Source of the DNA: a virus
Virus record (IMG/VR): IMGVR_UViG_3300029787_004704
Span: 43,869-107,868 of that record
DNA: 64,000 bases
Reading direction: 5' to 3' (one strand)
Part shown: positions 1-64,000 of the stretch, piece by piece
How positions within the stretch are numbered: the stretch's first letter is position 1
Layout: every line of letters starts with the position of its first letter
Notes under the pieces: generated by a model
Seen by the model: only the letters and a program-made list of their open reading frames with translations
Database searches by the model: none
What the model was told of the DNA's origin: nothing
Made by a program: the position numbers and the translations under genes

Positions 1-305
1 CATTCTAAACAAGCAGATGACGATGCGTAAATTACTCTGATGTTGTGTTCATCACACTGCTCAAACACTTTCCTACATTTAACCACATTTTCGTTCCAAT
101 ACAAATTAGGATTTTTAAAACTTTCTCGTATGTCTGCTTTGGCAGCTAGATGTATGCAAAGATCTGATTTAGGATCAATGTCAAAGTTGGCAATGTCTTT
201 GTTGATTAACAAATCCCAACAGTCTACTGTATGTCCATTTGCTTCTAAATGATTACGCAGATGTGTGCCAATAAAACCATGTGATCCTGTAAGTGTGATG
301 TGCAT
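1..305 (-). CDS. NAD-dependent epimerase/dehydratase (partial, runs off window start)
   Basis: Manual translation from ATG 305: MHITLTGSHGFIGTHL (GxxGxxG Rossmann motif)...HLAAKA...IYASSS; not in the ORF track because it is truncated. Confidence 0.85.
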   Translation of the reverse strand, partial: MHITLTGSHGFIGTHLRNHLEANGHTVDCWDLLINKDIANFDIDPKSDLCIHLAAKADIRESFKNPNLYWNENVVKCRKVFEQCDEHNIRVIYASSSACLE

Positions 306-309
306 ACGT

Positions 310-942
310 CTATATATAGAAGTTTCTGTTGGACGTTAATGATTCTTGATTGTTCACTTTGACTGCTCTTGGAGTCACCACTTGTATGTTACAGTATAGA
401 TCTTTCACAAACATGTCAGCGGCAGTCAGACCTTCTTCATATGCTCCACGTATTAACCGTTCAGCAGTTTTTGGTTTGATTACGTATCCATAGGTGCCTT
501 GTAATTGTTGTTGTCCTTTGCGATAATGTTCTAGTTTTTGTATGCTAGGTTCTTGTCCTAGATCAGGATCAGGCTCGACAAATCGGTGTTTGTCCAAATG
601 TAGTAGTTCATCAAACGGTGTTTTGTATGAGTCTGATACCACAATAGAATCGTGTTCAAGTATGACCACTGTTTCATCTAGTTCAACACATTTTTTCCAC
701 ATTTCCAAATGTGAAATCATGCATCCTCTGACACCACCTTTATTCCATTTTATTTTGTATAACTTTGGCCCGGGAAAATATGGTTGTAAATTTTCTCGTT
801 TGATATATTCATCTGCACGTGAAGGTGTGTACCCTTCAAACATCTCAGCGTCTAGGCCATGTGCTTTAGCACTGACCATTGCGTCAATAGCTGGTTGATG
901 TGTGCTTTCAACTTCTCTTAAAAATAATACAAACGCTTTCAT
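310..942 (-). CDS. Glycosyltransferase family 25-like protein
   Basis: GCMISHLEMWKKC...VILEHD and GTYGYVI motifs typical of GT25. Confidence 0.8.
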   Translation of the reverse strand: MKAFVLFLREVESTHQPAIDAMVSAKAHGLDAEMFEGYTPSRADEYIKRENLQPYFPGPKLYKIKWNKGGVRGCMISHLEMWKKCVELDETVVILEHDSIVVSDSYKTPFDELLHLDKHRFVEPDPDLGQEPSIQKLEHYRKGQQQLQGTYGYVIKPKTAERLIRGAYEEGLTAADMFVKDLYCNIQVVTPRAVKVNNQESLTSNRNFYI

Positions 943-1352
943 TTTTTGATAACGGACCCATGTACTCTTACTCTTATGTGGCCGTTGTAGTAATCATCTG
1001 ATTCAAGTACACCTCTAGCAAACTGTTCTTTTGCTTCAAGATAATTGCATTCGCCTTTAGATTTGCATAGATGAATTATTTCTCTTTTGAATTTTTCTTT
1101 GCCTAGTTTGTTTACATCTTCGATCAGCAAGTCACTCGAACCATAATAATCTTGCCAGTCACTTTCTACTGTGTGTCTGCGTTTATTTTTTCTGCCTTTG
1201 AGAGGTGGTCTTGACCTTTTGAATTTTGCCAATTTCTTCCCCACGTACATTCTACCTGTTGTGGTGTTGGTTATGAGATATACAAATCCCACTACACCGT
1301 CTGGTAATGTTTCTACTAGTTCTCCTTGATATGTCCAATTGACTTTTGTCAT
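939..1352 (-). CDS. GIY-YIG family (Seg-like) nuclease
   Basis: GFVYLITN...MYVGKK, YYGSS and a conserved YN near the C-terminus. Confidence 0.8.
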   Translation of the reverse strand: MTKVNWTYQGELVETLPDGVVGFVYLITNTTTGRMYVGKKLAKFKRSRPPLKGRKNKRRHTVESDWQDYYGSSDLLIEDVNKLGKEKFKREIIHLCKSKGECNYLEAKEQFARGVLESDDYYNGHIRVRVHGSVIKK

Positions 1353-1374
1353 GCTTTATTTTATTATATACTAT

Positions 1375-1908
1375 ATGCATGATGCCACACAACCAGTAAT
1401 CGATAGTATTCTCCAGTGGATGGAAAAGTTTGTAGAAGTACCACATCCATCATTTGGTAACATGCCTCCATGTCCTTATGCACGGCAATACCGAGTGCAA
1501 GACAAGATTAAAATTGTTGAAGCACCGGTCAATACCAAAGGCAATCCGCCCGATATTTGGGAGACTGCTGAACAAGTGTTTGAAACATGGAACGATGACT
1601 TTGAAGCCATCATTGTGGCACGTGAAAACGTGGCCCGTCGATATAATAGTGCAGAAATGTTATCGGCTCGAATAAAAGAATTAAATGACAAATACAAATC
1701 AAACGATTTAGTGGCCCTGGAAGATCATCCAATGGATCCCGAAGTGATTGACGGCGTACAAATGAACCATGGCGGTTTAATTCTTGTTGTAATACAACGT
1801 TTGAGCAAGATAAACAAACACTCAGAGATGCTCAAAGGTGGAGAATACTACGATAAATGGTCGCAAGAAAATTTGGATGATGTTGTAAATTGGCGGTTTA
1901 AGAAATAG
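1375..1908 (+). CDS. Hypothetical protein, DUF1415-like (PPCPYA motif)
   Basis: W..FV...PPCPYAR and DHP motifs; ATG 1375 follows a TTGACT-N17-TATTAT promoter (1339-1367). Confidence 0.55.
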   Translation: MHDATQPVIDSILQWMEKFVEVPHPSFGNMPPCPYARQYRVQDKIKIVEAPVNTKGNPPDIWETAEQVFETWNDDFEAIIVARENVARRYNSAEMLSARIKELNDKYKSNDLVALEDHPMDPEVIDGVQMNHGGLILVVIQRLSKINKHSEMLKGGEYYDKWSQENLDDVVNWRFKK

Positions 1909-2086
1909 ACCTCAATGCTTCTAATTTGTCCATAGCTGTTGCTAATACATCCAATTTCTTTTCAGCAGTGGCAACATAATCAATATGTTCTGCAACACCT
2001 ATCTGCTTTTCTAAAAAAATATTAAGATCTGCTTTGGCAACTTCTATATCACCTTCTAGTTTTTTTATCAATGCTTGTTTAATCAT
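1898..2086 (-). CDS. Small coiled-coil hypothetical protein
   Basis: 62-aa ORF with an AGGAG Shine-Dalgarno upstream. Confidence 0.7.
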   Translation of the reverse strand: MIKQALIKKLEGDIEVAKADLNIFLEKQIGVAEHIDYVATAEKKLDVLATAMDKLEALRSIS

Positions 2087-2175
2087 TTTATCTCCTTTTT
2101 GCTATTGCATACTATTTGCAATACGTTATTCATAAGAAAAGGAAACACAAGGTTTCCTTCTTACTGCTACTTATA

Positions 2176-2853
2176 TTAGAATGTTATCTTAAAGTCAATA
2201 TCTTTTTGTATTGCCGAATTGTATGCATCTTTATCATCACTCCACCCTGATCCAGTCCACCATTCAAATCCAGGAATGGATGCTTTCCATTTGCATGACT
2301 TGTCGTAACTGGCTCCTAGATAGAACCATTCATAACCTAGTTCATGTGCATGATGTATTTCGTGCCACAGACTGTATTTGCCCAGTTGCAGTTTGAAGTC
2401 AGCATAGTTCCACGCCATTTGCCAGTTGTCTAGACTGTTGATATACGTGGTCCATATGGAGAATCCTATAAGATCATTTTTCAATCTGTACAACCACACA
2501 GTGTCTGCATGACCAATATCCTCCAGTGGGTTTGGTTCCAACATGGTGTAACCGTGATGATCAAGATATGCTTCATATATCGGCATCAATTGAGGCATCA
2601 TTAATTTTGCTTCTAGACCATAAATTTTTTCAGCAATTATGTCAGGATCAGTTTTTGGTTTCTTTGCTTTTTTTATAAATCTGTCTATGTTGATTCTAAC
2701 AGCACGAACTTGTTGCCATGCATCTTCTAATTGTATAAAACCTTGTGCCAATGCTTCGTCTGATTCTTGGGGGTGTACGTCTGCCCACACTTTCATGAAC
2801 TGTATGTCTTGTTGATCTAGTTTGCCAAATAAATGTTCATACCAAATTTTCAT
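2176..2853 (-). CDS. Bpt/ATE1-like aminoacyl-tRNA-protein transferase (GNAT fold)
   Basis: C-terminal LGKYSLWHEIHHAHELGYEWFYLGASYDKSCKWKA resembles the ATE_C signature (LGxxsil.EI..A...g..y.YLGy....c.kM.YK); likely start MKIWYE at 2853. Confidence 0.65.
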   Translation of the reverse strand: MKIWYEHLFGKLDQQDIQFMKVWADVHPQESDEALAQGFIQLEDAWQQVRAVRINIDRFIKKAKKPKTDPDIIAEKIYGLEAKLMMPQLMPIYEAYLDHHGYTMLEPNPLEDIGHADTVWLYRLKNDLIGFSIWTTYINSLDNWQMAWNYADFKLQLGKYSLWHEIHHAHELGYEWFYLGASYDKSCKWKASIPGFEWWTGSGWSDDKDAYNSAIQKDIDFKITF

Positions 2854-2870
2854 GTGTAAGTATCCTGTAT

Positions 2871-3218
2871 ATGGATATCTATCACATTTTTGCAGATCAT
2901 CACCCTGAAGTGGATTCTTATGAATTCGCTGACAAGATGAGATCATTTTTAGATGGCATGGTGAGTTTAGGAAAAATGCAAAATTACAGATTAACCAGAG
3001 CCAAACTAGGCTTCCGTTCTATGGACCTTCCAGAGTTTCATGTCATGATGGAATTTGTAAACATGCAACAACTGGATGATGCTATGACTTCTGTGTTACG
3101 CAACGAAAAAAGTATTGATGAAAAACATGTCAACTTCAATCAATTGGTTGATAGTGAAACCATACAACATTTTCTATATAGAGACTTTCCGGATCAGATC
3201 GACGACAGCAAATCTTAG
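2871..3218 (+). CDS. DUF6614-like hypothetical protein
   Basis: MDIYHI...YRLTRAKLGF...EFHVMMEF..MQQLDDA pattern; divergent from the transferase gene. Confidence 0.6.
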   Translation: MDIYHIFADHHPEVDSYEFADKMRSFLDGMVSLGKMQNYRLTRAKLGFRSMDLPEFHVMMEFVNMQQLDDAMTSVLRNEKSIDEKHVNFNQLVDSETIQHFLYRDFPDQIDDSKS

Positions 3219-3234
3219 GTCGGTATAATATAGT

Positions 3235-3565
3235 TGTGCAAGGCAATCAAGGCACTTCAAAAAAATCTTAGGCAACATAACGTCTCCGAACACAGCGAAC
3301 TACTCTGTAACAACAGCGGCGAATCGCTTGACGTCCAATATTCATACGGTATCTACGTTTACCACCGCGTAGTATAAAAAAAGCGAGACCATAGGTTGGT
3401 ATAATCCTCCGTTGCAACAATGTCTCTGGATGCTTGGCTGTGCGACTCACATCAAGAAAAACATTCACCTGGCAACAGGTGGATACTGACTTAACAATCT
3501 ACATCAAGCAACGGCATTATAAAATGCTCGAGTGCAAACGAAGAGCGATTGACGTAGTCAATCTT
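3235..3565 (+). ncRNA. Candidate structured non-coding RNA (or structured origin)
   Basis: ~345-bp gap in a gene-dense genome; TATAAT at 3224-3229; multiple helices including a GCAA tetraloop stem at 3463-3484; long-range pairings; terminal hairpin at 3547-3563. Confidence 0.55.
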
Positions 3566-3792
3566 TACTTGTTGTCCACTTTGTGAGCATCATAGTCATG
3601 CATGAAATCATTTAATGTTATGTCCGCACGTCTTAGATCAGTGTGTTTTTCAAAAAAGTCAAACAGCAAATTAGCACACTCTTTGGGAGAATGTGTCATC
3701 AGCATCTTTTGTAGGACGTAGTTGGTTTTGTTTCTGCGTTGTTCAGTGTTCAACACCGCATGTTTGGGAACAGGAGCAAAGTTGTTCTTCAT
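3565..3792 (-). CDS. Hypothetical protein
   Basis: 75-aa ORF in line with the upstream minus-strand genes. Confidence 0.55.
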   Translation of the reverse strand: MKNNFAPVPKHAVLNTEQRRNKTNYVLQKMLMTHSPKECANLLFDFFEKHTDLRRADITLNDFMHDYDAHKVDNK

Positions 3793-3834
3793 AGTAGTAG
3801 CTATATTAACTGTGTTCCCTATTAAGTTATAGTA

Positions 3835-4275
3835 TTAAAATTTTATTTTCTGCTTGGCAAACTGTTTGCCAAAACCACCGCCTTTTAGACCCTTTTTCTT
3901 GAACTCTTTTTCTTTGGCGTTTATCTGGTCAATCATTTGTGCTATTAGTCCACGCACATATTTTGAATTAGGCTTGCCCCCTTGCACAATTTTGTCTGGT
4001 TCAACATTTAAGCCAAAACTTTTGATACCTGCTTTTTTAGCCACTCCTTCGGCCCAATCAGCAAAAAATGGAGCTATTGCTAGGTCTGGATTGTCGTTCA
4101 ATGCTTTGTTTAATTTAGAGTTAAGATCGTTCAGCATGGTTTCCATGTCTTGTAGTTTTGCTGTAAGTGGAATAGGGCCTTTTAGCGAATCTGCGGCTTG
4201 CCCAATGCCTTGTGCGGCAGTGCCTAACGCGGCACCAACTTTGGGGTCATATTCAAATAGGTCTAAAAGTTTCAT
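3835..4275 (-). CDS. Hypothetical protein, possible internal head protein
   Basis: Preceded by TATAAATA late promoter; N-terminus MKLLDLFE resembles a cleavable capsid-targeting sequence. Confidence 0.65.
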   Translation of the reverse strand: MKLLDLFEYDPKVGAALGTAAQGIGQAADSLKGPIPLTAKLQDMETMLNDLNSKLNKALNDNPDLAIAPFFADWAEGVAKKAGIKSFGLNVEPDKIVQGGKPNSKYVRGLIAQMIDQINAKEKEFKKKGLKGGGFGKQFAKQKIKF

Positions 4276-4280
4276 ATCAA

Positions 4281-4288
4281 TATTTATA
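4281..4288 (-). promoter_or_regulatory. T4-type late promoter TATAAATA
   Basis: Exact consensus 5 nt upstream of ATG 4275. Confidence 0.7.
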
Positions 4289-4514
4289 GTAAAGGCAGTT
4301 TAGTGTTCTTTGTGTTCTCTATGTTCTGTTTTACAAGTTCAGCCATCATGGATCTGTCTTCAGGCCCTAGCAAAAATGCTGTGTTGTAATCCAACGACCC
4401 ACGCATGTACCAACACAATTTAATAAGTTCATCCTTTAAATTTTTGTTTGTGTTTTCAAGTTCTTTAAAATATTCTTCAAGTTCAGAAGGCGAGAGAGTT
4501 AGGATCTTGATACG
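4284..4514 (-). CDS. gp51-like / frameshift extension of gp26 (76 codons, -1 frame)
   Basis: Open frame RIKILTLSPSELEEYFKELE...LCWYMRGSLDY...LPLL*; entered by a -1 slip at TTTTTTC (4514-4520); the first ATG is 36 codons in. Confidence 0.6.
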   Translation of the reverse strand, partial: RIKILTLSPSELEEYFKELENTNKNLKDELIKLCWYMRGSLDYNTAFLLGPEDRSMMAELVKQNIENTKNTKLPLL

Positions 4515-5362
4515 AAAAAATTGGAGTTATCCATTGATATAGGAGCGTCAAACGACGCTGGAGCACCTTTTTCTATTTGTTCCTTTGTTGGTGTAATAGT
4601 AATAGGTTTAATTCTGCCTAAATCTTTTTGTACATCTAATCTTTTTTTAATTTTGTCGGCAGTGGCACCATCCATGTTGTCCACAAATTCTTCAATGTAA
4701 ACACGATCAGTGATAGTTTGTCCATCAGCTGTGACCTCCAAAATAGATTCTTTCATGTTAGCCAAAGTTAAGTTGGTCATATGGCCAAATATTTCAGCAA
4801 ATTTTTCCTGTTTTTGTGATGCATTTAATTCATTGGTATCAATGACTTGTGTTATAATTCTTTGTTGTTCAAAGGTGCGTAATTGTAAGTTTGTGAGTTG
4901 ACGATAACTCATTGGCTTTATTTTGAAAGACACTTTGTCTGCAGGCACATATCCATCAAATGGTGTCTTGTCAATTTTATCTCCTGCTGTACGCAAATCA
5001 ACATTGTAGACTACTTTGTCTTCTGTGTTGGGAATAGTCACATTGATATCCATCATGTGGCCATAAGTTGCAATACGTATAGCAATCATTATGGAGTCTA
5101 AATCTAACACCGGCATCATCCATGGATCTTTGATTCCTGGCACACATGAACGTATGACATTTATTGTTGATTCTCCGTTTAACAGTGCGTCTGGTGTATT
5201 CATGGTCATTTCATCTTTAGCAGTCATAGGATATACTGCAAGTTCTTTTTCGTTGTCAAATACTAAAGCTCCTTCAGGATACCAATCACCATTAGATGGC
5301 AGAGTTGTGTATATTGCTGGTTGCCTAAAGAACTTTGCTAAAGGGTTTTGTGAAGTTGTCAT
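4499..5362 (-). CDS. T4 gp26-like baseplate hub / tape-measure chaperone
   Basis: LPSNG...VYPMTAKDE...DLDSIMIAIRIATYG motifs; ends in NFF. Confidence 0.75.
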   Translation of the reverse strand: MTTSQNPLAKFFRQPAIYTTLPSNGDWYPEGALVFDNEKELAVYPMTAKDEMTMNTPDALLNGESTINVIRSCVPGIKDPWMMPVLDLDSIMIAIRIATYGHMMDINVTIPNTEDKVVYNVDLRTAGDKIDKTPFDGYVPADKVSFKIKPMSYRQLTNLQLRTFEQQRIITQVIDTNELNASQKQEKFAEIFGHMTNLTLANMKESILEVTADGQTITDRVYIEEFVDNMDGATADKIKKRLDVQKDLGRIKPITITPTKEQIEKGAPASFDAPISMDNSNFFVSRS

Positions 5363-5412
5363 AATTTATAGTCCATAAATACTTACTATAACAATATTTA
5401 TGTACGTATAAA

Positions 5413-7422
5413 ATGGCTAGTTTTAAAGAGGTTGATATAGAAGGTGTTCAGGTAAAGGTTCCTCAAGATGGTTTTGCATCTGAAGAAACTCTACAAGAAT
5501 TGGTAAAAGCACTGGGTGGGCGTAGTGCCGCCAGTGGTGGTACCGGTGGAGCCAAAGCACTGGCCGGAGCCACAAAAGGAGCAGGCAAAGACGTAAAAGC
5601 ATTTGGTAAATCTTTGTTCAAAATGAATCCTGCCCTTAATGCCTTGGAAACAGGATTTAATCTGTTGGGATCTGCTATCACAGGGGCAACTGGTTTAGTA
5701 AAGTCAATGGCAACAGCCGATGGTTCGTTTCAATCTCTAGGTGCTGTGGTAGATTTTTCAACTGCCCAAATCACAAAATTTACTAATATGATTCCTATAT
5801 TTGGAGGATTTTTTACAGCCGTGGCAGAATCTTCGGCCGAGATGGTGAAACTTAAATTGGCATTTATGGATCTCCAAAGAGACACATTCCAGGGTCTGTC
5901 TGAAGCAGGTTTTAGATTGAATGGAAATTTAGGTGATACCTTAACCACAGTTTTAGCGGCGAATATCAGTTTGGATCAGTTTGGAAATATAGTTGGTGAA
6001 AACACTGATGGTTTGAGAATATTTGGTGGTACAATTAATAATGCCGCAGACCAATTTGCAAACAGATTAGGAAGGCTAACTGATCAAGGATCAGATGTGG
6101 GTATGGGATTGCGTCTGCTAGGATTAAATTCAACAGCTATTGCTGAAGAATTTGCCGACTTTGTTACAACAAACAGATTGAATGCATCTTTAATGACTGG
6201 CAATGAACGGCAGTTGAATGATCAGTTGCTTAAACGTACTAAGAATGAAAGAATAATAACTGAATTGTCTGGCAAGAGCATCAAAGAACAACGTGCGGCA
6301 CAAATGGCAGCTGTGGCTGATTCTGCCTTCCAGGCCGCTTTGGTAGGCATGGGAGAACAGGGAGCAGAATTGACCACATTTGTGGCAGGATTGCCAGGAC
6401 CAATAGGTGATGCTGTGAAACAGATTATTGCATTCGGCACAGTGACTGATGAACAGTCAGCAAGACTGATAGCAACTATACCAGGGTTAAGAGAAACTCT
6501 TGAAAATAATATTGAAGGCATCAAAAGCGGAAATATAAGTTCAAGCAAAGCAGTGGCAGACACAATCCAATTGGGGCAGAATGCAATTGAAGACGGCAAC
6601 GGTTTGTTCTTGGCAAAAATATCCATGATTGATCCTGCCTTTGCCGCAGTTGCTGATTTTATCATGCAAGGAAGAGCGTCGGCAATACAACTTGAAAATA
6701 TCAACGATGTGTTAGGTACTTCGTTCACTGAGCTTGGTCAGGCACAAGAAGAGTTTAATGCACAACATGATGAACAACTTAAGATAGCAGAGGATCTAGC
6801 CAAACAGGGCAAATTGAACGAAGAAAATCTTAGAGCGGCAGGCATGGATGATAAAACGATCGGTATATTGTTAAATGCTGTAAAAGTAGAAGATGCTGTG
6901 GGGACGTTCCAAGCAGGATTATTCCAAACAACAAATAATCTTGGTCTGTTGGATGACGGAATTACTGGATTGATTGATACTTTAAACAAGATGCTTAGAA
7001 TGATTGATCCTAATTACGTAAACCCTAACGAATTAGCCAGACGAACAAAGGAAGTGGCAGAAAAGGGCGGAGATCAATTATTTGATCCGCTACCAGGTAT
7101 GGTGTCACCTCTAGAAACAGATTTTAGAAAAGCAAGATTTGGAGGAGACATACAACAGCAAACAGAGGCATTGGTCGCTGAGGTAGGAATAAAGACAGTT
7201 GAGGCCGCAGTACAAGGCGGAAGTATGAACGCTGACGAGGTTAGGGAGTACAAGGATAATATGAAGGTCTTTGACCGTGAGTATGATGAGGATGGCAAGG
7301 TTATAACAAACGGATCTGGACCAAACATGCAAACAACTAATGACATATTGATTGATATCAATAAAAATATCAAAAAAAACAATACAGAAATCCACGGAGG
7401 CCTACTAAACACCAAGAATTAA
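5413..7422 (+). CDS. Tape-measure-like / baseplate hub protein
   Basis: 669 aa, Ala/Gly/Leu-rich and predicted helical; adjacent to gp26 and portal. Confidence 0.55.
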   Translation: MASFKEVDIEGVQVKVPQDGFASEETLQELVKALGGRSAASGGTGGAKALAGATKGAGKDVKAFGKSLFKMNPALNALETGFNLLGSAITGATGLVKSMATADGSFQSLGAVVDFSTAQITKFTNMIPIFGGFFTAVAESSAEMVKLKLAFMDLQRDTFQGLSEAGFRLNGNLGDTLTTVLAANISLDQFGNIVGENTDGLRIFGGTINNAADQFANRLGRLTDQGSDVGMGLRLLGLNSTAIAEEFADFVTTNRLNASLMTGNERQLNDQLLKRTKNERIITELSGKSIKEQRAAQMAAVADSAFQAALVGMGEQGAELTTFVAGLPGPIGDAVKQIIAFGTVTDEQSARLIATIPGLRETLENNIEGIKSGNISSSKAVADTIQLGQNAIEDGNGLFLAKISMIDPAFAAVADFIMQGRASAIQLENINDVLGTSFTELGQAQEEFNAQHDEQLKIAEDLAKQGKLNEENLRAAGMDDKTIGILLNAVKVEDAVGTFQAGLFQTTNNLGLLDDGITGLIDTLNKMLRMIDPNYVNPNELARRTKEVAEKGGDQLFDPLPGMVSPLETDFRKARFGGDIQQQTEALVAEVGIKTVEAAVQGGSMNADEVREYKDNMKVFDREYDEDGKVITNGSGPNMQTTNDILIDINKNIKKNNTEIHGGLLNTKN

Positions 7423-7431
7423 ATTAAATAG

Positions 7432-7460
7432 TTGCAATTAGGAGCAAACTAAGGTATAAT
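7432..7460 (+). promoter_or_regulatory. Sigma70-like promoter upstream of portal
   Basis: TTGCAA-N17-TATAAT, 7 nt before ATG 7468; TAAATA also at 7425-7430. Confidence 0.5.
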
Positions 7461-7467
7461 ACAACAT

Positions 7468-9183
7468 ATGGCATGGAAAAAATATTTTAATCTTGTACAA
7501 CCAGACGGTTCAATGTCGCCAGTAAGTGGCACCAATACTGCCAATGGTGGTGCAATGATGGGCAAGAGAAACTACACTTCATATCTACCAGAAGTGTACA
7601 CAGGACATCCAAACAGACAAGAACGTTACTATCAATATGATTCAATGGATCAAGATTCAGAAGTAAATGCGGCATTGGATATCATTGCAGAATTCTGCAC
7701 ACAGAATAACGAAAAAACAAAAACACCTTTCACTATACAGTACAAAACAGAGCCAACAGAATCAGAAGCAATGATTTTGAATGATGCAATCAAGCAATTC
7801 ACATCATTGAATGATTGGAGCAGAAGAATGTTCCGTATGTTCCGAAACACATTAAAGTATGGTGATTCATTTTTTATTAGAGATCCTGAAACACAACAAT
7901 TGATTCATGTGGCGGCTACAAAATGTGAAAAAATTATTGTGAATGAATCCAAAGGCAAAACACCTGAACAGTATGTGTTCAAAGATTTAAACTTAAATCT
8001 AGAATCATTGTCAGCATCGCAAGTAGCGGCCAATGTAACATATTCTTCACCGGGTGCTTCTGCTATTATTGATCAAGGATATGGCAAGTCAGGTGGAGCA
8101 TATTCAGGACCAGGCACATATGGCACAGGCGGTTCAGGCAGATTCGAAAGCACACAGAATCAATATGCAATTGATGCCAATCATGTTACTCATATGAGCA
8201 TGTCAGAAGGACTTGATGCAAACTTCCCATTTGGTACATCCATACTGGAAACTGTGTTCAAAACATTCAAGCAGAAAGAAATGCTGGAAGATGCTATCAT
8301 CATATACAGAGTACACAGAGCACCTGAACGTAGAGTGTTTTATATTGATGTAGGCAACATGCCAACACATATGGCCATGGGTTTTGTTGAAAGAGTCAAA
8401 AATGAAATTCACCAAAGACGTATTCCATCTGTGAGCGGTGGACAGAATTCAGTGGATGCAACATACAATCCGTTAAGCATAAACGAAGATTATTTCTTCC
8501 CACAAACAGCAGAAGGTAGAGGCTCTAAAGTGGAAACATTGCCAGGTGGCACAAACCTAGGTGAAATTGATGACTTAAGATACTTTACTAATAAACTGTA
8601 TCGTGCTTTGAGGATTCCAAGTGCTTATTTGCCCACAGGCCCAGATGATGGTGCCAACCCACAATACTCAGATGGTAGAGTAGGCACAGCATATATTCAA
8701 GAATTAAGATTCAACAAGTATTGTGAAAGATTGCAGGACATTGTTATTCCGCCAATCAATCATGAGTTCAAGTTGTTCCTTAAACAAAGAGGCATTAACA
8801 TAGACACATCATTGTTTGATGTAAAACTTACACCACCACAAAACTTTGCCGCATACAGACAGATTGAACTAGACAATCAACGTGTACAAGCATTCACACA
8901 GATAGAGCAAGTACCATATTTGAGTAAAAGATTTGCTTTACAAAGATTCTTAGGATTGAGTGAACAAGAACTTGCTAAAAATATGGAGATGTGGGCAGAA
9001 GAAAAAGGCGAATCAATGGACAATGCTGTCAAAGGTGAAGATCTACGTAATGTAGGAGTCACTGGCGGCGATCTTAACACAGACATATCAGATCAAACTC
9101 AACCCGATGAAGCACCAGAAGGTCCAGGACCAGGCGAAGAAGGTGGCGAACTCGAAGCTGGCGATGATGATATTGAGATCTAG
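7468..9183 (+). CDS. Portal protein (T4 gp20-like)
   Basis: LEDAIIIYRVHRAPERRVFYIDVGNMP; EDYFFPQ...GRGSKVETLPGG..LGEIDD. Confidence 0.97.
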   Translation: MAWKKYFNLVQPDGSMSPVSGTNTANGGAMMGKRNYTSYLPEVYTGHPNRQERYYQYDSMDQDSEVNAALDIIAEFCTQNNEKTKTPFTIQYKTEPTESEAMILNDAIKQFTSLNDWSRRMFRMFRNTLKYGDSFFIRDPETQQLIHVAATKCEKIIVNESKGKTPEQYVFKDLNLNLESLSASQVAANVTYSSPGASAIIDQGYGKSGGAYSGPGTYGTGGSGRFESTQNQYAIDANHVTHMSMSEGLDANFPFGTSILETVFKTFKQKEMLEDAIIIYRVHRAPERRVFYIDVGNMPTHMAMGFVERVKNEIHQRRIPSVSGGQNSVDATYNPLSINEDYFFPQTAEGRGSKVETLPGGTNLGEIDDLRYFTNKLYRALRIPSAYLPTGPDDGANPQYSDGRVGTAYIQELRFNKYCERLQDIVIPPINHEFKLFLKQRGINIDTSLFDVKLTPPQNFAAYRQIELDNQRVQAFTQIEQVPYLSKRFALQRFLGLSEQELAKNMEMWAEEKGESMDNAVKGEDLRNVGVTGGDLNTDISDQTQPDEAPEGPGPGEEGGELEAGDDDIEI

Positions 9184-9195
9184 GTAAATACTGTC

Positions 9196-9423
9196 ATGCA
9201 ACTATTTGAGTTTTTTACAGAATTAGATCAAGACAGATACAACAGCGATATGGACATCACTGTGTACGAAAAGAGCGATACAAGAAAATCTAAACTCACA
9301 CTAGAAATGTTAAATCAACTTAGACATCACATGCAGTCACGCAGACAAGAAAAAGTCAAAGCAATGGAACTGTATCAAAAAATGTACGGTGGCTCAGTTG
9401 GCGACTCAGCTGAAGTAGCCTAG
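9196..9423 (+). CDS. Small hypothetical head-associated protein
   Basis: 75 aa, TAAATA upstream, directly after portal. Confidence 0.7.
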   Translation: MQLFEFFTELDQDRYNSDMDITVYEKSDTRKSKLTLEMLNQLRHHMQSRRQEKVKAMELYQKMYGGSVGDSAEVA

Positions 9424-9442
9424 TACTAATTAATCTACATCA

Positions 9443-10303
9443 ATGGCAGGAAGAAGAGCACAGTGGAGACTCGCATCAGCACAAGCGGCTGTTCGTGGAG
9501 AAAAAACAGTATCCTTGTATGGCAAGACAGGTGAAATATCTGCATGGCTCAATCCTGAACAACTTAAAGACCCTAAAAAAACTCTTGCAGAACTTGAAAA
9601 AATTACAAAAAAATCTCACAAAGCAGAGATACCAAAATCAGAACCTATACCACCCAAAGACACTGCATACAAACCAGACGGTGAAGTGTGTTTCCTAATA
9701 GCCAACGGTGAATCAAGACGTGCATTTGATCTGAACAAACTTAAAGGCAAAGGATACATTGTAGGAATGAATGTGTTGCCTGTGGTAGAAGATTTTTGGC
9801 CTGACATGTTGGTCAGTGTGGATATTGCTACGGTCAAATGGTTGAGTGAAAAAGATGTGCCAGCAAAACTTGAACATTGGAGTTATCCGCGAGGCGGAGT
9901 AAAAGATCCTAGGATCAAAAGAATAGCAAAAGACTGGGGTTGGTCATCAGGCCCAACAGCAACAAGAATAGCACTTGAATACAAACGGTTTAAAACACTG
10001 TACATCCTAGGCATGGATTTTTTCGGCATAACTGCTACAGGCGAAGTTGATGAGAAAAAAGGCGACAAATTAAACAACATGTACAAAGGACAAGAAAGAT
10101 ACCGCAAAGCCAACTCAAGCAGAACCTATTTTGGCAACTGGCAGAATCAAATGGAAACTAACACCAAGAATCATCCTGATGCTAAATTTTACCATGTAGT
10201 GCTGGATAATCAAAAATCACCCAATAAACTAGCACAAAAGTCCAATTGGATAGACATAAATTATAGTATATTTGAAGAACATCTTCAAAAAATGTCAAAA
10301 TGA
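9443..10303 (+). CDS. MAF/DUF115-like putative glycosyltransferase
   Basis: CFLIANGES...GMN...PDMLVSVD...SSGPTA...LYILGMDF motifs. Confidence 0.6.
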   Translation: MAGRRAQWRLASAQAAVRGEKTVSLYGKTGEISAWLNPEQLKDPKKTLAELEKITKKSHKAEIPKSEPIPPKDTAYKPDGEVCFLIANGESRRAFDLNKLKGKGYIVGMNVLPVVEDFWPDMLVSVDIATVKWLSEKDVPAKLEHWSYPRGGVKDPRIKRIAKDWGWSSGPTATRIALEYKRFKTLYILGMDFFGITATGEVDEKKGDKLNNMYKGQERYRKANSSRTYFGNWQNQMETNTKNHPDAKFYHVVLDNQKSPNKLAQKSNWIDINYSIFEEHLQKMSK

Positions 10304-10374
10304 GCCTCTTAAAAAGGTCTTAACTCCTTGCAACCTTAAATACAACACCTAACAACCAACCAAAGGAGACAATC

Positions 10375-11280
10375 ATGTCTAAATTTGAAAAACTCCTGGA
10401 CTTGCTTGTGAATGAGCAAAAGGATGAAGCTGAAAAAGTATTTCATGAAATAGTTGTCGAAAAATCAAGACAAATTTATGAAGGCATCCTTGCTGACGAA
10501 GAAGCAACAGAGGACACAGCTAAAGACGCTGAAGAAGTTGAAGAAGCATCGGACAAAGATGAAGATGCCGAAACTGAAGCAGTAGACGAAGCAAAAAAAG
10601 ATGATGACGACGAAGACGATAAAGATAAAGAAGAAGTTGATGAAACTTCTGATGAAGAAGTCGACGAAGCATCTGAAGAAACTATCGAAGAAATTGGCGG
10701 AGACGCTACAGACGATTTAATATCAGATATCGAAGCAGAAGCAGAAGGCGACGACATGGCTGACATGGGAGATGAAAATGGCGACATGGACATGGACGGT
10801 GACGGCGATGCAGATCCTGAAGCAGAAGAAATGTTCGAACCATTAGAAAAAGAACTTGACGCTCTAAAAGCCGAGTTTGCTAAAATGATGGACAGCGACG
10901 AAGAAGGTGAAGCTGAAGAATCAGTAAATCCTTTCGAAGACGCAGAACCAAAAGATGCTGATACTATTGTTAAAGAATATGCAAACATGGTTAAAGACGG
11001 ACACGGTGCAGAGAAAAAAGGCTCTGAATCAGGTGCGGATAATAAAAAATCAGTGGTTGCTAAGAAAAACAAACCAATGAATAATGCATCTCCAGTAAAA
11101 ATGGACCAAGGCGGCGAAGAAAAAGGCGGCGTTGGAAAAGCACTTACAGGTGACACAGCGAAACCTATGGGCGGATCTTATAAAAATGCAGGTGGAATTA
11201 ATAAAGTTTCAACTGAAAAAACTCCAGCACCACAGAACGACACTGGATCAACTGACAAGTCACCAGTTGCTACAAAGTAA
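10375..11280 (+). CDS. Acidic prohead core / scaffold protein
   Basis: Very D/E-rich with repeated V/I-x-E sites; immediately upstream of the prohead protease; strong SD. Confidence 0.7.
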   Translation: MSKFEKLLDLLVNEQKDEAEKVFHEIVVEKSRQIYEGILADEEATEDTAKDAEEVEEASDKDEDAETEAVDEAKKDDDDEDDKDKEEVDETSDEEVDEASEETIEEIGGDATDDLISDIEAEAEGDDMADMGDENGDMDMDGDGDADPEAEEMFEPLEKELDALKAEFAKMMDSDEEGEAEESVNPFEDAEPKDADTIVKEYANMVKDGHGAEKKGSESGADNKKSVVAKKNKPMNNASPVKMDQGGEEKGGVGKALTGDTAKPMGGSYKNAGGINKVSTEKTPAPQNDTGSTDKSPVATK

Positions 11281-11292
11281 GGAAATAGGATA

Positions 11293-11916
11293 ATGCAAGT
11301 ACTATCGGAACGATTAACATTTGATCAAGCACAAGTTGTGGTTGAATCAAGTAACGAAGGTAAGGACTTGTACATGAAAGGCATTTGCATTCAAGGTAAC
11401 GTTAAAAATGCAAACCAAAGAGTGTATCCTACTTCGGAAATTAGTAAAGCAGTACAAAAAGTATCCGAACAAGTTGCCGGGGGCTCAAGTGTCCTCGGCG
11501 AGGTTGACCATCCAGAAGATCTCAAAATCAATTTAGATAGAGTATCTCACATGATTACAAGCATGTGGATGGAAGGCCATAACGGATATGGAAAATTAAA
11601 GATTCTCCCAACACCAATGGGAAAATTAGTAGAAACAATGTTACAATCAGGCGTAAAATTAGGCGTATCATCCAGAGGATCAGGCAACGTAGACGAGGCA
11701 TCAGGGAACGTATCAGAATTTGATATTATTACCGTGGATGTTGTGGCTCAACCATCGGCTCCCAATGCTTACCCAACTCCAATTTATGAAGGTCTCCTTA
11801 ATATGAGACACGGTCATAAACTAATGGGAATTGCGAAAGCGGCAAGAGAAGACAGTAGAGTTCAAAAACATCTAAAAGAAGGAGTGATCCAATTAATAAA
11901 GGATCTTAAACTATAA
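11293..11916 (+). CDS. Prohead protease (T4 gp21-like)
   Basis: NANQRVYP, LGEVDHP, GVSSRGSG and DVVAQPSAPNA motifs. Confidence 0.95.
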   Translation: MQVLSERLTFDQAQVVVESSNEGKDLYMKGICIQGNVKNANQRVYPTSEISKAVQKVSEQVAGGSSVLGEVDHPEDLKINLDRVSHMITSMWMEGHNGYGKLKILPTPMGKLVETMLQSGVKLGVSSRGSGNVDEASGNVSEFDIITVDVVAQPSAPNAYPTPIYEGLLNMRHGHKLMGIAKAAREDSRVQKHLKEGVIQLIKDLKL

Positions 11917-11926
11917 GGAGAAAATT

Positions 11927-12994
11927 ATGCTAGAAGTAATCAAACAACTCCTTGACAAAGACCTGGTAAACGAAGAAACTCGTGCCGAAATACAAGAGGC
12001 ATGGGATCAGAAGTTATCAGAAGTCAAAGAAGAAGCAAAAACCGAAGTAAGAGAGGAATTTGCAACAAGATACGAGCATGACAAGTCCGTAATGGTAGAA
12101 GCAATGGACCGACTAGTCAACGAAGCTCTGCAAAAAGAAATTGCAGAATTTGTTGAAGATAGAAAACAACTAGCGGCCCAAAGAGTAATGTACAAAAGAG
12201 GTGTTAAACCACACATGGAAACACTTCAAAAGTTTGTTACTCGTCAACTTGCAACTGAAATGGCTGAGTTACAAGCAGATAGAAAATCAATGGCAGAGCA
12301 AATTAAAACTCTAGAAGCATTTGTTACATCAACACTTGCTAAAGAGCTTAATGAGTTTGAAAGTGATAAACGATCTGTTGTAGAAACTCGCGTAAAACTA
12401 GTTAAAGAAGCAAAAGAAAAATTTGCTCAAATTAGAAACGCATTCATTAAGAAAGCAAGTAAAATTGTAGAACAAGTAGTAAGTGAGAATATCACTAAAG
12501 AGATGACACAATTTAAAGATGACATCAAAACTGCTAGGGAAAACAATTTTGGACGTAAGATTTTTGAAGCATATACTTCAGAATATCTAACTTCATACCT
12601 GCATGAGACTTCTGAAATTCGTAAATTGCAGAAACAACTCGACGAGACCACAGCACAAGTTGAAGAGAACGAAAAACTTCTTGAGTCTGAGAAAATCGAA
12701 AAACATAAGATTGAATCAAGACACAGAAGAGATAAAGTTCTTAACGAAATGTTAGGTCCACTTTCAGGTGATAAGAAAGAAGTTATGGGCAATCTGTTAG
12801 AAACAGTTCAAACAGACAACCTAAAAACAGCTTTCACAAAATATCTTCCACACGTAATGAAAGACGCTAAAAAAGCTTCAATCATAAGTGAGTCAAGAAC
12901 AGAAAAAACAGGCGATAAAACACAGGCAAACACACAGGCAAAAGAACAAGACGCGGATGTATTAAGCATTCGTAAATTAGCAGGTATAAACTAA
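11927..12994 (+). CDS. Prohead scaffold (T4 gp22-like)
   Basis: Coiled-coil protein between protease and major capsid protein. Confidence 0.85.
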   Translation: MLEVIKQLLDKDLVNEETRAEIQEAWDQKLSEVKEEAKTEVREEFATRYEHDKSVMVEAMDRLVNEALQKEIAEFVEDRKQLAAQRVMYKRGVKPHMETLQKFVTRQLATEMAELQADRKSMAEQIKTLEAFVTSTLAKELNEFESDKRSVVETRVKLVKEAKEKFAQIRNAFIKKASKIVEQVVSENITKEMTQFKDDIKTARENNFGRKIFEAYTSEYLTSYLHETSEIRKLQKQLDETTAQVEENEKLLESEKIEKHKIESRHRRDKVLNEMLGPLSGDKKEVMGNLLETVQTDNLKTAFTKYLPHVMKDAKKASIISESRTEKTGDKTQANTQAKEQDADVLSIRKLAGIN

Positions 12995-13007
12995 GGAGAA
13001 ACAAAAC

Positions 13008-14183
13008 ATGACATCCCAATTGCTAGAACATAAATGGCAAGAAACTAAAGGCGCTTTAATGGAAGGCGTTGAAGGTTCTAAAGCCAAAAACTTGGATGTG
13101 GTCTTAGAGAATACACGCAAATACTTGTCAGAGCAGGCAACTTCTGGAGCTACTGGTTCCGGTAACGTTGCAACTCTAAACAGAGTAATTTTGCCTGTAA
13201 TTCGTAGGGTCATGCCAACAGTGATTGCTAACGAGCTAGTAGGTGTACAACCTATGACTGGCCCAGTTGGTCAAATTCACACATTGAGAGTTAGATATGC
13301 TGACGCAACTACCGGCGGTGCTACAAACATCGCAGCTGGTGACGAAGCATTATCACCTTTCAAAATTGCATCATCTTATTCAGGTAACGACAGTGACCCG
13401 GCTAAGGGTGCATCAACAGCTACTTTAGAAGGTACTGCAGGTAACAGATTAAACGTGCAGATCCTAAAACAAGTAGTAGAAGCTAAATCAAGAAAACTAT
13501 CTGCAAGATGGACTTTTGAAGCGGCTCAAGACGCACAAGCACAGCAAGGTGTTGATATTGAAGCAGAAATCATGGCGGCATTAGCTCAAGAGATTACTGC
13601 TGAGATCGACCAAGAAATAATCGGCTCTCTAAGAACATTAGCGGGTTCGGCAGCTGCGGCTTTTGATCAATCTGCTGTTTCAGGTACAGCAACATTCGTT
13701 GGTGACGAACATGCGGCTCTAGCTGTACTGATCAACCAACAAGCAAACTTAATTGCACAAAGAACAAGACGTGGTGCAGGTAACTATGCTGTTGTTTCAT
13801 CTGAAGCACTAACAATCTTACAATCTGCTACAACTTCAGCGTTTGCTAGATCTACAGAGGGTGTATTTGAAGCACCAACTAACACTAAGTTTGTTGGAAC
13901 TTTGAACAACTCAATGAGAGTCTACGTAGACGGTTATGCAGCTACAGGAACAGATGTATTAGTAGGATACAAAGGACCATCAGAAGCAGATGCTCCAGCG
14001 TTCTATTGCCCATACATACCGTTAATGAGCTCAGGCGTTGTACTGGATCCGTCTACATTCGAGCCGGTAGTAAGTTTCTTAACTAGATATGGATACACTG
14101 AGTTATCAAACACAGCATCATCTCTAGGTAATGCGGCTGACTATCTTGCTAGAATTAGCATCAGTAACGTATCATTCAAATAA
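13008..14183 (+). CDS. Major capsid protein (T4 gp23-like)
   Basis: RRVMPTVIANELVGVQPMTGP, AKSRKLSARWT, AFYCPYIPL and TRYG motifs. Confidence 0.97.
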   Translation: MTSQLLEHKWQETKGALMEGVEGSKAKNLDVVLENTRKYLSEQATSGATGSGNVATLNRVILPVIRRVMPTVIANELVGVQPMTGPVGQIHTLRVRYADATTGGATNIAAGDEALSPFKIASSYSGNDSDPAKGASTATLEGTAGNRLNVQILKQVVEAKSRKLSARWTFEAAQDAQAQQGVDIEAEIMAALAQEITAEIDQEIIGSLRTLAGSAAAAFDQSAVSGTATFVGDEHAALAVLINQQANLIAQRTRRGAGNYAVVSSEALTILQSATTSAFARSTEGVFEAPTNTKFVGTLNNSMRVYVDGYAATGTDVLVGYKGPSEADAPAFYCPYIPLMSSGVVLDPSTFEPVVSFLTRYGYTELSNTASSLGNAADYLARISISNVSFK

Positions 14184-14198
14184 TTTTATTTGAATACT

Positions 14199-14226
14199 AG
14201 AAGGGGGGCCATTGTGCCCCTCTTCT
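14199..14226 (+). terminator. Intrinsic terminator after capsid gene
   Basis: AGAAGGGGGGC-CATTGT-GCCCCTCTTCT stem-loop. Confidence 0.7.
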
Positions 14227-14259
14227 CTTGAGTTCAGTATACTTCAATAAATACTTCAT

Positions 14260-16668
14260 ATGAAGATTATCCAAGGACAGGAAAAAGTAATTCTACGAGC
14301 AGTTTCGCCGGACGGGGGAACTACATCAGGAGATTTGTTAACAGCTTTTGCAGAAGATAGTGGCACAACAGGTATTAGAATTTCCAATCTAGAAGTAGAA
14401 ACACAAACAACACTTAACAGCACAACAACCACAATTGAAGATTCGTTTTTAGAAGTAAACAGAAATAATTCAACAGCAGACAGTGAAGATTCAGGAATAT
14501 TTTTCAATAGAGGATCTGTTGATCATGCACTATTATATTGGGACGCAGGTGATGATAATTTTGTAGTAGGGACTACAACACATGAATCAACAGTAACAGC
14601 AATTTCAAATGTTACTCTCGGACAACTCAAAGTTGCCACAACCCCAAGTCATGCAAATCATGCCGCAAGTAAAAGTTATGTTGATTCAAAAACAATCACA
14701 GTAGCAGGAGACAACAGTGCGGCTATCACAATAGATTTTGATGATGCAGAATTAGTATTATCAGGAGGAACTAGTATAACCACTGCCACCACAGCAGGAG
14801 GTAACGCTTTTGAGATAAGTGTTGATGCCGCAATGACAGGAATCAACTCAATAACATCAGCCTCGGCTGAAAATATTACATTAGTAGCACAAAGTAATTT
14901 GATTGTGATCGACGATACAATCACATTTAATTCACAATTAGCATCAGATCCAAGTGCGGCAAGCATTGCCAAACTGTATGCTAAATCTCCTTCAATAGGC
15001 GGCACAGGATTATACGTAATTCATAGTGGTGTCAATGGTGGCGAATCGACAGAGATTATGGGTCAAACAAGTAACAATCTAGTTGTGTTTGGAGATGACT
15101 CAACTACAATGGAAATTTTGATTCCAGATGTTCCTTTGACTGTAAGTGGAGGTAACAGCATAACAACTTCTACTTCAAGTACACAAACTTTGACAGTAGC
15201 ATTAGACAATCAGATTTTTGTAAATGAAATATCATCAAACGACTCAACAGGCGTTACTCTCAAGGATGATTTATTATTAGCAGGAACGTTGAGAGCCGAA
15301 GATTCTACTAACATAAGTGTTGATGGAGGTATGCAGATTAGTGGTGTGGTTACTGGATTAACTATAGAAGCAACAGGTGACACAGCGGCCAATGACAATG
15401 CCGCAATGGGATATACAGCCGCAGAAGGTTTGATATTGACTGGACAAGGATCTACAAATGATGTAACAATTAAAAATGATGCTGATGCTGATGTAATTGA
15501 AATACCAACTGGTACAACCAATGTAACTATTGCAGGAACACTAGGAACAGGTGGATCTATTACTGCTACAGGCTCATTCATAATTGGCTCAGCTGACATG
15601 AACGAGGCCGACCTTGAAAAATTAGACGGAATCACAAACGGTACAGTAGCGGCATCCAAAGCAGTTGTTGTAGATGCAGACAAAGATGCATCAGGATTTA
15701 GAAACGTTACAGCAACTGGTTCATTCATAATTGGCTCAGCTGATATGAACGAAACTGATCTAGAAAAACTAGACGGAATCACAAACGGCACAGTGGCGGC
15801 AAACAAAGCAGTTGTAGTTGATGCCTCGAAAGACATCGGCACATTTGGAACAATTACTGGCAGTGCTTTAGTAGTTGAAACTATATCTTCAGCAGACTCA
15901 ACCAGTGTATTTTTTAATGATGGGATTACCATAGCAGGCTCGATCAAAGCAGATGATTCTGCTACAATTAATATTGATGATGGACTTGACGTCGAAGGTG
16001 CTGTAACTTTAGGTTCAACAGTATCGCTAGGTGACACTATGAGTATACCTGATTCTGTCAAAATATTGTTTGGTACAGGTAATGATTTAGAAATTTTCCA
16101 TGATGGTACTGATAGTGTTATTAAAGATGGCGGAGCTGGCTCACTTGAAATTAGAGCCACAGATTTAAAAATTAACAACAGTGCTAACAATCACAATATG
16201 ATCAAAGCAATTGATGGTGGTACTGTTGAACTTTATCATAATAATGTTAAAAAAATAGAAACCACTGCTACTGGCGTCACAGTGACAGGCGGAATAACAT
16301 CTTCAGGGGCAACCATAATGACACCAGTAGATGATTTAGCAACATCAACCACTGCTTTGTCATTGACTGCAACAGTTCATTCACTTGCAGTAGGTGAAGC
16401 CAATTACACTTTGGCCGCAGGTACAGAAGGACAAATTATGCACTTTGTGATTGCAGGCGGCGACTCTGTGATAGGTAATGTTGCAAACACAACTGTGACA
16501 ATATCTCAGGTTAGAGACCCAGATGATGGAGATGTGTTGGCCACTTATGCATGGAGTCCATTTATAGGAAATCAAGCAGGCGATTCAACAACACCTAAAC
16601 GTACACTGGCAACCTGTGTGTTTGCCAATGGTGCTTGGAACCTAGATCAATATAACGATATCACATAA
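14260..16668 (+). CDS. Virion fibre / structural protein
   Basis: 802 aa, S/T/G/A/D-rich; shares the LEKLDGITNGTVAA.KAVVVD repeat with the downstream giant fibre. Confidence 0.75.
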   Translation: MKIIQGQEKVILRAVSPDGGTTSGDLLTAFAEDSGTTGIRISNLEVETQTTLNSTTTTIEDSFLEVNRNNSTADSEDSGIFFNRGSVDHALLYWDAGDDNFVVGTTTHESTVTAISNVTLGQLKVATTPSHANHAASKSYVDSKTITVAGDNSAAITIDFDDAELVLSGGTSITTATTAGGNAFEISVDAAMTGINSITSASAENITLVAQSNLIVIDDTITFNSQLASDPSAASIAKLYAKSPSIGGTGLYVIHSGVNGGESTEIMGQTSNNLVVFGDDSTTMEILIPDVPLTVSGGNSITTSTSSTQTLTVALDNQIFVNEISSNDSTGVTLKDDLLLAGTLRAEDSTNISVDGGMQISGVVTGLTIEATGDTAANDNAAMGYTAAEGLILTGQGSTNDVTIKNDADADVIEIPTGTTNVTIAGTLGTGGSITATGSFIIGSADMNEADLEKLDGITNGTVAASKAVVVDADKDASGFRNVTATGSFIIGSADMNETDLEKLDGITNGTVAANKAVVVDASKDIGTFGTITGSALVVETISSADSTSVFFNDGITIAGSIKADDSATINIDDGLDVEGAVTLGSTVSLGDTMSIPDSVKILFGTGNDLEIFHDGTDSVIKDGGAGSLEIRATDLKINNSANNHNMIKAIDGGTVELYHNNVKKIETTATGVTVTGGITSSGATIMTPVDDLATSTTALSLTATVHSLAVGEANYTLAAGTEGQIMHFVIAGGDSVIGNVANTTVTISQVRDPDDGDVLATYAWSPFIGNQAGDSTTPKRTLATCVFANGAWNLDQYNDIT

Positions 16669-16726
16669 TATCCCCCATAATAGATAACCCGGCCAACGAG
16701 TTGCTTTGGATTAAATACACTCATAC

Positions 16727-19700
16727 ATGACCAAACAACGTATTCAAATAGGTGCTATTAACTCTGGATCCGGCGATACCTTAAGAGCCGCGATGATAAA
16801 AATCAATAACAACTTTGATGAGTTGTATGATTTACAGGGACAAGACTCTAGTGGTCAGGGCATTGATATAAATGGAAACACAATCACATCAAATTTTGAA
16901 GACACTGACATAACATTATCACCAAACGGCACAGGTGACATTGTAATGGATGGTGATCTTGTTGTTACTGTTATAAAATCAGATGATTCTACAGAAGTTA
17001 AAATAAGTGATTCATTGAACGTCACAGGCACAGTGACAGCAACAGCATTTGTTGGTGATGGATCAGGACTTACAGGAGTAAGTGGTAGTGGTGGTGGCGG
17101 CGGTGACTCTACAGAAGTTTACACAAATATTTTAAGATCAAATGACTCCACTGCTATCCAAGTTGCAGACAATTTAGTACCAACAGCAGATGACACTTTC
17201 AGTTTAGGTACAGCAGACAAAAAATGGTCAGCAGTGCATGTTTCCGGAGGCACTATATTCTTAGGAAACTTACAGATCAAAGATTCAGGATCAAATTCAT
17301 TACAAATTTTAAGGTCAGACGGGTCTACTACGGCGGCAGTTGAATCTACAAGCACAACATTGAATGTTGTAGGTGATGACTCCACTGACATGGAAATTGT
17401 AGTTGGCACAGATAGATTACATTTCCAAGGTGGCACAAACATTGAAACATCCACAGACAGTGGTGCACAACTTACAATATCTACAAGTAACACTCCAACA
17501 TTCAGTGGCACAGTCACAGCAGGTGGATTAACAATTGGATCAGCAGTAATTAATGAAGCAGAACTAGAAACTATTGATGGTGTCACAGCAGGCACTGTGG
17601 CAGCTTCCAAAGCAGTGATTGTTGATGCCAACAAAGACGCGGCATCATTTAGAAACATTACTGCCACTGGTGCAGTAACAGGTGGCTCTTTTGTAATTGG
17701 ATCTGCAGACATTAGTGAAGCAGATCTAGAAAAACTAGATGGAATAACAAATGGAACTGCCGCGGCAAATAAAGCAATAGTAGCTGATGGCAACATTGAT
17801 GTTACTGCAATTAGAAATCTTACACTAACAGGAAACATACAGGTTGGTGGCGACATGACTGTGAGTGGCACAACTACATCAGTCAACACAACAAATTTAG
17901 AAATATCAGATGCACTATTAGAACTAAACAAAAATAACTCAGGTGGTGCAGATACTGATGCTGGACTATTAATACAAAGAGGATCTGCAGGCAACAATGC
18001 CGCGTTTTATTGGAATGAAGGTGCTGACAAATTCAAAGCAGTATTAACCACATCGGCAGCCACAGCAAGTGCAGTCACTGACTCAAGCACAGCAACCATT
18101 GTTGCAAATCTTGAAGGAGCAGTAACAGGCAATGCCGACACAGCAACAGCTTTAGCCACAGCAAGGAATATTGGTGGTGTTAGTTTTGACGGTACTGGAA
18201 ATATAAATTTACCTGGTGTAAACACTGCCGGTGACCAAGACACAAGTGGAACTGCCGCAATAGCAACTAAGATTATAGTAACTGATAACGAAAGTACAAA
18301 TGAAAATAATGTAATTTTGTTTGCGTCTAGCGTAGGTGATTCGAGTACTGCAAGTGGAAGTGGCGTAGAATCTGATGGTAACATGACATACAATCCCAGC
18401 ACAGGCAAAATCACTGCTACTGGATTTATAGGTGCTGTAACTGGTGATGTTACAGGTGATGTTACAGGTAATGCCGACACAGCAACAGCTTTAGCCACAG
18501 CAAGAACAATAGGTGGTGTGTCATTTGATGGCACAGGAAATATTAACTTGCCAGGAGTTAACACTGCTGGTAACCAAAATACAAGTGGAACAGCCGCGAT
18601 AGCAACCCTTGTAACAGTAACTGACAACGAAAACACAAATGAAGAAAATGTTGTTACATTCGTTGCTGGTGCAGATGCAGATGGTGGCAATGTTGGCCTT
18701 GAGTCAGATGGAAACTTTACATATAATCCAAGCACAGGGGCAGTAACAGCAACAAAATTCAAAGGTGATGGATCAGAACTTACTGGAATAAGCGGTGGTG
18801 GTGGATCAAGCACATTGAACGTTGTTGGTGATGATTCAACTGACATGGAAATTACGCTTGGAACAGATAGATTATATTTCCAAGGTGGCACAAATATTTC
18901 AACGTCAACAGACAGTGGGGCACAACTAACAATTACTGTTGCTGATGCTCCAACATTTAGTGGTGCAGTCACTGCCGCTGGATTTACAATAGGCAGTGCC
19001 GCTATTAACGAATCGGAACTTGAAACAATTGATGGTGTCACAGCAGGTACTGTGGCCGCAAGTAAAGCTGTCGTAGTTGACTCGAACAAAGATGCAACAG
19101 GATTTAGAAACGTTACAGGCACAGGAGATGTCGAAGGTGCAAGTTTAACTGTTACAAGTGGCGTTGCCATTACAGCATCAAGTGGCGATGTTACTGTTGC
19201 GAATGCAACATCAAATAAAGATTTAATATTCACAGTAAATGATGGTGGCTCTGCTACTGAGGTAATGAGATTAGATGGTGATGTGTCAGCATTATTAGTG
19301 GCGTCTGGGAAAGAATTGAGATTTGCAGACTCCGGAGAAAAAATATCAGGTGACGGCACTGACTTAACCATTGCATCAGGAGCCAAAATAAACCTAACAG
19401 CAACATCGGATGTTGTTGTTCCAGCTAACGTAGGAATTACATTTGGCACTGGCGAAAAAATTGAAGGCGACAACACAGACTTAACTATTACTTCAGGTGC
19501 TAAAATTAATTTGGCAGCTACTTCAGATGTACATATTCCAAATGATGTTGGTATTGTGTTTGGTGGAGATTCAGAAAAAATTGAAGGAGATGGAACGGAC
19601 TTAGTCATATCTGCAAATAATTTAACAGTTGACGCGGCCGCTGATATAATTTTAGACGCAGGTGGCAATGACTTCCAATTCAAAGCAGGTGGCACTCACA

Positions 19701-22700
19701 TATTAAGCATTGTGAATTCATCTAGTGATGTCATAATCAAACCTATCGCTGATGCAAAAGATATAATATTGCAACAAAGAGATGGCACAGAAGTTGCTCG
19801 CGTTGAAGACAACGGAACATTCAATATTGTCACAGACAAATTAGCAATAAATGGCACAGCGGTTACATCAACTGCCGCAGAGTTAAATTTTGTTGATGGC
19901 AGTACAGCAGGCACTGTGGTGGCATCTAAAGCAGTGGTTGTCGATTCAAACAAAGATGCTGGAGACTTCCGTAACTTAACTGGAGTAACTTTAAAAGGAA
20001 CAACTTCATTACAAACACCATTGATTGAATTCACTGATGGCGACAATGCAATTACTATTGCAAATGGAGGTGGTATTACTGCTAATACAAGTTTAACATT
20101 GGCAAGTGGTGCAACTGTTACAGCAATACTTGATGAAGATAATTTTGCATCAGATTCTGACACTGCATTGGCAACACAACAATCAATCAAAGCATACGTT
20201 GGATCACAAACAGGATCATCAATCAGTATGAGAGTTGCTGGTTCATCAGATTCAACACAGGCAAACATTGATTTATCAAGCAATGAAGAATTCAGATTAA
20301 TTGGTGGCAACAGTATTACAACAACCATAGGTAGCACTGCTGACAACACAATGACTGTGGCACTGGATGATAATATTGCAATAGATGAACTCAGTGCTAA
20401 AGATTCATCGAATATCCAAATTAAATCACCTATACTTGCTGACAGTACAATAACTTCAGGAGCAATCACATCTTCAGGTGTTGTCACAGCAACTGGATTT
20501 ACTATTGGATCTGCCGCAATAAATGAAACAGAACTAGAAACTATCGATGGCATCACAGCAGGTACAGTTGCCGCGTCGAAGGCGGTCATTGTAGATTCAA
20601 ATAAAGATGTTACTGGTTTTAGAAATGTTACCGGCACAGGTGATGTTGAAGGTGCAAGTTTAACAGTTTCAAGTGGTGTGGCAATAACTGCATCAAGCGG
20701 TGATGTCACAGTTGCTAACGCAACTTCAGACAAAGATTTAATATTCACGGTTAATGATGGTGGCTCGGCTACTGAAGTGTTTAGACTTGATGGTGATGTA
20801 TCAGCTATGTTGATAGCATCAGGAAAAGAATTAAGATTTGCTGACTCAGGAGAAAAAATATCAAGTGATGGTACAGACTTAACTATCGCATCCGGTGCCA
20901 AAATTAATCTAGGAGCAACATCAGATGTTCATTTAGCCAACGATATTGGATTGGTGTTTGGTGATGCTGGTGAAAAAATTGAAGGTGATGGTACGGACTT
21001 AACCATTACAGGTAACAATATTAAATTGACTGCCACAGCAGATGTAGTGATACCGGCCAACGTTGGAATCACGTTTGGTACAGGAGAAAAAATTGAAGGT
21101 GACAGCACAGACTTAACTGTGACTTCAGGTGGGAAGATAAATTTAACAGCAACATCAGATGTTCATATTCCAAATGATGTTGGTATTGTGTTTGGTGATG
21201 CGGCAGAAAAAATTGAAGGTGACGGAACAGACTTAACCATAACAGGAAACAATATTAAATTAACTGCCGCGGCTGATATTGTTGTGCCGGCTAATGTTGG
21301 AATTACATTTGGCACCGGCGAGAAAATTGAAGGCGATAGTACAGATTTAACTGTCACATCCGGAGCAAAAATTAATCTTAATGCAACTTCTGATATTCAC
21401 ATTCCAAATGATGTTGGTATTGTATTTGGTGGCGCATCGGAAAAAATTGAAGGTGATGGCACAGACCTAGTCATATCAGCAAACAACTTGACTGTAGATG
21501 CCGCGGCCGACATAATACTTGATGCAGGTGGCAATGACTTCCAATTTAAAGCAGGCGGAACGCATATATTAAGTGTAGTGAATTCGTCAAGTGACGTAAT
21601 AATTAAACCAATTGCTGACGCAAAAGATATCATATTCCAACAAAGAGATGGCACAGAAGTTGCAAGGGTAGAAGATAATGCAACATTCAATGTTGTAACT
21701 GGTAAACTGGCAATTAATGGCACAGCAATTACATCAACGGCCGCTGAACTTAACCTAGTTGACGGCATCACAGCAGGAACAGTATCTGCCAGTAAGGCAG
21801 TAATTGCTGACTCTAATAAAGATGCATTAGGATTTAGAAATATTTCAGCAACGGGTACCGCTGAGATAGGCGGTGATTTACAAGTTGGCGGAAACTTCAC
21901 AGTATCTGGAACAACTACATCAGTTAATACAACCAACATAGAAATCCAAGACGCATTGTTAGAATTAAACAAAAATAACTCAGGTGGTGCTGATGTTGAT
22001 GCTGGAATATTCATACAACGTGGTTCGGCAGGTAACAATGCAGTATTATATTGGAATGAAGGAGATGACACATTTAAAGCAGTGTTGTCCAACTCAGTTG
22101 CAACTGCTGACGCAGTAACAGATTCGTCTTTTGCAGGATTAGAAGTAGGATCGCTCACTGTAAACGCTGGAGTGGCAATCACAGCATCGAGTGGTGATGT
22201 TACTGTTGCTAATGCAACATCAAATAAAGATTTAATATTCACTGTAAATGATGGTGGTTCAGCAACAGAAGTAATGAGACTAGATGGAGATGTATCGGCT
22301 ATACTAGTTGCATCAGGAAAAGAATTAAGATTTGCTGACTCAGGAGAAAAAATATCAGGTGATGGTACAGACTTAACCATTGCATCAGGGGCTAAAATTA
22401 ATTTATCAGCAACTTCAGATGTTGTTATACCAGCAAACGTAGGAATAACATTTGGTGATGGTGAAAAAATTGAAGGTGATGACACAAACATTACAGTCAC
22501 TTCAGGTGGCGCAATCAACTTAACTGCAACAACAGATGTTGTTGTACCTGCCAATGTTGGAATTACATTTGGTACAGGTGAAAAGATTGAAGGCGACAAC
22601 ACAGACTTAACTGTGACTTCAGGTGCTAAAATTGTATTAGCGGCAACAAGTGATGTTGAAATACCAGCAAATGTAGGAATAACATTTGGTACAGGAGAAA

Positions 22701-25700
22701 AAATTGAAGGTGACAATACAGACTTAACTATCACGTCGGGTGCTGACATAACCTTGGCGGCAACAGCAGATGTTAACATACCAGTCAATGTTGGCCTACG
22801 TCTAGGTGATGGTGGTGAGAATATCGAAACAGATAACACAGATTTAACAATTACTTCAGGTGGAAAAATTAATTTAGCAACTGCTTCAGATGTACACTTA
22901 GCCAACGATAAAGGAATAGTGTTTGGTGATGCCGGTGAGAAAATTGAAGGTGATGGCACCGACTTAACTATATCGTCAAGTGCAAAATTAAATTTAACAG
23001 CATCATCAGATGTACACATTCCAAAAAACATAGGATTAGTTTTTGATGATAATGCTAGTGAAAAAATTGAATCAGATGATACAGATTTAACTATTGCATC
23101 AGGTGCCAAAATTAATTTAAATGCAACTTCAGATGTTCACATTCCAAATGATGTAGGAATAGTATTTGGCGGTGCTTCTGAAAAAATTGAAGGTGATGGA
23201 ACTGACTTAGTCATATCAGCTAACAACTTGACTGTTGATGCGGCAGCTGATATTATACTTGACGCTGGTGGCAATGACCTTCAATTTAAAGCAGGTGGCA
23301 CACATGTCTTGAGTATTACAAATTCATCCAGTGATGTTATCATTAAACCAATTGTAGATGCAAAAGATATTATATTCCAGCAAAGAGATGGAACAGAGGT
23401 TGCTCGTATTGAAGACAATGCAACATTTAATGTTGTCACAGGCAAGTTAGCAATCAATGGCACAGCAATTACATCAACTGCCGCTGAACTAAATGCACTA
23501 GATGGCATTACTGCTGTTGTTGGTGAACTTAATGCTCTGGATATAGGTAGTACCGCTGTTGGAACTGCTGTTGCATCTAAGGCAGTGATACTAGATTCAA
23601 ATAAAGATTATACTGGCATAAGAAACTTAACTACAACTGGTTCATTCATAATTGGTAATGCGGACATGAATGAAACTGATCTAGAAAAACTAGATGGTAT
23701 CACAAACGGAACTGTGGCAGCTAACAAAGCAGTTGTTGTTGATGGTGACAAAGACGCTGGTTCATTTAGAAATATTACAGCAACAGGTACAGTAACCACA
23801 GCAATACTGGATGTAAACTCAATTAAATCAACTGATTCATCTAACATACGTATTGATGAAGGCCTTGATGTAGTAGGTGGATTATTCCTTTCAGAAATAA
23901 ATTCAATAGATTCAAGTGCAATTGAAGTAAATGAAGTTACTAATTTCAATGCAAACGTAGTTGTCAAAGCAGATGTAACAACAACTGGTTCATTTATTAT
24001 TGGCTCAGCGTCAATGAATGAAACTGATTTAGAAAAATTAGATGGCATTACAAATGGTGCTGGTGCGGCAAACAAAGCATTGGTGTTAGATGGAAGTGCT
24101 GATGTGGCATCTGGCTTAAGAAACTTAACAGCAAGTGGCACTATTACAGGTGGCACAATCACATTAGATGGAGGATTTTCGGCAACAGAATCAAGTGGTG
24201 ATGTCACAGTTGCTAATGCAACATCAAACAAAGATTTAATATTCACTGTAAACGACGGTGGCTCTGCTACTGAAGTGTTTAGACTTGATGGTGATGTGTC
24301 AGCACTACTAGTTGCGTCTGGGAAAGAATTGAGATTTGCTGATTCAGGCGAAAAAATATCAGGTGATGGCACAGATTTAACTATTGCATCAGGAGCCAAA
24401 ATTAATTTAACTGCCACTTCAGATGTTGTTGTACCAGCAAACGTAGGAATAACATTTGGTACAGGTGAGAAGATTGAAGGTGATAACACTGATCTTACAA
24501 TAACATCAGGTGCAAAAATTAATTTAGCCGCAACATCAGATGTTCACATTCCAAATGATGTTGGTATTGTGTTTGGTGGTGATTCAGAAAAGATCGAAGG
24601 TGATGGCACTGACTTAGTCATATCAGCAAATAACCTCACAGTGGATGCCGCGGCTGACATTATACTTGATGCCGGTGGCAATGACTTCCAATTCAAAGCA
24701 GGCGGCACTCACATATTAAGTGTAGTAAACTCATCCAGTGATGTTATTATTAAACCAATTGTAGATGCAAAAGATATTATATTCCAACAGAGAGATGGAA
24801 CAGAAGTTGCTCGTGTAGAAGACAATGGTACGTTCAATGTTGTTACCAGCAAGTTAGCAATAAACGGTACAGCAATTACTTCAACGGCCGCTGAACTAAA
24901 TGCACTAGATGGCATTACTGCTGTTGTTGGCGAACTTAATGCACTAGACCTTGGCAGCACAGCAGTTGGAACTGCTATTGCATCCAAAGCTGTTATTTTA
25001 GATTCAAACAAAGATTATACTGGGTTAAGAAACGTCACACTATCAGGTGAACTTGATGCAGGAAGTTTAGATATATCAGGTGATGCTGACATAGACGGTA
25101 CTTTAGAAACAGACGCATTAACAATTGGCGGCACTGCTATCGCAGATGTAATTGCAGGAACCACAGTCAACCTTGCCACACTAGCGTCAACTGTCACTAT
25201 TACAGACAACGAATCAACCAATGAAAACAATGCTTTAGTCTTTACTGCCGGCGGCGATACAGATGGTGGTAACCTTGGATTAGAATCAGATGGTACATGT
25301 ACATACAATCCAAGCACAGGTAAAATAACTGCCACAGGATTTGTAGGTGACTTAACAGGAACGGCATCTGCCGCTCAATACTCTGACTTGGCAGAACGTT
25401 ATCATGCTGATGCTGTGATGGAAAAAGGTGACATTGTTGAGATAGGTGGCGAAAATGAAATTACTAAGTCTACACAAGCAGTAAGTCCAGATGTGTTTGG
25501 TGTAATATCTCATGAGGATCAAGCGGCATTTAAAATGAATGACGGACTTCCTGATGATACTCACCCACTAGTGGCACTAACTGGAAGAGCAGATGTAAAA
25601 GTGATAGGACCAATCAACAAAGGCGACAGACTTGTCACATCATCTACACCAGGCGTTGCACGTAAGGCATTGATGTCTGAATGCACAGCATTTACAGTAA

Positions 25701-25774
25701 TTGGTAGAGCGTTACAAGATAAAACAACAGAAGATATTAGCGTTGTTTTATGTTATGTGAACGCAAAATCTTAA
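16727..25774 (+). CDS. Giant repetitive tail fibre with C-terminal intramolecular-chaperone (peptidase G2-like) domain
   Basis: N-terminal GDTLRAAMIKINNNFDELY baseplate-attachment motif; about 20 EKIEGDGTDL repeats; C-terminal AQYSDLAERY...VALTGR...KGDRLVTS. Confidence 0.85.
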   Translation: MTKQRIQIGAINSGSGDTLRAAMIKINNNFDELYDLQGQDSSGQGIDINGNTITSNFEDTDITLSPNGTGDIVMDGDLVVTVIKSDDSTEVKISDSLNVTGTVTATAFVGDGSGLTGVSGSGGGGGDSTEVYTNILRSNDSTAIQVADNLVPTADDTFSLGTADKKWSAVHVSGGTIFLGNLQIKDSGSNSLQILRSDGSTTAAVESTSTTLNVVGDDSTDMEIVVGTDRLHFQGGTNIETSTDSGAQLTISTSNTPTFSGTVTAGGLTIGSAVINEAELETIDGVTAGTVAASKAVIVDANKDAASFRNITATGAVTGGSFVIGSADISEADLEKLDGITNGTAAANKAIVADGNIDVTAIRNLTLTGNIQVGGDMTVSGTTTSVNTTNLEISDALLELNKNNSGGADTDAGLLIQRGSAGNNAAFYWNEGADKFKAVLTTSAATASAVTDSSTATIVANLEGAVTGNADTATALATARNIGGVSFDGTGNINLPGVNTAGDQDTSGTAAIATKIIVTDNESTNENNVILFASSVGDSSTASGSGVESDGNMTYNPSTGKITATGFIGAVTGDVTGDVTGNADTATALATARTIGGVSFDGTGNINLPGVNTAGNQNTSGTAAIATLVTVTDNENTNEENVVTFVAGADADGGNVGLESDGNFTYNPSTGAVTATKFKGDGSELTGISGGGGSSTLNVVGDDSTDMEITLGTDRLYFQGGTNISTSTDSGAQLTITVADAPTFSGAVTAAGFTIGSAAINESELETIDGVTAGTVAASKAVVVDSNKDATGFRNVTGTGDVEGASLTVTSGVAITASSGDVTVANATSNKDLIFTVNDGGSATEVMRLDGDVSALLVASGKELRFADSGEKISGDGTDLTIASGAKINLTATSDVVVPANVGITFGTGEKIEGDNTDLTITSGAKINLAATSDVHIPNDVGIVFGGDSEKIEGDGTDLVISANNLTVDAAADIILDAGGNDFQFKAGGTHILSIVNSSSDVIIKPIADAKDIILQQRDGTEVARVEDNGTFNIVTDKLAINGTAVTSTAAELNFVDGSTAGTVVASKAVVVDSNKDAGDFRNLTGVTLKGTTSLQTPLIEFTDGDNAITIANGGGITANTSLTLASGATVTAILDEDNFASDSDTALATQQSIKAYVGSQTGSSISMRVAGSSDSTQANIDLSSNEEFRLIGGNSITTTIGSTADNTMTVALDDNIAIDELSAKDSSNIQIKSPILADSTITSGAITSSGVVTATGFTIGSAAINETELETIDGITAGTVAASKAVIVDSNKDVTGFRNVTGTGDVEGASLTVSSGVAITASSGDVTVANATSDKDLIFTVNDGGSATEVFRLDGDVSAMLIASGKELRFADSGEKISSDGTDLTIASGAKINLGATSDVHLANDIGLVFGDAGEKIEGDGTDLTITGNNIKLTATADVVIPANVGITFGTGEKIEGDSTDLTVTSGGKINLTATSDVHIPNDVGIVFGDAAEKIEGDGTDLTITGNNIKLTAAADIVVPANVGITFGTGEKIEGDSTDLTVTSGAKINLNATSDIHIPNDVGIVFGGASEKIEGDGTDLVISANNLTVDAAADIILDAGGNDFQFKAGGTHILSVVNSSSDVIIKPIADAKDIIFQQRDGTEVARVEDNATFNVVTGKLAINGTAITSTAAELNLVDGITAGTVSASKAVIADSNKDALGFRNISATGTAEIGGDLQVGGNFTVSGTTTSVNTTNIEIQDALLELNKNNSGGADVDAGIFIQRGSAGNNAVLYWNEGDDTFKAVLSNSVATADAVTDSSFAGLEVGSLTVNAGVAITASSGDVTVANATSNKDLIFTVNDGGSATEVMRLDGDVSAILVASGKELRFADSGEKISGDGTDLTIASGAKINLSATSDVVIPANVGITFGDGEKIEGDDTNITVTSGGAINLTATTDVVVPANVGITFGTGEKIEGDNTDLTVTSGAKIVLAATSDVEIPANVGITFGTGEKIEGDNTDLTITSGADITLAATADVNIPVNVGLRLGDGGENIETDNTDLTITSGGKINLATASDVHLANDKGIVFGDAGEKIEGDGTDLTISSSAKLNLTASSDVHIPKNIGLVFDDNASEKIESDDTDLTIASGAKINLNATSDVHIPNDVGIVFGGASEKIEGDGTDLVISANNLTVDAAADIILDAGGNDLQFKAGGTHVLSITNSSSDVIIKPIVDAKDIIFQQRDGTEVARIEDNATFNVVTGKLAINGTAITSTAAELNALDGITAVVGELNALDIGSTAVGTAVASKAVILDSNKDYTGIRNLTTTGSFIIGNADMNETDLEKLDGITNGTVAANKAVVVDGDKDAGSFRNITATGTVTTAILDVNSIKSTDSSNIRIDEGLDVVGGLFLSEINSIDSSAIEVNEVTNFNANVVVKADVTTTGSFIIGSASMNETDLEKLDGITNGAGAANKALVLDGSADVASGLRNLTASGTITGGTITLDGGFSATESSGDVTVANATSNKDLIFTVNDGGSATEVFRLDGDVSALLVASGKELRFADSGEKISGDGTDLTIASGAKINLTATSDVVVPANVGITFGTGEKIEGDNTDLTITSGAKINLAATSDVHIPNDVGIVFGGDSEKIEGDGTDLVISANNLTVDAAADIILDAGGNDFQFKAGGTHILSVVNSSSDVIIKPIVDAKDIIFQQRDGTEVARVEDNGTFNVVTSKLAINGTAITSTAAELNALDGITAVVGELNALDLGSTAVGTAIASKAVILDSNKDYTGLRNVTLSGELDAGSLDISGDADIDGTLETDALTIGGTAIADVIAGTTVNLATLASTVTITDNESTNENNALVFTAGGDTDGGNLGLESDGTCTYNPSTGKITATGFVGDLTGTASAAQYSDLAERYHADAVMEKGDIVEIGGENEITKSTQAVSPDVFGVISHEDQAAFKMNDGLPDDTHPLVALTGRADVKVIGPINKGDRLVTSSTPGVARKALMSECTAFTVIGRALQDKTTEDISVVLCYVNAKS
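19180..25030 (+). repeat. Four nested coding repeat super-modules in the fibre gene
   Basis: Each starts SSGDVTVANATS.KDLIFTVNDGG and ends DIIFQQRDGTEVAR, containing 3, 6, 8 and 3 copies of a ~37-38-aa unit. Confidence 0.85.
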
Positions 25775-26193
25775 ACTATTAAATCTAAAATCGTTTGTAA
25801 TTTTGTTTCAATTTGCTTGTTTTGTAAAGTTTTTCTCACACCTTCATGCAAAGGCAAAGGCCAAGCGTTTACACTGACCCATGCATAACCACTGTGTTCT
25901 ACATTTAATTTTGGAACAAATTCTGTATCAACCACACAAACAAAAGTGTGAAATTTAAACCTTGTGTCTTTGGAGACAAATAATTCTAACGGAATAGTTT
26001 TTGATATTGTTGGTTGAAAGCCTAACTCTTCGACAATTTCTCTTTGAAGTCCTTGCCATGGAGTTTCTGTTTCGTGTGTTGAGCCACCAACCATACCCCA
26101 TGTGCCTTTTTGTTTTTGTTGTCTGTTAAGAAATAAAAACCGTTTTGATGATTTTGCATAGAACAAACAACCTGATGCTGTAATTTCACTCAT
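25771..26193 (-). CDS. NUDIX hydrolase
   Basis: WGMVGGSTHETETPWQGLQREIVEELG Nudix box. Confidence 0.9.
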   Translation of the reverse strand: MSEITASGCLFYAKSSKRFLFLNRQQKQKGTWGMVGGSTHETETPWQGLQREIVEELGFQPTISKTIPLELFVSKDTRFKFHTFVCVVDTEFVPKLNVEHSGYAWVSVNAWPLPLHEGVRKTLQNKQIETKLQTILDLIV

Positions 26194-26208
26194 GTAATAT
26201 TTTATGCT

Positions 26209-27702
26209 TTAAAATGTGATAGACCAAGTTCCTGGCTCGTAAAATCCTTCATATGATTTTACCCAAATAGACCCAGTCCATTTGTATTGAATTCCAGTTG
26301 TTACATTGGTAACATATTGCACTCTGGTAAAGGAACTGTCACCATTAACCATGCCAGCAGTGCTGTCAACAAAAGTTGATGAATCTAATAATCCAAGACC
26401 TAGTTGAGTTGAATCATCTGAGTTAGCGTTAAAATCTACAATCCATTCAGTACCAACTTTTTCTATAATATCATTTGCTTGTGCAACAAGACTTCCCCAT
26501 GGTGTGGTTTTATTTGCATCAAGAGTTGTTGAACTTCCTATATCATCTGTAAGCAGATATCTTGTGCCTGCAACGTCATTGGTTGCATTATATGTCTGAG
26601 GATTAATTACAGCATCAACGGCATTGATAGTATTTGTTGGAGTAGTGTCTTCATCTATTGTAATTAACATTGTTAATTCATCTTGCGGATCTAGTGCGAT
26701 AGTGCCAGTCACTTCAACAATAATATCATCACCATTTATAGTCGTGGCTGATTGTTGTAACTGTATTGTTGATAATCCGCCTCTAAATTGTTTAGAGTAC
26801 AATGATTCTAGTTGTAACCAATTGGTGCGATTTCCATGCGTTGTATCTTGTTTGAATGCTTCATTATTTTTGTTATTCATGTGTCGTGTGTCGTTGCCCA
26901 TTTGACTCAACAATGTTACTCTATTACCCAATACTAACAATCCATATTGTCCTGGAGTAACAAACTGTCTTGAAATTAAACTTTCACCTAATATACCATC
27001 CACGTCAACTGTGCCTGCTTCTTCATCATATATACTCATGATAATTTTTTCTATTACACCTAATTTTTTTAGTTTGGCAGGTGGTGAAATAAAAATTGGT
27101 GTTCTAAAATCTAGTGTTGCTACATCAATATCATCAGCAATTCCGGCCGGGATTGCCCTTGACGAAAAGTTTATGTTGGTAAGTTCTACAAATGACAATG
27201 AAGTCCAATCTAAAAAATTATCAGTAGTTTGCAATTCAAGTGCTGGATTGAATAATACTAAAATTTGTTCTAGTATTTGCAGTTTTTGATCTGTGTTGGT
27301 TGAAAAAATATCAGCTCTAAACGACAGTTCAAATGGTGTAGGCATAATTCTCTCAATGGTATGAGCCTGTCCAGGCTGTGCTGTGTATGTTTGTGTAGCA
27401 TCATCGAACTGTCTTTCGCGAATATGTTTTTTATCAATGTGATATGGATTATACATTCTTTCTCTATCATATCTCATATCTGTAATATAACAAGAAATTT
27501 GTGGTGCTGGAATTAAAGTATTCTCAGATCCTTTTCTGATAATCTGTGCTACCTGTTTACTCATGTCGCCATATTTGACAGGCACTTGCAAAGTTTCAGA
27601 CACGCCCTTAGAGTTTTTACCAGTCACATAAGAAAAATTACTCATCATGCGTATGAATTGTAAAATGTATCTTCTTATTTGAGCATCGTAAAAATGTTGC
27701 AT
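26209..27702 (-). CDS. Tail sheath stabiliser / completion protein (gp15-like) with C-terminal extension
   Basis: FYDAQIRRYILQF...VPVKYG...QILEQILVLFNP. Confidence 0.85.
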   Translation of the reverse strand: MQHFYDAQIRRYILQFIRMMSNFSYVTGKNSKGVSETLQVPVKYGDMSKQVAQIIRKGSENTLIPAPQISCYITDMRYDRERMYNPYHIDKKHIRERQFDDATQTYTAQPGQAHTIERIMPTPFELSFRADIFSTNTDQKLQILEQILVLFNPALELQTTDNFLDWTSLSFVELTNINFSSRAIPAGIADDIDVATLDFRTPIFISPPAKLKKLGVIEKIIMSIYDEEAGTVDVDGILGESLISRQFVTPGQYGLLVLGNRVTLLSQMGNDTRHMNNKNNEAFKQDTTHGNRTNWLQLESLYSKQFRGGLSTIQLQQSATTINGDDIIVEVTGTIALDPQDELTMLITIDEDTTPTNTINAVDAVINPQTYNATNDVAGTRYLLTDDIGSSTTLDANKTTPWGSLVAQANDIIEKVGTEWIVDFNANSDDSTQLGLGLLDSSTFVDSTAGMVNGDSSFTRVQYVTNVTTGIQYKWTGSIWVKSYEGFYEPGTWSITF

Positions 27703-27703
27703 C

Positions 27704-28855
27704 TTAATTGTCCGCTTGTGGTTTTAATAGTTTACTTAATGCAACACGTTCATTTGTAGTGCTTGAACCATCTTCCAATGTTGTTGTATTTGAGTTATTA
27801 ATGAAACTTGATTTTTCTGTGCTTCTTGTGTTGTTTTGTGACATAGTCATTCTGACATTGTCTTCTATTTTTACAAAGCGTCTTCCATCAAATCTAAACA
27901 GTCTATTTGGTGCATAATCAGTACGCAAGAAGAACATGCCTTCAACCGGACTGTTTGGAAATGAAGTACCAAATGTGACTGTTTCGCCATTTGCATGAAT
28001 ACCATCACCAGTTAAGTATCCTTCGATATAACCATTTGATTGTGGACTACCATAAACTTTGTCAACGTTAATGTGCCCTGTGCTTGTTAAAAGGTCGGCA
28101 TCATCTACAGTAACAAGTGCAACTTTACCTTCTTCATCTGTAGGCATAACATGGAATTGTTGTGTGTTGTATCCTGACAATGGTGCGTCAGTTTCTGCCT
28201 GTGTCACTATCGCATCATTAATTTCTAGTTCTTTGTCTCTTGTTTTCTGATCAGTGTTTTCATCTTTGTCACCTAGTATATCTCTAAATTCTTGTGCGTC
28301 AGTTATACCTTTGACTCTAACTCTATATAAATGTGGCCACCATGTTCTTGAATAACCTTCTGATGCTCTTGATACATCTTCAACCACGTAATATCTTTTT
28401 AATGTTTCGGTGTCAGTTTCGTCTAATGAATGGTCATCTTTTAAATGTGGCAACTCAATAACATCGCCTGACATAATTTTTCTACCCAGTGCTTCTACAA
28501 TATCTTTAATATGAAATGTCATGAATAATTGGTCGTTTTGCAAGAACAGACCAAATTGTGACAGATCAAAATCTATATCTGATACATTGTATATTACTCT
28601 TGTGTGATAAACATCCTGATCATATTTTCTGTCTCTGTTTTCCAAGAACAACATGTCTTGTATAGCCAGTTCGTTGAGACCATCACCTGATCTCTGCGGT
28701 TGTGTAGCATCCTCAGATGAGCCTTGATCGTTGGGTGAAATGTATTTGTGTATGTAGGCATCTGTACCACCTATCTGAAACATTTCAGATATGTTGCGAT
28801 CTATAAAAGCATAATCATTACCTTTTTCTGGTTTGAATAGTGATAGTCTAGGCAT
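27704..28855 (-). CDS. Neck protein (gp14-like)
   Basis: DMLFLENRDRKY, LSQFGLFL, GDVIELPHL. Confidence 0.8.
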   Translation of the reverse strand: MPRLSLFKPEKGNDYAFIDRNISEMFQIGGTDAYIHKYISPNDQGSSEDATQPQRSGDGLNELAIQDMLFLENRDRKYDQDVYHTRVIYNVSDIDFDLSQFGLFLQNDQLFMTFHIKDIVEALGRKIMSGDVIELPHLKDDHSLDETDTETLKRYYVVEDVSRASEGYSRTWWPHLYRVRVKGITDAQEFRDILGDKDENTDQKTRDKELEINDAIVTQAETDAPLSGYNTQQFHVMPTDEEGKVALVTVDDADLLTSTGHINVDKVYGSPQSNGYIEGYLTGDGIHANGETVTFGTSFPNSPVEGMFFLRTDYAPNRLFRFDGRRFVKIEDNVRMTMSQNNTRSTEKSSFINNSNTTTLEDGSSTTNERVALSKLLKPQADN

Positions 28856-28886
28856 ATAACATATTTACCGTCCTTATCAATACGCC

Positions 28887-28894
28887 TATAAATA
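28887..28894 (+). promoter_or_regulatory. T4-type late promoter TATAAATA (divergent partner TAAATA at 28862-28867 on the minus strand)
   Basis: Exact consensus 5 nt upstream of ATG 28900. Confidence 0.7.
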
Positions 28895-28899
28895 GTAGT

Positions 28900-29685
28900 A
28901 TGGCAGACACAGCATTATCCGAGGCAACTAATAATCAGATCAACGCGGCAAAGCAAGAAATCTATGATTATGTTAAGATACGTTTGGGTGATGGAATGGT
29001 CGAAGTTGAACTTGATCCTAAACACCTAGAAAATGCATTTGTTACTGCTGTTGACAAATTTAGACAGCGTTCATCCAATTCTGCAGAAGAATCATATGGT
29101 TTTTTAGAGTTACAGAAAGATCAAACAGAATACACAATGCCAGCTGAAGTGATTCACGTCAGTAGAATTTACAGAAGAACAGTAGGTGGAGCATCATCGT
29201 CAGAGGGTGGATCTACATTTGATCCTTTTGAGTTGGCATACACCAACATATATTTGTTGCAGACAGGACGTATAGGAGGACTAGCAACATATGATATGTT
29301 TGCAGGATACCAGGAATTGGTTGCAAGAATGTTTGGTGGATTTATCAATTTTAAATACGACCAACCTACAAGACGATTACAGATATTTAGGCGACAAAAG
29401 GCAGCTGAAACTGTATTAATTGAGCAATACAATCACAGACCAGATTTCATATTACTCACTGACATATATGCAAAGCCTTGGATCAGAGATTACACACTAG
29501 CTATTGCTAAATTTACACTGGGCGAGGCTCGTTCTAAGTTTACAACCATTGCAGGACCACAAGGTGGTGGACAACTTAATGGTGATGCACTCAAGGCAGA
29601 AGCACAAAATGAGATGCAGATACTTGATCAACAAATAGGAAACTATCAAGAAGGTGGCACCCCACTTTCATTCACAATAGGTTAA
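28900..29685 (+). CDS. Neck protein (gp13-like)
   Basis: RLGDGMVEVELD, WIRDYTLA..K..LGEARSKF...GG.LNG. Confidence 0.9.
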   Translation: MADTALSEATNNQINAAKQEIYDYVKIRLGDGMVEVELDPKHLENAFVTAVDKFRQRSSNSAEESYGFLELQKDQTEYTMPAEVIHVSRIYRRTVGGASSSEGGSTFDPFELAYTNIYLLQTGRIGGLATYDMFAGYQELVARMFGGFINFKYDQPTRRLQIFRRQKAAETVLIEQYNHRPDFILLTDIYAKPWIRDYTLAIAKFTLGEARSKFTTIAGPQGGGQLNGDALKAEAQNEMQILDQQIGNYQEGGTPLSFTIG

Positions 29686-29714
29686 TTGACACATCACACA
29701 TATTATTGTATAAT
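29686..29714 (+). promoter_or_regulatory. Sigma70 consensus promoter
   Basis: TTGACA-N17-TATAAT, 6 nt upstream of ATG 29721. Confidence 0.8.
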
Positions 29715-29720
29715 GTGAGC

Positions 29721-30311
29721 ATGATCATAGGAGTATGCGGATTAATTGGTTCAGGTAAAGACACAATCGCAGAACATCTTATCAAACAACACAAGTTTCA
29801 CAAGACATCATTTGCAGACAAACTGAAAGACGCAGTTGGTTCTATGTTTGATTGGGACCGTGACATGCTAGAAGGCAAAACAGAACCCAGTAGACAGTGG
29901 CGAGAACAACCAGATCCCTTCTGGACTGCTGAAGCAGGATTTGATGTATCGCCAAGATACTTGCTACAAAGGTTCGGAACAGAATGTATGCGTGAAGGAT
30001 TTTTTGATGGCATCTGGGTGAGTCTAACCAAGAAGAAAATACTAGACAATCCTGACATTAGTTGGGTAATACCAGATGTAAGATTTCCAAATGAGATATC
30101 TATGATTAGAAACATAGGCGGACAAATTTGGAGAGTGCAACGAGGTACAGATCCTGACTGGGTTCATGATTATGTTGAAGGAAACAAAGAACCTAACGGT
30201 GTGCATCCTTCCGAATGGAGATGGTTAAATGAACCATATGATGCCTTGATCCAAAACAATGATACTATTGGAGCATTACAAGAAGATGTTGATAGTCTTT
30301 TAGGATTCTAG
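29721..30311 (+). CDS. Deoxynucleoside monophosphate kinase (gp1-like)
   Basis: IIGVCGLIGSGKDT P-loop, FADKLK, PRYLLQRFGTE, DVRFPNE. Confidence 0.92.
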   Translation: MIIGVCGLIGSGKDTIAEHLIKQHKFHKTSFADKLKDAVGSMFDWDRDMLEGKTEPSRQWREQPDPFWTAEAGFDVSPRYLLQRFGTECMREGFFDGIWVSLTKKKILDNPDISWVIPDVRFPNEISMIRNIGGQIWRVQRGTDPDWVHDYVEGNKEPNGVHPSEWRWLNEPYDALIQNNDTIGALQEDVDSLLGF

Positions 30312-30673
30312 TTGTCAGCAATCAAATCACCTTGACGCCAACCTTGTTTTTTTACATGTAACAATCTATTGCAATTTGCACACACAGTCTTTAGGTTGCT
30401 TGTGTTGTTATTGCTCATGTTGCCATCGACATAATGCACATCAAGTTGATATGGATGTTGTGCGTTGAAGCCACACATTTCACAACTGTTTCTTTTTGTA
30501 TATCCTGAACGTTGCCACGCAGGTGTTGATATTGTAGATGAATTTGACTTTCTTATACAAGAGTCGCATTTTTTTCTGTAATAAATTTTGTCACCACGAC
30601 GGTAATTGTATGCCGCAGGCTTGCTGTGACATTCTTGACACAATGGTCTTGTTTGTTTTTTATCATTAAACAC
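30308..30673 (-). CDS. HNH endonuclease with zinc-binding CxxC pairs
   Basis: CQEC, CDSC, CEMC, LDVHYVDGNMSNN..NLKTVCANC; likely GTG start at 30673 after TATAAATA (30679-30686). Confidence 0.75.
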   Translation of the reverse strand: MFNDKKQTRPLCQECHSKPAAYNYRRGDKIYYRKKCDSCIRKSNSSTISTPAWQRSGYTKRNSCEMCGFNAQHPYQLDVHYVDGNMSNNNTSNLKTVCANCNRLLHVKKQGWRQGDLIADN

Positions 30674-30786
30674 GCATATATTTATAAGCACCTTTCCGGT
30701 GCTCTTTAAATATGGCAATTTTGAGTATATAAATCAGTCCTAATAGGTAAATATTCATAACGAATGTTTTTAAGGAGTAAAACAAA

Positions 30787-33700
30787 ATGGCATTAACATC
30801 ACCAGGAGTAGAGGTATCCGTAGTAGACGAAAGTTTTTACGTCCCCGGTATACCAGGAGCAGTACCACTAGTTGTAGTTGCAACTGCTCAAGACAAAACA
30901 TCAGGTACAGGTAGCGGCACAGCATCTGGTACACTGAGCGGCAACGCAAACGAAATATTTTTAATATCGTCACAGAGAGAATTAACTCAAACGTTTGGCG
31001 ATCCAACATTTTACACAGACGCATCAGGAACACCTATACAAGGTTATGAACTGAATGAATATGGCCTCCAAGCGGCTTACTCCTTCCTTGGAATTGCCAA
31101 CAGAGCGTTTGTGATTAGAGCGAACATTGACACTTCAGAATTAACCGGATCAGCAGATGCACCTGGTGGCACACCTAATGATGGTTTTTATTGGTTAGAC
31201 CTAGCAAGTACAAACTGGGGAATCAAAGAGTGGAGTGAATCAACACAATCATTTACATCAAAAACACCAATCTTTATCACATCAACTGATGATGTGACTG
31301 GTTCACCTGCGGCACCTATTGCGGCAAAAGGATCAATTGGTGATTACGCGATTGTGGCAACAAATCCTTTCAATAGATTATTTTACAAAACAAGATCAAA
31401 CACTTGGGTAAGAGTTGGATCAGCTGATTCAGCTACAAAAGATGCATCATGGTCATCATCACATCCGATAGTGACAGGAACAGCAACGAATCCGACAATA
31501 ACAAATTCAGAATCAGTTACAATTAACGGAAGCACTGTTTCATCACTAGGTACAACTGTGGCAACATTTGCATCAGCAATTAACAGTGAAGGCATTGAAG
31601 GTGTACAAGCGGCAGCTGTCGATGGAAAACTAGAAATATATGCGATTCCAGTAGCGTCAGGCGGAGACTCATCATCTTTGGCAGTAGGTGCTGTTGAATT
31701 AGATGAAGCTTCAGGAACACCTTTTGCAGATGCCGGAATAGCAGTAGGCACAGCAAACAGATTGTTTCCACCAAAAGTTTTCATAGGAACACACACTGAA
31801 GACTTTGGTTTCAGATCTGGAGATACTAGATCAAGACCAAGTGGATCTGTTTGGATACAACAAACAGCACCAAACAGTGGAGCAACCATATCAGTTAAAA
31901 AATATTCAGAAACTAATGGACAATTTGAATCAGTAAATGCACCTGTGTTTAAAACACACGAACAGGCATTACAACAACTTGATAAAGCAGGTGGCGGTTC
32001 AAACCTTACAGTGAATGATGTAATGGTACAAGTTAACACTACTGAAGATGAATGGGGCGATTCAACTAGAGATTCAGGCGAATTGATAGATTATGTTTTA
32101 TTCAGAAGAGCAGTTGGAATTGGATCAAAAACAAATATTACCTCAAATAAAATTACAACAAAAGCATCTGCAATTACAGCCACTGGTACTGTACGTATGG
32201 CAGAGACTATGGTCAACAATGCTACACAAACAAACAGTCTTTCAAATTTATTAAATGAAAAAACTGTAAGTGTAAGTGGTACAGATGCTGATGATGTTGT
32301 AGCTGGAATACAAGCGGCAGGATTTAAACATGTGTCAGCATCATATGACGCGACTACAAAAAGAATCACTGTATCCCATGACAAAGGTGGAAACATTTAC
32401 TTTACAGATACTTCCAACAATCCAATGGGTGACTTAGGATTTAATTCTACATTTGCAAACACTTACGGTGACAACACAAGCCTAAGTGCAGAGAAAATTG
32501 CAAACTTGTACACAGCGCCAACAGGTGACAAAGATGACTATTCAACAATCACAAGTAGTGATGGATTTTCATTTGTGGCATCCAATTGGCAACCAGTACA
32601 AAACACACCAGACTCAGGCACTACTTACACAGCAATACAAAGTGTAAATGAGCCATCAAAAGATCCGGCTAACAATCAACTTTGGTACAATACAACTGTT
32701 GATGAAGTAGATATTTTGATACATGATGGATCAGCATGGACAGGATACCAAAACGTATCATCAGATGCTAGAGGATTCAATTTAGCAAATACAGATCCAA
32801 AAGGTCCACAGGTTGTTGCAACTGAACCAACTACACAGTCAGATGGTACAGCACTAGTAGACGGCGATCTTTGGTTGAATACATCAGATTTAGAAAATTA
32901 TCCAAAACTTTACAGATATGATTCATCACAAGATAATGGGCAAGAGTGGGTGTTAATTGACAACACAGACCAATCAGGACAGGACGGAATACTGTTTGCA
33001 GACTTTAGATTCCATACAGATCAATCTAAAGATGTAGTAACTGAAGAGTCTTTGATTACTGACTTGTTAACATCAACTTACACTGATATTGATGCACCAA
33101 CATCGGCTTTATATCCAAAAGGAATGTTAGGATTTAATCTAAGACGTTCTGGATACAATGTTGCTAGATTCAAAAAAGATTACTTCACAAGAACTAACTT
33201 TGCAAGTGTTGTAACATATCCAGATCTACCTACAGAAAAAGATGCATGGGTTTCTGAATCACCATTGAAAACAAATGGTGCACCAAACATGGGTAGGAAG
33301 GCACAGAGAGCAGTTGTTGTAGAAGCATTGAAATCAACAGTAGCATCTACCACAGCACTAAGAGAAGAACAAAGAGAATTTAACTTGTTGGCAGCTCCGG
33401 CGTATCCAGAGTTAATTCAAGATTTAGAAACTCTTAATGCAGACAGAAAAGACACAGCATTTGTTGTTGGAGATACTCCATTCAGATTAGAAGCAACTTC
33501 AACTGCGGTTACAAACTATGCAAACAACACAGCAGGTGCGGCAGACAACGGAGAAGATGGACTGTTAACTACAGATTCATTCACTGGCGTTTATTATCCT
33601 TCAGGATTTACAACTGCTAACAGCGGTGAATCAGTTGCTGTTCCGGCTTCACACATGATGCTGAGAACGATTGCATTTAATGACCAAGTAGCATTTCCAT

Positions 33701-34230
33701 GGTTTGCACCAGCAGGTATAAGACGTGGTAAAGTTGACAATGCATCATCAGTTGGATTTATTAACTCTGAAGGTGAGTTTGAAACTACACAGGTGTCAAA
33801 TGGATTGAGAGATTCACTTTACAGTGTAAACATTAACCCAATATCATTTGTGACAGGTGCAGGACTTACTGTATTTGGACAAAAAACAAGACAACTTACA
33901 GCATCAGCACTTGACAGAGTGAATGTTGCTAGACTAGTTGCATTTGTTAGATTGAACTTAGATAAAATTGCAAGACCATTTATCTTTGAACCAAATGATA
34001 CACTTACTAGAAATGAAATCAAACAATCAGTTGAGTCATTCTTGTTAGAATTAACTTCACAGAGAGCATTGTTTGACTTTGCTGTTGTGTGTGATGAAAC
34101 TAACAACACACCTGGCAGAATTGATAAGAATGAATTGTATGTTGATGTAGCCATAGAGCCAGTCAAAGCAGTTGAGTTTATCTTCATTCCAGTAAGATTG
34201 AAAAACACAGGAGAAATTGGCGCCCTTTAG
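30787..34230 (+). CDS. Tail sheath protein (gp18-like), long form
   Basis: LTSPGVEV, PWFAPAG.RRG, SALDRVNVARL, FEPND..TR, IEPVKAVEFI. Confidence 0.95.
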   Translation: MALTSPGVEVSVVDESFYVPGIPGAVPLVVVATAQDKTSGTGSGTASGTLSGNANEIFLISSQRELTQTFGDPTFYTDASGTPIQGYELNEYGLQAAYSFLGIANRAFVIRANIDTSELTGSADAPGGTPNDGFYWLDLASTNWGIKEWSESTQSFTSKTPIFITSTDDVTGSPAAPIAAKGSIGDYAIVATNPFNRLFYKTRSNTWVRVGSADSATKDASWSSSHPIVTGTATNPTITNSESVTINGSTVSSLGTTVATFASAINSEGIEGVQAAAVDGKLEIYAIPVASGGDSSSLAVGAVELDEASGTPFADAGIAVGTANRLFPPKVFIGTHTEDFGFRSGDTRSRPSGSVWIQQTAPNSGATISVKKYSETNGQFESVNAPVFKTHEQALQQLDKAGGGSNLTVNDVMVQVNTTEDEWGDSTRDSGELIDYVLFRRAVGIGSKTNITSNKITTKASAITATGTVRMAETMVNNATQTNSLSNLLNEKTVSVSGTDADDVVAGIQAAGFKHVSASYDATTKRITVSHDKGGNIYFTDTSNNPMGDLGFNSTFANTYGDNTSLSAEKIANLYTAPTGDKDDYSTITSSDGFSFVASNWQPVQNTPDSGTTYTAIQSVNEPSKDPANNQLWYNTTVDEVDILIHDGSAWTGYQNVSSDARGFNLANTDPKGPQVVATEPTTQSDGTALVDGDLWLNTSDLENYPKLYRYDSSQDNGQEWVLIDNTDQSGQDGILFADFRFHTDQSKDVVTEESLITDLLTSTYTDIDAPTSALYPKGMLGFNLRRSGYNVARFKKDYFTRTNFASVVTYPDLPTEKDAWVSESPLKTNGAPNMGRKAQRAVVVEALKSTVASTTALREEQREFNLLAAPAYPELIQDLETLNADRKDTAFVVGDTPFRLEATSTAVTNYANNTAGAADNGEDGLLTTDSFTGVYYPSGFTTANSGESVAVPASHMMLRTIAFNDQVAFPWFAPAGIRRGKVDNASSVGFINSEGEFETTQVSNGLRDSLYSVNINPISFVTGAGLTVFGQKTRQLTASALDRVNVARLVAFVRLNLDKIARPFIFEPNDTLTRNEIKQSVESFLLELTSQRALFDFAVVCDETNNTPGRIDKNELYVDVAIEPVKAVEFIFIPVRLKNTGEIGAL

Positions 34231-34290
34231 AAAGGCGTAACAAGAATAATACTATAGAGCATAGTAAATACAATTAGGAGAAAAAACAAA

Positions 34291-34911
34291 ATGGCAATAT
34301 CAACACTTTCAAAGTTTACAGTACCTTTAGCAAGTAACCAGTCTTCAAATACGCAAGGCTTGTTAATGCCAAAATTACAATATCGCTTTAGGGTGATACT
34401 TGAAGGATTTGGTGTGTCAACTCCTAGATCAGAACTTACTAAGCAAGTTGTAGATGTTACAAGACCTAACATTACTTTTGACCAAATCACACTTGATGTT
34501 TACAATTCAAGAGTGTACATGGCAGGTAAACACACTTGGGATCCAATTACTCTTAATGTAAGAGATGATGTCAACAACGAAGTTACAAAACTTGTTGGTG
34601 AGCAATTACAGAAACAATTTGATTTCTTTGAACAATCATCTGCCGCTTCTGGTATTGATTACAAATTCACAGGTAGAATAGAAATGCTAGACGGTGGTAA
34701 CGGTGCCGACACAGTAAACGTTCTAGAAACTTATGAATTATATGGTTGTTACCTAGACAACGTTCAATATGGAACAATGGCATATGCTACTTCAGAGCCT
34801 GTACAGATTACAATGTCAATCAGATATGACAATGCAATCCAAACTCCAAGAGGATCAGGCGTTGGAGCAGACGTGGCTAGAACACTTGGAACTGCTGTAA
34901 CAGGCGGTTAA
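34291..34911 (+). CDS. Tail tube protein (gp19-like)
   Basis: Follows the sheath gene; YRFRV, AGKHTWDPITL, IRYD. Confidence 0.9.
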   Translation: MAISTLSKFTVPLASNQSSNTQGLLMPKLQYRFRVILEGFGVSTPRSELTKQVVDVTRPNITFDQITLDVYNSRVYMAGKHTWDPITLNVRDDVNNEVTKLVGEQLQKQFDFFEQSSAASGIDYKFTGRIEMLDGGNGADTVNVLETYELYGCYLDNVQYGTMAYATSEPVQITMSIRYDNAIQTPRGSGVGADVARTLGTAVTGG

Positions 34912-34947
34912 TAAACCACCCACATCTTAAGTCAATAAATATCTTAT

Positions 34948-36306
34948 ATGAACTTTAGACAGTTATTTCTTGACCAGTTAGTCAACGGCGATACCATGAA
35001 GGATTACAAACATGCGGCTCGCTTGTACCTTGATGAAGCGTTCAGACTGTCACCAAAAAATAGATTCTTATATCATGTAGTATTCAACATCAATCCTTTA
35101 GCCGCAGGCAACATGCTCAACAGAGCAAAAGGAGAGCAGATTGAACTAGGTATGCTTGTTAAAAGTGTTGATTTGCCTGCTTATCAGTTTAATGTTGAAA
35201 TGAAAAATCAATACAACTATAAAAACTATGTGCAGACTGGAATTACCTATGAGCCAGTGACAATGACACTTCATGATGACATGGGTGATGTTGCAACAGC
35301 ATTTTTTAAATCATATTATCAACATTATATGACTGATACATTACATCAACAAGGTGAATACAACGCAATAAAATTCGATAACAAGAATACACCCGAGCCT
35401 GCCGCAGGTAGATGGGGTATGGACAACGGCGAGGACGAAAGATTTTTAAATTCTATTTCAATCTTTCAATTGCATAGACAGAGATTTACAGAATTTAGAT
35501 TGATGAATCCAATTATAAATGATTATAGAAATGGTTCGATGGATCAAGCTGATGGTGGAGGTATATCTGAACAATCCTTTAGTGTGTCTTATTCTGGTGT
35601 GCTAATTGAAGCAGGTGCAGTGCGTAGAGACAACCCACAAGGGTTTGCAGTATTACATTACGATCGTTCACCTTCACCTATTTCACCACTAGGTGGCGGT
35701 ACTGATTCTATATTTGGATCAGGTGGTGTGTTAGCAGGAATTTCTACAGCATTTGGATTAGCCAAGTCAGGCAATTTTTTAGGTGCATTGTTATCTGGAG
35801 TAACTACATACAAAACTATTAAACGTGGCAAAGCAACCCGCGGAGTCAAAGAAGAAATATTTGGACTTGCTGGTACTTTTCTAACCGGAGCTGTAAACAA
35901 TCTAGGAGCAACCAGTAGGCCGGGAGTACAGTTCCCCAAAGACACAAGAAAAAGAAGACGCACAGCATTACCTATTGATTCTCAATTGAACAACGTAATC
36001 AAACAAAATACAACAAAGAAAACAGATAAAGAAATATTCTTAGCAGGCAATCAAGTAGCTGATTATTTGTCTTTAGACACCAATGCAAAATTAAAATTTG
36101 CAAAATTTGAAACTTTTAGACGTGACGTAAATGTAGATGTGTCGTCTGTAGATGCAGAATGGAAAAAACTTTCAACTGAACAACAAAATAATTACTTGGA
36201 ATTAACTCCAAATGAAGCAAAAAAACTTGTCAAAGATGGATCGCTAGTATACAAAGTATCCAAACAAAAATATAATGCTGTAATATCACAGCAAGGAAAC
36301 ACCTAA
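34948..36306 (+). CDS. Tube-like baseplate/tail junction protein (gp48/54-like)
   Basis: LVKSVDLP...YEPVTMTLHDD tube-fold motif. Confidence 0.65.
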   Translation: MNFRQLFLDQLVNGDTMKDYKHAARLYLDEAFRLSPKNRFLYHVVFNINPLAAGNMLNRAKGEQIELGMLVKSVDLPAYQFNVEMKNQYNYKNYVQTGITYEPVTMTLHDDMGDVATAFFKSYYQHYMTDTLHQQGEYNAIKFDNKNTPEPAAGRWGMDNGEDERFLNSISIFQLHRQRFTEFRLMNPIINDYRNGSMDQADGGGISEQSFSVSYSGVLIEAGAVRRDNPQGFAVLHYDRSPSPISPLGGGTDSIFGSGGVLAGISTAFGLAKSGNFLGALLSGVTTYKTIKRGKATRGVKEEIFGLAGTFLTGAVNNLGATSRPGVQFPKDTRKRRRTALPIDSQLNNVIKQNTTKKTDKEIFLAGNQVADYLSLDTNAKLKFAKFETFRRDVNVDVSSVDAEWKKLSTEQQNNYLELTPNEAKKLVKDGSLVYKVSKQKYNAVISQQGNT

Positions 36307-36734
36307 TGGCGTATAGATCAGCAACACCAGGAGACACATCATCATCTACAGCGGCAAAATCTTTAAGTAATTTAGGTGTAACAACAGCAACAGGCACAGA
36401 AGCCACAGTTCAATTTTTATCTGGAATAGGAGAAGAGAAAGTAGAACTTAATGCTGGAGAATATGATGCGGCTGTGGCATTTTTTGAAAACAGAGATTAC
36501 GACAGATTAGCGGCAGAGTCAATTGCATATGTGTTGATGCGTCAAGCAAAAATAGATAATGTAAACGTATTCAAAATATTAGACACCCTAGAAGCACAAG
36601 CATCCAAAGATCCTGTGACTCTTAACAATCTTGTTGGAGAAATATTAAACCTAAACAGATTTAAAACGTCAATCCTTGGATATAAATCTGCTGGTCCACA
36701 AAACACATTGGCAAAAAGAAACATCAAGGCATAA
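36306..36734 (+). CDS. Hypothetical (baseplate-region) protein
   Basis: 142-aa ORF translationally coupled to the upstream gene. Confidence 0.7.
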   Translation: MAYRSATPGDTSSSTAAKSLSNLGVTTATGTEATVQFLSGIGEEKVELNAGEYDAAVAFFENRDYDRLAAESIAYVLMRQAKIDNVNVFKILDTLEAQASKDPVTLNNLVGEILNLNRFKTSILGYKSAGPQNTLAKRNIKA

Positions 36735-36737
36735 TGT

Positions 36738-37160
36738 ATGGCACGTTGGGCACAAGGATTATATCAGCCTAAGCATGTTGACAAATATATAGGAAAAAAA
36801 ACTCCTAGATACAGATCATCATGGGAATGGGCATTTATGAATTTTTGTGACAACAATCCTTCGGTAATGCAGTGGGCGTCGGAGTCAATTCAAATTCCTT
36901 ATAGACATCCACTCACAGGCAAGAACACAATTTATGTGCCTGACTTTTTTATTGTGTATAATAGTAAAAACAAAAAAAGAATTGCCGAATTGATCGAAGT
37001 TAAACCTAATAATCAAGCAAAGTTAGAAAATATCGGAAAGAATATACAAAACCAAGCGGCATATATTGTGAATAAAGCCAAATGGGAAGCCGCAGGTAAA
37101 TGGTGCAAGAACAAAGGCATTCGTTTCCGCATACTGACCGAGAGTGATATCTTTAAATAG
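36738..37160 (+). CDS. Head completion nuclease (gp4-like, TnsA fold)
   Basis: YRSSWE..FM..CD.NP...WASE...Y.PDF...EVKP...NKAKWEAA. Confidence 0.92.
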   Translation: MARWAQGLYQPKHVDKYIGKKTPRYRSSWEWAFMNFCDNNPSVMQWASESIQIPYRHPLTGKNTIYVPDFFIVYNSKNKKRIAELIEVKPNNQAKLENIGKNIQNQAAYIVNKAKWEAAGKWCKNKGIRFRILTESDIFK

Positions 37161-37164
37161 ACAG

Positions 37165-37680
37165 ATGACGAAAAAACTTGAAGAAATATTTGATCTTGAA
37201 CAGGACAGTACGTCTCAAACTGCAGATGATATGCGTGAATCATTAGAAGTTGAACAAGCTGAAAAAGATAATGCTGAAGCAGATATAATGATTAGAGAAA
37301 AAGTTGCAGTTGATAAGATTGATGCCGCACTACCACAGGTAGGTGGGTTGGAAGATGACAAAGAGATCGATGAGTATGCACAAGAATCCTTTCAAGCATA
37401 CAAAGATTTAATGGACCTGGGCATGAATATTGAACCTAGGTTAGCAGGACGTATTATGGAAGTTGCTTCAAGCATGATGAATAATGCTATTACGGCAAAA
37501 AATTCAAAAATTGACAAAAAATTGAAAATGATTGAACTGCAACTGAAAAAAGAGAAGTTGGATCAAGGAAAACCTGAAGAAGAAGTAGTATCGGGCACAG
37601 GATCAGTGGTTGCAGACCGTAACGAACTGATCAAACAGATCCTAGCGAACAAACCTCAAGATGACAAGGAAGATAAATAA
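37165..37680 (+). CDS. Probable terminase small subunit (gp16-like)
   Basis: Helical, EPRLAGRIMEVA and C-terminal DRNELIK; lies upstream of the large terminase. Confidence 0.55.
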   Translation: MTKKLEEIFDLEQDSTSQTADDMRESLEVEQAEKDNAEADIMIREKVAVDKIDAALPQVGGLEDDKEIDEYAQESFQAYKDLMDLGMNIEPRLAGRIMEVASSMMNNAITAKNSKIDKKLKMIELQLKKEKLDQGKPEEEVVSGTGSVVADRNELIKQILANKPQDDKEDK

Positions 37681-37686
37681 TATAGT

Positions 37687-38280
37687 ATGAAAACATTCAG
37701 AGAACTATTAGCCGAATCAACTAAAACTTATGCAGTCCGTGTAAAGATTGCAGGCGACTTACCAGAAGCATTTGAGAAAAAGTTTAAAGACTACATGACA
37801 AAGTATGAAGTAGTTGAATTCAAGAAGGTTGGAAGCACGCCAGTACAAGAACACCCACATGAATTTCCAAGAATAAAAAATAAAGAAGTAGCAATATTTG
37901 ATGTTGAAACATCTTATCCTATGTCATTCCCGCAACTTGAAGGCGTACTTGCTGAGCAGTTTGGTTTATCATTGGATCATGTTAAAGTAAAGCATCCAGC
38001 AGACGTAACAGAAATTATGCCTGATGACGAAGGTGAGTATGAATCAAAGTTAATGGATAATGAATACAAAGATTCTCCAAAAACAGAACCAACTTTTGGA
38101 GATGAGTACAACATGAGTCTGTTTAAAGAATTAATGAAGGATCGCTCAGAACAATCTGCAACGCAAGAAGCAGGCAAACTAATAAGCATGGGTGATGAGC
38201 AAGGCGAAACACTGTTAAAACGTGAAGACAAGAATCCAGAAGGTGTACAAGCTGGATCAATCACAAGACACTCCAAATAA
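37687..38280 (+). CDS. Hypothetical protein, probable internal head protein
   Basis: N-terminus MKTFRELLAE closely resembles the T4 capsid-targeting sequence MKTYQEFIAE. Confidence 0.65.
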   Translation: MKTFRELLAESTKTYAVRVKIAGDLPEAFEKKFKDYMTKYEVVEFKKVGSTPVQEHPHEFPRIKNKEVAIFDVETSYPMSFPQLEGVLAEQFGLSLDHVKVKHPADVTEIMPDDEGEYESKLMDNEYKDSPKTEPTFGDEYNMSLFKELMKDRSEQSATQEAGKLISMGDEQGETLLKREDKNPEGVQAGSITRHSK

Positions 38281-38298
38281 TCCACAGTAAATACAGGT

Positions 38299-39879
38299 AT
38301 GGGACAAAGTTTACAAGGTAATCTCACCAAAAAAGCACACACTAAGCAAAAGTTTACTGAAGAACACATTCTTGAACTGAACAAGTGTATAGATCCTAAG
38401 TCTGGTCCTTTGTATTTCTTACAAAATTACTGTATGATACAACATCCTACAAAAGGTTCTATGAAATTTGATATGTTCAAGTATCAACAAGGATTAGTAG
38501 ACACCTATCACAACAATAGATTTGCTATTGCTATGTTACCGAGACAAACAGGCAAAACAACTTGTGCGGCCGCTTACCTAATATGGTATGCTATGTTTGT
38601 GCCTGACTCACAAATACTGATAGCGGCACATAAATTTACTGGTGCTCAAGATATCATGAACAGAGTGAGATTTACATATGAAAACTTACCTGATTTTTTA
38701 CGTGCTGGAGCATATTCATACAACAGAAATACACTTGAGTTTGATAATGGGTCCAGAATCAAAGCAACTACAACTACTGAGAACACTGGTAGGGGTATGT
38801 CACTATCATTAATATATTGTGATGAGTTTGCTTTCGTACAACCACCACTCAAAGCAAAAGAGTTTTGGACTTCATTGGCACCAACACTGGCAACTGGTGG
38901 TAAATGTATAATAACTTCTACACCTAACTCGGATGAGGATCAATTTGCCCTTATATGGAAAGAAGCAAATAAGAAACTAGATGAATATGGCAACGAAATG
39001 CCTATAGGTAGAAACGGCTTTGCCGCTTTCAAGGCATCTTGGCGAGAACACCCAGATAGGACAGAACAATGGGCAAAAGAAGAACGTGCTAGAATAGGCG
39101 AAGAAAGATTTAGGCGTGAACATGACTGTGAATTCTTAATTTATGACGAAACTTTAATTAAACCAACAAAATTAGCGGACCTCGAAGGCGTAGATCCTAT
39201 TTCACGTCATGGTCATGTACGCTGGTACAAAAAGGTTAAAAAAGGTTGTGCTTATATTGTGTCTTTAGATCCTAGTTTAGGTACAGGCGGAGACTATGGA
39301 GCAATACAAGTTTTTGAATTGCCTACAATGACGCAAGTTGCTGAGTGGCAACATAACAATACTCCGATTCAAGGCCAAATTCGCATCATGAAACAGATGA
39401 TAGACCAAATTGCAGAAGATCTGAAAGGCTTTGGAGTGAGTCAGCCTGAAATTTACTACTCTATTGAAAACAACACCATAGGAGAAGCAGGGTTAATTGC
39501 TATTTCTGACATAGGTGAAGAAAACATACCAGGACAAATGCTGTCTGAGACAGCAAAAAAAGGACATGTACGCAGATTTCGTAAAGGTTACAACACAACA
39601 CACAACTCAAAAATGAGTGCCTGTGCAAAATTCAAACAGATGCTGGAAGGTGACTCAATGAAGATACAATCTAAGAATCTTGTGTCAGAATTAAAGAATT
39701 TTGTTGCATCCGGCAACTCATACAAAGCAAAACCAGGCGAGCATGATGACTTAGTCATGTCTACACTACTTGCTGTGCGTATGGCAAGCACAGTATCTTC
39801 GTGGGATCAGAAACTTTTTGAAAGATTACGTGATTCTGAAGAAGAAATAATGATGCCTATGCCTATTATCATCACTTAA
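38299..39879 (+). CDS. Terminase large subunit (gp17-like)
   Basis: PRQTGKT Walker A, IYCDEFAF Walker B, ITSTPN, HDDLVM. Confidence 0.97.
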   Translation: MGQSLQGNLTKKAHTKQKFTEEHILELNKCIDPKSGPLYFLQNYCMIQHPTKGSMKFDMFKYQQGLVDTYHNNRFAIAMLPRQTGKTTCAAAYLIWYAMFVPDSQILIAAHKFTGAQDIMNRVRFTYENLPDFLRAGAYSYNRNTLEFDNGSRIKATTTTENTGRGMSLSLIYCDEFAFVQPPLKAKEFWTSLAPTLATGGKCIITSTPNSDEDQFALIWKEANKKLDEYGNEMPIGRNGFAAFKASWREHPDRTEQWAKEERARIGEERFRREHDCEFLIYDETLIKPTKLADLEGVDPISRHGHVRWYKKVKKGCAYIVSLDPSLGTGGDYGAIQVFELPTMTQVAEWQHNNTPIQGQIRIMKQMIDQIAEDLKGFGVSQPEIYYSIENNTIGEAGLIAISDIGEENIPGQMLSETAKKGHVRRFRKGYNTTHNSKMSACAKFKQMLEGDSMKIQSKNLVSELKNFVASGNSYKAKPGEHDDLVMSTLLAVRMASTVSSWDQKLFERLRDSEEEIMMPMPIIIT

Positions 39880-39900
39880 ATTCGTATAAATACGTATATA

Positions 39901-40287
39901 ATGGCAAACAAGTTAACAGTATCTGACAACACATCTATTTCGATGCCAATGCGTAATCTTATCAGCATTGTGGTCGCAGTTGGTATGGGCGTTTGGGCCT
40001 ATTTTGGGATTGTAGAAAGAATAACCAAGATAGAAACTGAACTGCAATTAATAGAACAAGACCTATCAGCGGCAACTGAATTCATTGCAGGAGTTCCAAA
40101 AGGTGATATGGTGTCTCCACAAATTCAAGAACTTTATATGCTGGTTGAATATCTTGCTGAGTCTACTGAAAAATTAAAAGAACAGATGGAAGCAGAAATC
40201 CCCATGATACTTAAAAATGATATGATAATACAATTTCATGAAGAGAGATTGATAGATCTAGAAGAGCGAAAGAATGGGAATCATTGA
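39901..40287 (+). CDS. Membrane-anchored coiled-coil protein
   Basis: N-terminal TM segment (LISIVVAVGMGVWAYFGIV); TATAAATA at 39885-39892. Confidence 0.65.
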   Translation: MANKLTVSDNTSISMPMRNLISIVVAVGMGVWAYFGIVERITKIETELQLIEQDLSAATEFIAGVPKGDMVSPQIQELYMLVEYLAESTEKLKEQMEAEIPMILKNDMIIQFHEERLIDLEERKNGNH

Positions 40288-40504
40288 GACAGTCATTATC
40301 CTTAGTTTATACGTCTATGACGGCGGTAACAAAACTATAGAAGGCTGGTATCATCAAGACAATTTAAGCACTTGTTTATCAGCAAAAAGAACTGCAGAAA
40401 GAAACTCAGGAAATCAGGTACAATATACTTGCAGTTTGGAAAAATGTTCAATGACCACAGATCAAACTGGCGTAAAACATTGTGATAAGATAATAAAAGA
40501 ATAA
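40274..40504 (+). CDS. Small Cys-containing protein with hydrophobic N-terminus
   Basis: 76 aa, 4 Cys, overlaps the upstream gene. Confidence 0.6.
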   Translation: MGIIETVIILSLYVYDGGNKTIEGWYHQDNLSTCLSAKRTAERNSGNQVQYTCSLEKCSMTTDQTGVKHCDKIIKE

Positions 40505-40512
40505 GTATTGAT

Positions 40513-42057
40513 ATGGACTTATCAGCAGTAGCATCAGATCTATTTGACGAGATTAAATCACGTTATACTAACCTCACACTGGGCGATGATACAGCACAAG
40601 TTACGACTGATCCGCAGTTAGCACGTTTTTTCAAGTTCAATTTTAATGATAATCCAATCAGTATAGCAGTAGATGAAACTGAATTGCGTTTGATCTACAA
40701 CAGAGACATAACTGATATGCTTGACGAAGAACAAGAATCAGATTGGTATAATTTTTGTAGAACCATGCGTGAATTTGCTGTGACACACAATTTAGGATTC
40801 AAGCCACAAGACATAGAAAAATTAGATCTCGAACAAGGCGATTTTGAATTCATGTCGCAAGTAAATACAGTTAAGGAAAGCAAAATGCACGGAACAAGTA
40901 AAACATCATACGATAAACTAGATAAAACTAAGATGATCGTACGTCATTCGAAAAAAGTTGACGAAGATGTACCTGGTGCACGTTCAAGAAACATATCAGC
41001 AATTTTTATTGAGAACGCCCAAGGGGAAAGATTCCGTTTTCCATACAATTATCTAGCAGGTGCTAGAGCAATGATGATGCATGTTGCCAAAGGTGGCAAT
41101 CCATACGATGAGATTGGTGAATCTATTGTAAGTAAAGTGGATGAAATTGCACAACTTAAGAAATTCTCTAACTATGCTGTAAGGCAAGGACTAGTAGATG
41201 AAACTACTTTACCATATGTTGAAGCGGCAACCGACAAAATTAAAGAAGCAAAGAAAACACTTCACAGGTTATCAAAAGAAACTGCATATGAACAAGCAGT
41301 CGAAAGTCTGAATGCACAGGAAAATGACTTACAAGAAGATGATATAAATGATTTAAAGAAAATGTTTACTAAAGAAACATTTGATGAAGACATTGTTGAT
41401 GCATTTAAATTTTTACCAGTTAACGAATTCAAAAAAGACGATGATGAAGAAGAAATAGACTTTAAAGCAATGACAGGCACAGCAATGAGAACAGCTCCAT
41501 ACGTGAACAAATGGCTTGCTAATCCAGAGAATGCATTGATCCTTAAAAAAGATGATTCATATGATAAACTTCAAAACAATCTAAGAAGTCAAATGAAAGA
41601 CACTGAGCAAAAACTTGCCGCTGTGATGCGTGATATTGCAACAAGATTTTTATCAGCTGATCCACAAGATGACGAAGTGGCAAACTTTGCTTCAGAAATG
41701 GAAACAAAACTTGCGGCAGCTGGAGAATTATTCAATAAACAAGATCCTAACATGAAAACACTGAAAGGTGTTGCTATGCAGTTGGCAAATAGATATCTAC
41801 AAGATATGAAAAAAATACAACAGGACGCAGAATACAAAGATGAAGTAAGAAAGTCGCCGGAAGATGTCAAAGCATTCAAAAATATCAAAGGTAAAGACAT
41901 AGAAAAAGGCAAACTTACAAAACAATACAAAAGAAAATACAAAGACGAATCATCACAGTTTGAAGCATGGTTAGACACAAAAGTTGCTGAAATGGAAATT
42001 GCTTTAGAGTCAGATGAAATTGTCAAATCAGAATATCAAGATCCCTACACAGTTTAA
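40513..42057 (+). CDS. Hypothetical phage protein
   Basis: 514-aa ORF, TAAGTA upstream. Confidence 0.8.
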   Translation: MDLSAVASDLFDEIKSRYTNLTLGDDTAQVTTDPQLARFFKFNFNDNPISIAVDETELRLIYNRDITDMLDEEQESDWYNFCRTMREFAVTHNLGFKPQDIEKLDLEQGDFEFMSQVNTVKESKMHGTSKTSYDKLDKTKMIVRHSKKVDEDVPGARSRNISAIFIENAQGERFRFPYNYLAGARAMMMHVAKGGNPYDEIGESIVSKVDEIAQLKKFSNYAVRQGLVDETTLPYVEAATDKIKEAKKTLHRLSKETAYEQAVESLNAQENDLQEDDINDLKKMFTKETFDEDIVDAFKFLPVNEFKKDDDEEEIDFKAMTGTAMRTAPYVNKWLANPENALILKKDDSYDKLQNNLRSQMKDTEQKLAAVMRDIATRFLSADPQDDEVANFASEMETKLAAAGELFNKQDPNMKTLKGVAMQLANRYLQDMKKIQQDAEYKDEVRKSPEDVKAFKNIKGKDIEKGKLTKQYKRKYKDESSQFEAWLDTKVAEMEIALESDEIVKSEYQDPYTV

Positions 42058-42065
42058 GTAATAGC

Positions 42066-42719
42066 ATGAGCAAAGTACTATGTGCTGGTTGCAGTCACAC
42101 TCGCGAATTTTATTGGGATCCTTGGCCTGCCTATATAGACAACTCTGTCAATATTGGCATACGTGGAGCGGGACCAGATCTTATTTCCAAACGAGTAATT
42201 GTTGAACTTGCCACAAATGAATATACACATTTAATAATACAATGGCCTGATCCTAACAGATGGGATCTATATATTGAAGATAAAGCACATGCCTTTGAGG
42301 CATTACCTATCAGTGGTATGCAACAGAGCCAAAAACGGACTTTCAGTAATTTAGATGGCAATGAAGTTGACATAGACGGATATTGCACACCTGGCAGTGA
42401 ACACAGAGGATACATGAAGACATATTATAAACAGTATTATTCACCAAAACAGCATCAGATTAACTTTTGGAATTGTGTTTTAAATGTGCAGTTGTTGTGT
42501 GAGAAACTTGATATAAAATATGCCTGGACCACTGTGCTAGATCTTTATGAGTATGGAGATTGCCCTTTTGATTTCGTCGACCAAACAAAATTTATACAAC
42601 CTACCGGCATGATAAATCATCTTACAAATCAAGGGTTTAGTGTCACCAACGATCACTTTTCTACAGAAGCACACAAAGAATGGTCAAAAATAATTAAATC
42701 AGGCTTGACTTTAGATTAA
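42066..42719 (+). CDS. SGNH-like hydrolase fold protein
   Basis: GCSHT, NIGIRGAG and late DH motifs. Confidence 0.5.
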   Translation: MSKVLCAGCSHTREFYWDPWPAYIDNSVNIGIRGAGPDLISKRVIVELATNEYTHLIIQWPDPNRWDLYIEDKAHAFEALPISGMQQSQKRTFSNLDGNEVDIDGYCTPGSEHRGYMKTYYKQYYSPKQHQINFWNCVLNVQLLCEKLDIKYAWTTVLDLYEYGDCPFDFVDQTKFIQPTGMINHLTNQGFSVTNDHFSTEAHKEWSKIIKSGLTLD

Positions 42720-42789
42720 AATTATATATACTGTTATGTGTAGTGATACGCATTAGGCAAAACAAAAGCAAACATAGGAGGCTTACATT

Positions 42790-43779
42790 ATGGCAACACT
42801 AGCAGAAATAAGAGCAAAATTGCAGGCTCAAACATCAAAACCTTCAGGTGAAGGCGGCGGTGACAACGCAATATACCCACACTGGAACATAGGAGAAAAC
42901 ACTGAAGCAGTGGTTAGATTCCTTCCAGATTCAGACCCAAACAACACATTTTTCTGGACTGAAAGAGCAATGATCAAATTGCCATTCAATTCAATAAAAG
43001 GTGAACCAGGATCGGCTCCAGTTATAGTACAAGTTCCTTGTATGGAAATGTATGGAGATGCTTGTCCAGTACTGGCGGAAGTAAGACAATGGTTTAAAGA
43101 CAAATCATTAGAAGACATGGGTAGAAAATATTGGAAAAAACGTTCTTACATTTTCCAAGGATTTGTTGTATCTTCACCAATGCAAGAAGAAGCAAGTCCA
43201 GAAAATCCAATTAGAAGATTCATAATTGGTCCACAAATATTCAACATTATTAAGAGTGCTTTGATGGATCCTGAAATGGAAGATCTTCCAACTGACTACA
43301 CAAGAGGTGTTGACTTTAGAATTAACAAAACTACAAAGGGTGGTTATGCTGATTATTCAACATCCAAATGGTCAAGAAAAACTTCACCATTAACAGCAGA
43401 GCAACAATCTGCAATTGACACAAATGGTCTACACAACTTAGGTGACTATCTACCAAAGAAACCATCAGAAGTAGAAATAAAAGTTATTGAAGAAATGTTT
43501 AGAGCATCTGTAGATGGCGAAGCATATGATACTGAAAAATTTGGACAGTATTATAGACCATATGGTGTAAAAGCACCAGCAACAAGCACACCAGCACCGG
43601 TACAAACTCCTGCACCAGCAGTAGCAGAGCCTGTGACTGAAACAGTTGCTCCAGTGGTTGCACCAGAACCAGTAGCAGTAGAGACAGCACCAGTTACTCC
43701 TACAACTGAGCCTGCTCCTGAAACAGGGTCAAAAGCAGAAGACATTCTTGCAATGATCAGAGCAAGACAACAAAAGTAA
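42790..43779 (+). CDS. Single-stranded DNA-binding protein (gp32-like)
   Basis: VRFLPD, CPV, YWKKRSY, GYADYSTSKW; TTGACT..TATACT promoter at 42705-42732. Confidence 0.92.
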   Translation: MATLAEIRAKLQAQTSKPSGEGGGDNAIYPHWNIGENTEAVVRFLPDSDPNNTFFWTERAMIKLPFNSIKGEPGSAPVIVQVPCMEMYGDACPVLAEVRQWFKDKSLEDMGRKYWKKRSYIFQGFVVSSPMQEEASPENPIRRFIIGPQIFNIIKSALMDPEMEDLPTDYTRGVDFRINKTTKGGYADYSTSKWSRKTSPLTAEQQSAIDTNGLHNLGDYLPKKPSEVEIKVIEEMFRASVDGEAYDTEKFGQYYRPYGVKAPATSTPAPVQTPAPAVAEPVTETVAPVVAPEPVAVETAPVTPTTEPAPETGSKAEDILAMIRARQQK

Positions 43780-43787
43780 ATCAATTA

Positions 43788-43805
43788 GGGGGAGGTAACT
43801 CCCCC
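43788..43805 (+). terminator. Stem-loop after gp32
   Basis: GGGGGAG-GTAA-CTCCCCC. Confidence 0.7.
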
Positions 43806-43806
43806 G

Positions 43807-43835
43807 TTGACACAATGTACAAAAGTTCGTATAAT
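43807..43835 (+). promoter_or_regulatory. Sigma70 consensus promoter for uvsX
   Basis: TTGACA-N17-TATAAT. Confidence 0.8.
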
Positions 43836-43852
43836 ATATTGAAGAGGTAGAT

Positions 43853-44956
43853 ATGGTAAAACCATTTGACGTAACAAAGTTTAGAAAAAATATTACAAAA
43901 AGCATCGATGGCCTTGGTATAGGATTTAATGATCCTACAGATTGGATTTCTACAGGCAATCATGCATTAAATTATTTGATATCAGGAGATTTTTACAAAG
44001 GCATTCCGTTAGGAAAAGTAACAGTGTTTGCAGGAGAATCTGGTTCCGGAAAATCTTATATTTGTTCAGGTAACATTATAAGGGAAGCACAAAAACAAGA
44101 TATATTTGTCATTCTAGTAGATTCGGAAAATGCACTTGATGAAGCATGGTTAAAAGCAGTAGGTGTTGATACATCAGAAGAAAAACTGTTAAGACTAGGA
44201 ATGAGTATGATTGATGATGTTGCAAAAACAATATCTAATTTTGTTAAAGAGTACAGAGCAGATTATGGCGACAAAGATCCAGCAGACAGACCAAAAGTAC
44301 TATTTGTTTTAGATTCACTAGGCATGATGATGACTCCTACAGATGTTGATCAATTCAACAAAGGTGACATGAAAGGTGACTTAGGTCGTAAGCCTAAAGC
44401 ATTAACGGCACTGGTAAGAAACTGTGTCAATATGTTTGGCACATTGAATGTTGGAATGGTTGCAACTAACCATACGTATGCATCACAAGATATGTTTGAT
44501 CCTGATGACAAAATATCGGGTGGACAAGGATTTGTGTATGCATCGAGTATTGTAGTTGCAATGAAAAAACTAAAACTTAAAGAAGATGAAGCAGGCAATA
44601 AAATTACAGATGTAAGAGGTATTAGAGCGGCCTGTAAAGTTATGAAAACAAGATTTGCAAAGCCTTTTGAAGGTGTGCAAGTTAAGATTCCGTATGAAAC
44701 AGGCATGGATCCCTATTCAGGACTTGTTGATCTGTTTGAAAAGAAAGGCCTAATTACACAACAAGGCAACAGATTGAAATATATAACTGCAGATGGTACA
44801 GAAGTTCTTGATTACAGAAAGGCTTGGACAGGCGATAAACTAGATATTGTCATGCAAGAGGTAAGTAACCAAGTTGCTATCATTGATGATACAGAAACAA
44901 ACGATTTAGAAGAGGCAGTACAAACACAACAAGATGGAGATACAGATGCTAATTGA
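43853..44956 (+). CDS. uvsX: RecA-like recombinase UvsX
   Basis: GESGSGKS Walker A, DSENALD, VLDSLG, SGGQG. Confidence 0.93.
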   Translation: MVKPFDVTKFRKNITKSIDGLGIGFNDPTDWISTGNHALNYLISGDFYKGIPLGKVTVFAGESGSGKSYICSGNIIREAQKQDIFVILVDSENALDEAWLKAVGVDTSEEKLLRLGMSMIDDVAKTISNFVKEYRADYGDKDPADRPKVLFVLDSLGMMMTPTDVDQFNKGDMKGDLGRKPKALTALVRNCVNMFGTLNVGMVATNHTYASQDMFDPDDKISGGQGFVYASSIVVAMKKLKLKEDEAGNKITDVRGIRAACKVMKTRFAKPFEGVQVKIPYETGMDPYSGLVDLFEKKGLITQQGNRLKYITADGTEVLDYRKAWTGDKLDIVMQEVSNQVAIIDDTETNDLEEAVQTQQDGDTDAN

Positions 44957-45188
44957 TATGTGGGGCCTTATGAAGGCATATGTCAGTGTGAAGGAAAGAG
45001 ATATTGTGGCTACTAAATTTGTTGATATTGCTTTAGACAACGGAGTATCAGACAGTGAACTGCAAGAATTAATTGGCATGGACGATGAACTGGATGAAGC
45101 AGTTAGAGAAATTCTTTCCGATGATGAAGATCAAGCAGATTACGATTACAGCGATGATTACGCCGGCGAAATATCAGATGATTATTAA
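44934..45188 (+). CDS. Small acidic hypothetical protein
   Basis: 84-aa ORF overlapping the end of uvsX. Confidence 0.7.
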   Translation: MEIQMLIDMWGLMKAYVSVKERDIVATKFVDIALDNGVSDSELQELIGMDDELDEAVREILSDDEDQADYDYSDDYAGEISDDY

Positions 45189-45646
45189 TGGCAAATTGGT
45201 TTTCCATAGTCAGTTCAGATATCTCTAAGATACCAGACGCAATCTTACATTATGAATCAGAGTTGGACAAAGCGGCTGTGGAAGTTAAACTTCACGGCAA
45301 TTTAGAAAAACAATCAGCATCCATGCCGGGTGTTGTTGAAGAACGATTCAGACAACTTCAGGAAGTAGAAGGTATTCTCAAACATTTAGAAATACAACAT
45401 CGCAGACTCAGAACAAAACACTATAAAAAATATTTGGAAAATTATCAACGTGCTCTCACATCACGCGACGCTGAAAAGTATGCAGAAGGTGAAGATGAAG
45501 TGTGTGACTATGAAGCAATAGTAAATGAATGGGCATTATTAAGAAACAAATGGCTGGGTGTCATTAAGGCACTTGACCAAAAACAATGGCATATAACCAA
45601 TATTGTAAAACTTAGAGTAGCAGGGATGGAAGATGCCAATCTATAA
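45188..45646 (+). CDS. uvsY: Recombination mediator UvsY-like
   Basis: Helical, AEKYAEGE, K.LD.KQW.I.NIVKL; position after uvsX. Confidence 0.75.
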   Translation: MANWFSIVSSDISKIPDAILHYESELDKAAVEVKLHGNLEKQSASMPGVVEERFRQLQEVEGILKHLEIQHRRLRTKHYKKYLENYQRALTSRDAEKYAEGEDEVCDYEAIVNEWALLRNKWLGVIKALDQKQWHITNIVKLRVAGMEDANL

Positions 45647-46160
45647 AGAAGTACATTTAGAAACTGACTTTGATTTTATATTGTCGCAAGATTATGATAC
45701 TCATTATGGATCTTGCATATCACACCAAGTGCATGAATTGAAAGATATACATGACAGATTTGGCGGAATGCCCGACACTTATGATCAAAACAATACGCAA
45801 ATAAGTCAACTATGGTTTGAAGATGGACAATTAGATTTTACTGACATTAGTAAACAACTAGGAATAGATATTGTAACAGTAAGTGCAATTAGATTAAAAC
45901 CAGGTAACACTATTCCTTTGCATAGAGACACATTTTACAAAATTAAAACGCAGTTTCCAGACGATGAACGAGCAAGAGTACGAGCAAACATAAACTTGGA
46001 AACATGGAAAACTGGACACATTATTCAATACAATGACAAAGTTATTACTGGATGGAAACAAGGTGATGGACATCTTTGGGATTCAGGAATAGAACATCTA
46101 GGAGCAAACTGTGGCATGGAATCAAAATACAGTTTGCAAGTTTCCGGATTTTTACTGTAA
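45633..46160 (+). CDS. 2OG-Fe(II)/cupin oxygenase-like protein
   Basis: PGNTIPLHRD...H.GAN...LQV HxD...H triad. Confidence 0.7.
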   Translation: MPIYKEVHLETDFDFILSQDYDTHYGSCISHQVHELKDIHDRFGGMPDTYDQNNTQISQLWFEDGQLDFTDISKQLGIDIVTVSAIRLKPGNTIPLHRDTFYKIKTQFPDDERARVRANINLETWKTGHIIQYNDKVITGWKQGDGHLWDSGIEHLGANCGMESKYSLQVSGFLL

Positions 46161-46820
46161 AAATTTTAATCTTTTTGACAAATCTGGGTAATAAGATTTT
46201 GCCGGACTAAGCACATCACCATTGTGTTTTGGCAACTTATCCATCAGCAATATTCCTAAAGCACAATCTTCCGGAATCATGTTGTAATGATATCCTGTAC
46301 GTCTGAAAACAGGTTGAGCAGTCCATTTATTCCATAGAGAATAATCACGGCCATCATGCCTTGATGCAATTAACCAGTCATACAGATCAACATTGTCGGT
46401 TAGTATTGCACCGCCTTTGCCTATTTTTAATTGTTTTTGATATTGAAAACTGCAACACATATCATAACCATCATTATACATACCGGAAGTAAATCTAGTT
46501 GCCGCATCTATGATAGAAGTATCGCCTAATTGGTATGTGCCACTCCAATTTACATCTGACCATGCAAACGGAATATTAAGATTATACAAAGTCATAGGTA
46601 CACTTACATAGGTGTTTTTAGGACATGTCATTTGCATTGGTATTCCTTGTTCTAAATAATAACGTAAACAAAGTTCTAATGCATGAGTGTTTGAATCTAC
46701 GACAACACACATAGGAGCATTAGTATAGGAACATATTTTCCGTTCAAACATATGGATTATGTCAAACGGATCTTCGAAAGTATATCCTGCTTTTATGAGT
46801 TGATCTAGTTCAGTACGCAC
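46152..46820 (-). CDS. DegT/DnrJ/EryC1/StrS PLP aminotransferase (short form)
   Basis: DSNTHAL, IIDAA, SFQYQKQL..GKGGAILT, GYHYNM. Confidence 0.85.
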   Translation of the reverse strand: MRTELDQLIKAGYTFEDPFDIIHMFERKICSYTNAPMCVVVDSNTHALELCLRYYLEQGIPMQMTCPKNTYVSVPMTLYNLNIPFAWSDVNWSGTYQLGDTSIIDAATRFTSGMYNDGYDMCCSFQYQKQLKIGKGGAILTDNVDLYDWLIASRHDGRDYSLWNKWTAQPVFRRTGYHYNMIPEDCALGILLMDKLPKHNGDVLSPAKSYYPDLSKRLKFLQ

Positions 46821-46846
46821 AAAATTAATTATTCATAATTACAAGC

Positions 46847-48085
46847 ATGTCTAAACCGAATGACACATATTGTCCATTACCATTTGTTGCGACAACAACA
46901 TCTCCTGATGGATATTGCAGATTGTGTTGTGAAAGCACAATTCCTTATTACACTAAAGTAACTGATTTAAAACAGTGGTGGACCAGTGATACTATAAAAG
47001 AAATCAGGCGGAAAATGTTGCAAGGAGAACATGTGAAAGATTGCGAAGTGTGTTACAAAGAAGAAAAAACATTAGGAACATCTTTGCGAACACAAGAAAT
47101 TTCACATTGGGGTAAAATTGAACAGGCCACTGAATTGCCAATATATTTGGATATGAAATTGGGAAATTTTTGCAACTTTAGATGTCTCATGTGTGATCCT
47201 CTAAGCAGTAACAGAATTATGAACGAATGGCGTGAATTAGGATGGGATAAAGAATTACCATTTAGAGAAGCCTCAGTAAACCATCATGACATATCGACAG
47301 CATGGAGCACAGATTGGAGTTGGCCTAATGAATTAGAATTTTGGAAAATTGTACAAGAGTGTATAATTTCCGGAGGTAAAAAATTAAAATTTACCGGAGG
47401 CGAACCTTTTTTAAATCCCCATGTGTTAAAAATAATATCTTCTGTTGATAAAGATGTTGATATGCGATTTACAACCAACGGATCAATTTGGAATAGCAAA
47501 ATAGAAAATGCATTAAAAAACAGAAGTGATTTACATATTGTTGTGAGTATTGAAGGCACAAGATTAGTAAATGATTATATAAGAGACGGCAGTGAATATG
47601 ATGTTATTCTAGAAAATTACAATCAAATGCAAAAATACTGTAAAACTATATGTTGGCAAACATCGTTTGGAGCAATAAATTTACAAGACATGCCAGATTT
47701 CATTGCACAATGTATAGAAAAAAAACAGCATATTGCATTAATAGAAATACGTGGACCTGAATTTATGCAGATTACAGCATTAACTAAACAAGCTAGAAAG
47801 CAAACTATAGAAAAACTGAATCACTTAAAAAGCACCATTACAACAGGAATGTTAGGACAGACTAAGGTAGATCTCACAGCAAATAATGAGACAGTACAAA
47901 AATTATTCGCACACACAGATGAAGCAAAAATGTCTTCTGAGATCGATTCATTAATAAAAATTATCGAGAGTAGTCTTGAGATATCGCAATCTAGTAAACC
48001 ACTGATAAATTATTTGTCTACATTGGATAAATCTCGTAGTAAAGATTATAAATCCATCCTGAAGCACAGTGATTTCAACCCATAA
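46847..48085 (+). CDS. Radical SAM protein with N-terminal Twitch/SPASM-like domain
   Basis: CNFRCLMC, TGGEPF, TTNG; N-terminal CPLPF..CC..C..C. Confidence 0.9.
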   Translation: MSKPNDTYCPLPFVATTTSPDGYCRLCCESTIPYYTKVTDLKQWWTSDTIKEIRRKMLQGEHVKDCEVCYKEEKTLGTSLRTQEISHWGKIEQATELPIYLDMKLGNFCNFRCLMCDPLSSNRIMNEWRELGWDKELPFREASVNHHDISTAWSTDWSWPNELEFWKIVQECIISGGKKLKFTGGEPFLNPHVLKIISSVDKDVDMRFTTNGSIWNSKIENALKNRSDLHIVVSIEGTRLVNDYIRDGSEYDVILENYNQMQKYCKTICWQTSFGAINLQDMPDFIAQCIEKKQHIALIEIRGPEFMQITALTKQARKQTIEKLNHLKSTITTGMLGQTKVDLTANNETVQKLFAHTDEAKMSSEIDSLIKIIESSLEISQSSKPLINYLSTLDKSRSKDYKSILKHSDFNP

Positions 48086-48098
48086 TAATTACAACACA

Positions 48099-48773
48099 AT
48101 GAAAGTTTATGTAGGATACGACACCAGAGAGGATATTGCTTATCAAGTGTGTGAGCATTCGATCAAACGGCGTAACGGCAAAACTGATGTAGTTGCTCTT
48201 AAGCAATCAGAATTAAGAGAACAAGGTTTATACACACGAGAAATAGACAAATTATCATCTACTGAATTTACATTTACGAGATTTTTTATTCCTTATCTAC
48301 AAAAATACAAAGGATGGGCAGTTTTTTGTGACTGCGATTTTGTATGGAAGATATCTCCTAGTGAATTAGAAAAATTTTGTGATGACACAAAAGCAGTGGT
48401 ATGTGTGCAACATGACTATACTCCTGAAGAAGGTACAAAAATGGATGGACAAATACAATTACAATATCCTAGAAAAAATTGGAGTTCGATGGTGTTATGG
48501 AACTGTGGACATCCTTCTAATAAAAAACTTACACCAGAACTTATAAACAGAGAAACAGGCAAATATTTGCATAGATTTTCGTGGCTTGATGATTCTGAAA
48601 TAGGTGAGTTGCCTTATGAATATAATTGGTTAGTGGGTTGGTATACAGAAACAGAGACACGCAAGCCTAAAATTTTGCACTACACAGAAGGCGGGCCTTG
48701 GTTTGAAAATTATAGAGAATGTGAATATTCTGATGATTGGAAAAAGGAACTTATTAACCTATTCAGTTCATAA
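48099..48773 (+). CDS. GT-A glycosyltransferase (GT8-like)
   Basis: YVGYD.RE..AY.VC, STEFTFTRF, DCD, YPRKNWSS, HYTEGGPW. Confidence 0.85.
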   Translation: MKVYVGYDTREDIAYQVCEHSIKRRNGKTDVVALKQSELREQGLYTREIDKLSSTEFTFTRFFIPYLQKYKGWAVFCDCDFVWKISPSELEKFCDDTKAVVCVQHDYTPEEGTKMDGQIQLQYPRKNWSSMVLWNCGHPSNKKLTPELINRETGKYLHRFSWLDDSEIGELPYEYNWLVGWYTETETRKPKILHYTEGGPWFENYRECEYSDDWKKELINLFSS

Positions 48774-49495
48774 TGTCTAAATTAAGCATATTACAAAATG
48801 CAGGCCAGATCTTCCACAAGCCATATCCTCATATCATTATTGAAAATGCTTTGCCAGAAAAACTTTTTAATGAATTACACAGTACTCTTCCAGAAACATA
48901 TGTAGCAGGAAAACCCTTGGGTCCTGATCATAGCAGGAGAGTTAAATTTCATGTGCTAGATGAAGACAAATGGCCTATTACTGATGTATGGAGAGATTTT
49001 TTTGAATATCATACATCACGTGAGTTTTTTGACGAAGTGCTAGATTTGTTCGGCGACCATGTGTCACTATTGCCTATTCAGCCATCAAAAATTATCACAG
49101 GCAGAGGTAAAAAATATTCGAACAATATTAATTGCTATCAAGACTGTCAATTTGTTAGACATGATGTGATGCCTGAAGGCGAAACCACACGCACTCCACA
49201 TTTTGATAATTTGTTTGAAATATTTGCTGGACTTTTGTATTTCAAACATGATTCAAGCACCGGTGGTGATTTTCACATACATGAACAAACACAACTGCCA
49301 ACCATGGGCGGAAAAAACAATGCTATTACCAATGCTGGCCCTATTTTTAGGACTGCTCCATATAAAAATAATACAGTTGCATTGTTCCTAAATAGCCGCT
49401 ATGCTATACATTCAGTTGAGCCTAGATCCGGAATACAACTTCCAAGATGGAGCGTCAACATTATAGGTAGGTATACAAATGCAAAAATGGTTTAA
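48773..49495 (+). CDS. 2OG-Fe(II) oxygenase
   Basis: PYPHIIIENAL, PHFD, GGDF, HSV..R...R.SVN. Confidence 0.8.
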   Translation: MSKLSILQNAGQIFHKPYPHIIIENALPEKLFNELHSTLPETYVAGKPLGPDHSRRVKFHVLDEDKWPITDVWRDFFEYHTSREFFDEVLDLFGDHVSLLPIQPSKIITGRGKKYSNNINCYQDCQFVRHDVMPEGETTRTPHFDNLFEIFAGLLYFKHDSSTGGDFHIHEQTQLPTMGGKNNAITNAGPIFRTAPYKNNTVALFLNSRYAIHSVEPRSGIQLPRWSVNIIGRYTNAKMV

Positions 49496-49498
49496 TAA

Positions 49499-51211
49499 AT
49501 GTGTGGCATATACGGAATAACAGAACGTAATCCTGAATTCATAAATTCATACATCAAGCAGTGTTCACACAGAGGACCGGATGGTTACAGTATTTGGTAT
49601 GACGATGATATCAGTCTAGGACATAACTTATTAGCAATTACATCTGATCCTGCACAAGGAAAACAACCTGTGGAAACAAGACATGGAGTATTAACCTACA
49701 ATGGAGAGATATTCAATTATGCAGATCTAATAAAAGAAATAGAATGGAGTCCACAGACAACTTGTGACACAGAATATCTTTCACATGCATTAGGCACAAT
49801 GCCACATGAAGTAGTCAATGACAAAATTGATTCAATGCACGCCTACGCATATTACAATAAAGCAAAGAAGCATTTGATCCTAAGTAGAGATCATGCAGGA
49901 ATAAAACCTTTGTATTATGCTGAGATCCCACAAGGGTTAGTATTCGGTTCAGAGATAAAAGGTATGATTAACAAAGTGCCAAATGGACGATGCATAGACG
50001 ACTTTGCCGCGGCCGCAATGAGTTATTCTGGTATTAATCCAACTAGGAATACATTGTTTAAAAACATTAAAAAAGTTATGCCTGGCGAAACATTAGTGTA
50101 TGATGTTGCTAACAAAAGATTTATTCATTCTTATCAAAAAGTTATTACACCTACTTCCAAGGGCAAATTAGATTTAGAAGAGTTCAGGCATGAAGCACAT
50201 GAAACTGTAAAAATGAGTACATTGGGTCTGAGAAAATTTGGTGTGTTTTTGTCAGGTGGTTTAGATTCTACACTGGTTGCATACGAGTTAAAAAAGATTC
50301 TAGGTGACCTTGATTCGTTTACAAACAAGATGGAACCAAATGTTCGTATAGGAGAGGACTTTAATGATGACGCAAATTGTGCCAAACGTTTTGCTGAAGA
50401 TTACAATCTGAATCATCATAGTATTGTTGTTACACCAGAAACAGTAAAACAAAGTTGGAATGCAAGTATGCACACCATGGAGCAACCTGTGTATAATATT
50501 AGTATTCCTATGTATTATCAAACAAACAAATATCTTAGTGAACGTGGTGTTGTTGTAACAATGGCAGGAGATATGGGCGATGAATTGCTAGGAGGATATG
50601 CCAAGTATTGGAAACTGCGAAATGACCCGCCCAAAGACTTTAAGGATATGATTTGGAAATGGATGCACAGAATCAAACGTCCGGTACAATTAACCAGCAA
50701 GATAAATCCTAGAGACATACACTCAGAACTGTGTAAAGTTATTCCCGAAGATATCTGGAATCCCCAAGATCCAATTAATTCATATATGGCTGTTGATTGT
50801 ATCACGCAAGTGCCTGAAGAATTTTTCTCACGCAATGATAAATTTGGAATGCAGTTTTCTATGGAAGGCAGATTTCCTTTGGCAACAAAAAGATTTATGA
50901 AATACTGTATGAATATGCATTCACAGTACAAAATAGGCAAAAATAAAACAGATACAAAGTTGCCTACCAAACTTGCATACAAAGGTTACATGCCAGATTA
51001 CATCATAGACAAAATGAAAACAGGATGGACGGTGCCATTGATTTATTGGTTGGGAAATATGCCAGAACTAAATGACTGGGCAATGAGTTATATGCTCAAA
51101 GAAGACTGTTTGAAAAAACAAATATCCATGAAAAACTGGGACAACAAAAAGACCAGAGTAGTAAGTTGGATGATGCGTTCATGGGCACAAATTTACGATA
51201 TACAGTCATAA
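49499..51211 (+). CDS. Asparagine synthase-like glutamine amidotransferase (AsnB family)
   Basis: N-terminal MCGI, HRGPD, NGEIFN, RDHAGIKPLYY, LSGGLDS, GDELLGGY. Confidence 0.93.
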   Translation: MCGIYGITERNPEFINSYIKQCSHRGPDGYSIWYDDDISLGHNLLAITSDPAQGKQPVETRHGVLTYNGEIFNYADLIKEIEWSPQTTCDTEYLSHALGTMPHEVVNDKIDSMHAYAYYNKAKKHLILSRDHAGIKPLYYAEIPQGLVFGSEIKGMINKVPNGRCIDDFAAAAMSYSGINPTRNTLFKNIKKVMPGETLVYDVANKRFIHSYQKVITPTSKGKLDLEEFRHEAHETVKMSTLGLRKFGVFLSGGLDSTLVAYELKKILGDLDSFTNKMEPNVRIGEDFNDDANCAKRFAEDYNLNHHSIVVTPETVKQSWNASMHTMEQPVYNISIPMYYQTNKYLSERGVVVTMAGDMGDELLGGYAKYWKLRNDPPKDFKDMIWKWMHRIKRPVQLTSKINPRDIHSELCKVIPEDIWNPQDPINSYMAVDCITQVPEEFFSRNDKFGMQFSMEGRFPLATKRFMKYCMNMHSQYKIGKNKTDTKLPTKLAYKGYMPDYIIDKMKTGWTVPLIYWLGNMPELNDWAMSYMLKEDCLKKQISMKNWDNKKTRVVSWMMRSWAQIYDIQS

Positions 51212-51990
51212 GCAAATCCACTTCTCATTTCTTCTAATGTAAATTGATTATAAGACAGGTGCCATAACCATGGTTCTCTATCGGCATGTTTTGGCGTTTC
51301 TATTTTTGATAGATCTTGTTCAGCGACTTGGTAAGCAGAACACTCTGTTCCACAAAAAACAGGAATGCCTTCACACACTGCATCAATGGCCACAGATGAG
51401 TTGAATGTCACGACAGCCCATGCATCTGCTAGGTCTTCTGTAAGTGGGTTTTGTTGTTTGTTTTTGTTAAAACCACTCAAGGTAGTAATACCATTTTTCT
51501 CTGATACTTGCGGATTCATAGGTTTGTCTCTGACTACTATTTCACGGTCTGTGTGCTGTTGTAAGGTCTTAATTGACGCCTCTAACCAATCTTGACTATC
51601 AAAGTACCATTCGATAGCTCCGGTGGGCGGACACACTATTATTTTACTGCCTGAGGTGCGCCATGGTTTTATAGGTCTAAAAAAATTCTTTTCATAACGA
51701 TGTTTTGGCACACTTTTTAAATCACTGTTAACATGAGCATTTTTGGTAATTCTGTACCAAGCAGGATTTTTATCGTGACCTGCTTTAAAGTATGCGTGGT
51801 CGGCGAAATAATAAGATTTGGCACGTTTCATCATATCGCCGGAACCACGCAATATTCCAAAGAAAAAATAATCCTCTTCAGGCATATCTTTATCGTTGGG
51901 AATAGGATTTATAATTTGGCCTTTCGTACCATCGGCCCAAGCTTGTACTATTTTTTCAGTACGTGATCTCATTGTTCTAACGCATTTCAT
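51193..51990 (-). CDS. Capsule-synthesis (KpsS/KpsC-like) putative glycosyltransferase
   Basis: VVTFNSSVAIDAVCEGIPVF; DRE.WL..L.Y.Q.T..E..SG. Confidence 0.6.
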   Translation of the reverse strand: MKCVRTMRSRTEKIVQAWADGTKGQIINPIPNDKDMPEEDYFFFGILRGSGDMMKRAKSYYFADHAYFKAGHDKNPAWYRITKNAHVNSDLKSVPKHRYEKNFFRPIKPWRTSGSKIIVCPPTGAIEWYFDSQDWLEASIKTLQQHTDREIVVRDKPMNPQVSEKNGITTLSGFNKNKQQNPLTEDLADAWAVVTFNSSVAIDAVCEGIPVFCGTECSAYQVAEQDLSKIETPKHADREPWLWHLSYNQFTLEEMRSGFAYDCIS

Positions 51991-52765
51991 AAAACTGTGT
52001 AAACATCTCCTCGAATAATCCTGATTTAATTTCTTGTTGAGTGTATTGATGCCAACTCAGTGTGGCCAACCATTCTTCGCGATTATCACTGAACACAGGA
52101 TTGCCAAAATTTTCAATTGATTGTGCCACAGGAAATGCCGCACATCTAGGATGGCAATACACTGGCACTCCTTGAATTATTGCATCAATGGCAACCATAG
52201 AACATGATGTCACAACACACGATGCTTTTTGTAAGTCTTCCTGTAACGGTACGTCAGCATATGCTGGACCACTCTTGCCATTCTTGCGTGGTTTGTGTCT
52301 GACTCTAATAGGCATGTCTGTCTGTGTCTTTATTTTTGCAACAGTATCTTGTTCCCAATTTCTTTGTCCTATGAAAGTATTAATTGTAACAGATGAAGGA
52401 GCCACTAATATGTACTCACCATTATCACTCCAATCTTTTAGTTGTATATGTTTTATTCTGTCTGTAGGTAGATTTGGAATAATATGTGTAACATGTATAT
52501 CACTGTATATGATTCTCCATGAATAATCGTTGTGAGGATTAAATGGATCCCAACGATTCCAGTAAGGCATATCGCAGAACAACCATTTCTTCTTTGTATT
52601 TTTCAATTCAAGGCATCTAGCATAGTTTCCTACTGCTAGTCCCCACATGGTAGGTATTCCATCGGTATCCATGTATTTCTGTAATGGTCTAAGACTGTAC
52701 CATGCCTTTGAATCATATCCATGACGATTGTTTATTACATTAAGTTTCACTTTGCAAATTTCCAA
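51977..52765 (-). CDS. Capsule-synthesis-like putative glycosyltransferase (paralog 2)
   Basis: VRHKP, VVTSCSMVAIDAIIQGVPVY. Confidence 0.6.
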   Translation of the reverse strand: MEICKVKLNVINNRHGYDSKAWYSLRPLQKYMDTDGIPTMWGLAVGNYARCLELKNTKKKWLFCDMPYWNRWDPFNPHNDYSWRIIYSDIHVTHIIPNLPTDRIKHIQLKDWSDNGEYILVAPSSVTINTFIGQRNWEQDTVAKIKTQTDMPIRVRHKPRKNGKSGPAYADVPLQEDLQKASCVVTSCSMVAIDAIIQGVPVYCHPRCAAFPVAQSIENFGNPVFSDNREEWLATLSWHQYTQQEIKSGLFEEMFTQFYEMR

Positions 52766-53541
52766 TATTCTGCAGAACGTTTGTTGTAAATGTCAGTAGG
52801 TTTGCTTCTTCCATCTTTTTTGCGTTTGCCTTTCAAATGATCCATGTATTCACCGAGCGGTGAATTGATGAATACATGCACGCCTGGTCTGTGTGGGTGT
52901 CCTTTTGACAAATTTGTTGTGTGCATTCCGTTAGCTGAATGTTTTTTCACAAGTTGCCAAAACAGATAAGAATCGTGATATTCTATCTCTTCAAACAGAC
53001 TGTCAGTGTTGTAAAGTGCTTGCCAGTCCTGCATGAAAATTTTGTTGTATTCTGATCTTGTATCATACACTACAAACCCACATTCCGGATAAATTTTTTC
53101 TCTACCTAAATATGCACAGTAATGATTTTGGGGTAACAGGCTCTCAATAAATTCAAATGGTACAGTTGAGTGGGTAACAACGTCTGCATCCAACCAGATA
53201 ATTAAATCTGTTGTGCTATTGAGAGCCTCATGTGATACACAATATGATTTATGTGCGAACTTGACAGCGTCCCACAAATATGATTTCTTTTTACCATCTG
53301 GACGTAATCCATGTGCATTTTCATTGTGTTTATGTCTGTCTTTGAATGCAACCAAATTAGGACATGCTTCATTCAATTTGATCCATTCAACATCGGGATA
53401 TCCTGGTTGTATGGTATCACAATAGATTTTAAGTTTGATATTTTTTGGCCAATGCTGTACAAATGTCTCAACAAATCGTTTGCCGTACTGTTCCCAGCCT
53501 GCATCAGAAAATGTTGTGATTACCGCGATTGAACGTGCCAT
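52747..53541 (-). CDS. GT-A glycosyltransferase
   Basis: AVKFAHK, IWLDAD DxD motif, ECGF, HLKG. Confidence 0.75.
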   Translation of the reverse strand: MARSIAVITTFSDAGWEQYGKRFVETFVQHWPKNIKLKIYCDTIQPGYPDVEWIKLNEACPNLVAFKDRHKHNENAHGLRPDGKKKSYLWDAVKFAHKSYCVSHEALNSTTDLIIWLDADVVTHSTVPFEFIESLLPQNHYCAYLGREKIYPECGFVVYDTRSEYNKIFMQDWQALYNTDSLFEEIEYHDSYLFWQLVKKHSANGMHTTNLSKGHPHRPGVHVFINSPLGEYMDHLKGKRKKDGRSKPTDIYNKRSAEYWKFAK

Positions 53542-53550
53542 ATGTAGGAG

Positions 53551-53560
53551 TATTTAAATA
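53551..53560. promoter_or_regulatory. Palindromic bidirectional late promoter TATTTAAATA
   Basis: TAAATA on both strands between divergent starts at 53541 and 53568. Confidence 0.6.
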
Positions 53561-53567
53561 CCCATAT

Positions 53568-54542
53568 ATGAAAGTTGAAATTTTTCGAAACACAGTAAAA
53601 CGCAGAGGTAAAGGTGCTTCTTTTGAGATGATGAAAGCATGGCGTGAAGGCATTGCCGCTGTGGGAGATGAAGCAATTTGGATAGAGGGATCACCAGACA
53701 AAGAAAAATGGATGGGTCCACCTAAAGAAAAAGTGTGTGTGCATTTTGGATATGGACCAGACAATGCAGGAGATTTTCTTAAAGGCAACAGACGCAAAAT
53801 AAGACAACACATGGAACAGCATGGTGGTGTGCCTATTGTGTTTGATGGCGGACTTTGGACATCATTTGGTAACCGTGCTAGTGTGCCTGAACAACATTAT
53901 TTTAGATGTGGATTATGGTCACCAATGCGTAATGGTAATTTTTTAAACAAAAATTCCCCAGGTGATAGATGGCAAAAAATAAAATCAACTTTTAACATAG
54001 ATGAAAGACCTTGGCGTAAAGAAGGCAAATATATTTTGCTATGTACACAACCTAAAGACAATTGGTCAATGGCACAAAAAGATCCTTATGTGTGGGTGGA
54101 CGAAGTGGTTGAACAACTAAGAGGAGTCACAGATAGACCTTTAATGTTGCGTCCACATCCGAATCATGCTGACAAGTGTGCAGAAGATATTCGTAAGAGA
54201 CATCCACAAATTAAAATAGCAGACATGACAAGAGGCGGTGGAATGTTTGAAGGATACAGATGGACATTCTTGGAAGAATTAAACAATATACATTGTGTTG
54301 TAACACACAACTCAACTGCCGCAGTCGATGCCGCAACGTATGGAGTACCTGTGTTTTTGACTTCAGATCTGTGTCTTGCATGGGATATTGGGTCACACGA
54401 TTTAAAACAGATAGAAAATCCTGTCATGCCAGATCGTACACAATGGTTACACGATCTTGCTTATGCCAATTGGACTCTGCAAGAAGTAAGAGATGGCACA
54501 GTATGGCAATTCATGAAACCACAAGTTGAAAAGTTAATATGA
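53568..54542 (+). CDS. Capsule-synthesis-like putative glycosyltransferase (paralog 3)
   Basis: LRPHP, VVTHNSTAAVDAATYGVPVF. Confidence 0.65.
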   Translation: MKVEIFRNTVKRRGKGASFEMMKAWREGIAAVGDEAIWIEGSPDKEKWMGPPKEKVCVHFGYGPDNAGDFLKGNRRKIRQHMEQHGGVPIVFDGGLWTSFGNRASVPEQHYFRCGLWSPMRNGNFLNKNSPGDRWQKIKSTFNIDERPWRKEGKYILLCTQPKDNWSMAQKDPYVWVDEVVEQLRGVTDRPLMLRPHPNHADKCAEDIRKRHPQIKIADMTRGGGMFEGYRWTFLEELNNIHCVVTHNSTAAVDAATYGVPVFLTSDLCLAWDIGSHDLKQIENPVMPDRTQWLHDLAYANWTLQEVRDGTVWQFMKPQVEKLI

Positions 54543-55276
54543 GTGCTTTAACAGTAATTTTACCAGCGGCAGGAAATGGTACAAGATTAAACTTGCCCTA
54601 TCCTAAAGAAATATTGAGACTTAATGATCATGAAGCACTTATAGATAGTTCATTTAATTTTTTTAGAGATTATGGTCGCAAAGACGTAGAATTTGTTGTT
54701 GTTATAAATGAAAATAAAACAGAAATTATTTCTTATCTAGCCAAATACAAAGACAGATACAATATTTCTTTTGTGTATCAAAACCCAAATGAGTATGAAT
54801 ACACTGGAGCAATTAAAAGTGCAAAGCACCTTTTTGGCGAGCATAATATTGTTTTATTGCCTGATACCATTATGACACTATCACCTAACACTGATTTGTT
54901 TGAAACTGTAAAACATTCTTTAACTGAAACAGGATTTACTTTCTTATACAAAAAAGAAAGCAATGAAGGTGTTTTAAAAACAAAAGGAGCCTTGTTTGTA
55001 AACAATGAAAATATTGTTGAACAATACGAGGACAAACCAGAAACAGGATATGAAAACTTTAATGCGTATTGGTGTGCTTTTGCTTTTAGAAAAAGAACTT
55101 TTGACTCTTGCATGACTTTTATGGAAAAGTCGACGTTGAAACAACGCATTGACAATGAAGAAATAAAACAAACTCCTATATACAAATCCAAAGCAATCAA
55201 AGTAGAAGATTACATTGACCTTGGTACATGGGAAGAAATAAGAAGAGTGTTACTTAATGAAGAAAATAATAAGTGA
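54539..55276 (+). CDS. Sugar-phosphate nucleotidyltransferase
   Basis: ILPAAGNGTRL...PKE, LLPD, EDKP, DLGT. Confidence 0.88.
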   Translation: MSALTVILPAAGNGTRLNLPYPKEILRLNDHEALIDSSFNFFRDYGRKDVEFVVVINENKTEIISYLAKYKDRYNISFVYQNPNEYEYTGAIKSAKHLFGEHNIVLLPDTIMTLSPNTDLFETVKHSLTETGFTFLYKKESNEGVLKTKGALFVNNENIVEQYEDKPETGYENFNAYWCAFAFRKRTFDSCMTFMEKSTLKQRIDNEEIKQTPIYKSKAIKVEDYIDLGTWEEIRRVLLNEENNK

Positions 55277-55823
55277 TTGTGACGGCGTATTATTGGATTG
55301 GGCATTCGCATTTGATGTATGGATGGCTGAACAAGGATATCAAAAACTACCAGAAGCAGATCAGCACTTCAGTCAAACATTAAGATATGCGATCGATGAA
55401 ACAGAAGCACAGAACCAAGTTTCAAGATTTAATGAATCAGGATCTGTAGGATACTTGCCTGCGTATAAAGACAGTGTTGAGTACGTGACAAAATTTGCTA
55501 GTGATGGTTACAGATTCGAAGTGATAAGCAGTTTACACATGGACAAGTACGCACAAAAATTAAGAACGGAAAATTTAAAACATATTTTTGGCGATGTGTT
55601 TGATTACATAGATTGTAGTTTAGATTTTCGCAAAGGCAAAAAATCGGTGTTAGAGCAAAGATACAAAGGTACTGGATATGTTTGGTTGGAAGATAATGTG
55701 TCTCATGCAGAAGCTGGTGATGCAATAGGCATGAACACATACATATTTGACCATCCATACAATAGATCATATAATGGAAGAAGAGTAAAGAATTGGAAAG
55801 AGTTGTATGACGCCACACATTGA
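55257..55823 (+). CDS. HAD-family 5'(3')-nucleotidase-like phosphatase
   Basis: DCDGVLLDW, WLEDN, HPYN. Confidence 0.8.
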   Translation: MKKIISDCDGVLLDWAFAFDVWMAEQGYQKLPEADQHFSQTLRYAIDETEAQNQVSRFNESGSVGYLPAYKDSVEYVTKFASDGYRFEVISSLHMDKYAQKLRTENLKHIFGDVFDYIDCSLDFRKGKKSVLEQRYKGTGYVWLEDNVSHAEAGDAIGMNTYIFDHPYNRSYNGRRVKNWKELYDATH

Positions 55824-56502
55824 AGCACAAAAAGGTGATTATGCGGAAACAGTATTAATGCCAGGTGACCCTTTAAGGGCCAAATGGATTGCACAAACTT
55901 TTTTAACGGATGTAAGGCAAGTTAACAGTGTAAGAAATTGTTTAGGTTACACAGGAGTCTATAAAGGAAGGAACATATCAGTTCAAGGTGGTGGAATGGG
56001 CATGCCTAGCAATGCAATTTACATTACTGAATTGTTTAAATTTTACGATGTGCAAACAATCATAAGAGTAGGCAGTTGTGGAGCCATACAAAAGAATATC
56101 AAAATAGGTGACATAGTTGCGGCCACTACTGCTTCTACTGACAGTGCAATGGGTAAAGAACTTATTCCTGGATTTACATATGCACCCAGTTGTAACTTTG
56201 ATCTACTTAAAAATTTTGTTGATAAGTGTCCAGATGCTCACGTTGGTGGCATTACTTCGAACGATTATTTTTATCAACCTGACAAGAAATGGTGGAAACA
56301 GTGTCAAAAATATAATGTGTTAGCAGTAGAAATGGAAACTTATATCTTGTATGCCTTAGCCGCAGAATACAACAGAAAAGCTCTCAGTGTGAATACAGTG
56401 TCAGATCATTTAGATCCTAACTGGTTAGATATAAAAAACTTATCACCTAAACAAAGAGAGACAGGGTTTGACCGTATGATTAAGTGTGTTCTAGAATTAT
56501 GA
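55807..56502 (+). CDS. deoD: Purine nucleoside phosphorylase
   Basis: MTPHI...LMPGDPLRAK, GMGMPS, IRVGSCG, VEME, VSDH. Confidence 0.95.
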   Translation: MTPHIEAQKGDYAETVLMPGDPLRAKWIAQTFLTDVRQVNSVRNCLGYTGVYKGRNISVQGGGMGMPSNAIYITELFKFYDVQTIIRVGSCGAIQKNIKIGDIVAATTASTDSAMGKELIPGFTYAPSCNFDLLKNFVDKCPDAHVGGITSNDYFYQPDKKWWKQCQKYNVLAVEMETYILYALAAEYNRKALSVNTVSDHLDPNWLDIKNLSPKQRETGFDRMIKCVLEL

Positions 56503-57194
56503 TATGTGTTGCTATTCCATCACGTGGCAGGCCGGCCTTTCTTAAAAGAGTAATAGATACAGCATCACAAACGGCAGATAATTGGGAAGAAGTAATTGTA
56601 AAATATTATCTCAATGATGATGATCCTGATCTTAAAAAATACAAAAAAATTTTACAAGGCCTACAAACAACACACGGTCCGTCGGTGCAGTGGGAAATAG
56701 GACCTGATCAAAACACGGTACAAAGTTGGAATATGTTGTGTGAAAATACAGAAGCAGATTATTACATGTTGGCTGGAGATGAAATACAGTTTGTTACAGA
56801 AGGGTGGGATACAAAAGTTAAACAAACCAAACAAGATTATCCTGACGGAATATTTTGTATGGCAGTGTATGACGGAAGACCAAACAGGGCAGAACTGCTC
56901 AGGTGCACACAACCGATTGTGACCAAAGAATGGCGTGAAGCACTTGGTTATTTTTGGGCGCCTTTCCTATGGCATTGGCACGTGGATCAATACACTGGAG
57001 ACCTTGCAAAAGCAGTGGATCGTTTTGTGTTTCGTGAAGATATCTTTATCAAGATAAGAAAAATGAAAGACAGGACTGCCAAACGCAATCGTGGCAGAGG
57101 TGTGTTCGATAGAGACGAGTGGGTGTATGAAAAACATAAGGAACTATACTTTGACATCGACACCAAAAAGTTGTTGGACAAAATGTCAAAATAG
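56499..57194 (+). CDS. Glycosyltransferase family 2-like
   Basis: VAIPSRGRP, DDD, GDE. Confidence 0.7.
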   Translation: MICVAIPSRGRPAFLKRVIDTASQTADNWEEVIVKYYLNDDDPDLKKYKKILQGLQTTHGPSVQWEIGPDQNTVQSWNMLCENTEADYYMLAGDEIQFVTEGWDTKVKQTKQDYPDGIFCMAVYDGRPNRAELLRCTQPIVTKEWREALGYFWAPFLWHWHVDQYTGDLAKAVDRFVFREDIFIKIRKMKDRTAKRNRGRGVFDRDEWVYEKHKELYFDIDTKKLLDKMSK

Positions 57195-57208
57195 TATATA
57201 ATTTGCAT

Positions 57209-58651
57209 ATGGATATCACAAATTTATTCCCACTGTTTCCTGCCAGTACTGGGATCAACATTTTATTGGTATATGGGTTGTTTGCGTTCGCGATGACTTA
57301 TTATTTTTCGCGGGGTTACAATGACAACAAAACTTCTTTTCTAGTTGCAAGACGTGAACTTGGTACTTTCCAAGGCTCACTCAGTGTTGCGGCAGCTTGG
57401 TTATGGGCACCTGGACTGTTCATATCTGCTCAACAGGCATATGTCAACGGATTGGTAGGACTGTTTTGGTTTTGTTTGGGCAACTTCCTTACTCTAGGAG
57501 CATTTGCTTATTTTGCCAAACGCATTAGAAACAATGAACCAGAAGGATTTACTTTTTCAGGTTATCTAAAAGATCGTTTCTCGGGCAGAGTGCAAAGTCT
57601 GTTTGTGGTAGAAATGATGATATTAGCCACATGTGCATTTGCAATCAATTTGTTGGCAGGATCAAAAACTGTAGAAGTTTTAACAGGAGTCGATTACACA
57701 CTGGCAACATTTTTGATGGTAGGTGTTGCGATACTTTATTCATTCAGGACAGGCTTAAAAGCAACTGTGGTCACAGAAATAATCAAAATTATAGTTGTAT
57801 GGATTGGGGTACTAATTTTAGTGCCATGGGCAATCTCTAGTGCAGGTGGCTGGGACATAGTTGCCGCAGGTATTGGTGGCAAAACAGGATTAGGTGGATC
57901 AATATTCGGAACGTCATTTGCATGGGGCATATTCACTGGATTTGGTGCGGCCGCTTTCTTAGGACACTTGGGTGGACCATGGGGAGACAATTCATTTTAT
58001 CAAAGAGCATTTTCTATCAAGATAGGTTCAATCATACCAGCATATGTAATTGCTTCTTTTGTGTTCATTGTAATTCCAATCTGTATGGGACTGTTAGGCT
58101 TTTTGGCCGCTGGCTCAGGATTAGATATTCCAGGGAACATGGTGGGTACAACCAATGCAATCGTGATAGGAACTTTTCTGCCACCGATAGCATCAATCAT
58201 ATTTGCGTTCATGATATTTGCTGGTTTGGTTGCAATACTTGATTCACAGTTTGCATCTGTTGCCAACATGACAGGGCATGACATATACAACCAATTTAAA
58301 ACAGGTAGTCCTATCAGTTCTGCACGATATGGCATGATTGCTTTAGCATTAGCGGGTCTTATAGTGGCGAATATTCCGGGTATGCAGTTAGTGTATCTGT
58401 TTTTATTCTTTGCTGTTTTACGTGCATCTGTGTGGTTGCCATCGATGATTGCTGTGCTAAGACCACAATGGATCACAGAACAAGGAATGTTTTGGGGTAT
58501 ATTAATACCAGCATCTATAGGTGAAGTCTTATTTGTTGCAGGAAAACTTGGTTATACAGACACTGCTTTCACAGGAACATTGATTGCTATCTTTGGCTCT
58601 CCTGTGTTAACATTGTTAATAAGCAAGTATGGAAAAGGAAAATCCAAGTAA
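57209..58651 (+). CDS. Sodium:solute symporter (DUR3-like)
   Basis: About 13 hydrophobic segments; SVAAAWLWA...AY..G..GLFWF and DNSFYQRA. Confidence 0.85.
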   Translation: MDITNLFPLFPASTGINILLVYGLFAFAMTYYFSRGYNDNKTSFLVARRELGTFQGSLSVAAAWLWAPGLFISAQQAYVNGLVGLFWFCLGNFLTLGAFAYFAKRIRNNEPEGFTFSGYLKDRFSGRVQSLFVVEMMILATCAFAINLLAGSKTVEVLTGVDYTLATFLMVGVAILYSFRTGLKATVVTEIIKIIVVWIGVLILVPWAISSAGGWDIVAAGIGGKTGLGGSIFGTSFAWGIFTGFGAAAFLGHLGGPWGDNSFYQRAFSIKIGSIIPAYVIASFVFIVIPICMGLLGFLAAGSGLDIPGNMVGTTNAIVIGTFLPPIASIIFAFMIFAGLVAILDSQFASVANMTGHDIYNQFKTGSPISSARYGMIALALAGLIVANIPGMQLVYLFLFFAVLRASVWLPSMIAVLRPQWITEQGMFWGILIPASIGEVLFVAGKLGYTDTAFTGTLIAIFGSPVLTLLISKYGKGKSK

Positions 58652-59303
58652 ACTTTTAATTGTAACAGGTCCGCAAGGATCCGGTAATCATTTATGGGCA
58701 AAGGTGTTTTCAATGCATCCATCTGTGAATGGTTGGCCCATGTTAAAAGATGAGTGGCAAGGTCATCATGAAGAGCCAATGAATGAATATTGGCAGGAAC
58801 CAAGCAAACTATCTGAACTGGAACTAGATGATCGCAACAAGTACGTCACATCTATATCATGTCCATATTTTAAAAACAAGCAACCACAAACCCCCAATTA
58901 CGCAAATTTTGTTAAGCATGCCAAACAAAAATTTGATGAAGTGAAAATGTGCGTCATAGGGCGTGACAGAGACATTTTGGAAATGCAACAAACACGAGTG
59001 CGTGGCGAACACACAACTCCCATGGCACTTGAACAGTTTAAAAATTTTGATAAAACAATGTGTGAAGGGATAGGACAATATGTAGGCATTGAGAATATGC
59101 AATATATCTCAACCGAATTGCTGTATCTATACGGAGGATCCTATCTTAAAACATTAGAAAAAAACTTAGACTTTCCTGTGGCGTGGAATCATGAAACTTT
59201 GCTAAAAGACTATATCAAAAAAAATAGCAACAGTAAGTATTTGACAAGTCCCCAAAAAGGTGACTTTGATGAACAAGTATATAAAGCTGTGAGTGAGTCG
59301 TAA
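58629..59303 (+). CDS. P-loop / sulfotransferase-like protein
   Basis: IVTGPQGSGNHL...HP. Confidence 0.5.
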   Translation: MEKENPSKLLIVTGPQGSGNHLWAKVFSMHPSVNGWPMLKDEWQGHHEEPMNEYWQEPSKLSELELDDRNKYVTSISCPYFKNKQPQTPNYANFVKHAKQKFDEVKMCVIGRDRDILEMQQTRVRGEHTTPMALEQFKNFDKTMCEGIGQYVGIENMQYISTELLYLYGGSYLKTLEKNLDFPVAWNHETLLKDYIKKNSNSKYLTSPQKGDFDEQVYKAVSES

Positions 59304-60112
59304 TGTTTGTTCATCGAGACAACATAATAAAAGGACAAAAATTAAAACTGCTATTTTCTAATTCGACTGATGTAGTAGAATGCACATATACCCTGCATGA
59401 ATCCATTATTGCTTCTAATTGGTTTAGAAAAATAAAGCATTTAAAAAATGTGCCTGTAGATCCTGTTGAATCATATATGACAGACTTATCAGATATAAAA
59501 TCGTTGTATAGACAATTTTGCGATTATGCACAAATACCAAAAGATATCAATTGGAATGTTTTGGATCAAGATGTGTTAAATCAATTGCACAGAGTATATG
59601 AGTCACATCATCCAACACTTGTTAATTTGCCTAATAATCAAGCAATGTACAAATTCCATAAGTCAATACACTATCACGAAATAGGTGGAAACCCACAGAA
59701 GATAGTTGTAGGTTGGGGCAACAAAGAAGGGCCTGTGACATATAATTTTTTATGCAATAAATTTTATGAAGATTCAGTTAAAAAAAATAATCTGTATTTG
59801 TCTTGGATTGAATTAGGTAAAAGGCCAAGTGATTATTATTTAGATGGAGAGCCTAATTCACAAGAAAGAATAAATGAGTTATGCAAACCGCATGTTACCT
59901 TTGGTGCAAACTTTTTTATAACTCATGAAGATAGGACAGGAAATTTAACGCAGGACTTTATAGATTGGTTTGATCCTTATAAAAAGGCATGGTGTAAAAA
60001 ATATGGCCTGGATGATTGGACCGCCAAAGATGAGTATAGTGCTCCTCTACTTGCAATAGCTGAACATGATAATAATCTTGAAGGATATCAATTCGAAAAG
60101 ATAATACTTTAG
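59303..60112 (+). CDS. Hypothetical protein
   Basis: 269-aa ORF coupled to the upstream gene. Confidence 0.7.
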   Translation: MFVHRDNIIKGQKLKLLFSNSTDVVECTYTLHESIIASNWFRKIKHLKNVPVDPVESYMTDLSDIKSLYRQFCDYAQIPKDINWNVLDQDVLNQLHRVYESHHPTLVNLPNNQAMYKFHKSIHYHEIGGNPQKIVVGWGNKEGPVTYNFLCNKFYEDSVKKNNLYLSWIELGKRPSDYYLDGEPNSQERINELCKPHVTFGANFFITHEDRTGNLTQDFIDWFDPYKKAWCKKYGLDDWTAKDEYSAPLLAIAEHDNNLEGYQFEKIIL

Positions 60113-60645
60113 GTACCCATTAAATGTTTTTGTCCATGGAAAAATATTCTTGCATTGTCATTTTCCATTTGTATCACATCTAATGAATATTCATAACATA
60201 AATCTTTTAGATAACTTTTGCTCCATGGAAAAAACTGTATGCCTTCAGCAACAGGATCTGAGTGGCCAATTCGCGAGCCAGGATTGAATCTTCCAAAAAA
60301 GTGTCCTTTATTTTTTAACAAACTAACTGCTTTTTTGAATTGTCTTCGCACCTTAAACTCTGTCCCAAAATTTATACTACCCAAAGCAAGTATTACATCC
60401 CATTGTTTTGTGCCACAGTTATAATTCTCAATAGATACTTTTTCATCAGCCGCAGAATTGTATGGGTCAATACCATATAAATTTGGTATTTGTTCTTTAA
60501 GTTGGTTGTAGCCACATCCAATATCTAAAACAGATTCTGGTTGTAAATCATTTATTTTTTCAATCAGTTTATAACCACTGTGTTCAAATTTGGCCCAATC
60601 TGGTTTCCATATGCCACCGAAATATTCTTTTAAATTATCTTCCAT
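60109..60645 (-). CDS. Class I SAM-dependent methyltransferase
   Basis: VLDIGCG, GIDP, DVILALGSINF. Confidence 0.8.
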   Translation of the reverse strand: MEDNLKEYFGGIWKPDWAKFEHSGYKLIEKINDLQPESVLDIGCGYNQLKEQIPNLYGIDPYNSAADEKVSIENYNCGTKQWDVILALGSINFGTEFKVRRQFKKAVSLLKNKGHFFGRFNPGSRIGHSDPVAEGIQFFPWSKSYLKDLCYEYSLDVIQMENDNARIFFHGQKHLMGT

Positions 60646-60663
60646 TTTCAGTATTTTAGCACA

Positions 60664-62427
60664 TCATCCTGCATTGTCAACAAAAGCATAAGATGTAAAA
60701 CCACCTTCTTTGGTCACTTTCAATACACTGTTTACACGTCCTTGCAGTTCATCTCTGTGTGAAATAAGATAAATGTTCTTGTGTCGCTCACGTGATATTT
60801 GTTTCAATATGCTGATTGCATTTTCTACTCCAGCTGTGTCCATGCCAGAATCAACCAACTCATCTATAAACATTGTGTTGATTCCATGATATAACATTTC
60901 CCATACATCTCTAAACGCCCAACACAAACTCAGGGTAAGTCTATTACGTTCACCTCTACTTAGATTATCAAAGTCTAAGTCTCTACCAAGTTCAGTGATT
61001 TCAACACTGAGATCTGATTGGAACACAACCTCATGCGGCAAGCCAGTTTTGTTTAGATAGTATGCCAATCTTGCATTTAAGTAAGTTAAGTTTTGATCAA
61101 TCACTTTCTTACGCACAAATGAATCTTTAGATGTCAACAGTTTGTACAAAAACTCTTGATGATCTTGCAGTTTACGTAAATTATTCATTTTATCATATGA
61201 CAACTCTTGCACTGCTGAAGTTTTTAATTCATCTATTTGATCAGCATATGGATCAGATTCTTTTGTTTTAGTTTGTAATTGTTCACCAAGATAACCAACT
61301 GTGTTTTCATGTTTATAGGCCTCTTGTGCAGTTTCATAATATGTGTTTGGTTGTACAAGATCACCTATGCCTTGTATTTTTCCAGACAGTTTTGTTTCTT
61401 GCACAACTAATTCTTCTATGTATTTTTCAAACTGTGTTTGATCATCTGTGTATTTTTTAACCAGTTCTTGATGTTTTTCATCTTCCATTGTAGCACCACA
61501 GGTTGGACAAGTGTTGTCTTCTGTGTTTGCTATGTTGGTTAATATGTCTGTAAGTTGTTTAGTTGATTGTTTTACTGCTGTCTGCACAGTGCTAAGTTCA
61601 CGTTCCCATGTTCTTTTCTTTTCATAATTTTCTCTGTAAGATTCCAACTGCTTGTGTTTTTCAATTTCTGATTGAATGTCCACTTTCATTAGTTCTTCTA
61701 ATGATTTTGTTAGTTTGTTTATTTCTTCATCTTGTGTTGTACGCCATGCACTGCTTCTTATTTTTAACGTGTCAATGGATGATTGTATTTTTTCATTGTT
61801 GCGTTCTATTGTATCCAAACGTATTTCTTCTTCTTTGATTACTTCTTTGGTTTCTTTTGTCTCTTCTTTTAAGACTTCTGCTTTTTCAGACAGCACAGTT
61901 ATTCCTAGCAGTTGTTCAATAATATCTTTTTGTTCTGCCGCTTTCAATCCAAAGAAAGGAGGTGAATATGTGTGTAGTGCAACAATATTTTGGAACATGA
62001 TGTGACTCATGCCCAATATTTTTGTTATGTCTTTTTGTGTTTCACGTGAATCACCTTGTGCTTCATCATCTGTTTCTTCCTGTCCATCTACATAAAATTT
62101 TATAACAGCAGGTTTACGTCCACGTTCAATTTTATATTGTTTGCCTTGTATTTCAAATTCACAAGACACCAACATGTTTTTTCCGTTTGTTTTGTTTACG
62201 AGATTATCTCTTTTGATGTTTGTAAGTGCATCGCCAAACAATGCAAAGGAAAGTGCATTCAGTATTGTTGTTTTGCCAGTACCATTCCTTGATCCAGCAT
62301 CATCACCACCAAGATCAATGTTTTGTCCCAATACTAATGTTAGTTCATGTCCCTCTAAATTTAGCGCCTGTGTTACATTGCCCACACTCATAAAGTTTTT
62401 TACTGTAAGTGTTTTAAGTTTGATCAT
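60664..62427 (-). CDS. Recombination endonuclease ATPase subunit (gp46/Rad50-like)
   Basis: NGTGKTT, CPTC zinc hook, LSRGE signature, FIDE, ISH. Confidence 0.95.
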   Translation of the reverse strand: MIKLKTLTVKNFMSVGNVTQALNLEGHELTLVLGQNIDLGGDDAGSRNGTGKTTILNALSFALFGDALTNIKRDNLVNKTNGKNMLVSCEFEIQGKQYKIERGRKPAVIKFYVDGQEETDDEAQGDSRETQKDITKILGMSHIMFQNIVALHTYSPPFFGLKAAEQKDIIEQLLGITVLSEKAEVLKEETKETKEVIKEEEIRLDTIERNNEKIQSSIDTLKIRSSAWRTTQDEEINKLTKSLEELMKVDIQSEIEKHKQLESYRENYEKKRTWERELSTVQTAVKQSTKQLTDILTNIANTEDNTCPTCGATMEDEKHQELVKKYTDDQTQFEKYIEELVVQETKLSGKIQGIGDLVQPNTYYETAQEAYKHENTVGYLGEQLQTKTKESDPYADQIDELKTSAVQELSYDKMNNLRKLQDHQEFLYKLLTSKDSFVRKKVIDQNLTYLNARLAYYLNKTGLPHEVVFQSDLSVEITELGRDLDFDNLSRGERNRLTLSLCWAFRDVWEMLYHGINTMFIDELVDSGMDTAGVENAISILKQISRERHKNIYLISHRDELQGRVNSVLKVTKEGGFTSYAFVDNAG

Positions 62428-63434
62428 AAATTTTTGTATATTTCAAGTAACAAATGACTGTCGTAATGTTCCGAGTCAACTGCCTGTATTTGATTATGCA
62501 CAATTTCATCGATGGATTCAAATGCTTGTGGCATCTCAGTTGAATCATACTGTGTCATGTCTCGCTGTTGTATAAAAGTCATTTCACGCAATTTGTATTG
62601 TCTTAAAAAAGTATCTTTGACAAAGTTTGAATCTTCATATGTGATGTCTGTGTCTATGTCTACTCGCACATAACTGTTTTTTTGCAGTATTGAAGAACTG
62701 TGTAACAGTTCACTTAGTTTTGCTGTTTGATACTTTGGACAATCGGGCCAATCATGATACAAAGGATCACCGCCAAATTCCAGCTCCATGTAACCTCTAG
62801 CATAATCATTTGCATCTGAATAATTGTGTGGAAACGCATTACCAATATAATGGATGTTGCCCTTGACTTGGCGTTTGTGGAAGTGTCCTGAAAACACGTA
62901 TCCATGATGTTGCAAGTGTTCTGCTCTCAGTTCATTGGTGTCGGGCATTGATATCATTGCGTTCATAAGGAAGTAAGGCAACTCAAAGTGACCAAACACG
63001 TACGGCAGAGATTTGGCCTCTTTGAGTTCCTTCCATTCATCTCCGACTAACCAAGGGATAAACGCACAGTCCTCTTTTATCAACGGTTCATGAATAATTT
63101 GTAAGTTGGGAATATTTTTTGCCCATTCAACTGAATTGACTGCTCTTGAATCTTTGAAGTACAAGTCATGATTACCCAGTATGAAAAAACTTTGTTCAAA
63201 TGCATTGGCAAGTTTTTCTAATGCACGTAATGAATATCCTAATGTGTCTATGTTAATGGTGGCTCTGTGATGATGCCAATCGCCCATGAATATAAATGTT
63301 TCACAGTTGCGTGATTGTGCGTCTTTGATAAACCAATCCACAAATCGATCACAGTCTTGATTAAACTGTCTAGAGTTACCTTTGTTGCCAAAGTGTATGT
63401 CAGTGAAAACGGCCGCACGTTTAAAAGTCTGCAT
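62424..63434 (-). CDS. Recombination endonuclease subunit (gp47/Mre11-like)
   Basis: DIHFG, GDW, GNHD, GHFE, SGHFH. Confidence 0.95.
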   Translation of the reverse strand: MQTFKRAAVFTDIHFGNKGNSRQFNQDCDRFVDWFIKDAQSRNCETFIFMGDWHHHRATINIDTLGYSLRALEKLANAFEQSFFILGNHDLYFKDSRAVNSVEWAKNIPNLQIIHEPLIKEDCAFIPWLVGDEWKELKEAKSLPYVFGHFELPYFLMNAMISMPDTNELRAEHLQHHGYVFSGHFHKRQVKGNIHYIGNAFPHNYSDANDYARGYMELEFGGDPLYHDWPDCPKYQTAKLSELLHSSSILQKNSYVRVDIDTDITYEDSNFVKDTFLRQYKLREMTFIQQRDMTQYDSTEMPQAFESIDEIVHNQIQAVDSEHYDSHLLLEIYKNL

Positions 63435-63467
63435 ATGTGTAAGTTTACTGTAAATTAAAAAACAAGT

Positions 63468-64000
63468 CTACTTTTTTTTAATGAATTGTTTATCTTCTTG
63501 TGCCTGTAATTCTTTAATGGTTAGTTCGTGTTCTATCTGCCTGGTGTGTGATGGCATCATACCACTTTCTTGCAGTAAGTCATCACGCAATGCCTGATTT
63601 TTCTTTTCTACATTTAATATTCTAGTAAATGAATTTGTAATAGCCGCTGTGTAATATGCAAAAGGATTTTCCGACTTTGATTCATCAAACTGTAAACCAA
63701 TCTGTGACAGTTGCATCAGTGCCTGTCCTTGCATTTCATCATTGTATGTGTAACCACGCCAGTTGCCTCTTGTGCCATATCTTTGCACCAGCAACAAAAA
63801 CATCTTAGCAAGTTTAGGAGTCATTGCTCCATGATCCACAGAAAAATGTCCGTTTGCCATACCGCCCTTCCAATGTGACTTGCCTACACATCTAAGTTTT
63901 TCTTTAGCATCAAATCTGTAATGCTGGAACGGAGGAAAATTACACTTAACCTTTGATTCTGCTATTGTTTTTGGTTTAGCTTTCCTGTTTGAATTTGGCA
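63468..64000 (-). CDS. Late-transcription sigma factor (gp55-like), 5' end beyond the window
   Basis: NWRGYTYNDEM, FDESKSENPFAYYT...F..I..EKK; frame stays open from 63860 to the window edge; canonical position upstream of gp47. Confidence 0.88.
   Translation of the reverse strand, partial: PNSNRKAKPKTIAESKVKCNFPPFQHYRFDAKEKLRCVGKSHWKGGMANGHFSVDHGAMTPKLAKMFLLLVQRYGTRGNWRGYTYNDEMQGQALMQLSQIGLQFDESKSENPFAYYTAAITNSFTRILNVEKKNQALRDDLLQESGMMPSHTRQIEHELTIKELQAQEDKQFIKKK

Follow-up and report, generated by a model that had tools for sequence, protein, structure and literature searches.

Why should a phage genome that has lost nearly every copy of one short palindromic word keep a handful of them, and why should those few lie in such similar surroundings? 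GCWGC raises this question in the window, by which we mean the whole 64,000-nucleotide stretch analysed here (positions 43,869 to 107,868 of IMG/VR record IMGVR_UViG_3300029787_004704). The phage from which the window derives is an uncultured marine giant (jumbo) T4-like myovirus. The whole contig measures 107.9 kb, approximately 26% of the genome, and includes a left arm of 43.8 kb outside the window. The AsnB-like gene of the phage is 89% identical to a gene in a marine MAG contig, which is the sole lead to its environment. GCAGC is the site of BbvI. GCWGC is the recognition site of TseI and ApeKI (PMC3643589, PMC8557920), and avoidance of short palindromic restriction sites by virulent dsDNA phages has been surveyed by Rusinov et al. 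2018 (PMC6286503). A first-pass annotation, based on a by-eye scan, had proposed that GCWGC is avoided except where it overlaps AGCT, and that cytosine methylation of AGCT shields the surviving sites from a host enzyme.

The avoidance itself held when exact counts were compared with 150 synonymous-codon shuffles of the window, which preserved the protein and the codon usage. The window contains 17 GCWGC sites; the shuffles contained 112.8 ± 5.7, and the lowest of them 100. Sites that overlap AGCT (GCAGCT/AGCTGC) were observed 15 times versus 32.5 in the shuffles, and those with no such overlap stood far below expectation, with 2 observed versus 80.4. Over the whole contig we counted 19 GCWGC sites versus 147.8 ± 7.5 (z = -17), and no other 5-mer was as depleted. 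AGCT showed a threefold purge in the contig (96 versus 294 ± 15, ratio 0.33) and GCGC an eightfold one, all 10 of the surviving GCGC copies being GGCGC.

The survivors in the window consist of 16 GCAGC on the + strand and a single site in the opposite orientation. Every one of the 16 GCAGC positions read by eye proved exact, and in 14 of them a T follows. The two exceptions, neither of which overlaps AGCT, are GGCAGCC at 18056..18060, with a G flank on both strands, and GGCAGCA at 24954..24958, which reads GGC-AGC (Gly-Ser) and is the sole site in another frame. The only GCTGC on the + strand begins at 13653, within GCAGCTGC, as had been annotated; this double site (13650..13657, both strands) joins a + strand GGCAGCT to an overlapping - strand CGCAGCT in the major capsid gene, and sister contigs have AGCTGCAGCTGCA in its place. 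The same gp23-like gene carries CGCAGCT at 13332..13336 (+), an in-frame Ala-Ala, and TGCAGCT at 13938..13942 (+), the one A/T-flanked GCAGCT of the contig. All the remaining sites are GGCAGCT on the + strand. The site at 142..146 lies inside a minus-strand gene, where it is read A-GCT-GCC, and that at 6307..6311 is an in-frame Ala-Ala (GCA-GCT) following ATG. Further copies are found at 17600..17604 in a 3015-aa ORF, at 19514..19518, at 23243..23247 in an Ala-Ala-Ala spelled GCG-GCA-GCT, at 23717..23721, 29401..29405, 41716..41720 and 57392..57396, and twice in the tail sheath gene, at 31612..31616 and at 33391..33395. The last of these reads TTG-GCA-GCT, and its counterpart in four sister contigs is CTT-GCA-GCT (TGCAGCT).

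The purge was reached by synonymous recoding. As the scan had suggested, Ala-Ala pairs are mostly written with a leading GCC or GCG (142 of 158), though these two codons together make up 21% of Ala codons. The spelling GCA-GCA was absent (46.8 expected), GCT-GCN occurred twice (39 expected) and GCA-GCT 13 times (21.3 expected); the pairs are split 126:32 between the strands. Where the preceding codon ends in G and the next one starts with C, Gln was written CAA 42 times and CAG twice, and Leu was CTG in 0 of 60 cases. After an NGC codon, AGC was used for 1 of 61 Ser and TGC for 0 of 7 Cys. Since GCWGC was removed synonymously in all three frames, its loss reflects selection, and sequencing error and protein constraint are ruled out.

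The bases outside the word determine which copies remain, although the counts in single flank classes are small. GGCAGCT was present 12 times in the contig versus 6.1 in shuffles (p = 0.02 for enrichment) and accounts for 12 of the 15 GCAGCT sites, a 5' G that the first reading had missed. GGCAGCC was found about as often as expected (3 versus 3.3). On the other hand, GGCAGCA (1 versus 10.6) and GGCAGCG (0 versus 3.2) together gave 1 versus 13.8; AGCAGCT (0 versus 12.2) and TGCAGCT (1 versus 18.3) together gave 1 versus 30.5; HGCAGCV was absent (88 expected), including HGCAGCC, that is GCAGCC with no 5' G (17 expected); and the remaining combinations were all near zero. Overlap with AGCT is over-represented among the 19 contig survivors (15, against an expected share of 28%; p = 6e-6), and survival is predicted better still by a 5' G, which 16 of them have (expected share 16%; p = 1e-10). 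A simple G rule, strand-symmetric and satisfied by one G flank, fails in this genome on the HGCAGCC and GGCAGCR counts. GGCAGCT was also spared from the AGCT purge, with 12 copies versus approximately 2 under the depletion typical of other AGCT (p = 1e-6).

We compared 149 related IMG/VR contigs, of which 61 were unpurged, nine strict and about 40 flank-conditional. The unpurged contigs (824 kb) contained 2221 GCWGC versus 2236 expected and the strict ones (353 kb) 1 versus 368. In 20 contigs of distant relatives (390 kb) a G flank on one strand was present in 172 of 175 survivors. This family-wide dialect spares GGCWGC/GCWGCC and purges HGCWGCD; in these distant contigs the strand-symmetric, single-G-flank rule holds and GCAGCC is tolerated without a 5' G. 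In contig G003, all of whose genes lie on one strand, GGCWGC and GCWGCC are both present in the coding sense, so the G rule operates on DNA and not on codons. The 20 sister contigs of the phage's own clade (171 kb) showed a different preference: 76 of 95 survivors were GCAGCT, and HGCAGCR was absent (approximately 130 expected). Sisters that keep AGCT tolerate GCAGCT with any flank, whereas those that purge AGCT had 15 GGCAGCT versus 5.0 and 3 A/T-flanked GCAGCT versus 20, a flank difference with a Fisher p of 3.6e-5 with this genome excluded, the sister contigs being partly of shared ancestry and some of their sites homologous. Sister contig L105 has 7 sites of its own, none in common with this genome. 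The purge and its flank dependence are replicated in relatives at non-homologous positions. Surviving GCGC was GGCGC in 62 of 62 cases in sister contigs and in 80 of 81 cases in the strict contigs, versus 57% in unpurged relatives. In HTVC008M, a cultured Pelagibacter phage, GATC survives only as GGATC (83 GATC, 405 expected). Like the G-flank-conditional purge of the distant relatives, that of our genome leaves mostly survivors with an outside G, in GCGC as well; unlike it, G alone is insufficient and acts asymmetrically, and a clade-specific rule of a following, AGCT-forming T is added. The AGCT-overlap rule and the requirement for both flanks in this genome are the new parts of the pattern.

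A synonymous purge that varies among relatives fits restriction avoidance, and on balance we think that such avoidance, combined with two blind spots that overlap, one for a 5' G and the other for a T after the site, probably explains the data. Both the role of nucleases as the selective agent and the cause of each blind spot are inferred. The main target of sequence-specific nucleases would be GCWGC (TseI/ApeKI/BbvI type), with GCGC, AGCCC and AGCT as separate further targets; these words would be stripped from the phage DNA through synonymous recoding, and the leftover GCWGC copies would be those that the selecting nucleases cut poorly. One blind spot would concern sites preceded by G on one strand or the other (GGCWGC), common to the wider phage family and applying to GCGC in this genome too, and the other a following T (GCAGCT = AGCTGC), restricted to the clade of this phage. 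One favourable flank would be insufficient in this genome and its AGCT-purging sisters, and two would be needed (GGCAGCT, GGCAGCC). Given the preference for GCA and GCT among Ala codons, Ala-Ala after a G-ending codon would then be funnelled into GCA-GCT, the single spelling in preferred codons still allowed. For the T rule we prefer an explanation by the flank requirements of two or more distinct host enzymes, to which we give slightly less than an even chance; overlapping AGCT methylation is possible as its source and ranks lower. To our knowledge, there is no characterised enzyme with the specificity HGCWGCD or GCAGCV. Against the flank-specificity reading also stand the lack of strand symmetry of the G rule in this genome and the fact that the escape of GGCAGCT from the AGCT purge is explained solely via the putative codon-optimality funnel.

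The proposal of the first-pass annotation, that a GCWGC enzyme is blocked at GCAGCT by a cytosine methyl group on the overlapping AGCT (of host or phage origin), must be weighed against this, and we regard it as doubtful. Its correlation of site survival with AGCT overlap stood, and several observations suit it. The exact tetranucleotide is needed, as AGCTGC is tolerated and AGCAGC is absent (47.7 expected); tolerance of GCAGCT is clade-wide, and it extends to any context in AGCT-keeping but not in AGCT-purging sisters; and GGC-AGCT is the best-tolerated AGCT context both here (12 versus 5.9) and in sister contigs (15 versus 3.2). The chemistry is plausible as well: within GCAGCT the second C of GCWGC is the target C of AluI-type enzymes, and it coincides with the C methylated by M.ApeKI. 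M.ApeKI protection consists in methylation of the second C of GCWGC (PMC8557920), and m4C methylation of both AGCT and GCWGC occurs in uncultured aquatic microbes (PMC6329791, PMC8919816). However, AGCT is not reliably a protected word, being itself purged threefold, and overlap with it does not suffice, as A/T-flanked GCAGCT is nearly lost both here and in AGCT-purging sisters. GGCAGCC survives with no AGCT at all, and distant relatives that keep AGCT still purge HGCAGCT (1 versus approximately 128). A six-frame search of the contig, some 26% of the genome, for a cytosine methyltransferase found no C5 or N4/N6 enzyme (no match to PF00145 or PF01555), and PF00145 was not found in five large relatives, one of them a 100%-complete genome of 374 kb. 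By contrast, the contig encodes a Dam-like methylase and does not avoid GATC (484 versus 386 expected), which is the pattern expected of a phage-encoded shield. An enzyme reading GCAGC plus "not T" would give the counts predicted for an AGCT shield. A refined version, with a palindromic GCWGC enzyme and an AluI-type (m5C) or m4C methylase, would have AGCT methylated incompletely and in a flank-dependent manner, with only the best-methylated GGCAGCT safe from both the AGCT and the GCWGC cutters. AGCT methylation is plausible as the cause of the T rule but not sufficient. That two restriction-modification systems interact here, a flank-preferring AGCT methylation on the ApeKI-type protective C making GGCAGCT doubly immune, is a tentative proposal to which we give rather little weight.

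Other explanations fared worse. A phage-side modification at GG/CC steps, shielding sites with a G before the outer G and making the AGCT correlation secondary, would account for the G-flank rule in three words and different phages (GCWGC in relatives, GCGC here and in relatives, GATC in HTVC008M) and for the GGCAGC survivors here. We consider it unlikely, since in strict relatives GGCGC survives whereas GGCWGC does not (G005 has no GGCAGC in 197 kb), so that the G effect is system-specific and not a general shield; moreover, GGCAGCA and GGCAGCG are depleted here, and neither a DpdA/TGT-family gene nor a cytosine methylase was found when looked for. Avoidance of a nuclease carried by the phage itself or by competing phages, instead of host restriction, would suit the existence of relatives that lack both AGCT and GCWGC, such as G005 (327 and 161 expected), but a genome that carried an unrestricted cutter of AGCT and GCWGC could not keep the 96 and 19 copies counted here, and this origin is very improbable. 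Least probable of all is a positively selected functional motif (a protein-binding or recombination signal), despite the excess of GGCAGCT over shuffles, the + strand location of all 12 copies and the excess at other positions in sister contigs. The enrichment over shuffles is weak; every coding-sense copy is an in-frame Ala-Ala, with none seen in intergenic DNA or non-Ala frames; the strand bias tracks that of the Ala-Ala pairs; and the left arm contains no GGCAGCT and the copies no extended conserved context.

The pattern resembles phage restriction-site avoidance as commonly described in that the Type II words GCWGC, GCGC and AGCT are scarce, recoding is synonymous and close relatives vary. 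It differs in that the purge depends on outside bases, GGCAGCY being spared and the other 14 classes almost empty, and in that no fewer than four different flank dialects exist among related phages. Some Type II enzymes are known to be blocked when CpG or dcm methylation overlaps their site, and the survivors here similarly overlap a second methylatable word whose target C falls at the M.ApeKI position; unlike in such cross-protection systems, that word is itself purged, overlap is insufficient and the pattern is known from sequence alone. In T7 all the EcoP15I (Type III) sites are reported to lie in one orientation, and the predominance of one GCAGC orientation in the window recalls this. Evasion of a Type III enzyme by orientation bias was rejected, since sites are purged rather than retained, on both strands, orientation tracks the strand of Ala-rich genes and is not independent of it, and G003 has both orientations.

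Avoidance of restriction sites is textbook knowledge; here the leftover sites obey sharp flank rules that are reproducible in independent contigs. If these rules reflect enzyme specificity, the k-mer dialects of phages would expose longer true recognition requirements in uncultured marine hosts (HGCWGCD, HGCGCD) and could help to group phages by common host defences. If they reflect overlapping methylation, they would make the cross-protection of two modification systems legible from sequence alone, and, were the two-system interaction true, the flank preferences of methylases in uncultured hosts could be read from the bases around the surviving sites. Either way, surveys of avoidance that consider the core word only underestimate selection and overlook its structure.

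The word GCWGC (W = A or T), a restriction target of the TseI/ApeKI type, was strongly avoided throughout this DNA. The first-pass annotation had claimed from a by-eye scan that GCWGC is avoided unless it overlaps AGCT, and all of its site coordinates proved exact. The window contained 16 copies of GCAGC and one of GCTGC, 17 in all against 112.8 ± 5.7 expected from synonymous-codon shuffles; 14 of the 16 GCAGC copies were followed by T and the single GCTGC lay within GCAGCTGC. When the window sites were split by exact counts against codon-preserving shuffles, 15 overlapped AGCT (32.5 expected) and 2 did not (80.4 expected). The whole contig held 19 copies against 147.8 ± 7.5, and no other 5-mer was more depleted. 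The spelling bias reported for Ala-Ala pairs was also borne out, with GCA-GCA absent (46.8 expected) and GCT-GCN found twice (39 expected), the replacements being the rare-codon forms GCG-GCA (46 versus 6.5) and GCC-GCA (28 versus 11.4); GCA-GCT occurred 13 times (21.3 expected). Between a codon ending in G and a codon starting with C, Gln was written CAA 42 times and CAG twice, and Leu was never written CTG (0/60). After an NGC codon, AGC was used for Ser once in 61 cases and TGC for Cys in none of 7. Since synonymous recoding was present in the Ala-Ala frame and in the other two frames, selection acts on the DNA word, and the pattern reflects neither protein constraint nor basecalling error. 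Error at methylated motifs was ruled out by this avoidance in three frames and by the same patterns across many independent metagenome contigs. Avoidance of GCNGC (Fnu4HI-type) was likewise ruled out, as GCSGC (S = G or C), being the replacement spelling, was 2.6-fold over-represented.

Flank dependence was determined by scoring each site in the contig as X-GCAGC-Y against 200 shuffles. GGCAGCT was observed 12 times (6.1 expected), GGCAGCC 3 (3.3), CGCAGCT 2 (4.4), TGCAGCT 1 (18.3), GGCAGCA 1 (10.6) and AGCAGCT 0 (12.2), and sites with neither a preceding G nor a following T were absent (88 expected). A 5' G was carried by 16 of the 19 survivors (p = 1e-10) and predicted survival better than a 3' T did (15/19, p = 6e-6). 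Because G was the stronger predictor and 12 of the 15 GCAGCT sites carried a 5' G (15% expected, p = 3e-8), overlap with AGCT is insufficient and both flanks are needed in practice in this genome. The proposed link between AGCT overlap and survival therefore stands as a correlate (15/19) and fails as a sufficient condition, A/T-flanked GCAGCT having been purged. The T rule needs the exact AGCT tetranucleotide, since AGCTGC was tolerated and AGCAGC was not (absent in this contig, 47.7 expected). The 14:1 strand bias of GCAGCT followed that of Ala-Ala pairs (126:32 on plus-strand genes), which ruled out a Type III-style orientation bias. Nor is GGCAGCA missing because CAGCA or CAGCAG is avoided in its own right, a reading ruled out by HCAGCA (H = not G), found 380 times against 244 expected.

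The DNA comes from a single IMG/VR contig of 107,868 bp (CheckV completeness 26%, GC content 37.8%), whose right-hand 64 kb form the window. Encoded on this contig are a portal of the T4 type, a major capsid protein of the gp23 type, a large terminase and a tail sheath of 1147 aa with ~45% identity to the sheaths of jumbo phages PA5oct and Atu_ph07, and its largest relatives reach 374 kb. An asparagine-synthase-like (AsnB-like) amidotransferase of 570 aa (window 49499-51211, plus strand) shared 89% identity with a gene product of 'MAG: bacterium TMED46', a marine MAG, in which the gene sits on a contig of 12 kb; given this match, that contig probably consists of phage DNA placed in a bacterial bin. 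As a pointer to the host the gene yielded just this contig and one match, at 48%, in a MAG of the Pelagibacteraceae. No nucleotide match to this DNA was found among deposited phages. From the T4-type structural genes, the related sheaths, the 374-kb relatives and the marine MAG match we take the source to be an uncultured jumbo myovirus, T4-like and marine.

Used as queries, the capsid and the terminase each retrieved >590 related IMG/VR contigs; the comparison covered 149 non-redundant ones, five of them fetched whole. In 61 contigs (824 kb) GCWGC was not purged (2221 versus 2236 expected). In 9 contigs (353 kb) the purge was strict (1 versus 368), and one of these, of 197 kb, contained neither GCWGC (161 expected) nor AGCT (327 expected). 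A G-flank rule held in a more distant group of 20 contigs (390 kb; 175 versus 646). In 172 of the 175 survivors the base directly 5' of the site on one strand was G, which makes HGCWGCD (D = not C) the word under purge. Contig G003, whose genes all share one strand, carried both GGCWGC and GCWGCC in coding sense; the rule thus acts on DNA, and a purely codon-level cause of the G flank was ruled out for the relatives. The T rule was found in 20 contigs (171 kb; 95 versus 255) of the phage's own clade, defined by a terminase ≥81% or a capsid ≥93% identical. There GCAGCT made up 76 of the 95 survivors, all remaining ones had a G flank, and HGCAGCR (R = A or G) was absent (~130 expected).

Within this clade, sister contigs that keep AGCT had GCAGCT after any base (18 after G/C, 35 after A/T), whereas those that purge AGCT had nearly only G/C-flanked GCAGCT (20 versus 3 A/T-flanked; Fisher p = 3.6e-5, this genome excluded). 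Pooled, the AGCT-purging sisters gave the same matrix as this genome, with GGCAGCT at 15 (5.0 expected) and A/T-flanked sites at 3 (20 expected). The surviving sites are not inherited. Of the 4 sites of this genome and the 7 of the sister contig L105 (terminase 92% identical) that were compared, none was shared; at window 33391 this genome reads TTG-GCA-GCT and four sister contigs CTT-GCA-GCT, and at window 39022 it reads TTT-GCC-GCT and three of those four TTT-GCA-GCT.

Other words were depleted in the contig as well: AGCT threefold (96 versus 294), GCGC eightfold (10 versus 86) and AGCCC/GGGCT ninefold (5 versus 47; GGGCT at window 11481 and 22389, AGCCC at 51415). The last was absent from the strict 197-kb relative (34 expected), and no restriction enzyme that recognizes it is known to us. 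The GCGC survivors (window 13051, 21432, 22509, 32515, 34220, 51658, 56958 and 62364, plus two further sites on the contig's left arm) were GGCGC/GCGCC in 10/10 cases, and HGCGCD was absent (38.6 expected). GGCGC likewise accounted for 62/62 survivors in sister contigs and 80/81 in the strict set, compared with 57% in unpurged relatives. As the strict relatives tolerated GGCGC but not GGCWGC, the G-flank effect is a property of each system and not a universal shield. It extends beyond GCWGC, as these GCGC survivors and those of GATC in Pelagibacter phage HTVC008M (NC_020484; L184-L186) indicate, the latter numbering 83 (405 expected) with GGATC in 83/83. HTVC008M also had TCGA at 2 versus 121 and lacked TCAAGA, AGTACT and TCTAGA; its GCWGC was not depleted overall (149 versus 147), yet YGCAGCR was absent. 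GGC-AGCT was the best-tolerated AGCT context, at 12 versus 5.9 here and 15 versus 3.2 in sister contigs. Survival of AGCT showed no general effect of a GG step: GGT-AGCT stood at 0 versus 4.6, and the only standouts were GGC-AGCT and ATC-AGCT, the second confined to this genome. ATC-AGCT was not depleted (19 versus 19.7; overall AGCT ratio 0.33), occurring at window 4724, 15738, 17782, 20800, 23215, 23245, 27310, 31419, 35547, 36057 and 41652, among others, with three sites being ATCAGCTGAT palindromes; this sparing was not reproduced in sister contigs. TAAATA/TATTTA was strongly reduced in every family member fetched (48 versus 132 in this contig). Since T4 late promoters have the core TATAAATA, the depletion may represent avoidance of spurious late promoters within genes.

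The data show that sites are selectively purged in a nuclease-like manner, with a sharp dependence on the flanks. Restriction-site avoidance is of a known kind (Rusinov et al. 2018, PMC6286503), to which the purge in this genome belongs. We consider it probable that the phage avoids restriction and that the pressure has two blind spots which overlap, a 5' G on either strand and a following T, the cause of which we infer. For the T rule we tentatively prefer flank specificity of the enzyme to a shield of AGCT methylation, which had been proposed in the first-pass annotation and which we regard as rather unlikely. In GCAGCT, the second C of GCWGC is the C that an AluI-type enzyme would methylate. 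The shield fits the demand of the T rule for exactly AGCT, and M.ApeKI protects GCWGC through methylation of that second C (PMC8557920); tolerance of GCAGCT also follows AGCT status across the clade, and GGC is the context in which AGCT fares best. However, AGCT is itself purged in this genome, as is A/T-flanked GCAGCT, GGCAGCC survives without any AGCT, and distant relatives retain AGCT but purge HGCAGCT (1 versus ~128).

Also against the shield, the postulated AGCT cytosine methyltransferase was not found in the contig, nor was any C5 enzyme in five large relatives. Apart from a Dam-like N6-adenine methyltransferase (PF02086, E = 5e-32; contig 17101-17838, minus strand, outside the window), no C5 or N4/N6 methylase was found in the contig, and 7-deazaguanine insertion enzymes (DpdA/TGT family) were found neither there nor in four relatives. 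A positive contrast, which likewise counts against the shield, is that GATC, which the Dam-like enzyme accompanies, was not avoided (484 versus 386); GATC and CATG were each ~1.25-fold over-represented here, and CATG was purged in some relatives. The literature yielded nothing direct on flank-dependent avoidance or on cross-protection of GCWGC enzymes by M.AluI. Under the preferred flank specificity, an asymmetric enzyme reading GCAGC plus 'not T' would act jointly with an HGCWGCD-type enzyme, and would predict the same counts as the shield. A codon funnel could contribute: with GCA and GCT favoured as the common codons for Ala, Ala-Ala pairs would be pushed towards the only spelling still allowed, and this would account for the escape of GGCAGCT from moderate AGCT pressure. 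What is new is the AGCT-overlap rule, specific to the phage's own clade, the requirement for both flanks in this sub-lineage, and the existence of at least four distinct flank dialects among close relatives.

What the first reader, a model, noticed from the sequence alone, without database searches (positions are those of the whole stretch)
3219..3565. ~330-nt intergenic region with nested and pseudoknotted pairings: candidate novel structured RNA
Seen: this is the only large gap in a gene-dense window and is GC-richer than its flanks, with TATAAT at 3224-3229. Helices: ACGTC 3280-84/GACGT 3330-34 enclosing two hairpins (ACAG/CTGT; AGCGG-CGAA-TCGCT); GAGAC 3385-89/GTCTC 3422-26; TAGGTTG 3392-98/CAATCTA 3495-3501; CCGTTGC 3409-15/GCAACGG 3508-14; CTTG..TGTG/CACA.CAAG 3433-56; ATTCACCTG-GCAA-CAGGTGGAT 3463-84 (GNRA loop); terminal GATTGAC-GTA-GTCAATC 3547-63. 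ACATCAAG is duplicated (3449, 3501). The G-U pairs and GNRA loop favour an RNA on the + strand. It does not match tRNA, tmRNA or RNase P hallmarks that I can recognise. Inference: a ribozyme, regulatory or scaffold RNA, or a replication-priming RNA.
Basis: partly seen in the sequence, partly recalled or inferred. Interest (0 to 1): 0.75.

Follow-up and report, generated by a model that had tools for sequence, protein, structure and literature searches.

The report
Twin-box structured RNA of jumbo phages
The gene-free 330 bases encode a real, heavily folded non-coding RNA, a stripped-down member of a large RNA family of uncultured aquatic giant phages. Only one branch of that family is partly catalogued (the orphan motif Polynucleobacter-1), and its function is still unknown.

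Summary
Window 3219-3565 lies between convergent genes and encodes a + strand structured RNA, about 3236-3566.

- **Family size:** more than 150 relatives were fetched from marine and freshwater viral and metagenome contigs.
- **Structure support:** 36 base pairs in seven helices are 94-98% paired in relatives, against 28-50% when the partners are slid. There are many compensatory changes, and G·U outnumbers A·C 60:19.
four are confirmed, two hairpins were mis-paired, and two long-range helices are unsupported.
- **Twin boxes:** the duplicated ACATCAAG is a family hallmark. Two identical boxes flank one hairpin, 12 box types occur in 55 RNAs, and no internal complement exists.
- **Known families:** no Rfam family matches the window. 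My model of the 3' domain does hit RNAs whose 5' third is Rfam Polynucleobacter-1 (RF01718), so this is a new variant of a half-described orphan.
- **Window form:** it is minimal, lacking the central pseudoknot domain.
- **Gene linkage:** a domain-only SegE-like GIY-YIG gene lies directly beside the RNA in most relatives (62 of 80 loci), at its 5' side where both RNA domains were mapped, and 1.9 kb upstream here.
- **Function:** open. My best guess is a trans-acting RNA whose boxes are read by base pairing, possibly with that nuclease. Rivals are an RNA-primed origin and an independent scaffold.

The scan has found this family before on other DNA.

The parts
3202..3229 (+). Promoter-like site: ACGACA, 16-nt spacer, TATAAT (-10 at 3224-3229). 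Predicted start is near G3236.
   Evidence: The scan scores it 10 of 12. A TATA-rich -10 sits at the same distance from the conserved 5' end in all groups. Full TTGACC/TTGACT-17-TATAAT promoters occur in other family members.
3236..3566 (+). Predicted RNA gene of about 330 nt, the minimal form of the twin-box family.
   Evidence: Conserved from the promoter to the terminal hairpin in relatives. R1 scores 80 bits and R2 104 bits on the window. No ORF is conserved.
3241..3274 (+). Single-stranded leader with three AGGCA repeats (3241-45, 3250-54, 3270-74).
   Evidence: AGGC occurs 3.75 times per first 170 nt in 55 relatives, against 0.57 after shuffling. The repeats are visible.
3280..3334 (+). 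5' stalk. P1 is 3280-84/3330-34, P2 is 3294-98/3324-28, and P3 is 3305-08/3313-16 (plus C3303-G3318). Between P2 and P3 lies the near-invariant internal loop ACUA (3299-3302) / GCGAA (3319-23).
   Evidence: In one search, 97.9% of cells are paired against 28-50% when slid. The covariation score is 0.478 against 0.158, reached by 0 of 500 shuffles. Pair 39-71 of the alignment shows all four Watson-Crick types. add the extra pairs and loop variants.
3353..3372 (+). P4 hairpin CUACG/CGUAG.
   Evidence: A hairpin sits at the same place with a different sequence in every group: GGAGUC/GACUCC, GGAG/CUCC, GUGG/CCAC, GACAG/CUGUC. It also appears in the constrained fold.
3385..3426 (+). Long-range helix GAGAC 3385-89 / GUCUC 3422-26. 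In larger relatives this pairing is a pseudoknot between a hairpin loop and a downstream strand.
   Evidence: One search shows at least 15 distinct compensated versions, with a mean run of 7.3 against 4.7 shuffled. One search gives covariation 2.63 over three columns.
3392..3405 (+). Second copy of TAGGTYGGTATAAT, inside the segment that replaces the central pseudoknot domain of larger relatives. It is specific to the window's own lineage.
   Evidence: There are two exact copies in the window. The second is absent from the sister group and all other groups.
3433..3456 (+). Box 1 (ACAUCAAG, 3449-56), held in a lineage-specific hairpin with CUUGGCUGUG 3433-42.
3463..3484 (+). P9 hairpin AUUCACCUG-GCAA-CAGGUGGAU, lying between the two boxes.
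   Evidence: In one search, 94.4% of cells are paired and 7 of 9 pairs change on both sides, with many G·U pairs.
3501..3508 (+). Box 2 (ACAUCAAG), identical to box 1.
   Evidence: The two boxes are identical within each RNA, and 12 box types occur in 55 RNAs. The rule also holds in RNAs found through the nuclease gene.
3526..3546 (+). P11 hairpin: GCUC/GAGC, then tandem G·A, then GU/AC closing a GCAA tetraloop. It resembles a kink-turn or loop-E motif.
   Evidence: In one search all 6 pairs change on both sides, and cells are 95-100% paired.
3547..3563 (+). P12 terminal hairpin GAUUGAC-GUA-GUCAAUC. It is the likely 3' end and a weak two-way terminator, abutting the stop codon of the 75-aa gene.
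   Evidence: One search shows covariation in the distal pairs. The terminator scan flags it on both strands. The U-rich tail is not conserved in other groups.
939..1352 (-). SegE-like GIY-YIG nuclease gene, 137 aa, catalytic domain only. It is the usual neighbour of this RNA family.
   Evidence: Pfam PF19835 at E = 6e-38. It lies directly beside the RNA in most relatives, at its 5' side where mapped. Here three genes lie between it and the RNA.

Best explanation
**Shown.** The gap is a stand-alone gene for a + strand, multi-helix non-coding RNA of about 330 nt. It belongs to a large family of uncultured aquatic jumbo or T4-like phages.

**Shown by comparison.** The RNA has these parts:
- a leader with AGGCA repeats;
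- a three-helix stalk with a near-invariant internal loop;
- a long-range helix;
- a 3' module in which two identical boxes flank hairpin P9;
- a GNRA-capped hairpin with tandem G·A;
- a terminal hairpin.

**Inferred.** It is transcribed early by the host polymerase from its own sigma-70-like promoter and acts in trans. Within each RNA the boxes stay letter-identical, while they change quickly between lineages. No complement to them is found inside the RNA. They are therefore most likely read by base pairing with two copies, or two sites, of an outside nucleic acid.

**Inferred, about even odds.** It works with the domain-only SegE-like GIY-YIG nuclease whose gene sits next to the RNA gene in most relatives, as a specificity or scaffold subunit or as its regulator.

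Identity as a real structured RNA of this family: about 0.95. The mechanism as a whole: about 0.35-0.4.
For: - **Family:** the exact-motif scan found 42 viral and at least 120 metagenome contigs. All viral hits align. Most metagenome hits carry the family's flanks, and a minority are chance matches.
- **5' helices:** 97.9% of cells paired, covariation 0.478 against 0.158, reached by 0 of 500 shuffles.
- **3' helices:** 94.2% of cells paired, 17 of 22 pairs changed on both sides.
- **Long-range helix:**
- **Strand:** G·U 60 against A·C 19, and the promoters lie on the same strand.
- **Twin boxes:** identical within each RNA, 12 types, also in RNAs found through the protein. No internal complement exists.
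- **Nuclease linkage:** of 80 loci chosen only by GIY-YIG homology, 62 carry the RNA's 3' domain within about 3.5 kb. The nuclease gene faces either way (17 divergent, 45 co-directional). The RNA keeps its orientation to the baseplate-hub gene in all 31 of these loci where that gene was found.
- **Nuclease conservation:** the protein is 60-75% identical across marine and freshwater lineages and lacks a DNA-binding domain.
Weinberg 2010 already recorded Polynucleobacter-1 RNAs downstream of the homologous gene family (PSSM2_218-like), including in a bacterium.
Against: - No transcript evidence of use was obtained. Only two low-depth RNA-library contigs touch the 3' end, and they carry no strand information.
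- The nuclease family is far wider than the RNA: 785 cultured phage records. P-SSM2 and Melnitz have the gene without the RNA beside it.
- In the window the two genes are 1.9 kb apart with three genes between them. In 4 of 15 RNA loci with at least 4 kb of upstream sequence, no GIY-YIG gene lies within 4 kb.
- Adjacency could be inherited gene order.
- No target for the boxes was found.
- Boxes of 7-10 nt are short for a guide.
Confidence: 0.38

Rival explanations
1. The RNA works on its own as a scaffold or sponge, for example by binding a protein through the AGGCA repeats and the conserved internal loop. The GIY-YIG gene is beside it only through inherited gene order, or because a Seg-type homing endonuclease targets and inserts next to a highly conserved RNA gene.
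For: - AGGC repeats are enriched 6.6-fold in the 5' part.
- The nuclease family exists without the RNA in hundreds of cultured phages.
- The nuclease gene occurs in both orientations beside an RNA whose place relative to the hub gene is fixed, as expected of independent insertions.
- In the window it lies 1.9 kb away.
- From general knowledge: T4 seg genes sit next to conserved genes such as the tRNA cluster.
Against: - The protein has no DNA-binding domain and is under strong purifying selection, 60-75% identity across habitats. That is unlike decaying selfish endonuclease genes.
- Adjacency is reported even in a bacterial genome.
- The twin boxes are left unexplained.
Confidence: 0.3
2. The RNA is the primer and organiser of a replication origin. 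An early host-polymerase transcript folds, forms an R-loop near its 3' hairpins, and is processed to prime leading-strand synthesis, as in T4 oriE/oriF/oriG or ColE1 RNA II. The twin boxes would then act as iteron-like sites.
For: - The RNA lies in the 2-kb bin with the global minimum of cumulative GC skew of the whole 108-kb contig. It is 1.8 kb from the only major switch of gene orientation.
- It has its own sigma-70-like promoter.
- It contains direct repeats flanking an inverted repeat.
- Cultured relatives have unannotated gaps of 0.7-1 kb at the same map position, next to endonuclease VII, resolvase or RNase H genes.
- From general knowledge: T4 oriE combines an early non-coding transcript with iterons.
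Against: - The skew minimum follows gene orientation, which flips at 5362/5413 and not at the RNA.
- Conserved pseudoknots, loops and G·U-rich helices go beyond what a primer needs.
- No AT-rich unwinding element follows, since the next bases are coding.
- The gaps in the cultured relatives show no homology to either RNA model.
Confidence: 0.2
3. This is not an RNA gene. It is small ORFs, or only a two-way terminator and regulatory DNA between convergent genes.
For: - ORFs of 47, 66 and 50 codons exist in the gap.
- The terminal hairpin scores as a terminator on both strands.
- The single-sequence fold z-score is only -1.74.
Against: - ORFs differ in frame, place and length in every group, and some members have only one ORF of 35-37 codons.
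- Compensatory changes occur in seven helices over 330 nt.
- G·U outnumbers A·C by 60 to 19, about 3:1.
Confidence: 0.03

Closest known systems
Polynucleobacter-1 RNA motif (Rfam RF01718; Weinberg et al. 2010, PMC2864571)
   Same: RNAs that carry RF01718 as their 5' third have a 3' domain that my model R2, built from the window's family, hits at E of 1e-14 to 1e-15 in the same transcript unit (L305, L334, L306). The flanks of the published seed sequences show the same twin boxes, the GAGCG..AAGCGAA hairpin, a terminal hairpin with a GUA loop and the ACAGC..AACCGCCC pseudoknot strand. The neighbour gene family is the same (PSSM2_218-like, the SegE-like GIY-YIG). Function is unknown for both.
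   Different: The RF01718 model does not match the window, the whole contig or freshwater members of this branch, even at E of 10 or below. The 5' domain has a different build: a P1-P2-P3 stalk with an ACUA/GCGAA loop. The window's group also lacks the central pseudoknot domain and the P5 hairpin. The nuclease gene is divergent rather than upstream on the same strand. The catalogued motif covers only about 140 nt and was filed as possibly cis-regulatory.
GOLLD and ROOL large ornate RNAs (Rfam; cryo-EM in 10.1101/2024.12.08.627333)
   Same: These are also large, pseudoknotted non-coding RNAs of unknown function that are typical of phages and prophages and were found by comparative analysis.
   Different: There is no model match. 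This RNA is smaller, at 330-460 nt. It has twin boxes and a nuclease-gene neighbour instead of tRNA neighbours. Multimer formation was not tested.
Nuclease-associated guide RNAs (HEARO/omega-RNA of IscB, TnpB reRNA, IS110 bridge RNA)
   Same: A structured RNA gene abuts a small nuclease gene, and short variable single-stranded segments are set in a conserved scaffold. This is an analogy of working principle only.
   Different: The nuclease here is GIY-YIG, which is not known to be RNA-guided. The variable segments are duplicated and only 7-10 nt long. No target was found. The nuclease family mostly occurs without the RNA. There is no Rfam HEARO match.
Origin primer RNAs (T4 oriE RNA with iterons; ColE1 RNA II), from general knowledge
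   Same: An early transcript made by the host polymerase, non-coding and structured, with direct repeats nearby, lying at a skew minimum.
   Different: No unwinding element, RNase H site or R-loop evidence is at hand. The conservation pattern is that of a folded functional RNA.

Membership tests
Polynucleobacter-1 (Rfam RF01718) | Match to the RF01718 covariance model at or above its 37-bit gathering score. | tested here: not met
   No hit in the window at the gathering score, none at E of 10 or below in 3100-3700, and none in the whole 108-kb contig at E of 10 or below. Freshwater members of this branch also fail.
Polynucleobacter-1 (Rfam RF01718) | Lies downstream, on the same strand, of a GOS11034/PSSM2_218-like gene (Weinberg 2010 supplement). 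| tested here: not met
   In the window the homologous gene (939-1352) is on the opposite strand and 1.9 kb upstream. Co-directional adjacency holds for 45 other loci.
Polynucleobacter-1 (Rfam RF01718) | Shares the uncatalogued 3' extension of RF01718-bearing RNAs. | tested here: met
   R2 hits L305, L334 and L306 about 200 nt downstream of their RF01718 matches, and hits the window at 104 bits.
Twin-box phage RNA superfamily (working name of this scan; not in any public database) | Two identical boxes of 7-10 nt flanking hairpin P9. | tested here: met
   ACATCAAG at 3449-56 and 3501-08. Boxes are identical within each RNA in 55 RNAs, with 12 types. The same holds in the RNAs found through the nuclease gene.
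Twin-box phage RNA superfamily (working name of this scan; not in any public database) | The 3' hairpins P9, P11 (tandem G·A plus GNRA) and P12, with covariation. | tested here: met
   94.2% of cells paired, 17 of 22 pairs changed on both sides.
Twin-box phage RNA superfamily (working name of this scan; not in any public database) | Long-range pairing between the region after P4 and the strand 5' of box 1. | tested here: met
   The window's version is 3385-89/3422-26.
Twin-box phage RNA superfamily (working name of this scan; not in any public database) | Central H-type pseudoknot domain (GUUGU/ACAAC crossing CGGG/CCCG) and the P5 hairpin. | tested here: not met
   This domain is deleted in the window's group and its sister group and replaced by about 32 nt at 3390-3421. 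The window is a minimal form.
Twin-box phage RNA superfamily (working name of this scan; not in any public database) | A SegE-like GIY-YIG gene immediately 5' of the RNA gene. | tested here: inconclusive
   The gene is present but lies 1.9 kb away with three genes between. Directly adjacent examples include L042/L044; within 4 kb in 11 of 15 loci with 4 kb upstream.
tRNA / tmRNA | Cloverleaf, or a tRNA-like domain with a tag frame. | tested here: not met
   ARAGORN finds none in the window. The contig has one tRNA-Thr, elsewhere.
GOLLD, ROOL, HEARO, group I/II introns, RNase P, 6S and all other Rfam 15 families | Covariance-model match. | tested here: not met
RNA-primed replication origin | An R-loop or RNA-DNA junction, an unwinding element, and a replication start at the site. 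| not testable with these tools
   Only the position at the skew minimum could be shown.

The most novel reading that the evidence does not exclude
The RNA is the targeting subunit of an RNA-guided GIY-YIG nuclease. The two identical boxes displayed on either side of P9 base-pair with a nucleic-acid target, and the domain-only SegE-like protein, which has no DNA-binding domain of its own, does the cutting. This would be the first RNA-programmed member of the GIY-YIG superfamily.
Probability: 0.06. Interest if true: 0.95.

Novelty: new variant of a known kind. Interest (0 to 1): 0.6.

Why it matters
**Scale of the family.** This is one of the most widespread large structured RNAs of uncultured aquatic jumbo and T4-like phages, found on hundreds of contigs, and nobody knows what it does. 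The public record holds only a 140-nt fragment of one branch.

**What the window adds.** The window carries the smallest natural version. That version defines the core that selection keeps:
- the stalk with the ACUA/GCGAA loop;
- one long-range helix;
- the twin-box/P9 module;
- the tandem-G·A hairpin;
- the terminal hairpin.

It is therefore the easiest construct for structure probing, cryo-EM and binding tests.

**What the boxes imply.** Two boxes that change together yet pair with nothing inside the RNA point to an outside reader. The steady neighbourhood of a nuclease lacking its own DNA-binding part makes an RNA-protein partnership directly testable.

Tried and rejected
**Database and isolate searches**
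- Rfam at the gathering score and at E of 10 or below gave nothing relevant.
- blastn against cultured phages gave no match.
- Models R1 and R2 found nothing in Phosso, PA5oct, Atu_ph07 or 121Q, nor in Melnitz or P-SSM2. Each of the first four has an unannotated gap at the same map position.
- The four published PA5oct ncRNAs lie elsewhere in that genome.
- PADLOC and solved structures added nothing for the neighbour proteins.

**Pattern scans that failed**
- 17 of the 18 motif hits in bacterial genomes are chance matches in high-GC coding DNA. One 2-kb MAG contig (L083) is a true member, probably phage DNA binned with the MAG.
- The pattern AGCGAAACCGCCCTT gave 75 chance matches and no family member.
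- A pattern taken from the RF01718 seed sequences gave no match.

**Ideas about the sequence itself**
- The second TAGGTTGGTATAAT is not an internal promoter, because it is not conserved outside the window's own lineage.
- The box 10-mer is not enriched in the genome. It has 17 near-matches against 5.5 in shuffles, but 15% of the genome's own 10-mers do as well.
- No conserved internal complement to the boxes exists.
- Box copies in flanking DNA occur only in one lineage's coding sequence.
- Box similarity to the terminal hairpin strand holds in one freshwater subgroup only (by eye).
- Small ORFs are not conserved.

**Expression**
- Two oligo-dT RNA libraries gave single low-depth contigs touching 3526-3698 and the flanking genes. 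Two metatranscriptomes gave nothing.
- These were contigs only, without strand or end information, so there is no verdict on transcription.

Full report
**Setting.** The window is bases 43869-107868 of a 107.9-kb IMG/VR virus record that CheckV rates 26% complete. Its portal protein is closest to those of the jumbo phages Phosso, PA5oct, Atu_ph07 and 121Q, at 46-54% identity. The finding lies between convergent ORFs: 2871-3218 (+), a DUF6614 protein, and 3565-3792 (-), a 75-aa protein. A T4 gp26-like baseplate hub gene (4499-5362, -) and the head module follow.

- The gap, the TATAAT at 3224-29 and a modest GC rise (0.43-0.44 against about 0.37) are as described.
- Taken alone, the sequence folds only slightly better than shuffles: z = -1.74 on +, with 7 of 100 shuffles as good, and +0.25 on -.
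- ARAGORN and Rfam find nothing, even at E of 10 or below.

**Relatives.** The flanking DUF6614 gene led to 14 related viral contigs, nine of which keep the gap. Two conserved strings in that alignment, GAACTACTC and GCGGCGAATC, were used as an exact pattern.
- All viral hits align. Most metagenome hits carry the family's flanks, and a minority are chance matches in high-GC coding DNA.
- The 18 hits in bacterial genomes are chance matches in high-GC coding DNA. The exception is one 2-kb MAG contig, probably phage DNA binned with the MAG.
- After removing near-duplicates, 57 full-length sequences remained.

**Structure, 5' part.** On alignment A2 the three helices are P1 3280-84/3330-34, P2 3294-97/3325-28 and P3 3305-08/3313-16.
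- They are paired in 97.9% of cells, against 28-50% when the partners are slid.
- The covariation score is 0.478 against 0.158, reached by 0 of 500 shuffles.
- Single pairs show up to four Watson-Crick types.
- A column-pair scan adds A3298-U3324 to P2. A variant seen supports C3303-G3318.
- This leaves a near-invariant internal loop, ACUA opposite GCGAA.

**Structure, 3' part.** On alignment A3 the helices are P9 (3463-71/3476-84), P11 (3526-29/3543-46 with inner 3532-33/3538-39, tandem G·A and a GCAA loop) and P12 (3547-53/3557-63).
- They are 94.2% paired against 28-36% when slid, and 17 of 22 pairs change on both sides.
In larger relatives it joins the loop of a hairpin (P5) to a downstream strand.
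- Larger relatives also carry a central H-type pseudoknot: GUUGU/ACAAC crossing CGGG/CCCG, both covarying.
- The window's group and its sister group have lost P5 and that domain, so the window holds a minimal form.
- TAGGTTG/CAATCTA and CCGTTGC/GCAACGG are not conserved in the sister group and stay unsupported.

**Strand and transcription.**
- In the supported helices G·U cells outnumber A·C cells 60 to 19.
- Every group has a TATA-rich -10 at a fixed distance from the conserved 5' end, and some have full TTGACC-17-TATAAT promoters.
- No ORF is kept across groups.
- Public RNA libraries gave only two low-depth contigs touching the 3' end, so transcription is not shown.

**Twin boxes.**
- The ACATCAAG duplication is general. 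In each of 55 RNAs the same 7-10 nt stand on both sides of P9, with 12 different box sequences across the family.
- The rule also holds in RNAs retrieved through the neighbouring protein gene.
- Aligned, the boxes read mostly A-N-NNN-A, with an invariant A after a variable triplet: AUG, GUG, AUC, AUA, CAC or GUA.
- No position inside the RNA carries a matching complement.
- The box is not enriched in the genome once codon bias is allowed for.
- Flank matches are confined to one lineage.
- AGGC repeats in the leader are enriched 6.6-fold.

**Relation to what is known.** Earlier notes of this scan pointed to Rfam Polynucleobacter-1, and I tested that lead.
- RF01718 does not match the window, the contig or freshwater members of this branch.
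- Model R2, built from the window's family 3' domain, hits 62 of the 80 loci. In 17 the RNA is divergent from the nuclease gene, and these also hit R1. In 45 it lies directly behind the gene on the same strand.
- Among 20 of the latter, three carry RF01718 about 200 nt upstream of the R2 match.
- The 2010 seed alignment shows the same twin boxes, tandem-G·A hairpin and terminal hairpin in its unannotated flanks. Its authors noted the PSSM2_218-like neighbour gene, which is this GIY-YIG family.
- The window's RNA is therefore a new 5'-domain variant, in minimal form, of a superfamily of which only one branch's first third is catalogued.

**Linkage to the nuclease.**
- The RNA keeps its orientation to the hub gene, while the nuclease gene next to it faces either way.
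- From the RNA side, 11 of 15 loci with 4 kb of upstream sequence have the gene within that distance.
- In the window three genes (DUF6875-like, ATE_C-like GNAT, DUF6614) lie between the two.
- The protein family is much wider than the RNA: 785 cultured phage records. P-SSM2 and Melnitz have the gene without the RNA.
- This fits a partnership that only some phages have, but it also fits mere gene order or homing next to a conserved RNA gene.

**Origin reading.** Over the whole contig the cumulative GC skew has its global minimum in the 2-kb bin that holds the RNA. At finer scale the minimum is broad and follows the switch of gene orientation at 5362/5413. Cultured relatives have unannotated gaps at the same map position, but without homology. 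This keeps the origin idea alive without favouring it.

**Verdict.** This is a real structured RNA (about 0.95), a new variant of a half-known orphan family. Function is unknown. The best-supported mechanism is a trans-acting RNA read through its twin boxes, possibly together with the GIY-YIG nuclease (about 0.38). The rivals are an independent scaffold or sponge (0.30) and an RNA-primed origin (0.20).

Noticed in passing
G000 contig 46001-48000 (window about 2100-4100): The cumulative GC skew of the whole 108-kb contig has a clean V-shaped global minimum here. Genes are mostly on the - strand to the left and on the + strand to the right of 5362/5413.
   Followed up: partly
L210:3773-4608 (121Q); L208:3306-3968 (PA5oct); L209:892-1880 (Atu_ph07); L207:9127-10140 (Phosso): Each cultured jumbo relative has an unannotated gap of 0.7-1 kb at the same map position, upstream of the hub and portal genes and next to endonuclease VII, resolvase or RNase H genes. 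None gives a match to R1, R2 or Rfam.
   Followed up: partly
window 3449-3456 and 3501-3508; alignments A3 and A5: Aligned across the family, the twin boxes read mostly A-N-NNN-A, with an invariant A after a variable triplet. AUG is commonest, then GUG, AUC, AUA, CAC and GUA. This recalls a codon followed by a purine, as in T-box specifier loops, but it is untested.
   Followed up: partly
window 3487-3491; A3 columns 13-18 and 78-83: In larger relatives a second, conserved direct repeat UGACUG(C) stands 5' of each box. The window keeps only the second copy.
   Followed up: no
window 939-1352 (-); L368:2977-3414 (P-SSM2 PSSM2_218): Homologues of this SegE-like GIY-YIG domain protein are labelled 'NAD synthetase' in many phage records and in PHROG 447, which looks like a propagated misannotation.
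   Followed up: partly
window 2176-2946 (-) and 2871-3218 (+): The ATE_C-like GNAT gene and the DUF6614 gene overlap by 76 nt at their 5' ends on opposite strands as called, so the true starts may be internal. In relatives these two genes and a DUF6875-like gene move as a block to either side of the RNA.
   Followed up: no
window 3216-3229 and 3392-3405: TAGGTYGGTATAAT occurs twice, 176 nt apart. The second copy has an extended -10 (TGGTATAAT) but is confined to the window's own lineage.
   Followed up: yes
window 16727-25774 (+): A single ORF of 3015 codons lies in the structural region.
   Followed up: no
L346:2775-3581: One locus has the window-type 5' domain (R1, 72 bits) directly behind the nuclease gene on the same strand. 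The type of 5' domain and the gene orientation are therefore not strictly tied.
   Followed up: partly

What the first reader, a model, noticed from the sequence alone, without database searches (positions are those of the whole stretch)
14260..34230. D-S-[S/T] motif concentrated in exterior virion proteins: candidate phage-encoded O-glycosylation system
Seen: the tripeptide DST/DSS recurs in the 802-aa fibre (GDDST, SNDST, AEDST, SADST, AGDST) and in the 3015-aa fibre (GQDSS, SDDST, GGDST, SNDST, VGDDST x2, VTDSS x2, VGDSS, SSDST, AKDSS, LADST, STDSS, SIDSS). It also occurs in insertions of the sheath (GGDSS, WGDST, YDSS). A ~30-aa stretch of the gp15 extension carries four copies (SDDSTQLGLGLLDSSTFVDSTAGMVNGDSSF, ~26330-26425). 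The motif is scarce in the capsid and replication proteins. The window also encodes about 8 glycosyltransferase-like genes plus sugar-modifying enzymes. Established: D-(S/T)-x is the acceptor sequon of Bacteroidetes protein O-glycosylation, and some phages glycosylate their virions. Inference: the phage decorates its tail and fibres at a dedicated D-S-S/T sequon using its own glycan pathway.
Basis: partly seen in the sequence, partly recalled or inferred. Interest (0 to 1): 0.8.

Follow-up and report, generated by a model that had tools for sequence, protein, structure and literature searches.

The report
Conserved Asp-Ser-Ser/Thr motif on phage fibres
A marine T4-like giant phage carries a conserved Asp-Ser-(Ser/Thr) motif on its fibres, its neck protein and one fast-evolving protein, next to about ten sugar-transferase genes; this fits a virus-made sugar coat, but the sequence alone cannot prove it.

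Summary
DS[ST] occurs 30 times against 8.0 expected in four proteins: the 802-aa fibre, the 3015-aa fibre, the gp15 neck protein and a 308-aa protein upstream of the window. The other 115 ORFs of the contig have 14 against 14.5.

The excess is specific to this residue order, survives local shuffles, and is the only xy[ST] pattern significant in all four proteins. It is selected at protein level.

Sites are conserved in orthologues while flanks drift. In gp15 they sit in a low-confidence loop that has gained DS[ST] units. Cultured relatives keep the domain without the motif.

In the fibres the motif is the near-invariant turn of a repeated roughly 20-25-aa beta-hairpin module, so a structural role is a strong rival there.

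The sheath is not enriched. The motif is not the Bacteroidota sequon.

About six GT-like genes lie in the window and about ten on the contig. One sits among the head genes, and its model best matches the flagellin glycosyltransferase Maf (Z 14.2).

Co-occurrence of motif and GT genes across six related genomes is weak.

Verdict: a real, lineage-specific short linear motif. Phage-encoded O-glycosylation is the leading explanation (about 40%) but is unproven.

The parts
14260..16668 (+). 802-aa modular fibre with 5 DS[ST] sites. Three sit in beta-hairpin module A (aa 328, 348, 546), one in module B (GDDST, aa 280) and one in the C-terminal domain (aa 775).
   Evidence: Orthologue L008 keeps 4 of 4 alignable sites at 70% identity. 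Metagenome orthologues have 238 vs 70 expected. It shares a fibre domain (aa 573-667) with cyanophage and roseophage fibres that have 0-1 DS[ST].
16727..25774 (+). 3015-aa giant fibre with 16 DS[ST] sites. The N-terminus weakly resembles the T4 gp10 N-terminus. It has nineteen EKI-containing copies of a ~39-40-aa repeat and four ~430-670-aa super-repeats.
   Evidence: Orthologue L006 has 13 vs 2.6 and keeps 6 of 6 sites in well-aligned regions at 51% identity.
26209..27702 (-). gp15-like tail sheath stabiliser (497 aa) with an added C-terminal beta domain.
   Evidence: PF16724 and phrog_11196. AlphaFold model m96dce817eb63.
26329..26415 (-). gp15 loop aa 430-458 carrying four DS[ST] units.
   Evidence: pLDDT <50 and no secondary structure between strands 419-424 and 463-466. 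The number of units varies from 0 to 4 among about 120 homologues while the spacers vary. The motif is absent from the same hairpin in Phosso, PA5oct, Atu_ph07, SCTP-2 and Vibrio 2.275.O. Local shuffle gives 4 vs 0.25.
30787..34230 (+). Tail sheath (1147 aa). Its 3 DS[ST] sites lie in variable insertions and are not above chance.
   Evidence: 3 vs 1.55, p=0.19. Alignment with three orthologues.
9443..10303 (+). Maf/GT42-like (sialyltransferase-fold) glycosyltransferase candidate between the portal and prohead genes. It has a ~75-aa helical N-terminal extension.
   Evidence: Paralogue of contig 36009-36689 (E 9e-10). The family profile hits Cst-I, Cst-II and Lst at E about 1e-4. The AF2 model has pLDDT 83. 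VIA gives Z 14.2 to Maf 5MU5 and Z about 10.5 to Cst-II. It is syntenic in 33 of 80 related loci and lies next to gp15 in G001 and G004.
310..942 (-). GT25-family glycosyltransferase. It is the last gene of the glycan operon that runs upstream of the window.
   Evidence: PF01755 E 1.4e-13. Upstream operon.
51193..52765 (-). Two paralogous genes resembling capsule-synthesis (KpsS/KpsC-like) transferases.
   Evidence: ESM Atlas feature score 0.97 to viral clusters named capsule polysaccharide biosynthesis, with PF05159 in 18% of one cluster. There is no Pfam, PHROG or PDB sequence hit, so this is a lead only.
52747..53541 (-). GT-A-like nucleotide-sugar transferase candidate with an LDADVV motif. 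It is a paralogue of contig 39214-40005.
   Evidence: Alignments. Atlas 0.96 to GT8/Nucleotid_trans clusters. No PDB sequence hit, so this is a lead only.
56484..57194 (+). Glycosyltransferase of phrog_14945. A second copy lies at contig 40624-41307.
   Evidence: Among the six compared genomes it is shared only with G003.
46152..55276 (.). Sugar-modifying genes: DegT-like aminotransferase (short, 222 aa), radical SAM, 2OG-Fe(II) oxygenase, AsnB-type amidotransferase and a weak IspD-like cytidylyltransferase.

Best explanation
DS[ST] is a lineage-specific short linear motif. It is displayed at beta-turns and flexible loops of surface proteins of this marine T4-like jumbo phage.

The carriers are two modular fibres, the outward C-terminal domain of the neck protein gp15, and a fast-evolving 308-aa protein of unknown place.

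It most likely serves as the acceptor site for a phage-encoded post-translational modification. The leading candidate is O-glycosylation of a Ser/Thr in the host cytoplasm by the phage's own soluble glycosyltransferases, during or after assembly.

Candidate enzymes are the Maf/GT42-like protein kept inside the head or neck gene module, and the roughly ten GT-like proteins of the glycan islands.

In the fibres the site is the turn of a repeated strand-turn-strand module. This arrangement recalls the strand-loop-strand sites heptosylated in AIDA-I-type autotransporters (from my own knowledge).

Shown: the enrichment, its order-specificity, protein-level conservation, the loop location in gp15, lineage restriction, the presence and fold of the GT candidates and their synteny with structural genes.

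Inferred: that any residue is modified, which enzyme does it, which sugar is used, and what the coat does (shielding, stability or adhesion).
For: - Four proteins have 30 vs 8.0 expected; the rest of the contig has 14 vs 14.5.
- DS[ST] is the only xy[ST] pattern significant in all four proteins. Permuted orders are not comparably enriched, and DT[ST] is depleted.
- Codons at the motif are mixed TCN and AGY, so selection acts on the protein.
- Ten of 12 alignable fibre sites are kept in orthologues at 51-70% identity, against 22-44% for identical triples in general.
- The p308 family (30 members, 27-100% identity) keeps four DS[ST] sites while the spacers between them change completely. The protein evolves much faster (73-87% identity) than its neighbours (94-99%).
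- The gp15 loop is low-confidence coil, has grown by adding DS[ST] units, and lacks the motif in five cultured relatives with the same domain.
- Related complete or large genomes show no genome-wide excess: G001 56 vs 58, G004 31 vs 31.5. The motif is therefore not a general property of these fibres.
- The Maf-like fold match has Z 14.2, and the gene's synteny with structural genes is conserved.
- The contig carries a glycan operon and GT-like genes.
- Virions of XacN1, a jumbo phage whose paper places it with Atu_ph07 and SCTP-2, showed at least two glycoproteins (PMC5852040).
Against: - There is no direct evidence of modification.
- In the fibres the motif is nearly invariant within a repeat module. 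A flank-only HMM finds 111 units, of which 102 are DS[ST], 5 DSA, 3 NS[ST] and 1 DSG. That is what a structural turn would look like.
- Some orthologous swaps destroy the motif: DST to NSA, DDSS to DGST, DDST to DGST or DDGST.
- All six compared genomes carry the Maf-like gene, but only G000 is strongly DS[ST]-rich. G003, G002 and G005 share much of the glycan island yet score 1.06-1.17 overall.
- The head proteins encoded beside the Maf-like gene carry no DS[ST].
- No NeuB-type ulosonic acid synthase was found on the 108 kb held, which is 26% of the genome.
- The GT islands could equally serve DNA modification or remodelling of the host surface.
Confidence: 0.4

Rival explanations
1. The motif is purely structural. 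D-S-[S/T] would be a turn or strand-cap (Asx/ST-turn), or a metal-coordinating element, of a short beta-hairpin repeat. The repeat spread by duplication and module shuffling among marine phage fibres. The same turn-former would have been reused in the gp15 hairpin and in p308, with no modification.
For: - Module A consensus is L.V.EI.S.DS[ST].[IV].[IV]N[DE]GL.V.G, in tandem arrays of 18-25 aa.
- 92% of flank-defined units carry DS[ST], and the exceptions are conservative.
- The motif is almost always followed by an alternating hydrophobic pattern.
- In the 40-aa repeat the middle residue of D-x-T varies among G, N, S and D, as in a plain turn.
- DG[ST] is also enriched in p3015 (24 vs 7.1).
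- Correlation with GT content is weak.
Against: - The same gp15 fold exists without the motif in five cultured phages.
- In gp15 the motif sits in a low-confidence, length-variable loop.
- In p308, sites 3 and 4 lie in acidic stretches of variable sequence without a strand pattern, yet are conserved down to 27-30% identity.
- Fibres of related genomes, and cyanophage fibres sharing other modules, have none.
- The strict preference for Ser over Thr at position 2 (DT[ST] 0.27x) is unusual for a generic turn.
Confidence: 0.35
2. The motif is recognised in trans, but not for glycosylation. Possibilities are phosphorylation or another hydroxyl modification, docking of an assembly chaperone, or a shared adhesion or ion-binding function towards the host surface or seawater cations.
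For: The pattern is that of a short linear motif: conserved triplets in variable flanks, across unrelated proteins, restricted to one lineage. Acidic residues next to Ser/Thr are typical of many kinase motifs (from my own knowledge).
Against: No Pfam or PHROG match to a protein kinase appeared among the contig ORFs that I scanned. The whole contig was not scanned and no kinase family was searched for. GT-like genes are abundant, and one is embedded in the structural module.
Confidence: 0.15
3. The excess is an artefact of composition or of internal repeats. D/S/T-rich, repetitive proteins would give a post-hoc 'motif' by chance.
For: p3015 is extremely repetitive, and many tripeptides are more enriched than DS[ST]. 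Some sites are copies of each other. The sheath count is at chance level.
Against: - Whole-protein, block-40 and local shuffles all reject this.
- Order controls reject it.
- The unbiased scan of 200 patterns singles out DS[ST].
- The signal appears independently in non-repetitive gp15 and p308 and in their homologue families.
Confidence: 0.05

Closest known systems
Virion O-glycosylation of mycobacteriophages by phage-encoded glycosyltransferases (Freeman et al. 2023, cited in PMC12619734)
   Same: Phage-encoded GT genes are associated with structural genes. The proposed target is exposed virion protein, modified in the cytoplasm before release.
   Different: There the glycans sit on C-terminal ends of capsid and tail-tube subunits. 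Here MCP and tube carry no DS[ST], the carriers are fibres and a neck protein, a defined tripeptide is proposed, and nothing is shown experimentally.
Maf flagellin glycosyltransferases and GT42 sialyltransferases (PDB 5MU5; Cst-II 1RO7)
   Same: The protein of 9443-10303 shares the central fold (Z 14.2 and 10.5) and weak profile similarity. Maf enzymes O-glycosylate Ser/Thr of a surface filament protein in the cytoplasm.
   Different: The phage protein has only the central domain plus a short N-terminal extension. The Pfam MptE-like match is below cut-off. No nonulosonic acid synthase was found on the held contig. Maf has no known strict sequon. The donor and acceptor here are unknown.
General O-glycosylation of Bacteroidota at D-(S/T)-(A/I/L/V/M/T) (PMC8550257)
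   Same: An Asp immediately precedes a hydroxyl residue in a three-residue motif.
   Different: That system works in the periplasm on exported proteins. Here the wider pattern is not enriched, DSS does not fit it, Thr at position 2 is avoided, and the host is unknown.
Heptosylation of AIDA-I/TibA autotransporter repeats, and glycosylation of staphylococcal Ser-Asp repeats (from my own knowledge)
   Same: Soluble GTs modify Ser in repeated strand-loop-strand or Asp-Ser units of surface fibre-like proteins.
   Different: I did not look for a homologue of those enzymes. Their repeat sequences differ from the ones here.
Glycoproteins in virions of jumbo phage XacN1 (PMC5852040)
   Same: XacN1 is a jumbo myovirus whose paper lists it alongside Atu_ph07 and SCTP-2, which are gp15 relatives here. 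Glycoprotein staining showed at least two virion proteins, and it encodes its own GTs.
   Different: The sites, proteins and motif were not identified. XacN1 itself was not examined here.

Membership tests
Bacteroidota general O-glycosylation sequon | Acceptor motif D-(S/T)-(A/I/L/V/M/T) | tested here: not met
   D[ST][AILVMT] counts are p3015 14 vs 28.5, p802 12 vs 7.9 (p=0.09) and gp15 4 vs 2.7. Twelve of 30 sites are DSS. DT[ST] is 3 vs 10.9.
Bacteroidota general O-glycosylation sequon | Substrates are exported and modified in the periplasm of a Bacteroidota host | not testable with these tools
   The host is unknown. One genome-contig scan with the symporter found no relative. By established phage biology, virion proteins assemble in the cytoplasm.
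Maf / GT42 (CMP-ulosonic acid transferases) | Central Maf/Cst-II-type fold | tested here: met
   VIA gives Z 14.2, rmsd 3.4 over 174 aa to 5MU5, and Z 10.5 to 1RO7. Foldseek probabilities are 0.87-1.00.
Maf / GT42 (CMP-ulosonic acid transferases) | Sequence-profile membership | tested here: inconclusive
   Profile A2 against PDB hits Cst-I, Cst-II and Lst at E 8e-5 to 7e-4. Pfam PF01973 is below cut-off (E 0.002; 0.08).
Maf / GT42 (CMP-ulosonic acid transferases) | Accompanying CMP-ulosonic acid pathway (NeuB/PseI-type synthase, CMP-sugar synthetase) | tested here: inconclusive
   No NeuB on the 108-kb contig, which is 26% of the genome. There is a weak IspD-like cytidylyltransferase, a DegT-like aminotransferase and dehydratases.
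Maf / GT42 (CMP-ulosonic acid transferases) | Transfers sugar to Ser/Thr of a protein | not testable with these tools
   Needs biochemistry.
Phage virion glycosylation (mycobacteriophage type) | GT genes linked to the structural gene module | tested here: met
   The Maf-like gene lies between portal and prohead genes in 33 related loci and next to gp15 in G001 and G004.
Phage virion glycosylation (mycobacteriophage type) | Glycans on C-terminal extensions of capsid and tail-tube subunits | tested here: not met
   MCP (13008-14183) and tube (34291-34911) have no DS[ST]. Whether they are modified elsewhere is unknown.
T4 gp15 tail sheath stabiliser | PF16724 domain | tested here: met
   E 4.7e-26 over aa 3-229. 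The C-terminal half is an addition shared with PA5oct, Phosso, Atu_ph07 and SCTP-2.

The most novel reading that the evidence does not exclude
An abundant group of marine T4-like jumbo phages would coat the fibres and neck of the virion with sugars. A Maf-like and other phage-encoded cytoplasmic transferases would attach them at a dedicated tripeptide sequon, D-S-(S/T). New sites would arise simply by inserting DS[ST] units into loops or duplicating a hairpin module. This would be the first defined O-glycosylation sequon for a bacteriophage virion.
Probability: 0.3. Interest if true: 0.8.

Novelty: new variant of a known kind. Interest (0 to 1): 0.62.

Why it matters
Few phages are known to glycosylate their virions, and none with a defined acceptor motif. 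A tripeptide that marks the sites would let glycosylated virion proteins be predicted from metagenomes. It would also give a handle on how ocean phages shield or tune their fibres, for example against proteases, grazers, or in host recognition and adsorption. It would assign a function to the many 'auxiliary' sugar genes of marine jumbo phages.

Even if the motif proves structural, it defines a widespread hairpin repeat of marine phage fibres for which sequence searches of the two fibres against solved structures found no match.

Tried and rejected
- **DNA-level cause.** D-S could create GANTC sites, but Ser codons at the motif are 24 TCN and 6 AGY, close to overall usage. Rejected.
- **Global or local composition.** Rejected by whole-protein, block-40 and loop-only shuffles.
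- **Generic property of phage fibres.** Rejected. Three cyanophage and roseophage fibres sharing a domain have 0-1 sites. The complete relative G001 has 56 vs 58 genome-wide.
- **Bacteroidota sequon.** Rejected.
- **Co-occurrence with the Maf-like gene.** It is present in all six genomes regardless of motif load, so this is uninformative. Genes shared only by G000 and G003 (phrog_14945 GT, AsnB, 2OG-Fe, FkbM) track the gp15-loop motif. However, n=6 and this is confounded by relatedness.
- **Sequence searches of the fibres, and of the two unknown GT-like families, against solved structures.** Nothing useful.
- **Host inference by scanning genomes with the phage symporter.** No relative found.
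- **The moraphage paper (PMC12619734).** It describes a different lineage.
- **Two regex attempts to define module A by its flanks.** They failed through register errors and were replaced by a masked HMM.
Full report
**What the window is.** The window is bases 43869-107868 of a 107.9-kb IMG/VR viral contig that CheckV rates 26% complete. That implies a T4-like jumbo phage of roughly 400 kb. Its major capsid protein (13008-14183) is 65-69% identical to those of Phosso, PA5oct and Vibrio phage 2.275.O. No isolate is near at DNA level. Homologues are abundant in marine metagenomes, including Tara.

The region of the finding encodes, in order:
- MCP;
- an 802-aa fibre;
- a 3015-aa fibre, whose first 40 residues weakly resemble the N-terminus of T4 gp10 (E 0.012);
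- a Nudix hydrolase;
- a gp15-type sheath stabiliser with an added C-terminal domain;
- a virion structural protein, an adaptor, dNMP kinase and an HNH endonuclease;
- a 1147-aa sheath and the tail tube.

**The observation.** Against shuffles of each protein, DS[ST] is over-represented in the 802-aa fibre (5 vs 1.5), the 3015-aa fibre (16 vs 5.1) and gp15 (4 vs 0.47). It is not over-represented in the sheath (3 vs 1.55).

Scanning the rest of the contig added one more carrier, a 308-aa protein at contig 12659-13585 (5 vs 0.85). Together these four proteins hold 30 sites against 8.0 expected. The other 115 ORFs hold 14 against 14.5.

Several controls show the excess is not composition:
- Shuffling within 40-residue blocks, or within the gp15 loop alone, keeps it.
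- The five other orders of D, S and [ST] reach only 0.75-2.2x, and DT[ST] is depleted to 0.27x.
- Of 200 patterns of the form xy[ST], only DS[ST] is significant in all four proteins.
- Ser codons at the motif are a mix of TCN and AGY, so selection acts on the protein.

There are caveats. The 3015-aa protein is built of repeats, and many tripeptides are far more enriched there. Two DST sites sit at a variable position of the 40-aa repeat, EGD[G/N/S/D]TDLT. Two pairs of sites are copies within super-repeats.

**Conservation.**
- *gp15.* The motif lies between two conserved strands of the C-terminal domain. Among about 120 homologues this hairpin holds from 0 to 4 DS[ST] units. The units are conserved while the spacers differ, and longer loops are longer by whole units. 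AlphaFold gives the domain pLDDT 76-85, but residues 431-456 score below 50 and have no secondary structure. Five cultured relatives keep the domain and the hairpin without any DS[ST].
- *p308.* In the p308 family (30 members down to 27% identity), four DS[ST] sites persist while the stretches between them change completely. The protein diverges much faster (73-87% identity) than the neighbouring replication genes (94-99%).
- *Fibres.* Ten of 12 alignable sites are kept in orthologues at 51-70% identity, against 22-44% for triples in general. Metagenomic orthologues of the 802-aa fibre hold 238 sites against 70 expected.
- *A further family.* In more distant relatives, a ~140-aa protein encoded just after MCP carries 2-3 DS[ST] at recurrent positions.

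**The structural side.** In the fibres the motif is not free-standing. It is the centre of a ~20-25-residue unit (module A) with consensus L.V.EI.S.DS[ST].[IV].[IV]N[DE]GL.V.G. This unit is often in tandem. A second unit, module B, reads ..VVGDDST.MEI....GGTNITTS.

I built an HMM from the flanks alone, with the three motif columns masked. It finds 111 distinct units, of which 102 have DS[ST], 5 DSA, 3 NS[ST] and 1 DSG. That is what a turn required by the fold would look like, and it is the main reason the structural rival stays strong.

Three points weigh against a purely structural reading:
- The gp15 fold exists without the motif.
- The p308 sites lie in variable acidic stretches without a strand pattern.
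- Related phages lack any excess: the complete 374-kb genome G001 has 56 vs 58, G004 has 31 vs 31.5, and cyanophage and roseophage fibres sharing another domain have 0-1 sites.

The two readings are not exclusive. Strand-loop-strand repeats are themselves the recognised sites in autotransporter heptosylation (from my own knowledge).

**The sugar genes.** Pfam and PHROGs name only two GTs in the window: GT25 at 310-942 and phrog_14945 at 56484-57194. An operon runs from just upstream of the window into its start. It adds:
- two NAD-dependent epimerase/dehydratases;
- FkbM-type and O-methyltransferases;
- a GT8-like GT and another phrog_14945 GT;
- an SGNH protein.

A UDP-sugar dehydrogenase lies separately, about 23 kb further upstream at contig 10731-11891, beside p308.

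Two paralogues at 51193-52765 resemble capsule-synthesis (KpsS/C-like) transferases. The gene at 52747-53541 resembles GT8-type enzymes. Both assignments rest on language-model look-alikes only.

I tested that lead:
- It is a paralogue of an operon gene (E 9e-10).
- Its family profile hits the GT42 sialyltransferases Cst-I, Cst-II and Lst (E about 1e-4).
- Its model (pLDDT 83) aligns best to the flagellin glycosyltransferase Maf (Z 14.2, rmsd 3.4 over 174 residues), then to Cst-II (Z 10.5).
- The gene keeps a place inside the structural module in 33 of 80 related loci. In two genomes it lies next to gp15 instead.

No NeuB-type synthase is on the contig held.

**Co-occurrence.** I compared six genomes of the lineage. 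All carry the Maf-like gene. G002, G003 and G005 share parts of the glycan island, and G001 and G004 lack it.

| Genome | DS[ST] observed/expected, genome-wide |
|---|---|
| G000 | 1.96 |
| G002 | 1.17 |
| G003 | 1.17 |
| G005 | 1.06 |
| G004 | 0.98 |
| G001 | 0.97 |

 Only G000 and G003 have DS[ST] in the gp15 hairpin. Only those two share the phrog_14945 GT, AsnB, a 2OG-Fe oxygenase and FkbM. G003 is also the closest relative, so the trend is weak and confounded.

**Comparison with known systems.** The motif is not the Bacteroidota sequon D-(S/T)-(A/I/L/V/M/T) (PMC8550257). That wider pattern is not enriched, DSS violates it and Thr at position 2 is avoided. That system also acts in the periplasm. 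The nearest precedents are mycobacteriophage virion glycosylation (cited in PMC12619734) and glycoprotein staining of XacN1 virions (PMC5852040). Neither has a defined motif.

**Verdict.** It extends to a further protein of this contig (p308), to a ~140-aa protein family in relatives, and to hundreds of metagenomic homologues.

| Reading | Probability |
|---|---|
| Phage-encoded modification site, most likely O-glycosylation | about 0.4 |
| Purely structural turn or metal site | about 0.35 |
| Another trans-recognised function | about 0.15 |
| Artefact | about 0.05 |

Only mass spectrometry or a structure can settle it.

Noticed in passing
window 9443-10303: A Maf/GT42-fold transferase gene sits between the portal and prohead genes. 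It has a confident ~60-aa helical N-terminal extension (pLDDT 83-95), then a disordered linker. Some relatives have the extension and others lack it. In G001 and G004 the gene lies beside gp15 instead.
   Followed up: yes
L001:12659-13585 (contig coordinates, upstream of the window): A 308-aa protein of unknown function has four conserved DS[ST] sites and a conserved GPGQYD. It evolves much faster (73-87% identity) than the flanking DNA polymerase, helicase and primase genes (94-99%). It has no Pfam or PHROG match and no homologue in G001, G003 or G004.
   Followed up: partly
window 16727-25774: Architecture of the 3015-aa protein: a gp10-like first 40 residues, P1/P7/Goslar-type tail-fibre repeat segments at aa 462-627, nineteen EKI-containing copies of a ~39-40-aa repeat (GEKIEGDxTDLT..KINL.ATSDV.IP..VGI.FG), and four super-repeats starting V[MF]RLDGDVSA at aa ~846, 1351, 1849 and 2517.
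   Followed up: partly
window 57203-58651: A sodium:solute symporter family gene (PF00474, E 2e-17) lies inside the phage sugar/nucleotide island. A membrane transporter is unusual in a phage. No close cellular relative was found in one scan of genome contigs.
   Followed up: partly
window 2176-2946: This protein has a match to the C-terminal domain of arginyl-tRNA-protein transferase (ATE_C, E 1e-5) and to a FemAB-like GNAT domain.
   Followed up: no
L016:12079-12510, L069:11297-11725, L039:6304-6750 and others: In relatives with 75-80% MCP identity, a ~120-150-aa protein starting MGRPI is encoded soon after MCP. It carries 2-3 DS[ST] at recurrent positions, each before a strand-like stretch. 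About 10 of 16 members have DS[ST] at the best-conserved site. I did not see such a protein among the window's ORFs.
   Followed up: partly
window 46152-46820: The DegT/DnrJ/EryC1-type aminotransferase ORF is only 222 aa and matches just the middle of the 360-position family model. It may be truncated or split.
   Followed up: no
window 939-1352 and 30308-30718: Two small endonuclease-like genes: a homing-endonuclease/'NAD synthetase' PHROG hit next to the GT25 gene, and an HNH endonuclease between dNMP kinase and the sheath gene.
   Followed up: no
P0172-P0240 (metagenome fibres sharing modules with 14260-16668): DS[ST] load is bimodal among distant module-sharing fibres. Some carry 8-11 sites where about 2 are expected, and others carry none. 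This offers a natural contrast set for finding the gene that tracks the motif.
   Followed up: partly
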